A stretch of 22,758 nucleotides of DNA, from the NCBI GenBank assembly GCA_003574845.1, contig NDHY01000002.1, positions 142,317 through 165,074 on the forward strand, read 5' to 3'. Positions 1-22,758 of the stretch are shown here, in pieces. The notes beneath the pieces were generated by a model. It was not told the origin of the DNA, made no database searches, and saw only the letters and a list, made by a program, of their open reading frames with translations. The position numbers and the translations under genes were made by a program. This stretch comes from a candidate division NPL-UPA2 bacterium Unc8 (GTDB lineage: Bacteria > NPL-UPA2). Within the stretch, counting starts at the first letter, position 1; every line of letters begins with the position of its first letter.

Positions 1-8
1 TATTTTCA

Positions 9-365
9 TCAAAAGCCTTTTTTTATTTGATTCTTTTCATCAACAAAAATTCTTTTCATCTTGTGATTCCTTGCTTCCTCATCATCCATTGCAGAGTAAG
101 AGATAATGTGAATGCGGTCACCAACCTGTCCCCAGCGAGCGGCAGGCCCATTTAAGCAAATTTCCCCACTTCCTTTTTTTCCTTCCATGCAGTATGTCTC
201 TACCCTGCTACCATTGTTAAGATTTACAATCTGCACTCTTTCCATCGGGAGGATGTCAGCCGCCTTTAGAAGTTCCCCATCAATAGTAATACTTCCCTCA
301 TACCTGAGATTTGCTGCAGTGACAACTGCCCCATGAATCTTGGACTTACATATTACTCTCTGCAT
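9..365 (-). CDS. panD: Aspartate 1-decarboxylase
   Basis: 118 aa; [18 protein letters not shown] self-cleavage site and LNGPAAR motifs; directly downstream of panC. Confidence 0.97.
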
Positions 366-376
366 TATTAAACTCT

Positions 377-423
377 CCGTCTTCAGTCTAACAGCCTACA
401 GCCTTCAGCCTTTGTGCCTTTGT
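377..423. repeat. Degenerate heptamer tract (CAGYCTW-like) running into an octamer (TGTGCCTT)
   Basis: CCGTCTT CAGTCTA A CAGCCTA CAGCCTT CAGCCTT TGTGCCTT TGT fills the panC-panD spacer. Confidence 0.85.
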
Positions 424-426
424 TAT

Positions 427-1275
427 TTACACTTCAATGGAGATATTGTCAATGAGGCGCGTATTACCAATCCAGACAGCAAGAGCAATCAAAATCTTGC
501 CGGAAATCTCTTTCCTCTCTCTCAGTGTTTCTCCATCAACAAGGGAAATATAATCTATTTTTACCCGCGGCTCTTTCCTGACTATCTCCTCCATTATTTT
601 AAGAATCTGTTTACTATTTCTTTCTCCGGAATTAATCAAATGACGCGCTTTTAGAAGAGATTTATAAAGAACCACTGCCGATTTTCTCTCTTCTTTAGTT
701 AGGTAGCTATTTCTTGAGCTCACCGCAAGACCATCAGCAGTCCGCACGGTGGGGAGAACCTTTATCTCTACTTCCATATTAAGGTCAGCAACCATTCTCT
801 TGACAATCAGTGCCTGCTGGGCATCCTTGGCTCCAAAGTAGGCAATATCAGGGCTGATAATATTGAACAGCTTTGCGACAATTGTCGCTACCCCGCGAAA
901 ATGCCCCGGACGTGAGATGCCACACAAAGGAAAACTCAGCTTCTCCACATTGATAGAGGTCTGATATCCATCGGGGTACACCTCACCAGTTAGCGGAGCA
1001 AAGATAAAGTCCACCCCGGCATTGAAGGCGAGGAGGCAATCTTTATCTATATCTCGTGGATATCTTTTGTAGTCCTCCCCTTCAGGGGCAAACTGAGTAG
1101 GATTGACAAAAATACTGATGACAACAGCATCGCAGTCCTTTTTTACCTGGCGAATAAGACTGAGATGCCCCTCATGCAAGCACCCCATCGTCGGAACAAA
1201 GCCAATTGCACATCCCCTCTCTTTTAAGGCGCGAGAGCAGGCAGAGATCCGAGAAATCCTCCTAATAACCTCCAT
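427..1275 (-). CDS. panC: Pantoate-beta-alanine ligase
   Basis: GFVPTMGCLHEGH, SIFVNPTQF, SRPGHFRGVAT, FGAKDAQQ, GLAVSSRN and RLIDN motifs. Confidence 0.98.
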   Translation of the reverse strand: MEVIRRISRISACSRALKERGCAIGFVPTMGCLHEGHLSLIRQVKKDCDAVVISIFVNPTQFAPEGEDYKRYPRDIDKDCLLAFNAGVDFIFAPLTGEVYPDGYQTSINVEKLSFPLCGISRPGHFRGVATIVAKLFNIISPDIAYFGAKDAQQALIVKRMVADLNMEVEIKVLPTVRTADGLAVSSRNSYLTKEERKSAVVLYKSLLKARHLINSGERNSKQILKIMEEIVRKEPRVKIDYISLVDGETLRERKEISGKILIALAVWIGNTRLIDNISIEV

Positions 1276-1697
1276 CTCTCCAACCGCAGAAAAGTATTTA
1301 TCATCTGATGTTGAGCATAACCTACATCTTCAGTGAGAATTGTCCCTGTAGGAATGTGCCAGTATTGCGGACGGCCATCTTCTCCCATCCCTTTATAAAG
1401 GAGATTGGAGCCATACCCGGCTATCCCACTACCATCCAATCTGATTACAGATTTTACAGGAGGAGTAAAACTAACTTCAGGGTTCCGTTTGATAGCAACC
1501 CGATAATGCTTTAGCTTTTCCTGGAAGTGCTGCGCTTTATCAGACGAGATTCTCTCCCACATGATTCTTCCATCAAAAGTAATAACCTCAGCAAACGCCT
1601 CTTCACTGAACTCCTTTATCCTGAGAATCTCTATCGTTTCAAGCTCATCACTCGCGGGAAGCAACAAGCGATTAGTAGTGTTAACTTTACTTTTCAT
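1224..1697 (-). CDS. Hypothetical protein (157 aa)
   Basis: Fills the gap between the DUF151 gene and panC on the operon strand; no motif recognised; no clear SD; 3' end overlaps panC by 52 nt. Confidence 0.5.
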   Translation of the reverse strand: MKSKVNTTNRLLLPASDELETIEILRIKEFSEEAFAEVITFDGRIMWERISSDKAQHFQEKLKHYRVAIKRNPEVSFTPPVKSVIRLDGSGIAGYGSNLLYKGMGEDGRPQYWHIPTGTILTEDVGYAQHQMINTFLRLERWRLLGGFLGSLPALAP

Positions 1698-1709
1698 TTG
1701 CTTGTTTCA

Positions 1710-2120
1710 CTATGGACTGGCAGTAGTTAAGTCAATCACTTCTTCAGCAACAAAAATAGGAACGTTAGCGCGCAGGGCAAGGGCAATAGCATCGCTTGGC
1801 CGGGCATCAATTTTCACTTCTTCCCCTTCTTGTGTGACAATCATTAACTTGGCAAAAAATATTCCTTCGGAGAGACTGTCAACGATTATACCTTCAAGTT
1901 TTGCTCCGAGTCCCTTTATTGTGCTCATTAATAGGTCGTGTGTAAGAGGACGTGGTGGAGTTATTCCTTTCATCTTCATCCTGATTGCTTCAGCCTCATA
2001 AGGCCCGATTATTATCGGAAGGCGCCGCTTTTCTCCATCCTTTTCCTTTAGAATGATAAGTTGCTCGCCCCTTTTCTCATCCATTCTGATGCTTGACAAT
2101 TGCATTTCCATCATTAGCAA
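1710..2120 (-). CDS. Bifunctional nuclease family protein (DUF151)
   Basis: LPIIIGPYEAEAI, PPRPLTHDL and IDARPSDAIALALR motifs; GGAGGAG SD upstream; start is TTG 2120 or ATG 2114. Confidence 0.93.
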   Translation of the reverse strand: MLMMEMQLSSIRMDEKRGEQLIILKEKDGEKRRLPIIIGPYEAEAIRMKMKGITPPRPLTHDLLMSTIKGLGAKLEGIIVDSLSEGIFFAKLMIVTQEGEEVKIDARPSDAIALALRANVPIFVAEEVIDLTTASP

Positions 2121-2170
2121 GCTCCTCCAGATTCCACATCAACTCACCAGCACCAAGCTCACCCTCAGCC

Positions 2171-2200
2171 CTACCTACCACCTACTATCTACTACCCACT
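2171..2200. repeat. Degenerate heptamer tract (CTACCTA-like x4)
   Basis: CTACCTA CCACCTA CTATCTA CTACCCA abuts the hicA stop codon. Confidence 0.8.
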
Positions 2201-2421
2201 CATTTTGCATTTAAAAATTCCTCCATAGTTAGACCAGCTCGGGCAATAAGCGATCTTAGAGTCCCTCTTGCAACCTCACGATGACCAGGAACAGACAAAG
2301 TAGTAATATGTCCTTCCTTCACAAGAATAATGTGACTTCCTCATTGCCTCGCAACTTCCCATCCCAGACGCCTAAATATTCTTACAACTTCATGCCCACT
2401 TAAAAGTGGAATCTTCTGCAT
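2200..2421 (-). pseudogene. hicA: HicA-family mRNA interferase toxin interrupted by an in-frame TGA at codon 27
   Basis: Manual translation: MQKIPLLSGHEVVRIFRRLGWEVARQ*GSHIILVKEGHITTLSVPGHREVARGTLRSLIARAGLTMEEFLNAK. HicA GSH, VPxH and GTLxSI motifs present; TGA at 2341-2343; TAATG coupling with hicB. Absent from the ORF track. Confidence 0.9.
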
Positions 2422-2627
2422 TAGGCCAATACTTCTACTTCACGCATACTTACAGTGAGTGGTATACCCCTTTCAGCTCGAACTTCAAGACACTGTTTTA
2501 TTGCGTCTTTGATATTTTCCACTGCTTCCTGTTCAGTCTTGCCTTGGCTCACACATCCTGGGATAGATGGGCATTCTACCACAAACATTCCGTCTTCATC
2601 TCGTCCAATTGTTACAATAAACTTCAT
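2421..2627 (-). CDS. hicB: HicB-family antitoxin, short form with no DNA-binding domain
   Basis: 68 aa; DEDGMFVVECPSIPGCVSQGKTEQEAVENIKDAI is the HicB partial RNase H fold signature. Confidence 0.92.
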   Translation of the reverse strand: MKFIVTIGRDEDGMFVVECPSIPGCVSQGKTEQEAVENIKDAIKQCLEVRAERGIPLTVSMREVEVLA

Positions 2628-2745
2628 TGTTTATGTCTCATTCTTTTCTTACTTACTTAATAGGGTTCTTAAAGTCTTTTGCATCTCTCTCGGGTTTTTA
2701 TCGCCTAACAATGCATTACTGCTTATGATACAATAGGAATAATCA

Positions 2746-3204
2746 TTATTGCAAGCATTTTTGGGAAATTTCCTGAATCTTTTTCCCCAAAATAGGGTGA
2801 ATGACCTCAGGAGCAATCTCCTTAAGAGGCGCCAGGACAAAGTTCCTCTCTGTGAGTAATGGATGGGGAATTTTTAGATTATCATTATCAATGATTAACC
2901 CGCCATAGAGTAATATGTCAAGGTCAATGATGCGCGGCCCCCAGCGCTTGGCGACTTCTCTACCCAATGTTTTCTCTATGGATTTCAAGAGCTTAAGTAA
3001 TAAAGAGGGAGGAATATCGGTCTCTATTTCCACAACTCCATTTAAGAAAAATGGTTGTTCCTTTATCCCTTCCGGTTCAGTTTCAATGAACGAGGAGATT
3101 TTTTTTACTCTGATGGAGGGATTTTTCATTAAAAGGGCAATTGCCCTTTTAATGCTTTTCCTCCTTCCTCTCAGGTTTGAGCCCAATCCAAGGTAAACTT
3201 TCAA
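2746..3204 (-). CDS. folK: 2-amino-4-hydroxy-6-hydroxymethyldihydropteridine diphosphokinase
   Basis: YLGLGSN, FLNGVV, RWGPRIIDLDILLY, IPHP and RNFVLAPL motifs; TTG start. Confidence 0.97.
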   Translation of the reverse strand: MKVYLGLGSNLRGRRKSIKRAIALLMKNPSIRVKKISSFIETEPEGIKEQPFFLNGVVEIETDIPPSLLLKLLKSIEKTLGREVAKRWGPRIIDLDILLYGGLIIDNDNLKIPHPLLTERNFVLAPLKEIAPEVIHPILGKKIQEISQKCLQ

Positions 3205-3223
3205 TGTAAGGCACCTTTGCTTT

Positions 3224-4405
3224 TCAGTGATAGGTAAGTTTTAGGTGAGAAATTCTTCCCACCGCCTCTTCTATTCTCTCACGCGGAACCGTCAAGGCAA
3301 TGCGAATAAACCCCTCACCGCAGGCGCCAAATCCAACTCCTGGAGTGGTAACAATGTGTGCTTCCCGCAGGAGATATTCTGTTAGTTCAAATGATGAAGT
3401 AAAAGAGGAGGGAAGAGGCAACCACACATAAAGTGTAGCTTTTGGACGTGGCACTTTCCAGCCAATTTTAGTTAATCCATCAATAAGGGCATCTCTCCTT
3501 TCCATATAAATTTTGGCAACTCGGCTTACTTCTTCATCTGAGTTGTTTAGAGCCTCTATGGCTGCATATTGAATCGGCTGAAACATTCCGGAATCAAGAT
3601 TGGTCTTTACCTTTAACAAAGCGGAAATAATTTGAGGATTTCCACATGCCCAGGCAACCCTCCAGCCTGTCATATTATATGTTTTGGAAAGACTATGAAA
3701 TTCAACACCAACATCCATTGCTCCTCCAACCTCAAGAAAGCTCGGCGCCTGGTAATCCCCGAAAGTAACTTCTGAATAGGCAGCATCATGACAGACAACA
3801 ATCTCATATTTTTTTGCAAAGCGGACGACTTCTTTGAAAAATTCCTTTGATGCAGTTGCCGTGGTAGGATTATTAGGATAATTGATAAACATTATCTTTG
3901 CCCGGCGGGCAATGTCTTCACTCACAGAGTTCAGTTGTGGAAGAAACTCATTATCCTTATAAAGCGGTAAAAAAGATGGCTTTCCACCGGCAAGAATCGT
4001 CCCGGCCTGGTAAACAGGATAGCCCGGATCAGGCACAAGAGCGACATCCCCTTCATTTACAAAAGCAAGTGGAATATGACCAATTCCTTCTTTTGAGCCA
4101 AGCAGTGGCAATATCTCGTTTTCGGGGTTCAGCTTGACGGAAAATCTTCCCTCAAACCAGCGCGCCACTGTTTCCCTTAAAATGCGAAGACCACTGTAAG
4201 AAGGATAGCGGTGGTTTTCTTCAATCTTTGCAGATGTATAAAGTTGCTCAATAACGCGCGGGGCAGTAGGAGTATCCGGATCCCCGGTCCCCAAATCAAT
4301 GATATCGGCTCCTGAGGCAAGAACATCTTTTTTTAGCTCATCTATTTTAGCAAAAAGATAGGTAGGAAGCTGAGCCAACCTCCGGGATACTGCTACTTCA
4401 GGCAT
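3224..4405 (-). CDS. dapL: LL-diaminopimelate aminotransferase (class I/II PLP enzyme)
   Basis: YLFAKID, LGTGDPD, LLGSKEGIGH, NYPNNPT, CHDAAYSE and EFHSLSKTYNMTGWR motifs. Confidence 0.88.
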   Translation of the reverse strand: MPEVAVSRRLAQLPTYLFAKIDELKKDVLASGADIIDLGTGDPDTPTAPRVIEQLYTSAKIEENHRYPSYSGLRILRETVARWFEGRFSVKLNPENEILPLLGSKEGIGHIPLAFVNEGDVALVPDPGYPVYQAGTILAGGKPSFLPLYKDNEFLPQLNSVSEDIARRAKIMFINYPNNPTTATASKEFFKEVVRFAKKYEIVVCHDAAYSEVTFGDYQAPSFLEVGGAMDVGVEFHSLSKTYNMTGWRVAWACGNPQIISALLKVKTNLDSGMFQPIQYAAIEALNNSDEEVSRVAKIYMERRDALIDGLTKIGWKVPRPKATLYVWLPLPSSFTSSFELTEYLLREAHIVTTPGVGFGACGEGFIRIALTVPRERIEEAVGRISHLKLTYH

Positions 4406-5592
4406 TTTTTTCTCATTGCCTCAAGTTTAAGCGGCAAGCCCCAGAGTTCAATAAACCCTTCTGCCCAGGTACGGTTAAAGGTATCACTTATCCCATATGT
4501 AGCCAGATTCTCATTATAAAGTGAATACTCTGACCGGCGACCAATCATCTCGCATTTTCCTTTGTGCAGCTTTACCCTTATGGTGCCGCTGACCACCTCC
4601 TGTGTCTTTTCAATAAAGGCATCAAAGGCATCCCGCAAGGAGGAGTGCCATAAGCCATAGTAGATGAGCTCTCCGTACTTAGTAGAAATTAACTCCTTAA
4701 AATGAAGTGTCTCCTTATCCAGAGTCAGCGCTTCTAATTCTCGATGGGCCAGATGAAGAATTGTGCCAGCTGGGGACTCATATATCTCTCTTGACTTGAT
4801 GCCGATGAGGCGGTTCTCTATCAAGTCCTCCCTCCCAACGCCATTTTTTCCGCCCTCTTCATTCAGTTTTCTCACAATTTCCATCATTCCACAGCTTCTA
4901 CCGTTAAGACCAACAGGAGTGCCTCGCTTGAAATTGAGCTCTATGTAGGTTGGCTTATCCGGAGCCGACTGAGGAGATGCTGTAAGCTGATATATTTCCT
5001 CAGGAGGCTCGCGCCATGGGTCCTCAAGAACGCCGCATTCTATACTTGCCCCCCAGACATTGATATCAACACTATAGGGGCTCTCCACGCTAACAGCAAC
5101 AGGGATGTTGTGCTTAGCAGCATAAGCAATCTCCTCCTGGCGAGATTTGAGCTCCCATTCACGCAATGGAGCAATTACCCTTAGCTCCGGGTTGAGTGAG
5201 AAAATCCCGAGTTCAATCCGCACCTGGTCATTTCCTTTGCCAGAGCACCCATGCGCAACGACCGATGCTCCCTCTTTCTCGGCAATCTCAACAAGTTTTT
5301 TGGCAATTAATGGACGGCTAAGCGCCGTTGCCAGCAGATATTTTCGCTCATAGGCAGCATTCGCGCGCAGGGCAGGGAGCACATACTGCTCTAAAAATTC
5401 CTGCTGGAGATTTTCAATATATACAGAGGTAGCGCCGCTGGCGAGTGCTTTCTGCCTCAGCGCATCTGCGTCAAACTCCTGCCCAAGGTCTAAAGATACG
5501 GTAACCACCTCCATCTGCTTTTTTTCCTTTAGCCAGGGGATGCAGACAGAAGTATCCAGTCCACCTGAATAGGCAAGGACAACCTTTTTCAA
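4393..5592 (-). CDS. argG: Argininosuccinate synthase
   Basis: LAYSGGLDTS, AHGCSGKGNDQVR, SIECGVLEDPW and ENRLIGIKSREIYE motifs. Confidence 0.98.
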   Translation of the reverse strand: MKKVVLAYSGGLDTSVCIPWLKEKKQMEVVTVSLDLGQEFDADALRQKALASGATSVYIENLQQEFLEQYVLPALRANAAYERKYLLATALSRPLIAKKLVEIAEKEGASVVAHGCSGKGNDQVRIELGIFSLNPELRVIAPLREWELKSRQEEIAYAAKHNIPVAVSVESPYSVDINVWGASIECGVLEDPWREPPEEIYQLTASPQSAPDKPTYIELNFKRGTPVGLNGRSCGMMEIVRKLNEEGGKNGVGREDLIENRLIGIKSREIYESPAGTILHLAHRELEALTLDKETLHFKELISTKYGELIYYGLWHSSLRDAFDAFIEKTQEVVSGTIRVKLHKGKCEMIGRRSEYSLYNENLATYGISDTFNRTWAEGFIELWGLPLKLEAMRKKCLK

Positions 5593-5650
5593 TCTATATA
5601 CCTCATCTTATAACTATTCATATATCCAGTAGTTAGAAGTTGATTGTTTT

Positions 5651-5692
5651 ATTCTGGATTCTGGATTCTGGATTCTGACTTCTGACTCCTGA
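5651..5692. repeat. Heptamer tandem tract (ATTCTGG x3, ATTCTGA, CTTCTGA, CTCCTGA)
   Basis: Six 7-nt units between ferredoxin and argG. Confidence 0.92.
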
Positions 5693-5699
5693 GTAGTCA

Positions 5700-5888
5700 C
5701 TATTCTTCTATGCTTATTGCTTCCGTTGGGCAGCCCTCAGTAGCCTCACGACAGGAATCAACAGCTTCTTCAGGAACTGTATCTGCCTTCACCAGAGCAA
5801 CATCATTACTCATTTCAAACACCTCAGGACAGATATCCACGCACATTTCACAACCAGTGCAGAGATCATTATCAATTATTACTTTCAT
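5700..5888 (-). CDS. Single-cluster [4Fe-4S] ferredoxin
   Basis: 62 aa, acidic; CTGCEMCVDICPEVF...CPTEAI. Confidence 0.95.
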   Translation of the reverse strand: MKVIIDNDLCTGCEMCVDICPEVFEMSNDVALVKADTVPEEAVDSCREATEGCPTEAISIEE

Positions 5889-5905
5889 AGATCAAACACC
5901 CCCTC

Positions 5906-6130
5906 TTAAGTAATTACCTCTTTCGCTTCTGGCACCTCTGCCTTTATTGCACGCTCTACTGACATTTTCAATGTCATCTGGGACATTGGACAATTGCCAC
6001 AGGCACCGGTTAATTTTACCTTGACCACACCATCCTCGGTCACATCCAGCAGGTCTATGCCCCCTCCATCTGCCTGTAACAAAGGACGCACTTTGTTTAG
6101 AGATATCTCCACTTTTTCCTTTAACTCCAT
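5906..6130 (-). CDS. NifU C-terminal (Nfu) Fe-S carrier/scaffold protein
   Basis: VRPLLQADGG and LTGACGNCPMSQMTLK (CxxC); strong AGGAGG SD. Confidence 0.95.
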   Translation of the reverse strand: MELKEKVEISLNKVRPLLQADGGGIDLLDVTEDGVVKVKLTGACGNCPMSQMTLKMSVERAIKAEVPEAKEVIT

Positions 6131-6178
6131 TGTCTTTCCTCCTTCCTAATACCCTGCCTCCTCTATAATGAGGAGAAG

Positions 6179-7189
6179 CTACGACAGCTCAAAAGGCAAC
6201 TTCTTGCCACAATAGCAATAGCTTTTTTCCTTCAGGTCAATCTTTCTTACACCGAACCAGCTCCTTGCTATTATGGTCTTTCCACAATAAGGACATACAG
6301 AATCTTCGCAACTATTTTGTGGTAGGTTACCAGAATAAACATAATTCAGTCCAGTTTTTTTTCCAACTTCAATCGCGCGATGAATCACTTCAGCAGGCGT
6401 GGACCGGGCATCCTGCATCTGATGACAGGGGGAAAATGCCGAGAGATGCCATGGAATATCGGCAGAGATGCTTACTAAGAATTCAGCAATCCCTTTTAAT
6501 TCATCAGGAGAGTCGTTCTCTCCCGGCACTACCAACGTAGTAACCTCAATTGTTATTCCTGCATTGTGCATATTTCTGATGGTCTCCAGCACTGGCTCGA
6601 GGTGCGCCTGGCAGACCCTGCTGTAAAAGTCATCTGAGAAAGATTTCAGGTCTATGTTCGCTGCATCTATCACACCTTTCATCATAGCTACTGTCTCCGG
6701 AGTCTGGTAGCCATTGGTAACAAAGACATTTCTCAATCCTTTCTCCCGGGCAATCTCAGCCGTTTCATAGGCATATTCAAAGAAAACAGTCGGCTCAGTG
6801 TATGTGTAAGAGATACTCTGGCACTTATAGAAAATCGCTTCTTCAACTATTTTCTCTGGCAAGATAGTCTCTCCGGGAATGTTATCTTTCACTCCCTGAG
6901 ATATTTCCCAATTCTGGCAAAAGCGACAGCGAAAATTACAGCCTACAGTAGCCAGTGAATAGCTAAGCGTTCCCGGAAGAAAATGAAAGAGCGGTTTCTT
7001 CTCCATAGGGTCAACATTTCTGGCGATGGCTTTGCCATAAACTAAAGTATAAAGAGCCCCCTCTTTGTTTTCTCTTACCCTGCAGATGCCGGTTGCTCCG
7101 GGCTTAATGCGGCAGCGATGAGCACAGAGGCGACATTTCACCATATTATCCCCAAGAGTCTGATAAAGAAAAGCCTCTTTCCTGCCCAA
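6179..7189 (-). CDS. AmmeMemoRadiSam system radical SAM enzyme
   Basis: CRLCAHRC, GICRVREN, DPMEKKPLFHF, GCNFRCRFCQNWEISQ (CxxxCxxC), YTYTEPTVF and NIDLKSF. Start moved to TTG 7189 after a G-rich SD because the longer ORF overlaps the upstream small gene. Confidence 0.92.
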   Translation of the reverse strand: MGRKEAFLYQTLGDNMVKCRLCAHRCRIKPGATGICRVRENKEGALYTLVYGKAIARNVDPMEKKPLFHFLPGTLSYSLATVGCNFRCRFCQNWEISQGVKDNIPGETILPEKIVEEAIFYKCQSISYTYTEPTVFFEYAYETAEIAREKGLRNVFVTNGYQTPETVAMMKGVIDAANIDLKSFSDDFYSRVCQAHLEPVLETIRNMHNAGITIEVTTLVVPGENDSPDELKGIAEFLVSISADIPWHLSAFSPCHQMQDARSTPAEVIHRAIEVGKKTGLNYVYSGNLPQNSCEDSVCPYCGKTIIARSWFGVRKIDLKEKSYCYCGKKLPFELS

Positions 7190-7211
7190 AACATTCCCCC
7201 CTATGCGAAAG

Positions 7212-7376
7212 TTATTCTTCAGTAATTTCATCCATCCGTTTAAGGATTCCTTCAACTTTTTCTCTGGTTTTTGCCTTTTCCTCTTCCCAGGCAGCTTTCT
7301 CTTTCTTGAGCCTGGCTAAGGCATCCAGCATTTTCTGAATCCGCTCCTCAAGAATTAAAAGGCTTTTCTCATCCAT
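7212..7376 (-). CDS. Small coiled-coil protein, ZapB-like (54 aa)
   Basis: Manual translation MDEKSLLILEERIQKMLDALARLKKEKAAWEEEKAKTREKVEGILKRMDEITEE; fills the cysE-radical SAM gap; AAGGAG lies upstream inside the cysE 3' end; below the ORF-track cutoff. Confidence 0.75.
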   Translation of the reverse strand: MDEKSLLILEERIQKMLDALARLKKEKAAWEEEKAKTREKVEGILKRMDEITEE

Positions 7377-7380
7377 CCAG

Positions 7381-8046
7381 CTATTTTTCTCCTTCTTTCC
7401 ACCGCGCGAGCTCCTTTTCTACTTCATCAATGTGCCGCTGGAGCTTTTCCAATCTTTCAGTAAGCGGGTCAGGAAGGCTGGTAATCCTTCCTGGAATACC
7501 AACGACTGTGGAGTTTTGAGGAACAGATTTGATAATAACGGCGTTAGCACCGATATTAACATTATCACTAATTATAATATTCCCGAGAACCTTTGCCCCT
7601 GCCCCCACGACGACATTATTGCCTAATGTAGGGTGGCGCTTTTCCCTTTTTTTTCCTGTTCCTCCCAGGGTTACCCCCTGAAACAGTGTCACATTCTCTC
7701 CGATCTCAGCTGTCTCGCCAATGACAACTCCCATCCCATGGTCAATGAAGAGCCCTCTTCCTATCTTTGCTGCCGGGTGAATCTCAATTCCGGTCGCCTG
7801 CCGCGCAATCCGGGATACCAATTGAGGCAAAAATGGAACCCTCCAGAGAAGAAGCCTATGGCTAATACGATGAAGGACAATTGCCTGAAGCCCCGGATAA
7901 GTAAGTAGGATACTCATATAACTTACAGCCGCCGGGTCGCGCTGGAAGCAGGCATCAATCTCAACCTTAAAAAGTACGCTAATTAGCAAAGTCTTGACCA
8001 GAAAGATTGCCAACAAGCCTAAAATTATATAGACCAATACTATCAT
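7381..8046 (-). CDS. cysE: Serine O-acetyltransferase with N-terminal hydrophobic extension
   Basis: RDPAA, YPGLQA, TGIEIHPAAKIG, FIDHGMGVVIGET, QGVTLGGTG and RHPTLG motifs. Start placed at ATG 8046 because the track's 8085 start lies inside the predicted promoter. Confidence 0.93.
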   Translation of the reverse strand: MIVLVYIILGLLAIFLVKTLLISVLFKVEIDACFQRDPAAVSYMSILLTYPGLQAIVLHRISHRLLLWRVPFLPQLVSRIARQATGIEIHPAAKIGRGLFIDHGMGVVIGETAEIGENVTLFQGVTLGGTGKKREKRHPTLGNNVVVGAGAKVLGNIIISDNVNIGANAVIIKSVPQNSTVVGIPGRITSLPDPLTERLEKLQRHIDEVEKELARWKEGEK

Positions 8047-8069
8047 TCCTACCCCCACTTTTTTGGCTG

Positions 8070-8098
8070 ATTTTACCAGTTTCACTATCCCCTGTCAA
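8070..8098 (-). promoter_or_regulatory. sigma70 promoter of the cysE...panD run
   Basis: Minus strand TTGACA (8098-8093) N17 TAAAAT (8075-8070). Confidence 0.75.
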
Positions 8099-8126
8099 CA
8101 TTTTCACTTACTCATTTTCACTTACT
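8099..8126. repeat. Perfect 14-bp direct repeat (CATTTTCACTTACT x2)
   Basis: Lies between the divergent cysE and exoD-like promoters. Confidence 0.85.
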
Positions 8127-8156
8127 CCCCTCACTGCATTCGTGCTACAATGTAAT

Positions 8157-8837
8157 ATGAAAAAAGCAAGCAAGCACTGCACCCGACCGCTATCAGGAAG
8201 GAAGCCATTGGAGAATTTGAAGAACACAGACAGTAACACCGCCATAGCAAAAAAGAGATTGTCGGAAGAGATTGAAGAGTTGTTAGAGCAACTACCTCTG
8301 AAGATAGGAAGCGGCGAGAGAACAATTACCATAGGCGAGTTTATTGAGCACATTTCCTCCAGAGGATTTGAAGTAGCCCTCCTTCTTTTTTCGCTGCCTG
8401 TGGCATTCCCTGCTCCAGCGATTGGGCATGCCACTCTTCTTGGTCCGCTAATTATACTATTTGGGGTGCAGATGATTATCGGCAGGGACTCTCTCTGGCT
8501 ACCACGCTGGATTTGTTTGAGGAGTGTTCCAGTAAAGTTTATTTCTTTTTTGAAGAAGAAAGGACTGCCTTTCTTAAAAAGGGTAGAAGAGCGACTCGGT
8601 AGAGGGAAGAAGTTAGTACTACAAAGAACTCTTCACATTCCCATTGGATTGGTTGTTGTGGCAATGGGATTAATTATGATGATTCCTATCCCATTTACAA
8701 ATACTATACCAGCACTTATAGTTTTTATCCTCAGTCTCGGTTTAATTGCCAATAACGACCTACTTGTCTTATTCAGTCTTATAGCCGGAGCTTCTCTGCC
8801 AATCTTCTTTCTGATAATTATCACCTTTATTATTTAG
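8157..8837 (+). CDS. ExoD-family membrane protein
   Basis: ITIGEFIEHISSRGF, LLLFSLP, QMIIGRDSLWLPRWI and PIPFTNTIPA motifs; start is ATG 8157 or TTG 8208. Confidence 0.85.
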   Translation: MKKASKHCTRPLSGRKPLENLKNTDSNTAIAKKRLSEEIEELLEQLPLKIGSGERTITIGEFIEHISSRGFEVALLLFSLPVAFPAPAIGHATLLGPLIILFGVQMIIGRDSLWLPRWICLRSVPVKFISFLKKKGLPFLKRVEERLGRGKKLVLQRTLHIPIGLVVVAMGLIMMIPIPFTNTIPALIVFILSLGLIANNDLLVLFSLIAGASLPIFFLIIITFII

Positions 8838-8880
8838 AAATCTAATTCAGAAACTGTAGCAACAAGCAGGCGAACCTCAG

Positions 8881-9897
8881 ATGGAAACAAAAAAGTTTGA
8901 TTATTCACTCCCGAAAGAGCTAATCGCCCAAACGCCACTTGAGCCCAGAGATTCTTCCAGGTTGTTAGTGCTTGAGAGAAAAAAGAGAAGGATAGGAAAC
9001 GATGCCTTCAGGAATGTTATAAATTATTTAAGCCCCGGCGATGTTCTGGTGCTGAATGACACCAGAGTTATTCCTGCCCGGCTTCCGGCTCGCAGAGTCA
9101 GCGGAGGAAAAGCAGAGATATTCCTGTTGAAGAAATTAAGAGGAGCCAGATGGGAGGCTTTGGTGAAGCCCGGGGCTAAATTGCCTCCAGGTGCGGAAGT
9201 CATCATCAGAGAAGGCATAAATGTTAAAATATTAGAAGAATCAGATGATGGGCACAGAATCATAGAATTTCTTCCCCCCGGCACAGGAGAACTTGCCTTG
9301 AAAGAGTTCGGACAAATTCCCCTTCCGCCATACATAAAGAAGCCCATTTCCGACCCGGATAGATATCAGACAATATATGCCGAAAAAAATGGTTCGGTAG
9401 CCGCTCCTACCGCAGCGCTGCATTTTACATCAACATTGCTGAAGCAAATAGAAGACAAGGGTATAGTAATTCTCTACCTGACTCTCCACATGGGATTGGG
9501 GAGCTTTCAGCCCATCAGGGAAGAAACCGTGGAAGACCACAAGATGCCACCTGAATACTATTGTATCCCGGAAATAACAGCCAAAAGAGTAAATCAGGCT
9601 AAAAAAAGCGGAAAGAAAATAATCCCCTGCGGCACGGACGTGGTAAGAGCACTGGAAGCATCAACAAAAAACGAAAGACTTCAGAGCGGCTGTGGCAATA
9701 CCTCTCTTTTCATCACCAATAATTATAAGTTTAAAATTGTTGATACCTTAATCACCAACCTTCATCTCCCCCGCTCTTCCCATTTAGTTTTAGTATCTGC
9801 TTTTGCCGGTAGAGATTTTGTCTTAAAGGCTTATCAGTATGCAGTAAATAAGAAATTTAGATTTTATACCTTTGGCGACGCCACAATAGTAATATGA
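8881..9897 (+). CDS. queA: S-adenosylmethionine:tRNA ribosyltransferase-isomerase
   Basis: FDYSLPKELIAQTP, RDSSRLL, NDTRVIPARL, PLPPYI, RYQTIYA, GSVAAPTA and FRFYTFGDA motifs. Confidence 0.97.
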   Translation: METKKFDYSLPKELIAQTPLEPRDSSRLLVLERKKRRIGNDAFRNVINYLSPGDVLVLNDTRVIPARLPARRVSGGKAEIFLLKKLRGARWEALVKPGAKLPPGAEVIIREGINVKILEESDDGHRIIEFLPPGTGELALKEFGQIPLPPYIKKPISDPDRYQTIYAEKNGSVAAPTAALHFTSTLLKQIEDKGIVILYLTLHMGLGSFQPIREETVEDHKMPPEYYCIPEITAKRVNQAKKSGKKIIPCGTDVVRALEASTKNERLQSGCGNTSLFITNNYKFKIVDTLITNLHLPRSSHLVLVSAFAGRDFVLKAYQYAVNKKFRFYTFGDATIVI

Positions 9898-9901
9898 AAA
9901 G

Positions 9902-10004
9902 AAGGGGTTCTGGTAAGCGCAGAGCCGATTATGACGCAGGCCACAGGCCGAGTAATAAGAAAGGCCAAGCGAACCAGAATCCCTTGCGAAAAATAGAGTT
10001 GACC
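9902..10004 (+). repeat. 103-bp structured interspersed repeat, copy 1
   Basis: 95/103 identical to 16402-16504; 13-bp terminal stem AAGGGGTTCTGGT/ACCAGAATCCCTT. Confidence 0.95.
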
Positions 10005-10021
10005 AGATAACTCTATTTATG

Positions 10022-10049
10022 TTAGATATTAGATGTTAGAGATTAGACC
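10022..10049. repeat. Heptamer tract (TTAGANN x4)
   Basis: TTAGATA TTAGATG TTAGAGA TTAGACC upstream of tmk. Confidence 0.8.
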
Positions 10050-10068
10050 TAATACCCAGGAAAAGGTT

Positions 10069-10707
10069 ATGAGAGAAAATGGAGTATTGATTACCCTTGA
10101 GGGTACAGAAGGAAGCGGAAAGTCAACTCAGGTAAAACACCTTTCCCATTACTTAGCGGACAAAGGACTTTCAACGCTAACAACCCTGGAGCCAGGTGGT
10201 ACCCCTCTTGGGATGAAATTGAGGAGGATTCTTCTCGCCTCAAAGGCAGATGAAATAGCCCCGCTGCCAGAGCTTTTTCTCTACCTGGCTGAGCGGGCTC
10301 AACATGTGTGCGAGGTGATAATACCTGCACTTTCCGAAGGAAAAATTGTTATCTCAGACCGATTCCTTGACGCTACCGTAGCCTATCAGGGGTATGGACG
10401 CAATCTTGACCTAACCTTAATTGAGAAGCTGAATGAATTAGCCTCTCAGGGAATTAAGCCTGATTTGACTATCTTGCTTGATATAGAAATTTTATCTGGA
10501 ATGAAGCGAGCAAAAAGAGGTATGAAAGGAGACAGATTAGAGGAAGAAGGAGATTTTTTTCATAATCAGGTGCGGGAAGGATACCTGAAGATTGCTGCAT
10601 TTGAACCTGAGCGGGTAAAGGTTGTTAATGCCAGTGACTCTATGGATAATATCCGGGCTGCCATAAGAAAACATGTGGATAAACTACTTATAGGCAGGTT
10701 CTACTAA
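10069..10707 (+). CDS. tmk: Thymidylate kinase
   Basis: ITLEGTEGSGKSTQ, EPGGT, ISDRFLDATVAYQGYGR and PDLTILLD motifs. ATG 10069 preferred because ATG 10033 lies in the heptamer tract. Confidence 0.96.
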   Translation: MRENGVLITLEGTEGSGKSTQVKHLSHYLADKGLSTLTTLEPGGTPLGMKLRRILLASKADEIAPLPELFLYLAERAQHVCEVIIPALSEGKIVISDRFLDATVAYQGYGRNLDLTLIEKLNELASQGIKPDLTILLDIEILSGMKRAKRGMKGDRLEEEGDFFHNQVREGYLKIAAFEPERVKVVNASDSMDNIRAAIRKHVDKLLIGRFY

Positions 10708-10713
10708 AAAGCG

Positions 10714-11736
10714 ATGCCATTTACCGATATTATTGGCCAGAAACAAGTCATAAGGATGTTGAGAAACTCCCTGAGACAGGCAAGGCTTCCTCATGCTCTG
10801 CTCTTTGCCGGACCAGAAGGAGTTGACAGACACCTCACCGCTAAGATATTGGCGCAGGCAATCAATTGCGAGAGAGAGCATACCGACGCCTGTGGAGATT
10901 GCCCATCCTGCTTAAGGATTGAGCGCCATAGTTATCCTGATGTTTCCTGGCTTGAGCCCTCAGGTGCCTCCCGCCAGATAGGAATAGATAGTATTCGCCA
11001 GCTTCGCCACAACATATCACTGAAGTCAGCAGGAAAAGGAAAAGTGTATATAATCTCTGAAGCTGACCGCATGACCACCGATGCCAGTAATGCGCTCTTA
11101 AAAACGCTTGAGGAGCCGCCGGAAAATTCAGTTCTTATTCTCATTACCTCCTCCCCTGAGCATCTCTTTCCCACGGTGACTTCCAGGTGTCAGATGATGA
11201 AATTTTTCCCATTGCGTGGAAAAAAGGTAGAGGAGAAAGTCTGCAAAGAAGAAAGAGCTAAAATGCTGGGCATCTTAGATATGGCATCATTCGGGGCTAC
11301 TTCAGGGAAAGCTATTGAGATGGCAGCCCGTGTAATGGAAATAACAGATTGTTTTAAAAAAGAGATGGAGGGGAAAGCAGCTAAGGAAGTAAGTGACTTA
11401 ACCGAGGTGCTTGGTGCAACGGCGGTAAAGGAAATTAAAAAGAAATTAACCGCCGATATTTCAGGGAAGGTTCGGGCAAAACTTCTGAGAATGTTAGATA
11501 TTGTCCTCTCCTGGTATCGGGACATTTTTGTCTTGAAAGCAGGCGGAGAGGAGTTTCTTATCAATCCTGACCGAAGGCGTGAACTTGAGCGAGCAGGGAA
11601 ATCTTTTTCAACCTCCTCTCTCATAAGGATTATGGAAGAGATAGAGAAGACAAAGGAAGTTATAGACCGTAATGTCAGCCCCAGGCTGGCGATTGAAGTG
11701 ATGATGATAAGGATAATAGAGGAACTTAAGCAATGA
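10714..11736 (+). CDS. holB: DNA polymerase III subunit delta'
   Basis: FTDIIGQ, HALLFAGPEG, zinc module C...CGDCPSC, NALLKTLEEPP and TVTSRC; tmk-holB-yaaT synteny. Confidence 0.93.
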   Translation: MPFTDIIGQKQVIRMLRNSLRQARLPHALLFAGPEGVDRHLTAKILAQAINCEREHTDACGDCPSCLRIERHSYPDVSWLEPSGASRQIGIDSIRQLRHNISLKSAGKGKVYIISEADRMTTDASNALLKTLEEPPENSVLILITSSPEHLFPTVTSRCQMMKFFPLRGKKVEEKVCKEERAKMLGILDMASFGATSGKAIEMAARVMEITDCFKKEMEGKAAKEVSDLTEVLGATAVKEIKKKLTADISGKVRAKLLRMLDIVLSWYRDIFVLKAGGEEFLINPDRRRELERAGKSFSTSSLIRIMEEIEKTKEVIDRNVSPRLAIEVMMIRIIEELKQ

Positions 11737-12539
11737 CTATGGCGATAAAAGTTGAGACGGAAGAGGGGATAATCCTTTGCCTTAAATCAGAATGGCTTAA
11801 ACTTAGTCCTGGTGATGAGATAATTATTATAGGGGAAAGAGGAGAAGAAGTCGGGAAGGTCCTTCCTTACCCCGAGATGCCAATCACCACACAGTTTAGG
11901 CAAAGAAAGGTTTTAAAAGAAATAAAGAGGAAGATGACAGAGAATGACAGAGAGAGAAGAGAAGAAAACTTAAAAAGAGAAAATGAGATATTTGAAACAT
12001 GTTTAAAGAAAATAAAGGAAGAAAATATCCTGATAAAACTTATCACTGCCGACTGCTCATTTGATGGAAAGATAGTAACGCTTTATTTTACCGCCAAGGA
12101 AAGAATGGATTTCCGTGATTTAGTAAGAGACATTGCTTCTTTCTTTAATGTTAAGGTGGAGATGCGGCAGATCAGCGTCAGAGAGGAGGCGAAACGAATT
12201 AGCGGTTGCGGCAGTTGCGGCAGGCCTTTCTGTTGCACTACATTCATCAAAGAATTTGAGCCAACCACAATTACAATGGCGAAGGAGCAGGGGCTCTCTC
12301 TTGACCCGGATAGGGTTTCTGGTCCCTGTGGAAGAATTTTATGCTGCATAGGATACGAATATCAGACATACGAGGAAATGAGCAAGAAGTTGCCGCCGAA
12401 GGGGTCCAGAGTAACAATGGGAAAGGTAAGCGGAAAGGTTGTTGGTATTAATCCGCTCCGGCAAACGGTAACCCTTGACCTTGGAGATGGGCAAAAAACT
12501 GACGTTCCAATAACTAATCTTGAGGTGAAGTTAGATTAG
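11733..12539 (+). CDS. PSP1-domain protein (YaaT/RicT family)
   Basis: YFTAKERMDFRDLVRD, EMRQI, GCGSCGRPFCC, MAKEQGL and SGPCGRILCCIGYE motifs. Confidence 0.94.
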   Translation: MTMAIKVETEEGIILCLKSEWLKLSPGDEIIIIGERGEEVGKVLPYPEMPITTQFRQRKVLKEIKRKMTENDRERREENLKRENEIFETCLKKIKEENILIKLITADCSFDGKIVTLYFTAKERMDFRDLVRDIASFFNVKVEMRQISVREEAKRISGCGSCGRPFCCTTFIKEFEPTTITMAKEQGLSLDPDRVSGPCGRILCCIGYEYQTYEEMSKKLPPKGSRVTMGKVSGKVVGINPLRQTVTLDLGDGQKTDVPITNLEVKLD

Positions 12540-12927
12540 GATATGTTGCCCTTACAGTGATACTAATCCCCCCACGTGGACGAAATTCCCCGCTTACTTC
12601 TGCTCTGCGCGGCGAGGATGCTTTAATAACGGCATCAAGGATTTTATTTACAGCGTCTTCGTTAAAAATCCCGACACTACGAAAAGAAAAAAGGTAAAGC
12701 TTAAGAGACTTTGCCTCAAGACATTTCTTATCAGGGATGTATCTTATCGTTATTGTGCCGAAGTCCGGTTGGGCTGTCTCAGGACAGATAGAGGTGAACT
12801 CAGGGCAGTGAAACGTTATCCAGTAATCCCGCTTTGAATACTTATTTACAAATGTCTCCAGAGACGCTTCATCCGGTGAAGAAGGATACCCTCTTATTTT
12901 TTTGCCTAAAAAAGTCAGCTTATTCAT
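12514..12927 (-). CDS. queF: PreQ0 reductase, type 1 short form
   Basis: PEFTSICPETAQPDFG, EAKSLKLYLFSFR and FRPRGGI motifs. Confidence 0.96.
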   Translation of the reverse strand: MNKLTFLGKKIRGYPSSPDEASLETFVNKYSKRDYWITFHCPEFTSICPETAQPDFGTITIRYIPDKKCLEAKSLKLYLFSFRSVGIFNEDAVNKILDAVIKASSPRRAEVSGEFRPRGGISITVRATYPNLTSPQD

Positions 12928-12932
12928 ACTAA

Positions 12933-13057
12933 CAGTCTTCAGTTCACAGTTTACAGTTTACAGTTTACCTGTCTGCGTGCAACCGCACAGGCAGGCAGTT
13001 CTGACTTCTGACTTCCAATCACCATTCACCAATCACCATTCACTATTCACTATTTAC
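12933..13057. repeat. Composite repeat block: three heptamer tracts with an embedded 28-bp palindrome
   Basis: CAGTYYW x5 (12933-12967), palindrome CCTGTCTGCGTGCAACCGCACAGGCAGG (12968-12995), TTCTGAC x2 plus TTCCAAT, and CACYAWT x5 (13020-13054). Confidence 0.92.
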
Positions 13058-13732
13058 CAGGGGGTCAGAAATTCCCGCTTCCCTGAATCCCTTGCGGCGC
13101 AGACTGCAGCTATCACAACAACCGCAGACGCCTCCATCCGCACGAGGGTCGTAACAGCTCCAGGTAAGAGAATAATCAACTCCAAGAGACAGTCCCTTTT
13201 TGATGATCTCTCCACGGGAAAGATTAATAAGTGGAGAGTGAATTCTAATTTTTTCCTTCCCCACTCCCATTTTTGTTCCAAGATTTGCAGTTTTTTCAAA
13301 TGATTCAATAAACTCCGGTCGGCAATCTGGATAGCCGCTGTAATCAACAGCACTCACCCCGATGAAAATTTCACCTGTTCCAAGTGCTTCTGCCCATGCC
13401 ACGGCACAGGAGAGAAAAATGACGTTGCGGGCAGGGACATAAGTTAACGGAATCTCTTCTTTCATCTCCTGCGGAGAGCGGTTATGAGGAATTGCCAGCT
13501 CTTTATCCGTTAGTGAGGAGCCGCCAATTGTCTCCAGACCAAGTCTTAGCACTTTGTGCTCTTTAACACCTATCTGGTGGGAAATTTTCTCTGCCGCTGT
13601 TATTTCGCGCAGATGTCTTTGCCCGTAATTAAAGGTCATCGCATAAAGCTCAAACCCTTCACTCTTAGCTATGGCAAGGGTAGTCGCTGAATCAAGCCCT
13701 CCACTTAAAAGAATAACTGCTTTCTTACTCAT
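13043..13732 (-). CDS. queC: 7-cyano-7-deazaguanine synthase
   Basis: LLSGGLDS, FNYGQRH, TYVPARN, DYSGYPDCRPEF, TWSCY and CGCCDSCSLR motifs. Confidence 0.98.
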   Translation of the reverse strand: MSKKAVILLSGGLDSATTLAIAKSEGFELYAMTFNYGQRHLREITAAEKISHQIGVKEHKVLRLGLETIGGSSLTDKELAIPHNRSPQEMKEEIPLTYVPARNVIFLSCAVAWAEALGTGEIFIGVSAVDYSGYPDCRPEFIESFEKTANLGTKMGVGKEKIRIHSPLINLSRGEIIKKGLSLGVDYSLTWSCYDPRADGGVCGCCDSCSLRRKGFREAGISDPLVNSE

Positions 13733-13832
13733 CGTATTATAATTTTTACCACACTTTTTTGATTATACTACAAATAGGTAGTAATGCAAAAAAGATTTCC
13801 TGTTTTTATTAACGCAATGTATAATAGTTATT

Positions 13833-15677
13833 ATGAAACACGGATTAAAAAAAGAGCTTACATTATTAGATATCTTCTGCGCGACGGCGGGCGCAATGAT
13901 AAGTTCAGGGCTATTTATCCTGCCAGGATTAGCTTTTGCTCAAGCAGGCCCAGCAATTATTCTGTCATATATAATAGCGGGAATTCTTTGTCTCCCTGCC
14001 CTTTTAAGTACGGCGGAATTAATTACCGCTATGCCTAAAGCTGGAGGAAACTATTTTTACATTATGAGAGGCTTTGGGCCTCTTTTAGGAACGGTAGTCG
14101 GTTTTTCTGCATGGCTTTCTTCGAGCCTAAAGGGGGCATTTGCTCTAATCGGTATGGGTGCCTACTTAATCTTGCTCACTGATTTGTCATTGGAAGTCAT
14201 TGCTCTCATTTGCTGTATATTTTTTATTATCCTGAATTTAATCGGCATAAAAGAAGCGGGAAGATTTCAGGTATTTTTAGTCTTAGGGTTTCTGAGTACA
14301 CTTTTGGTCTATATCGTTTGGGGGACAAAAACAGTTAATCCTGAAAATTTCTCGCCTTTTTTTGCTAAAGGATTAGATTCTGTGTTTACCATGACAAGTT
14401 TTGTTTTTATCTCTTACGGAGGTTTGATCGAAGTGACCACCTTAGCTGAGGAGACAAAAAATCCAGGAAGAGATTTTCCCTTAGGTATGATTCTTTCTCT
14501 TATTGTAGTCTCTATTGTGTATGCTTTAGTTATTTTTGTAACCATAGGGGTTTTGAATCCGGAAAACCTGGGAGTGTCCCTTACTCCTATATCTGATGGA
14601 GCAGGAGTTTTTGGGGGCAATACTTTGAAAATAATAATAGGCGTAGGTGCATTCTTAGCCTTTATTTCTACTGCTAATTCAGGGATTATGACTGCCTCAA
14701 GATACCCTTTAGCAATGAGCCGGGATAAACTTTTACCTCCAGGTTTTCAAAAAATAAGTTCTAAGTTTAAGACCCCATATACTGCTATTCTTTTTACCGG
14801 CTTCTTTATGATTACGGCTATTTTATTTTTGAGGCTTGAATTATTAGTAAAAGTTGCCTCAGGTGTATTGATTTTACTCTATATCTTTGCCAATCTGACT
14901 CTTATTTTATTTAGAGAAAGTAAGATCTCAAGTTATCAACCAAAATTCCATTCTCCTTTCTATCCTTATCTCCAGGTCTTAGGGATATCAGGAGGGCTTT
15001 TTCTGTTGATGGGAATGGGAATGCTTATTATTTTCTTAACTACAGTTTTTCTTCTGTTAGGATTTATCTGGTATAAAGCCTATGCACAAAAAAGAGCGAG
15101 TCAGGATTCAGCTCTTATATATGTTTTAGAAAGACTGGTAGCCAGAGATAAAGAGCTAACCTCGGATAATCTTCTTACCGAATTAAAGGACATCGTTATT
15201 GAAAGAGACGAAGTTATAAGGGATAAATTCCATAAACTTATTGAAGAAAGTAAAGTTTTAGATATAGAGGAGCCCCTTAAAATGGAGGATTTCTTTAAAG
15301 AGGTCTCAGATATTTTGGGAAAAGACCTGAACTTAGAGCCCAGGGAGCTACTAAAGAAATTTATGAAGAGAGAAGAAGAATCCAGTACAGTAATCCGTAA
15401 GGGGTTAGCCATTCCTCATATTGTTGTTGATGGCAGGAATGTCTTTAAAGTTCTTCTGGCAAGAGCAAAAACAGGCATTATTTTACCCGGTGATAAATTA
15501 GTGCATATTATATTTGTTATTGTAGGCTCCCACGATGAGCGCAACCTGCACCTGAAGGTTTTAGCTTCCATGGCCCAGATTGCCCAATGCCCTGAATTTG
15601 ATGAGAAGTGGTCCAGGGCAAGGAGCGCAGAAGAACTAAGAAACATTATTCTTCTAACTGAAAGAAGAAAAGACTAA
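13833..15677 (+). CDS. APC-family amino acid permease fused to a C-terminal PTS EIIA (fructose/nitrogen-type) domain
   Basis: GAMISSGLFILPG, AELITAMPKAGG, LAEETKNPGR and ASRYPLAMSRD with many TM segments; C-terminal KREEESSTVIRKGLAIPH...HLKVLA. Confidence 0.9.
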   Translation: MKHGLKKELTLLDIFCATAGAMISSGLFILPGLAFAQAGPAIILSYIIAGILCLPALLSTAELITAMPKAGGNYFYIMRGFGPLLGTVVGFSAWLSSSLKGAFALIGMGAYLILLTDLSLEVIALICCIFFIILNLIGIKEAGRFQVFLVLGFLSTLLVYIVWGTKTVNPENFSPFFAKGLDSVFTMTSFVFISYGGLIEVTTLAEETKNPGRDFPLGMILSLIVVSIVYALVIFVTIGVLNPENLGVSLTPISDGAGVFGGNTLKIIIGVGAFLAFISTANSGIMTASRYPLAMSRDKLLPPGFQKISSKFKTPYTAILFTGFFMITAILFLRLELLVKVASGVLILLYIFANLTLILFRESKISSYQPKFHSPFYPYLQVLGISGGLFLLMGMGMLIIFLTTVFLLLGFIWYKAYAQKRASQDSALIYVLERLVARDKELTSDNLLTELKDIVIERDEVIRDKFHKLIEESKVLDIEEPLKMEDFFKEVSDILGKDLNLEPRELLKKFMKREEESSTVIRKGLAIPHIVVDGRNVFKVLLARAKTGIILPGDKLVHIIFVIVGSHDERNLHLKVLASMAQIAQCPEFDEKWSRARSAEELRNIILLTERRKD

Positions 15678-16315
15678 AGTTGAGCCGTTTCAGTCGGACT
15701 ATTGGAATTTTGTGGATTGGGTTGGCTAATTTCAAAATCGCTGGCATTGTCATTAGTATCCCAGCCATTACCCTGACCACGAATAACTCCCCGGTCATTA
15801 CTCTTACGTTCCAGGCTTTTGCCTTTAGGGGCGTCCATGGCCGGCTTTCCTTCACCTGCCCCGGACGGACCATCTTTATGCATGCCATATTGCAAGCCGT
15901 CAATAATATCGCCGTTAGCATCCTTTAGTACAATGCCATCGCCGGGTCCGTTTTGCCAGTCTACTTTTGTCAATCTAATCAGGTCAGGGATTACTTCCTC
16001 ACCGCCCCAGTCAGCAGAATTTAACGGACTTTTCTCTCCAATCAGAAAGTATCCACCTGGAGCTATTGAGGTATCCTCCGGAATAGTTACCGTACTTTGC
16101 AATTTTCCTGTCTGATTATAATGCGTTAACTTCCATCCTGAAATGTCCACCGCGGCTTTAGTGGGATTATAAAGTTCTACAAATTCATTATTATCGCCTC
16201 CATCTTCATCATAGAAAAACTCACTAATCACCACATAATCGGCCACACTTGCCTCTACCACACTCGCCAGACCGACCATCATTACAATCAAAAACCCCGC
16301 TAACAACTTGAGCAT
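15674..16315 (-). CDS. Secreted lamin-tail-domain (LTD) protein
   Basis: Signal peptide, then VVISEFFYD, EFVELYNPT, VDISGWKL, IAPGGYFLI, SLERK, DTNDNASDF and PNPQN motifs; GGAG SD. Confidence 0.88.
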   Translation of the reverse strand: MLKLLAGFLIVMMVGLASVVEASVADYVVISEFFYDEDGGDNNEFVELYNPTKAAVDISGWKLTHYNQTGKLQSTVTIPEDTSIAPGGYFLIGEKSPLNSADWGGEEVIPDLIRLTKVDWQNGPGDGIVLKDANGDIIDGLQYGMHKDGPSGAGEGKPAMDAPKGKSLERKSNDRGVIRGQGNGWDTNDNASDFEISQPNPQNSNSPTETAQL

Positions 16316-16334
16316 CTCCTCTCCCTCTTCTTAA

Positions 16335-16390
16335 CAGTCCACAGTCGACAGTCTAACAGCCTACACCTTCAGCTTTTAGCCTACAGCCTA
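16335..16390. repeat. Heptamer tract (CAGTCNA / CAGCCTA-like)
   Basis: CAGTCCA CAGTCGA CAGTCTA A CAGCCTA CACCTT CAGCTTT TAGCCTA CAGCCTA; shares 17 nt (CAGTCTAACAGCCTACA) with 384-400. Confidence 0.88.
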
Positions 16391-16401
16391 TCTATTGAAG
16401 T

Positions 16402-16504
16402 AAGGGGCTCTGGTGAGCGCAGAGCCGATTATGACGCAGGCCACAGGCCGAGTAATAAGAAAGGCCAAGTAAGCCAGAGCCCCTTGCGAAAAATAGACTT
16501 GACC
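16402..16504 (+). repeat. 103-bp structured interspersed repeat, copy 2
   Basis: Same orientation as copy 1; stem AAGGGGCTCTGGT/GCCAGAGCCCCTT; followed by CTTTGTGC octamers at about 16517-16537. Confidence 0.95.
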
Positions 16505-16538
16505 CCCGATCCCTTGCTTTGTGCCTTTGTGCCTTTGA

Positions 16539-17252
16539 TTAATCCCCTCCATGAGGATTCCAGTAAAAAGGACCGGGATTACCCTCATGCCAGCCCCAGG
16601 GCTTATCCGTGCGAAACTCCTCTATGTGCCAGCGGACATGCCCATCCACGAATAAAAGGCAGGCTCCACCTTTATGGCGGCGAGCAGTTACTACCCAGCT
16701 TCCGGTCGGGGTAGTATGAGGGGTCCCACTTCCATCGGCTACTCCATCAAAGACCAATACCGTCTTTGATGGAGAAGGAATAGAGTCAATTAATCTCCAG
16801 TGAGCACCTGTAGTTGCCCCGTGCTGCGTTCTTCCCAATCGATTATTGAGCTTGTAGCTATAATTAAATGTTGCGGCAGCCGTATATGAGGGGCATTGCT
16901 TAATTCTGGTGCGGGCAATATCAGTTTCCCCTGGACACTGCTTCATAGGCAAGTAAGGATTTATCGCTTCAAACCAGGTCTTGCTAAAATCCAGCTTTGG
17001 CAGAAAACCATGATTGCTGATGGCATACATATGAAAAGCAAGTCCAACCTGCCGGAGATTACTCTTGCATACCGCCTGCTTTGCCATTCCTCTTACCCTG
17101 CTAAGAGCAGGTAAAAGTATTGCGGCAAGAATAGCAATTATGGCGACAACCACCAACAGCTCAATCAGGGTAAACCCCGTTAGAGATTTATCTCTAAACG
17201 GGGTAAACCCTCGCCTGCTTTTACTCAGCCTTTCTGTTAGCTCCACCAACAT
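16539..17252 (-). CDS. Prepilin-type N-terminal cleavage/methylation protein with H-X9-DG C-terminal domain (DUF1559-like)
   Basis: [36 protein letters not shown] and [15 protein letters not shown]. Start placed at ATG 17252 because the track's extension runs through the tRNA. Confidence 0.92.
17168..17210. repeat. REP-like palindrome inserted in frame in the prepilin leader
   Basis: ACCCCGTTAGAGAT-TT-ATCTCTAAACGGGGT (17174-17204) with GGGTAAACCC direct repeats 33 nt apart. Confidence 0.88.
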
Positions 17253-17286
17253 TATCTTATTCTTGCCTATCAGTATCTCGGAGCTA

Positions 17287-17360
17287 CACGCCTGCCGCGA
17301 CTTGAACGCGGGACCTTTGGGTCCGCAACCCAACGCTCTATCCAACTGAGCTACAGGCGC
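17287..17360 (-). tRNA. tRNA-Arg, anticodon GCG (CCA not encoded)
   Basis: GCGCCTGTAGCTCAGTTGGATAGAGCGTTGGGTTGCGGACCCAAAGGTCCCGCGTTCAAGTCGCGGCAGGCGTG; acceptor GCGCCTG/CAGGCGT, anticodon arm TTGGG-TTGCGGA-CCCAA, T arm CCGCG-TTCAAGT-CGCGG. Confidence 0.96.
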
Positions 17361-17378
17361 AACTCTCTTTTAGTTGCA

Positions 17379-17407
17379 ATTCTAACAAGTCAGCTATCAG
17401 AAATCAA
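17379..17407 (-). promoter_or_regulatory. sigma70 promoter for tRNA-Arg, probably also the prepilin gene
   Basis: Minus strand TTGATT N17 TAGAAT with TG extension. Confidence 0.65.
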
Positions 17408-17490
17408 GCTTCCTCAACATTATAGCCAAGATACATGTTATTGTATCATAGAGCATGCTATCAGTTCTATCTAAGTTCACTATCTTTAGC

Positions 17491-17519
17491 TTGACATATT
17501 ACAGAATATCCCTTATAAA
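17491..17519 (+). promoter_or_regulatory. sigma70 promoter for the polysaccharide deacetylase
   Basis: TTGACA (17491-17496) N17 TATAAA (17514-17519). Confidence 0.7.
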
Positions 17520-17575
17520 AAATCTTAATCTACCTGCGAAGAAAAAGGCAGGAGGATTGACAGGAGGAGAAGAAA

Positions 17576-18247
17576 GTGGTGGTGAAGACTTTTCGCCGTA
17601 AGAGACGGATGCAATATAGAAATAGGTCCGGGGTTATCTACTGGCACGGGGCCCCGGGAAAGAATCAGATTGCTCTAACTTTTGATGATGGTCCCGGTGA
17701 CCCACATACTCTTAAAATTCTTGATATCCTTAATGAGCATAAAGTCAAAGCCACCTTCTTTATGGTAGGTAGAAATGTGAAAAACTTCCCCGAGATTGCC
17801 CGCAGGGTAGCAGAAGAAGGACATACCATTGGCAATCATACTTATAATCATCGCGGGCAGACCTTAGCCACGCCATCTATGGCAATTGTTGAAATAAAGC
17901 AAACCGAAGATGTCATTAAAGAGGCAACCTCTATCTCTCCTAAATTCTTCCGCCCTCCATATGGAAATGCCAACCGCTGGGCGCTGCGCCAGGCGGAAAA
18001 ATTAGGATACATTATTTGTTTGTGGTCAATAAATGCCGGTGACGGGCTGGGGGGCAACTGGCGAAGAATTGAGAAAAAAGTTCTCTCCGAAAGTGAAGAT
18101 GGAGTAATTATCTTAATGCATGATAAGGGACGTTTTTCCACTCAACATAGTCAAAAATCAACAGCACTTGCCCTTCCCCGGATAATATCTTCACTTAAAG
18201 AAAGCGGCTACCGATTAGTTACACTAACCGAGCTTCTTGAATTATAA
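17576..18247 (+). CDS. Polysaccharide deacetylase (CE4/NodB domain)
   Basis: ALTFDDGP, KATFFMVG, GNHTYNH, FRPPYG and IILMHD motifs; AGGAGG SD. Confidence 0.96.
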   Translation: MVVKTFRRKRRMQYRNRSGVIYWHGAPGKNQIALTFDDGPGDPHTLKILDILNEHKVKATFFMVGRNVKNFPEIARRVAEEGHTIGNHTYNHRGQTLATPSMAIVEIKQTEDVIKEATSISPKFFRPPYGNANRWALRQAEKLGYIICLWSINAGDGLGGNWRRIEKKVLSESEDGVIILMHDKGRFSTQHSQKSTALALPRIISSLKESGYRLVTLTELLEL

Positions 18248-18261
18248 CCCCGTTATTCTGA

Positions 18262-19677
18262 CTACAGTTCTTTTCTCAAGTTTGATGGAAGTATATTTAA
18301 GCTCCTGCGATACTTTGCTGATGTTCTGCGGGCAATATGCATTCCCCTTTCCTGGAGCTTTCTGGTAATTTCTTCATCACTTAAGGGACAGTGCTTATCT
18401 TCTTCTGCTATGAGCTTTTGAATTGCCACTTTCACCCCTCGGGAAGAAATAGCGCCTTTGTCAGTAGCTACCTCCCCACTGAAGAAATGCCTTAACTTAA
18501 AGATTCCATGAGGGGTATCAATATACTTTTCCATCGTTACGCGGCTTATCGTTGACTCATGCATTCCAATCTCGGTGGCAATCTCCCTCATCGTAGCTGG
18601 CTTTAGCCACTTCGGTCCCCTATCAAAAAACTCTTTCTGCTTCTTAACAATGCACTCCGCTACTTTAATGAGCGTTCTTCTCCTCTGTTCAATACTTTTA
18701 ATGATCCACTTTGCCGCTCTAAATTTCTCCAATATGTATTGACGGGCACCGGGGTCCTGATTACCATCTCCTTTCAATTGCCGATAAAATGGGCTGACAC
18801 GCAGTCGCTGGAGCCCTTCATCATTAATCATTATATGATATCCATCATCCACTTTTTTGACGATGAGGTCTGGAACAATAGGTCGGGCATCTTCCCGAGA
18901 TATCCTCATTCCCGGCTTTGGCTCAAGGCAGGCAATCGCTTTCACTGCCTCGTTCACTTCTTCAGTAGATATTCCAAGATTACGGAGAATTTTTTTGTAC
19001 CTCTTCCTTTTCAAGTCCTCCAAATGAGACTCTATAATTTTCTCCTGAAGCGTCCCTTTCTTTCCAAGGCTTCGCAATTGCAAGAGGAGGCATTCTTTAA
19101 GACTTCTTGCTCCAACACCAGGAGGAGCAAAGCGATGAATAATGGAAAGGACTTTTTCTACTTTCTCATGCGAAACCCCCAGGTCACTTTCAATTTCACC
19201 TAAAGATGATTGCAAGTAACCATCTTCATCTATATTACCAATTATTGTTTCTCCTATTTTCCTCTCTTCAGGAGAAAGGACCATCAGATGTAACTGCCAC
19301 AGAAGGTGGTCTTGAAGTGAAAGAGGTTTTGTTATAGAAGCTTTAACGTATTCTTCTTTCTCTTCGTCAGATTGTTCCTGACCAGGAAGAGTGGTGCTAT
19401 GGAAGTATTCCTCCCACTCCTGCTCAAATCTGGCTAATCTTTCCATCTCCTCCTGAAGGTCAGGCTCAATCTCGTCTTTTCTTAACTCTTTGAGTATTTC
19501 TTCATCATCTGAAGATGATTCATCCTCTATTTCTTCCAGAAGAGGATTCTGAATGAGCTGCTGCTGGAGAAACTGGCGAAGTTCCATCAACGGAAGCTGG
19601 AGGAGATATATCGCCTGTTGCATCTGTGGAGAGAGAGATAGCCTCTGTGTCTGCTTCTGCTCTAATCTCTGTTCCAT
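18262..19677 (-). CDS. rpoN: RNA polymerase sigma-54 factor
   Basis: Q/L-rich region I, NPLLE, GNIDEDGYL, PGVGARSLKECLLLQL, HESTISR, PLSDEEI and RpoN box ARRTSAKYR. Confidence 0.97.
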   Translation of the reverse strand: MEQRLEQKQTQRLSLSPQMQQAIYLLQLPLMELRQFLQQQLIQNPLLEEIEDESSSDDEEILKELRKDEIEPDLQEEMERLARFEQEWEEYFHSTTLPGQEQSDEEKEEYVKASITKPLSLQDHLLWQLHLMVLSPEERKIGETIIGNIDEDGYLQSSLGEIESDLGVSHEKVEKVLSIIHRFAPPGVGARSLKECLLLQLRSLGKKGTLQEKIIESHLEDLKRKRYKKILRNLGISTEEVNEAVKAIACLEPKPGMRISREDARPIVPDLIVKKVDDGYHIMINDEGLQRLRVSPFYRQLKGDGNQDPGARQYILEKFRAAKWIIKSIEQRRRTLIKVAECIVKKQKEFFDRGPKWLKPATMREIATEIGMHESTISRVTMEKYIDTPHGIFKLRHFFSGEVATDKGAISSRGVKVAIQKLIAEEDKHCPLSDEEITRKLQERGMHIARRTSAKYRRSLNILPSNLRKEL

Positions 19678-19680
19678 TTC

Positions 19681-20766
19681 TTAATTACCCCATCCACACT
19701 GAAAAACCTCCTCTAAAATTGACTTAAGTTTAGGTGCATTTTCTTTCAGAGAGAAGTCTTTCTCAACCGTCCTTCTTCCTGCAGCACCTAACCTCCTCCG
19801 AAGAGTTTTATCTTCAATCAATAGTGACAATTTCTCAATCCACTCGCTCTCTGTCCCGGCTAAAAATCCGTTGACACCATCCACAATTATCTCAGCATTC
19901 ACTCCAACATTTGAGGAGACGCAAGGAATTCCTATCCCCATATATTGCAATACCTTCAACCCGCACTTGCCCCTACCCCATCCATCATCTATCAAAGGTG
20001 CAACGCCGATGTCAAGCTCCCGCAAATCTGCAACCTCCTTCTCTAAACTCCACCTTTTGTTGGTTATATCCACTCCCTTAATCCGATACTCATCTGCACC
20101 AATTATATGCAAGCCAATCCTGTACTTCTGGCTGAGAGCTTTAAATACCCCTTTCAATTGCTCAAGATAAAAGGCTGTGCTCCGGCTGCCCATCCAGCCA
20201 ATGATTATTTTATCTTTTTTCTTACTTGCCTTTCGCTTAGCTGTGTATTTATCAGTATCTATAGACGTAGGTATCACCGCAACATTCCGATTAAACCTCA
20301 GGGCATAGTTCCTTAGATAATCATTACCGGTAATAACATAGCTACTCGCTTTCAAAATTTCAGGTATGCTGTTTTTATATCTAAGCCTATAAAGAAGACT
20401 ATCTCTTTGGGGTGGAGCCATAAAGATGGAATCGTCAAAATCAAAGATTATCCTATTATTCAGTCGGGAAATTGCTTTCTCAAGCACGGGATAGAACTGT
20501 GGCAAAATTTCTTTCTGTAAAAAGATAATATCATAATTTTTAATAAACCTGAGACTGGCGAGTCTCTTTAAAAATACAAGACTAAAATATGGGATTTTCT
20601 TAAGCGGATTATCAGTAAAATATACTTTTTGATAATGCTTGGAGGGTATAGCCGGATGGACATCACAATCTATTCCCTCTCTTCTCAAATAATCCAGATA
20701 TTGATAAACTCTGTATCTGCTGGATGGCCCCAACTCCGATGTTTGAGATAGAAAGAGAACCTTCAT
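19681..20766 (-). CDS. Glycosyltransferase family 4 (GT-B)
   Basis: SSRYRVYQY, IFDFDD, IGWMGS, DIGVAPL and GKCGLKVLQYMGIGIPCVSSNVG motifs. Confidence 0.93.
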   Translation of the reverse strand: MKVLFLSQTSELGPSSRYRVYQYLDYLRREGIDCDVHPAIPSKHYQKVYFTDNPLKKIPYFSLVFLKRLASLRFIKNYDIIFLQKEILPQFYPVLEKAISRLNNRIIFDFDDSIFMAPPQRDSLLYRLRYKNSIPEILKASSYVITGNDYLRNYALRFNRNVAVIPTSIDTDKYTAKRKASKKKDKIIIGWMGSRSTAFYLEQLKGVFKALSQKYRIGLHIIGADEYRIKGVDITNKRWSLEKEVADLRELDIGVAPLIDDGWGRGKCGLKVLQYMGIGIPCVSSNVGVNAEIIVDGVNGFLAGTESEWIEKLSLLIEDKTLRRRLGAAGRRTVEKDFSLKENAPKLKSILEEVFQCGWGN

Positions 20767-21710
20767 AATATGATATTCCTCACCAGGACTGCCAACATCG
20801 CTTTTAATTTTGACCTTGTGCCTTCTCGGCTTTTCTTATCTGTCAAATGCAAGACCAATAAGATAGACATCTTCAAGCTCAAGCCAATCATAACAAGAGA
20901 TTTTAGCAAAATTACTGACAGTCTGCCGTAATGCTTTCTAAAAAATTTATACATGCTCCGGTAGGTTTCAACCAGACTCTTACTTTTATTTTTGTTGGTG
21001 GCTGTTCCTCCATAATGAATTACCTGAGCCTGAGGAATAAAATATATCTTCCAGCCCCGTTTTTTTATCCGATAACACCAGTCAACTTCTTCGTAATACA
21101 TATAAAACTGCTCGTCCAGAAGCCCAACTTCATCTATTGCCTTAAGTCTCACCATAAGGGCCGACCCCATCGGTTGGTCAATCTCTCGGACACTGTTATG
21201 CTCCCAATAACTCATCTTGTATTTTCCAACAATTCTATTTTTAGGAAATAGTCTGTTTAATAGAGTTTCTTCAAAGAATGTTGTTAGAAGCGTAGGGAAA
21301 CTTCTGCAGGAAGGTTGTAAAGAGCCATCTGGATTTAATATTTTAGGTCCCAATACACCAACACCGGGATGTTCATCCATAAATACCATCATTTTCTCCA
21401 GGGCATTTTCTAAGACAACTGTATCGGAATTTAACAGCAAAACATATCTTCCCTTACTTCGCATGATAGCTTGATTATTAGCCTTTGCAAAGCCTGCATT
21501 TTCTTTATTCTTAATTAACTTAACTTTCGGAAACTCCTTTTCAACCATTTTTGTGCTGCCATCCTCAGAAGCATTATCCACCACAAAAATCTCATAGTCA
21601 ATACCATGGGTATTTTCATATATTGATTTCAGACAATCCCTTAATAAACCCTTTGTATTCCAGTTGACGATTGAAATAGATATAATCAGGGTCAGGTCTC
21701 CACATTCCAC
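20763..21710 (-). CDS. Glycosyltransferase family 2 (WbbL/rhamnosyltransferase-like); start uncertain
   Basis: IVNWN, VVDNASEDGS, NAGFAKANN, LLNSDT and FYMYYEEVDWCYR motifs; the only standard start codon upstream of IVNWN (GTG 21710) is inside the transposase 3' end. Confidence 0.9.
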   Translation of the reverse strand: MECGDLTLIISISIVNWNTKGLLRDCLKSIYENTHGIDYEIFVVDNASEDGSTKMVEKEFPKVKLIKNKENAGFAKANNQAIMRSKGRYVLLLNSDTVVLENALEKMMVFMDEHPGVGVLGPKILNPDGSLQPSCRSFPTLLTTFFEETLLNRLFPKNRIVGKYKMSYWEHNSVREIDQPMGSALMVRLKAIDEVGLLDEQFYMYYEEVDWCYRIKKRGWKIYFIPQAQVIHYGGTATNKNKSKSLVETYRSMYKFFRKHYGRLSVILLKSLVMIGLSLKMSILLVLHLTDKKSREGTRSKLKAMLAVLVRNIIL

Positions 21711-22633
21711 ACTTTCTCTAATTGACTTATTAAATTATTTAATTGTCTGTCTTCTTTTCTTTTTCGCTCTAACCTTAGGCACAATTGGCTTACCCCTGTA
21801 TCTCCTATATTACCATAAAAACTGGCTATCTCATTTAAAGTCTTTGCTGTATATTTACGACTTAGATATATTGCGATTTTTCTTGAGAACCCTTCATCTT
21901 TCACTGCCTCTTTAACTTTGGATATGATATCTGCTAAAGAAGGTCTTTTCTTTAGTCTTTCAATATCGGGAATTTCTCTGTCTGATTTATCCTTTATAAA
22001 TTTGTCTCTAATCCACTCAACAAAATCATGATTTGCCAATATGGAGCCGGCTGTTATATTGTCTTTTATTACATCTATTTCATTCCCTATATGCTCTATA
22101 ACAAACTTTCTATATAAAACTCTTGCTTTTTTGAGGTCTTTATCAAACATAGATAGAATGAAGTCGGTCTTCAACCAACCGGGTGAGTTTATCTCAGATA
22201 GGAAAAATTTGTAGCTTGACCAGGGATAATCTTTAGGGTCTTTTACCAGCTCTGCTCTTATAGGGTTGAGGTGAATATATCTGGAAAGATGATGCAGATA
22301 TTCATCTGCCTGAACTAATATAGCTTTGTATCTGCCCTGGAACAGATGACCTGTCCTTTTTCTTTTAGTGTTAAAATAAACAGTATAACCTGTATTCAGG
22401 GTATGCATTGCTTTTGCCAAATTTGGCTCTATGGTCTCCAATATGAGGTGGAAGTGATTATTCATAATACAATAGGTGTGAATTCTTATATTATAACGCC
22501 CAGATATAAGCTCTATGTATTTTAAGAATTTCTCTCTGTCTCGATCAGATTTAAATATCTCTTTTCTTTCATTGCCTCTTTGAATGATATGATAGAAGGC
22601 GCCTGCATATTCAATCCTTAAGGGTCTGGCCAT
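21692..22633 (-). CDS. REP-associated tyrosine transposase-like protein (Y1_Tnp) with C-terminal DnaA-C-like HTH
   Basis: MARPLR, YHIIQRGN, CIMNNHFHL (HUH), GHLFQGRY, YIHLNP (catalytic Tyr), YPWSSY; C-terminal RKIAIYLSRKYTAKTLNEIASFYG. Confidence 0.92.
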   Translation of the reverse strand: MARPLRIEYAGAFYHIIQRGNERKEIFKSDRDREKFLKYIELISGRYNIRIHTYCIMNNHFHLILETIEPNLAKAMHTLNTGYTVYFNTKRKRTGHLFQGRYKAILVQADEYLHHLSRYIHLNPIRAELVKDPKDYPWSSYKFFLSEINSPGWLKTDFILSMFDKDLKKARVLYRKFVIEHIGNEIDVIKDNITAGSILANHDFVEWIRDKFIKDKSDREIPDIERLKKRPSLADIISKVKEAVKDEGFSRKIAIYLSRKYTAKTLNEIASFYGNIGDTGVSQLCLRLERKRKEDRQLNNLISQLEKVWNVET

Positions 22634-22677
22634 AAAAAAATCCTTTCTGCTCTATCTCTTTATTAGAACCAGAAAGG

Positions 22678-22706
22678 ATTATATCAAAGCTATTCTAATA
22701 TGTCAA
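22678..22706 (-). promoter_or_regulatory. Perfect consensus sigma70 promoter of the transposase
   Basis: Minus strand TTGACA (22706-22701) N17 TATAAT (22683-22678), just inside the upstream IR. Confidence 0.85.
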
Positions 22707-22758
22707 GTGTGGAGACCTGACCCTGTAAATATTGTTAGACATTGACTTAAATGTATTT

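What the first reader, a model, noticed from the sequence alone, without database searches (positions are those of the whole stretch)
377..16390. Heptamer tandem tracts at many operon junctions, oriented with transcription and hosting hairpin elements
Seen: degenerate 7-nt arrays fill the spacers panC/panD (377-423), hicA/DUF151 (2171-2200), fdx/argG (5651-5692), queA/tmk (10022-10049), queC/queF (three arrays, 12933-13057) and prepilin/LTD (16335-16390). The unit sequence differs between sites but the period stays 7. The purine-rich strand is the mRNA strand each time, and it flips to + in the one plus-strand operon. Families recur: CAGTCTAACAGCCTACA at 384 and 16349, TTCTGAC at about 5673 and 12999, CTTTGTGC octamers at about 410 and 16517. 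Three of the tracts touch a structured palindrome, and one flanks a TA cassette. From memory, not checked here: similar 7-mer tracts flank small mobile ORFs such as four-helix-bundle (23S IVS-like) genes. Inference: these tracts are landing sites or scars of a cassette-insertion system that adds and removes small genes at operon junctions.
Basis: partly seen in the sequence, partly recalled or inferred. Interest (0 to 1): 0.75.

Follow-up and report, generated by a model that had tools for sequence, protein, structure and literature searches.

The report
Leftover arms of hairpin gene cassettes
The 7- and 8-base repeat runs between genes in this bacterium are real; in its relatives the same repeats form the mirror-image ends of small insertable gene cassettes, so here they look like decayed, reshuffled cassette ends whose genes are gone.

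Summary
All six tracts are real and part of a genome-wide set: 236 period-7 and 60 period-8 tracts against 0-1 in shuffles, 83% intergenic. Each repeat family has a fixed direction on the mRNA (e.g. 47:3). The 'purine strand' wording is weak (77:17 against 193:63 in tract-free gaps), and tracts do not prefer operon-internal junctions. Two window families are arms of four-helix-bundle (PF05635) cassettes or of gene-less hairpins in relatives. Comparison with a same-genus genome shows junctions being reused by different repeat families (odds ratio 4.5-5.8) and filled/empty pairs with PF05635, DUF4258/DUF2283 and MNT/HEPN cargo. Against a simple scar model: 3 of 4 PF05635 sites are clean here, and no cassette gene was found at the window's own junctions. 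This genome has no PF05635 gene, its arms are mostly unpaired (0 of 24 against 10 of 15 in relatives), and RNase III is missing from its syntenic site. No mobilising enzyme was shown. Intergenic heptamers and their polarity are published; the link to mRNA cassettes was not found in the papers searched. This scan noted it before, in this genome and in at least 128 others.

The parts
377..423 (-). panC/panD mosaic: AAAGGCAC octamer arm followed by AGGCTG(T/A) heptamer arm; both are 5'-type cassette arms, no partner arm
   Evidence: same families as arms around PF05635 genes in L018, L199, L203, L207, L253; fold z=+0.94; other content at this junction in G001, G002, G004, G006
2171..2200 (-). TAGTAGG-type heptamer array right after the hicA stop, before the bifunctional-nuclease (DUF151) gene
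   Evidence: related copies at C12:89459 and C1:126221
2200..2627 (-). hicB (PF15919, 68 aa) and hicA (PF07927) with an in-frame TGA at codon 27; array on one side only
5651..5692 (-). ferredoxin/argG array of the GTCAGAA/ATCCAGA family (5'-type arm), with at most a degenerate partner
   Evidence: same family is the 5' arm of PF05635 gene L008; fold z=-0.18
9893..10004 (+). 112-nt hairpin element, copy 1 (13-bp terminal stem); no Rfam match; not oriented with transcription
   Evidence: (z=-6.6)
10022..10049 (+). queA/tmk TTAGATG array; 3 of 5 differences from a 99.8% identical contig fall in or at the edge of it
12932..13059 (-). queC/queF mosaic: GTGATTG/GTGAATG array, GTCAGAA array, inserted hairpin, AACTGT array
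   Evidence: 42 nt incl. hairpin identical at C7:5968; a different mosaic in G001, nested octamer hairpins in G002, one AGGCACA arm in G008, none in G004/G007
12968..12995 (.). 28-nt REP-like hairpin inserted in the AACTG array
   Evidence: 8 related places in G000, 4 in this array context
15674..16315 (-). LTD (PF00932) gene; it, its tracts and the hairpin are missing from the same junction in G001
16334..16390 (-). prepilin/LTD array of the AGGCTGT family followed by a GGACTGT array
16393..16504 (+). 112-nt hairpin element, copy 2 (89-92% identical; stem keeps pairing through a T-A to C-G change); antisense to its mRNA
16517..16537 (-). AAAGGCAC octamer arm just after the prepilin stop codon

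Best explanation
The tracts are decayed arms of hairpin-bracketed gene cassettes built like the ORF-bearing 23S rRNA intervening sequence: an array, a small cargo gene (typically a PF05635 four-helix bundle), then the complementary array, inserted co-directionally just behind a stop codon. SHOWN: this build in relatives; the same repeat families here; their fixed polarity; 5'-type arms before 3'-type arms; decay intermediates (full gene, internally deleted gene, gene-less hairpin, solo arm); reuse of junctions by different families. INFERRED: new cassettes land in or beside older arms, giving nested stacks; cargo is lost by deletion; in G000, recombination or gene conversion between modules shared by many loci, plus slippage, shuffles the stacks into ordered mosaics of mostly unpaired arms. 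Recombination between direct copies of an array can also remove or add unrelated genes such as toxin-antitoxin pairs. NOT SHOWN: the enzyme that moves cassettes, and any present activity in G000, which lacks the cargo gene.
For: 52 of 63 distinct full-length PF05635 genes have inverted flanks (control 37 of 308); period 7 in 38 of 63 upstream flanks; the 5' arm is purine-rich in 40 of 52 (these genes are not independent). The window's 384-404 arm occurs in 86 places across many phyla. Of 64 with enough flank, 41 have a complementary arm downstream (upstream control 1 of 63), and 3 of 80 bracket a PF05635-like ORF, one full and two internally deleted; L018 in the same phylum has the same arms. 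The AGGCACAA octamer brackets a broken PF05635 gene in G001. Polarity: AGGCACA 47:3, GCTGA 22:2, GAGAGTA 20:1, AACTTTT 12:0, also in minority-strand operons (75:18 against 175:56). Purine arrays precede pyrimidine arrays 15:1; family order is consistent 158:21 and 109 of 168 loci share a >=40-nt block with another locus. Families that are 3' arms in relatives (CTGGTGCT, AACTGT) sit late in G000 spacers (mean position 0.68, 0.59) and 5' arms early (0.23-0.30). Of 206 orthologous junctions, 12 carry tracts in both genomes, 6 only in G000, 48 only in G001, 140 in neither (OR 5.8, p=6e-4; OR 4.5, p=0.007 without tight gaps). At C1:62417 G000 has one tract where G001 has DUF4258+DUF2283 between direct copies of a 51-nt array, 44 of 51 identical.
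Against: No ORF inside any of the six window junctions in the relatives that kept them (panC/panD in G001, G002, G004, G006, G011; queC/queF in G001, G002, G004, G007, G008; the queA/tmk and fdx/argG gene order was not seen in relatives); no cassette-sized joint in 4 runs. 3 of 4 G001 PF05635 sites are clean in G000 and no outgroup was used, so these may never have been occupied. Only 3 of 80 arm loci carry the gene, so gene-less hairpins could be primary and genes later passengers. The arm-role dictionary was thin: 6 of 19 families had no hit in any flank of the 63 genes and most others had 1-3. Junction reuse could reflect permissive junctions rather than targeting of old arrays. No genes bracketed by matching arms look like cargo in G000.
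Confidence: 0.6

Rival explanations
1. The arrays and gene-less hairpins are the primary selfish unit (STRR- or REP-like): they spread by slippage and gene conversion or a host-encoded HUH nuclease, and four-helix or toxin-antitoxin genes only occasionally settle inside them.
For: Gene-less hairpins far outnumber gene-bearing ones (41 of 64 paired, 3 of 80 with gene). Blocks are copied within G000 (109 of 168 loci). G000 has about 300 tracts but no PF05635 gene, and 6 Y1-transposase-like genes.
Against: Most PF05635 genes sit inside such arms (52 of 63), each with its own unit, and internally deleted genes between intact arms exist (L199, L207, L253), which fits decay from the gene-bearing form. 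The window's Y1 gene has its own inverted repeats, unrelated to the arrays.
Confidence: 0.25
2. The tracts are functional post-transcriptional elements (protein-binding sites or processing signals at cistron boundaries), kept by selection; this is the reading proposed for TAACTGA repeats in Beggiatoaceae.
For: Fixed polarity per family; 58 of 103 co-directional loci begin within 20 nt of the upstream stop; the same junctions tend to be occupied in two genomes; similar placement published in PMC4679880 and PMC4692102 (passages).
Against: Sequence and presence are not conserved between congeners: 54 of 66 occupied orthologous junctions are occupied in one genome only, and shared ones mostly differ in family. 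Four of six window tracts fold no better than shuffles. Convergent gaps are at least as often occupied.
Confidence: 0.12
3. Plain slippage microsatellites arising independently at each site.
For: Length changes in unit multiples are likely: contigs at single-copy depth show gap totals of 14 (X1) and 21 (X4), places not listed. Slippage has been proposed for period 7 (PMC4692102 passage).
Against: The same 21-nt arm in many phyla with a complementary partner, family polarity, fixed module order and shared non-repetitive linkers cannot arise from local slippage alone.
Confidence: 0.03

Closest known systems
ORF-bearing 23S rRNA intervening sequences (S23p / PF05635 / TIGR02436), e.g. the IVS described in PMC4990558 (passages seen)
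   Same: Terminal complementary arms around a four-helix-bundle ORF; that paper reports tandem heptamers in the 5' arm, strain variation in unit number and internal ORF deletion. Relatives' cassettes have this build.
   Different: Here the sites are mRNA junctions, not 23S rRNA; the window has arms only, mostly unpaired; G000 has neither the ORF nor a detectable RNase III.
Intergenic heptamer repeats of Xanthomonas and Nostoc (PMC4692102, passages) and Beggiatoaceae TAACTGA repeats (PMC4679880, abstract, outline and passages); cyanobacterial STRR (name recalled, original paper not seen)
   Same: Period 7, intergenic, dispersed, oriented relative to genes; Xanthomonas repeats lie on the coding strand just after stops, on the other strand before starts, and often as inverted pairs.
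   Different: Those genomes were described for one dominant unit; G000 has about 20 families of period 7 and 8 stacked in an ordered mosaic. The passages seen propose G4, regulation or slippage, not cassette arms.
REP/BIME elements and TIRtrons (PMC3733652, passages; PMC3333891, listing only)
   Same: Intergenic hairpins with family-wise spread; the 28-nt hairpin at 12968 is REP-like in size; the Y1 gene at 21692-22633 has its own terminal inverted repeats.
   Different: The arms are tandem arrays, not a single GTAG/CGTC-tagged palindrome; no tag and no link to a Y1 transposase was shown.
Integron gene cassettes (recalled; PMC8876359 listing only)
   Same: Small promoterless genes, including toxin-antitoxin pairs, gained and lost in the direction of transcription.
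   Different: Dispersed over many junctions, no array behind an integrase, no attC-type site tested or seen.

Membership tests
ORF-bearing 23S rRNA IVS | Located inside a 23S rRNA gene | tested here: not met
   All six tracts lie between protein genes; the Rfam scan found only a tRNA above threshold.
ORF-bearing 23S rRNA IVS | PF05635/S23p ORF between the arms | tested here: not met
   0 matches in G000 for PF05635 and TIGR02436 (94.7% complete); met for the same arm families in L018, L203, L253.
ORF-bearing 23S rRNA IVS | Complementary terminal arms forming a long stem | tested here: not met
   Window tracts z +0.94 to -2.55, no long arm-arm stem; G000 pairing 1 of 25 and 0 of 24 for the two window families against 41 of 64 and 10 of 15 elsewhere.
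ORF-bearing 23S rRNA IVS | Excision from RNA by RNase III | not testable with these tools
   Only contigs were available. RNase III not found in G000.
Intergenic heptamer repeats (STRR-like) | Genome-wide excess of period-7 tandem arrays | tested here: met
   236 against 0-1 in shuffles; 146 period-7 and 99 period-8 in 837 kb of G001.
Intergenic heptamer repeats (STRR-like) | Mostly intergenic, oriented relative to genes | tested here: met
   83% of tract bases intergenic against 9.7% of the genome; family polarity.
Intergenic heptamer repeats (STRR-like) | Unit identical to the named cyanobacterial STRR units | not tested
   STRR units are known to me only from memory; not compared.
GTAG/CGTC-tagged REP | Unpaired GTAG or CGTC tag beside a short stem-loop | tested here: not met
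   The 12968 hairpin is flanked by array sequence, with no tag in the printed contexts (definition from PMC3733652).
GTAG/CGTC-tagged REP | Copies flank a RAYT gene | tested here: inconclusive
   6 Y1 genes in G000; three show their own inverted flanks, none of the heptamer type; no systematic test.

The most novel reading that the evidence does not exclude
The unexplained period-7/8 intergenic repeats of bacteria are the arms of a widespread class of IVS-like selfish cassettes that insert into mRNA junctions, nest into earlier arms and depend on RNA-level processing of the arm-arm stem. This genome shows the end state: it lost RNase III cleanly from its ancestral site, lost all four-helix cassettes, and its unpaired arms now form an ordered, recombining library that can capture or drop other small genes between direct array copies. 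The cassette-arm origin is well supported; the causal link to RNase III loss rests on one genome and has two counter-examples (G034, G038 carry cassettes though PF14622 was not found).
Probability: 0.2. Interest if true: 0.85.

Novelty: new variant of a known kind. Interest (0 to 1): 0.58.

Why it matters
An excess of heptamer repeats in bacterial intergenic DNA has been reported for years without an origin (PMC4692102, PMC4679880), and PF05635 is a large family with no known function. Showing that the same repeat families are cassette arms in relatives, with filled and empty orthologous junctions, turns both puzzles into one testable question: what moves these cassettes, and does the arm-arm stem get cut out of the mRNA? 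For this window alone the result is modest: remnants, with no cargo gene and no active machinery shown.

Tried and rejected
Purine-strand sign test: not above background. Operon-junction preference: not found. Search for G000 genes bracketed by matching arms: 15 of 999 scored >=14 against 3 in controls, but these are Y1/IS-type genes with their own repeats or ordinary host genes between separate tracts; the 28 genes with tracts on both sides are mostly housekeeping. PF13366/TIGR04256 (GxxExxY) as partner of the octamers: none over cut-off in G000 and no GxxExxY-type gene in G001; one gene with octamer arms of another unit in G006 (L089); the AGGCACAA octamer instead brackets a broken PF05635 gene. 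Metagenome scan with queF gave 4 loci, none with a cassette. Viral scans with two PF05635 proteins gave 0 and 1 weak hit, and the 112-nt hairpin pattern gave 0; these low-sensitivity scans say nothing about phage carriage. RNase III dependence: of 6 genomes without PF14622 among 41, two (G034, G038, both 94% complete) carry PF05635 genes with arms, so dependence is not supported. G001's ancestral rnc site was not among the contigs held; its only hit is a divergent 152-aa domain. Gene calls come from my own hexamer-based caller (999 genes), which missed hicA and may misplace some starts; the 25 'in-gene' tracts were not curated. G001 contigs C101-C330 were mostly not examined (851 kb of about 1.4 Mb used).
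Full report
1. Observation. The recurring motifs lie at the stated places and the six tracts are 57-73% purine on the mRNA strand. Pfam confirms the flanking genes. In the window's genome (G000, 996 kb, 94.7% complete) I count 236 period-7 and 60 period-8 tracts against 0-1 in three 200-nt block shuffles; periods 5, 6, 9, 10 and 11 give 1-11; 83% of tract bases are intergenic against 9.7% of the genome (on my own 999 gene calls).

2. Junction and strand tests. Tracts occupy 98 of 363 co-directional, 17 of 60 divergent and 16 of 34 convergent gaps of 30 nt or more: intergenic, but not operon-specific. The purine sign test gives 77:17, but tract-free gaps give 193:63 (p=0.25). The real signal is per family: AGGCACA 47:3, GCTGA 22:2, GAGAGTA 20:1, AAATTGG 17:2, AACTTTT 12:0, CTGGTGCT 15:3; GTCAGAA (15:8) and TTTAGGG (10:9) occur both ways. 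It holds in operons on the local minority strand (75:18 against 175:56), which points to transcription rather than replication. Purine arrays come before pyrimidine arrays 15:1, family order is consistent in 158 of 179 pair observations, and 109 of 168 tract loci share a block of 40 nt or more at 90% identity with another locus. 58 of 103 co-directional loci start within 20 nt of the upstream stop.

3. What the units are elsewhere. G000 has no PF05635 or TIGR02436 gene; 12 of 40 other genomes do, including G001 (same genus), G002 and G008. Of 63 distinct full-length genes held, 52 have inverted flanks (control 37 of 308), 38 have period 7 upstream, and the 5' arm is purine-rich in 40 of 52 (many come from one family of genomes and are not independent). 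The 21-nt arm at window 384-404 occurs at 86 places in records of many phyla (80 fetched with flanks). Of the 64 with enough flank, 41 have a complementary arm downstream (1 of 63 upstream), and 3 of 80 bracket a PF05635-like ORF, one full length and two internally deleted. L018 from G008 has these arms around an intact gene. The window's octamer brackets a broken PF05635 gene in G001 and forms gene-less hairpins in 10 of 15 loci from four relatives (one of the 10 rests on a short match). In G000 the two families are nearly always unpaired: 1 of 25 and 0 of 24; over all tracts 45 of 287 against 70 of 213 in G001. Families seen as 3' arms in relatives sit late in G000 spacers and 5' arms early, though 6 of 19 families had no hit around the 63 genes.

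4. The same junctions in relatives. panC/panD: different content in G001, octamer hairpins in G002 and G006, a short heptamer pair in G004, tight in G011. queC/queF: a different mosaic in G001, two nested octamer hairpins in G002, one AGGCACA arm in G008, tight in G004 and G007. None holds an ORF. G001 has mosaics at exoD/queA, dapL/HPPK and queC/permease where G000 has none, and lacks LTD with its tracts. Genome-wide (851 kb of G001; 206 orthologous co-directional junctions): both 12, G000 only 6, G001 only 48, neither 140 (OR 5.8, p=6e-4; OR 4.5, p=0.007 after dropping 49 tight gaps); 11 of the 12 shared junctions have little tract homology (score 10 or less). Four G001 PF05635 cassettes have orthologous junctions: G000 is clean at three and holds another family's array at the fourth. 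At C1:62417 G000 has one array where G001 has DUF4258+DUF2283 between direct copies of a 51-nt array (44 of 51 identical); at C12:112366 G001 has MNT+HEPN among tracts where G000 is clean. Direction of change was not determined.

5. Population level. A 99.8% identical contig differs at 5 of 3055 bases, 3 of them in or at the edge of the queA/tmk tract (the stretch was picked after seeing the differences). Contigs of 4 runs show no cassette-sized joint; two long contigs carry gap totals of 14 and 21, places not listed. Contigs drop rare variants.

6. Hairpins. The 28-nt hairpin at 12968 has 8 related places in G000, 4 in the same array context, one identical over 42 nt. The 112-nt element has two copies here, one 74% match in G002, no Rfam match and z=-6.6; it is sense in one mRNA and antisense in the other. 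Both look like separate passengers.

7. RNase III. PF14622 and PF00636 find nothing in G000; PF14622 rings in 10 of 12 phylum relatives. In G002 and G004 rnc lies between fabF and an acyl-CoA dehydrogenase; in G000 these two genes overlap by a few bases, so rnc is gone from that site. Against a causal link: G034 and G038 have cassettes though PF14622 was not found.

8. Mechanism. Best reading (0.6): decayed, nested and reshuffled arms of IVS-like cassettes. Shown: build, shared families, polarity, order, decay series, junction reuse. Inferred: nesting by repeated insertion, loss of cargo, block exchange among loci, gain or loss of other genes between direct arrays. Unknown: the mobiliser. Rivals: autonomous repeat hairpins with genes as passengers (0.25), selected regulatory sites (0.12), plain slippage (0.03).

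9. Literature. PMC4990558 (passages): IVS with complementary ends, RNase III cleavage, tandem heptamers before the S23p ORF. PMC4692102 (passages): oriented and inverted heptamer repeats, origin open. PMC4679880 (abstract, outline, passages): oriented TAACTGA repeats, no mechanism; 0 occurrences of 'intervening'. PMC3733652 and PMC3184786 (passages). Searches joining four-helix bundle, GxxExxY, TIGR02436 or the Pfam name with repeats gave 0 papers; listings, seen by title and start of abstract, showed no paper tying mRNA-junction heptamers to such cassettes. The library lacks most subscription papers and no supplements were read, so prior description is not excluded. STRR, the Avd likeness of PF05635 and the GxxExxY name are recalled. 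Earlier notes of this scan reached the same reading in this genome and in at least 128 others; they were leads only, and a look-up for the RNase III link found none.

10. Verdict. Observation confirmed, interpretation partly supported, new variant of a known kind, interest 0.58.

Noticed in passing
G000:C23:18611-18615 (fabF / acyl-CoA dehydrogenase junction): RNase III (rnc) is missing from the site where G002 and G004 have it, and no RNase III family match exists in this 94.7% complete genome.
   Followed up: partly
window 9893-10004 and 16393-16504: 112-nt hairpin element, two copies 6.5 kb apart, compensatory change in the stem, one distant match in G002, no Rfam family.
   Followed up: partly
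window 21680-22732: Y1 (PF01797) transposase-like gene with 32-nt inverted flanks, TIRtron-like; pieces of the same end sequence occur beside tracts elsewhere (e.g. C10:10517 junction, C8:4750).
   Followed up: no
window 2200-2627: hicAB pair with an in-frame TGA at hicA codon 27; further hicA-like copies on C2 and C1.
   Followed up: partly
window 15512-17200: LTD/prepilin region shows 2-9 times the depth and many variants in four runs, although the assembly has one LTD copy: probably collapsed paralogues or a variable cassette region next to the tRNA at 17287.
   Followed up: no
   Followed up: no
L421 (G001:C329:950-1406): Stand-alone 152-aa divergent RNase III-like domain next to MNT/HEPN-like genes.
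   Followed up: no
G029: Many PF05635 matches come as partial pairs on opposite strands a few hundred bases apart.
   Followed up: no
L323, L328, L331 (G001): HEAT-repeat and autotransporter genes inserted behind tract mosaics at junctions that are short in G000.
   Followed up: partly
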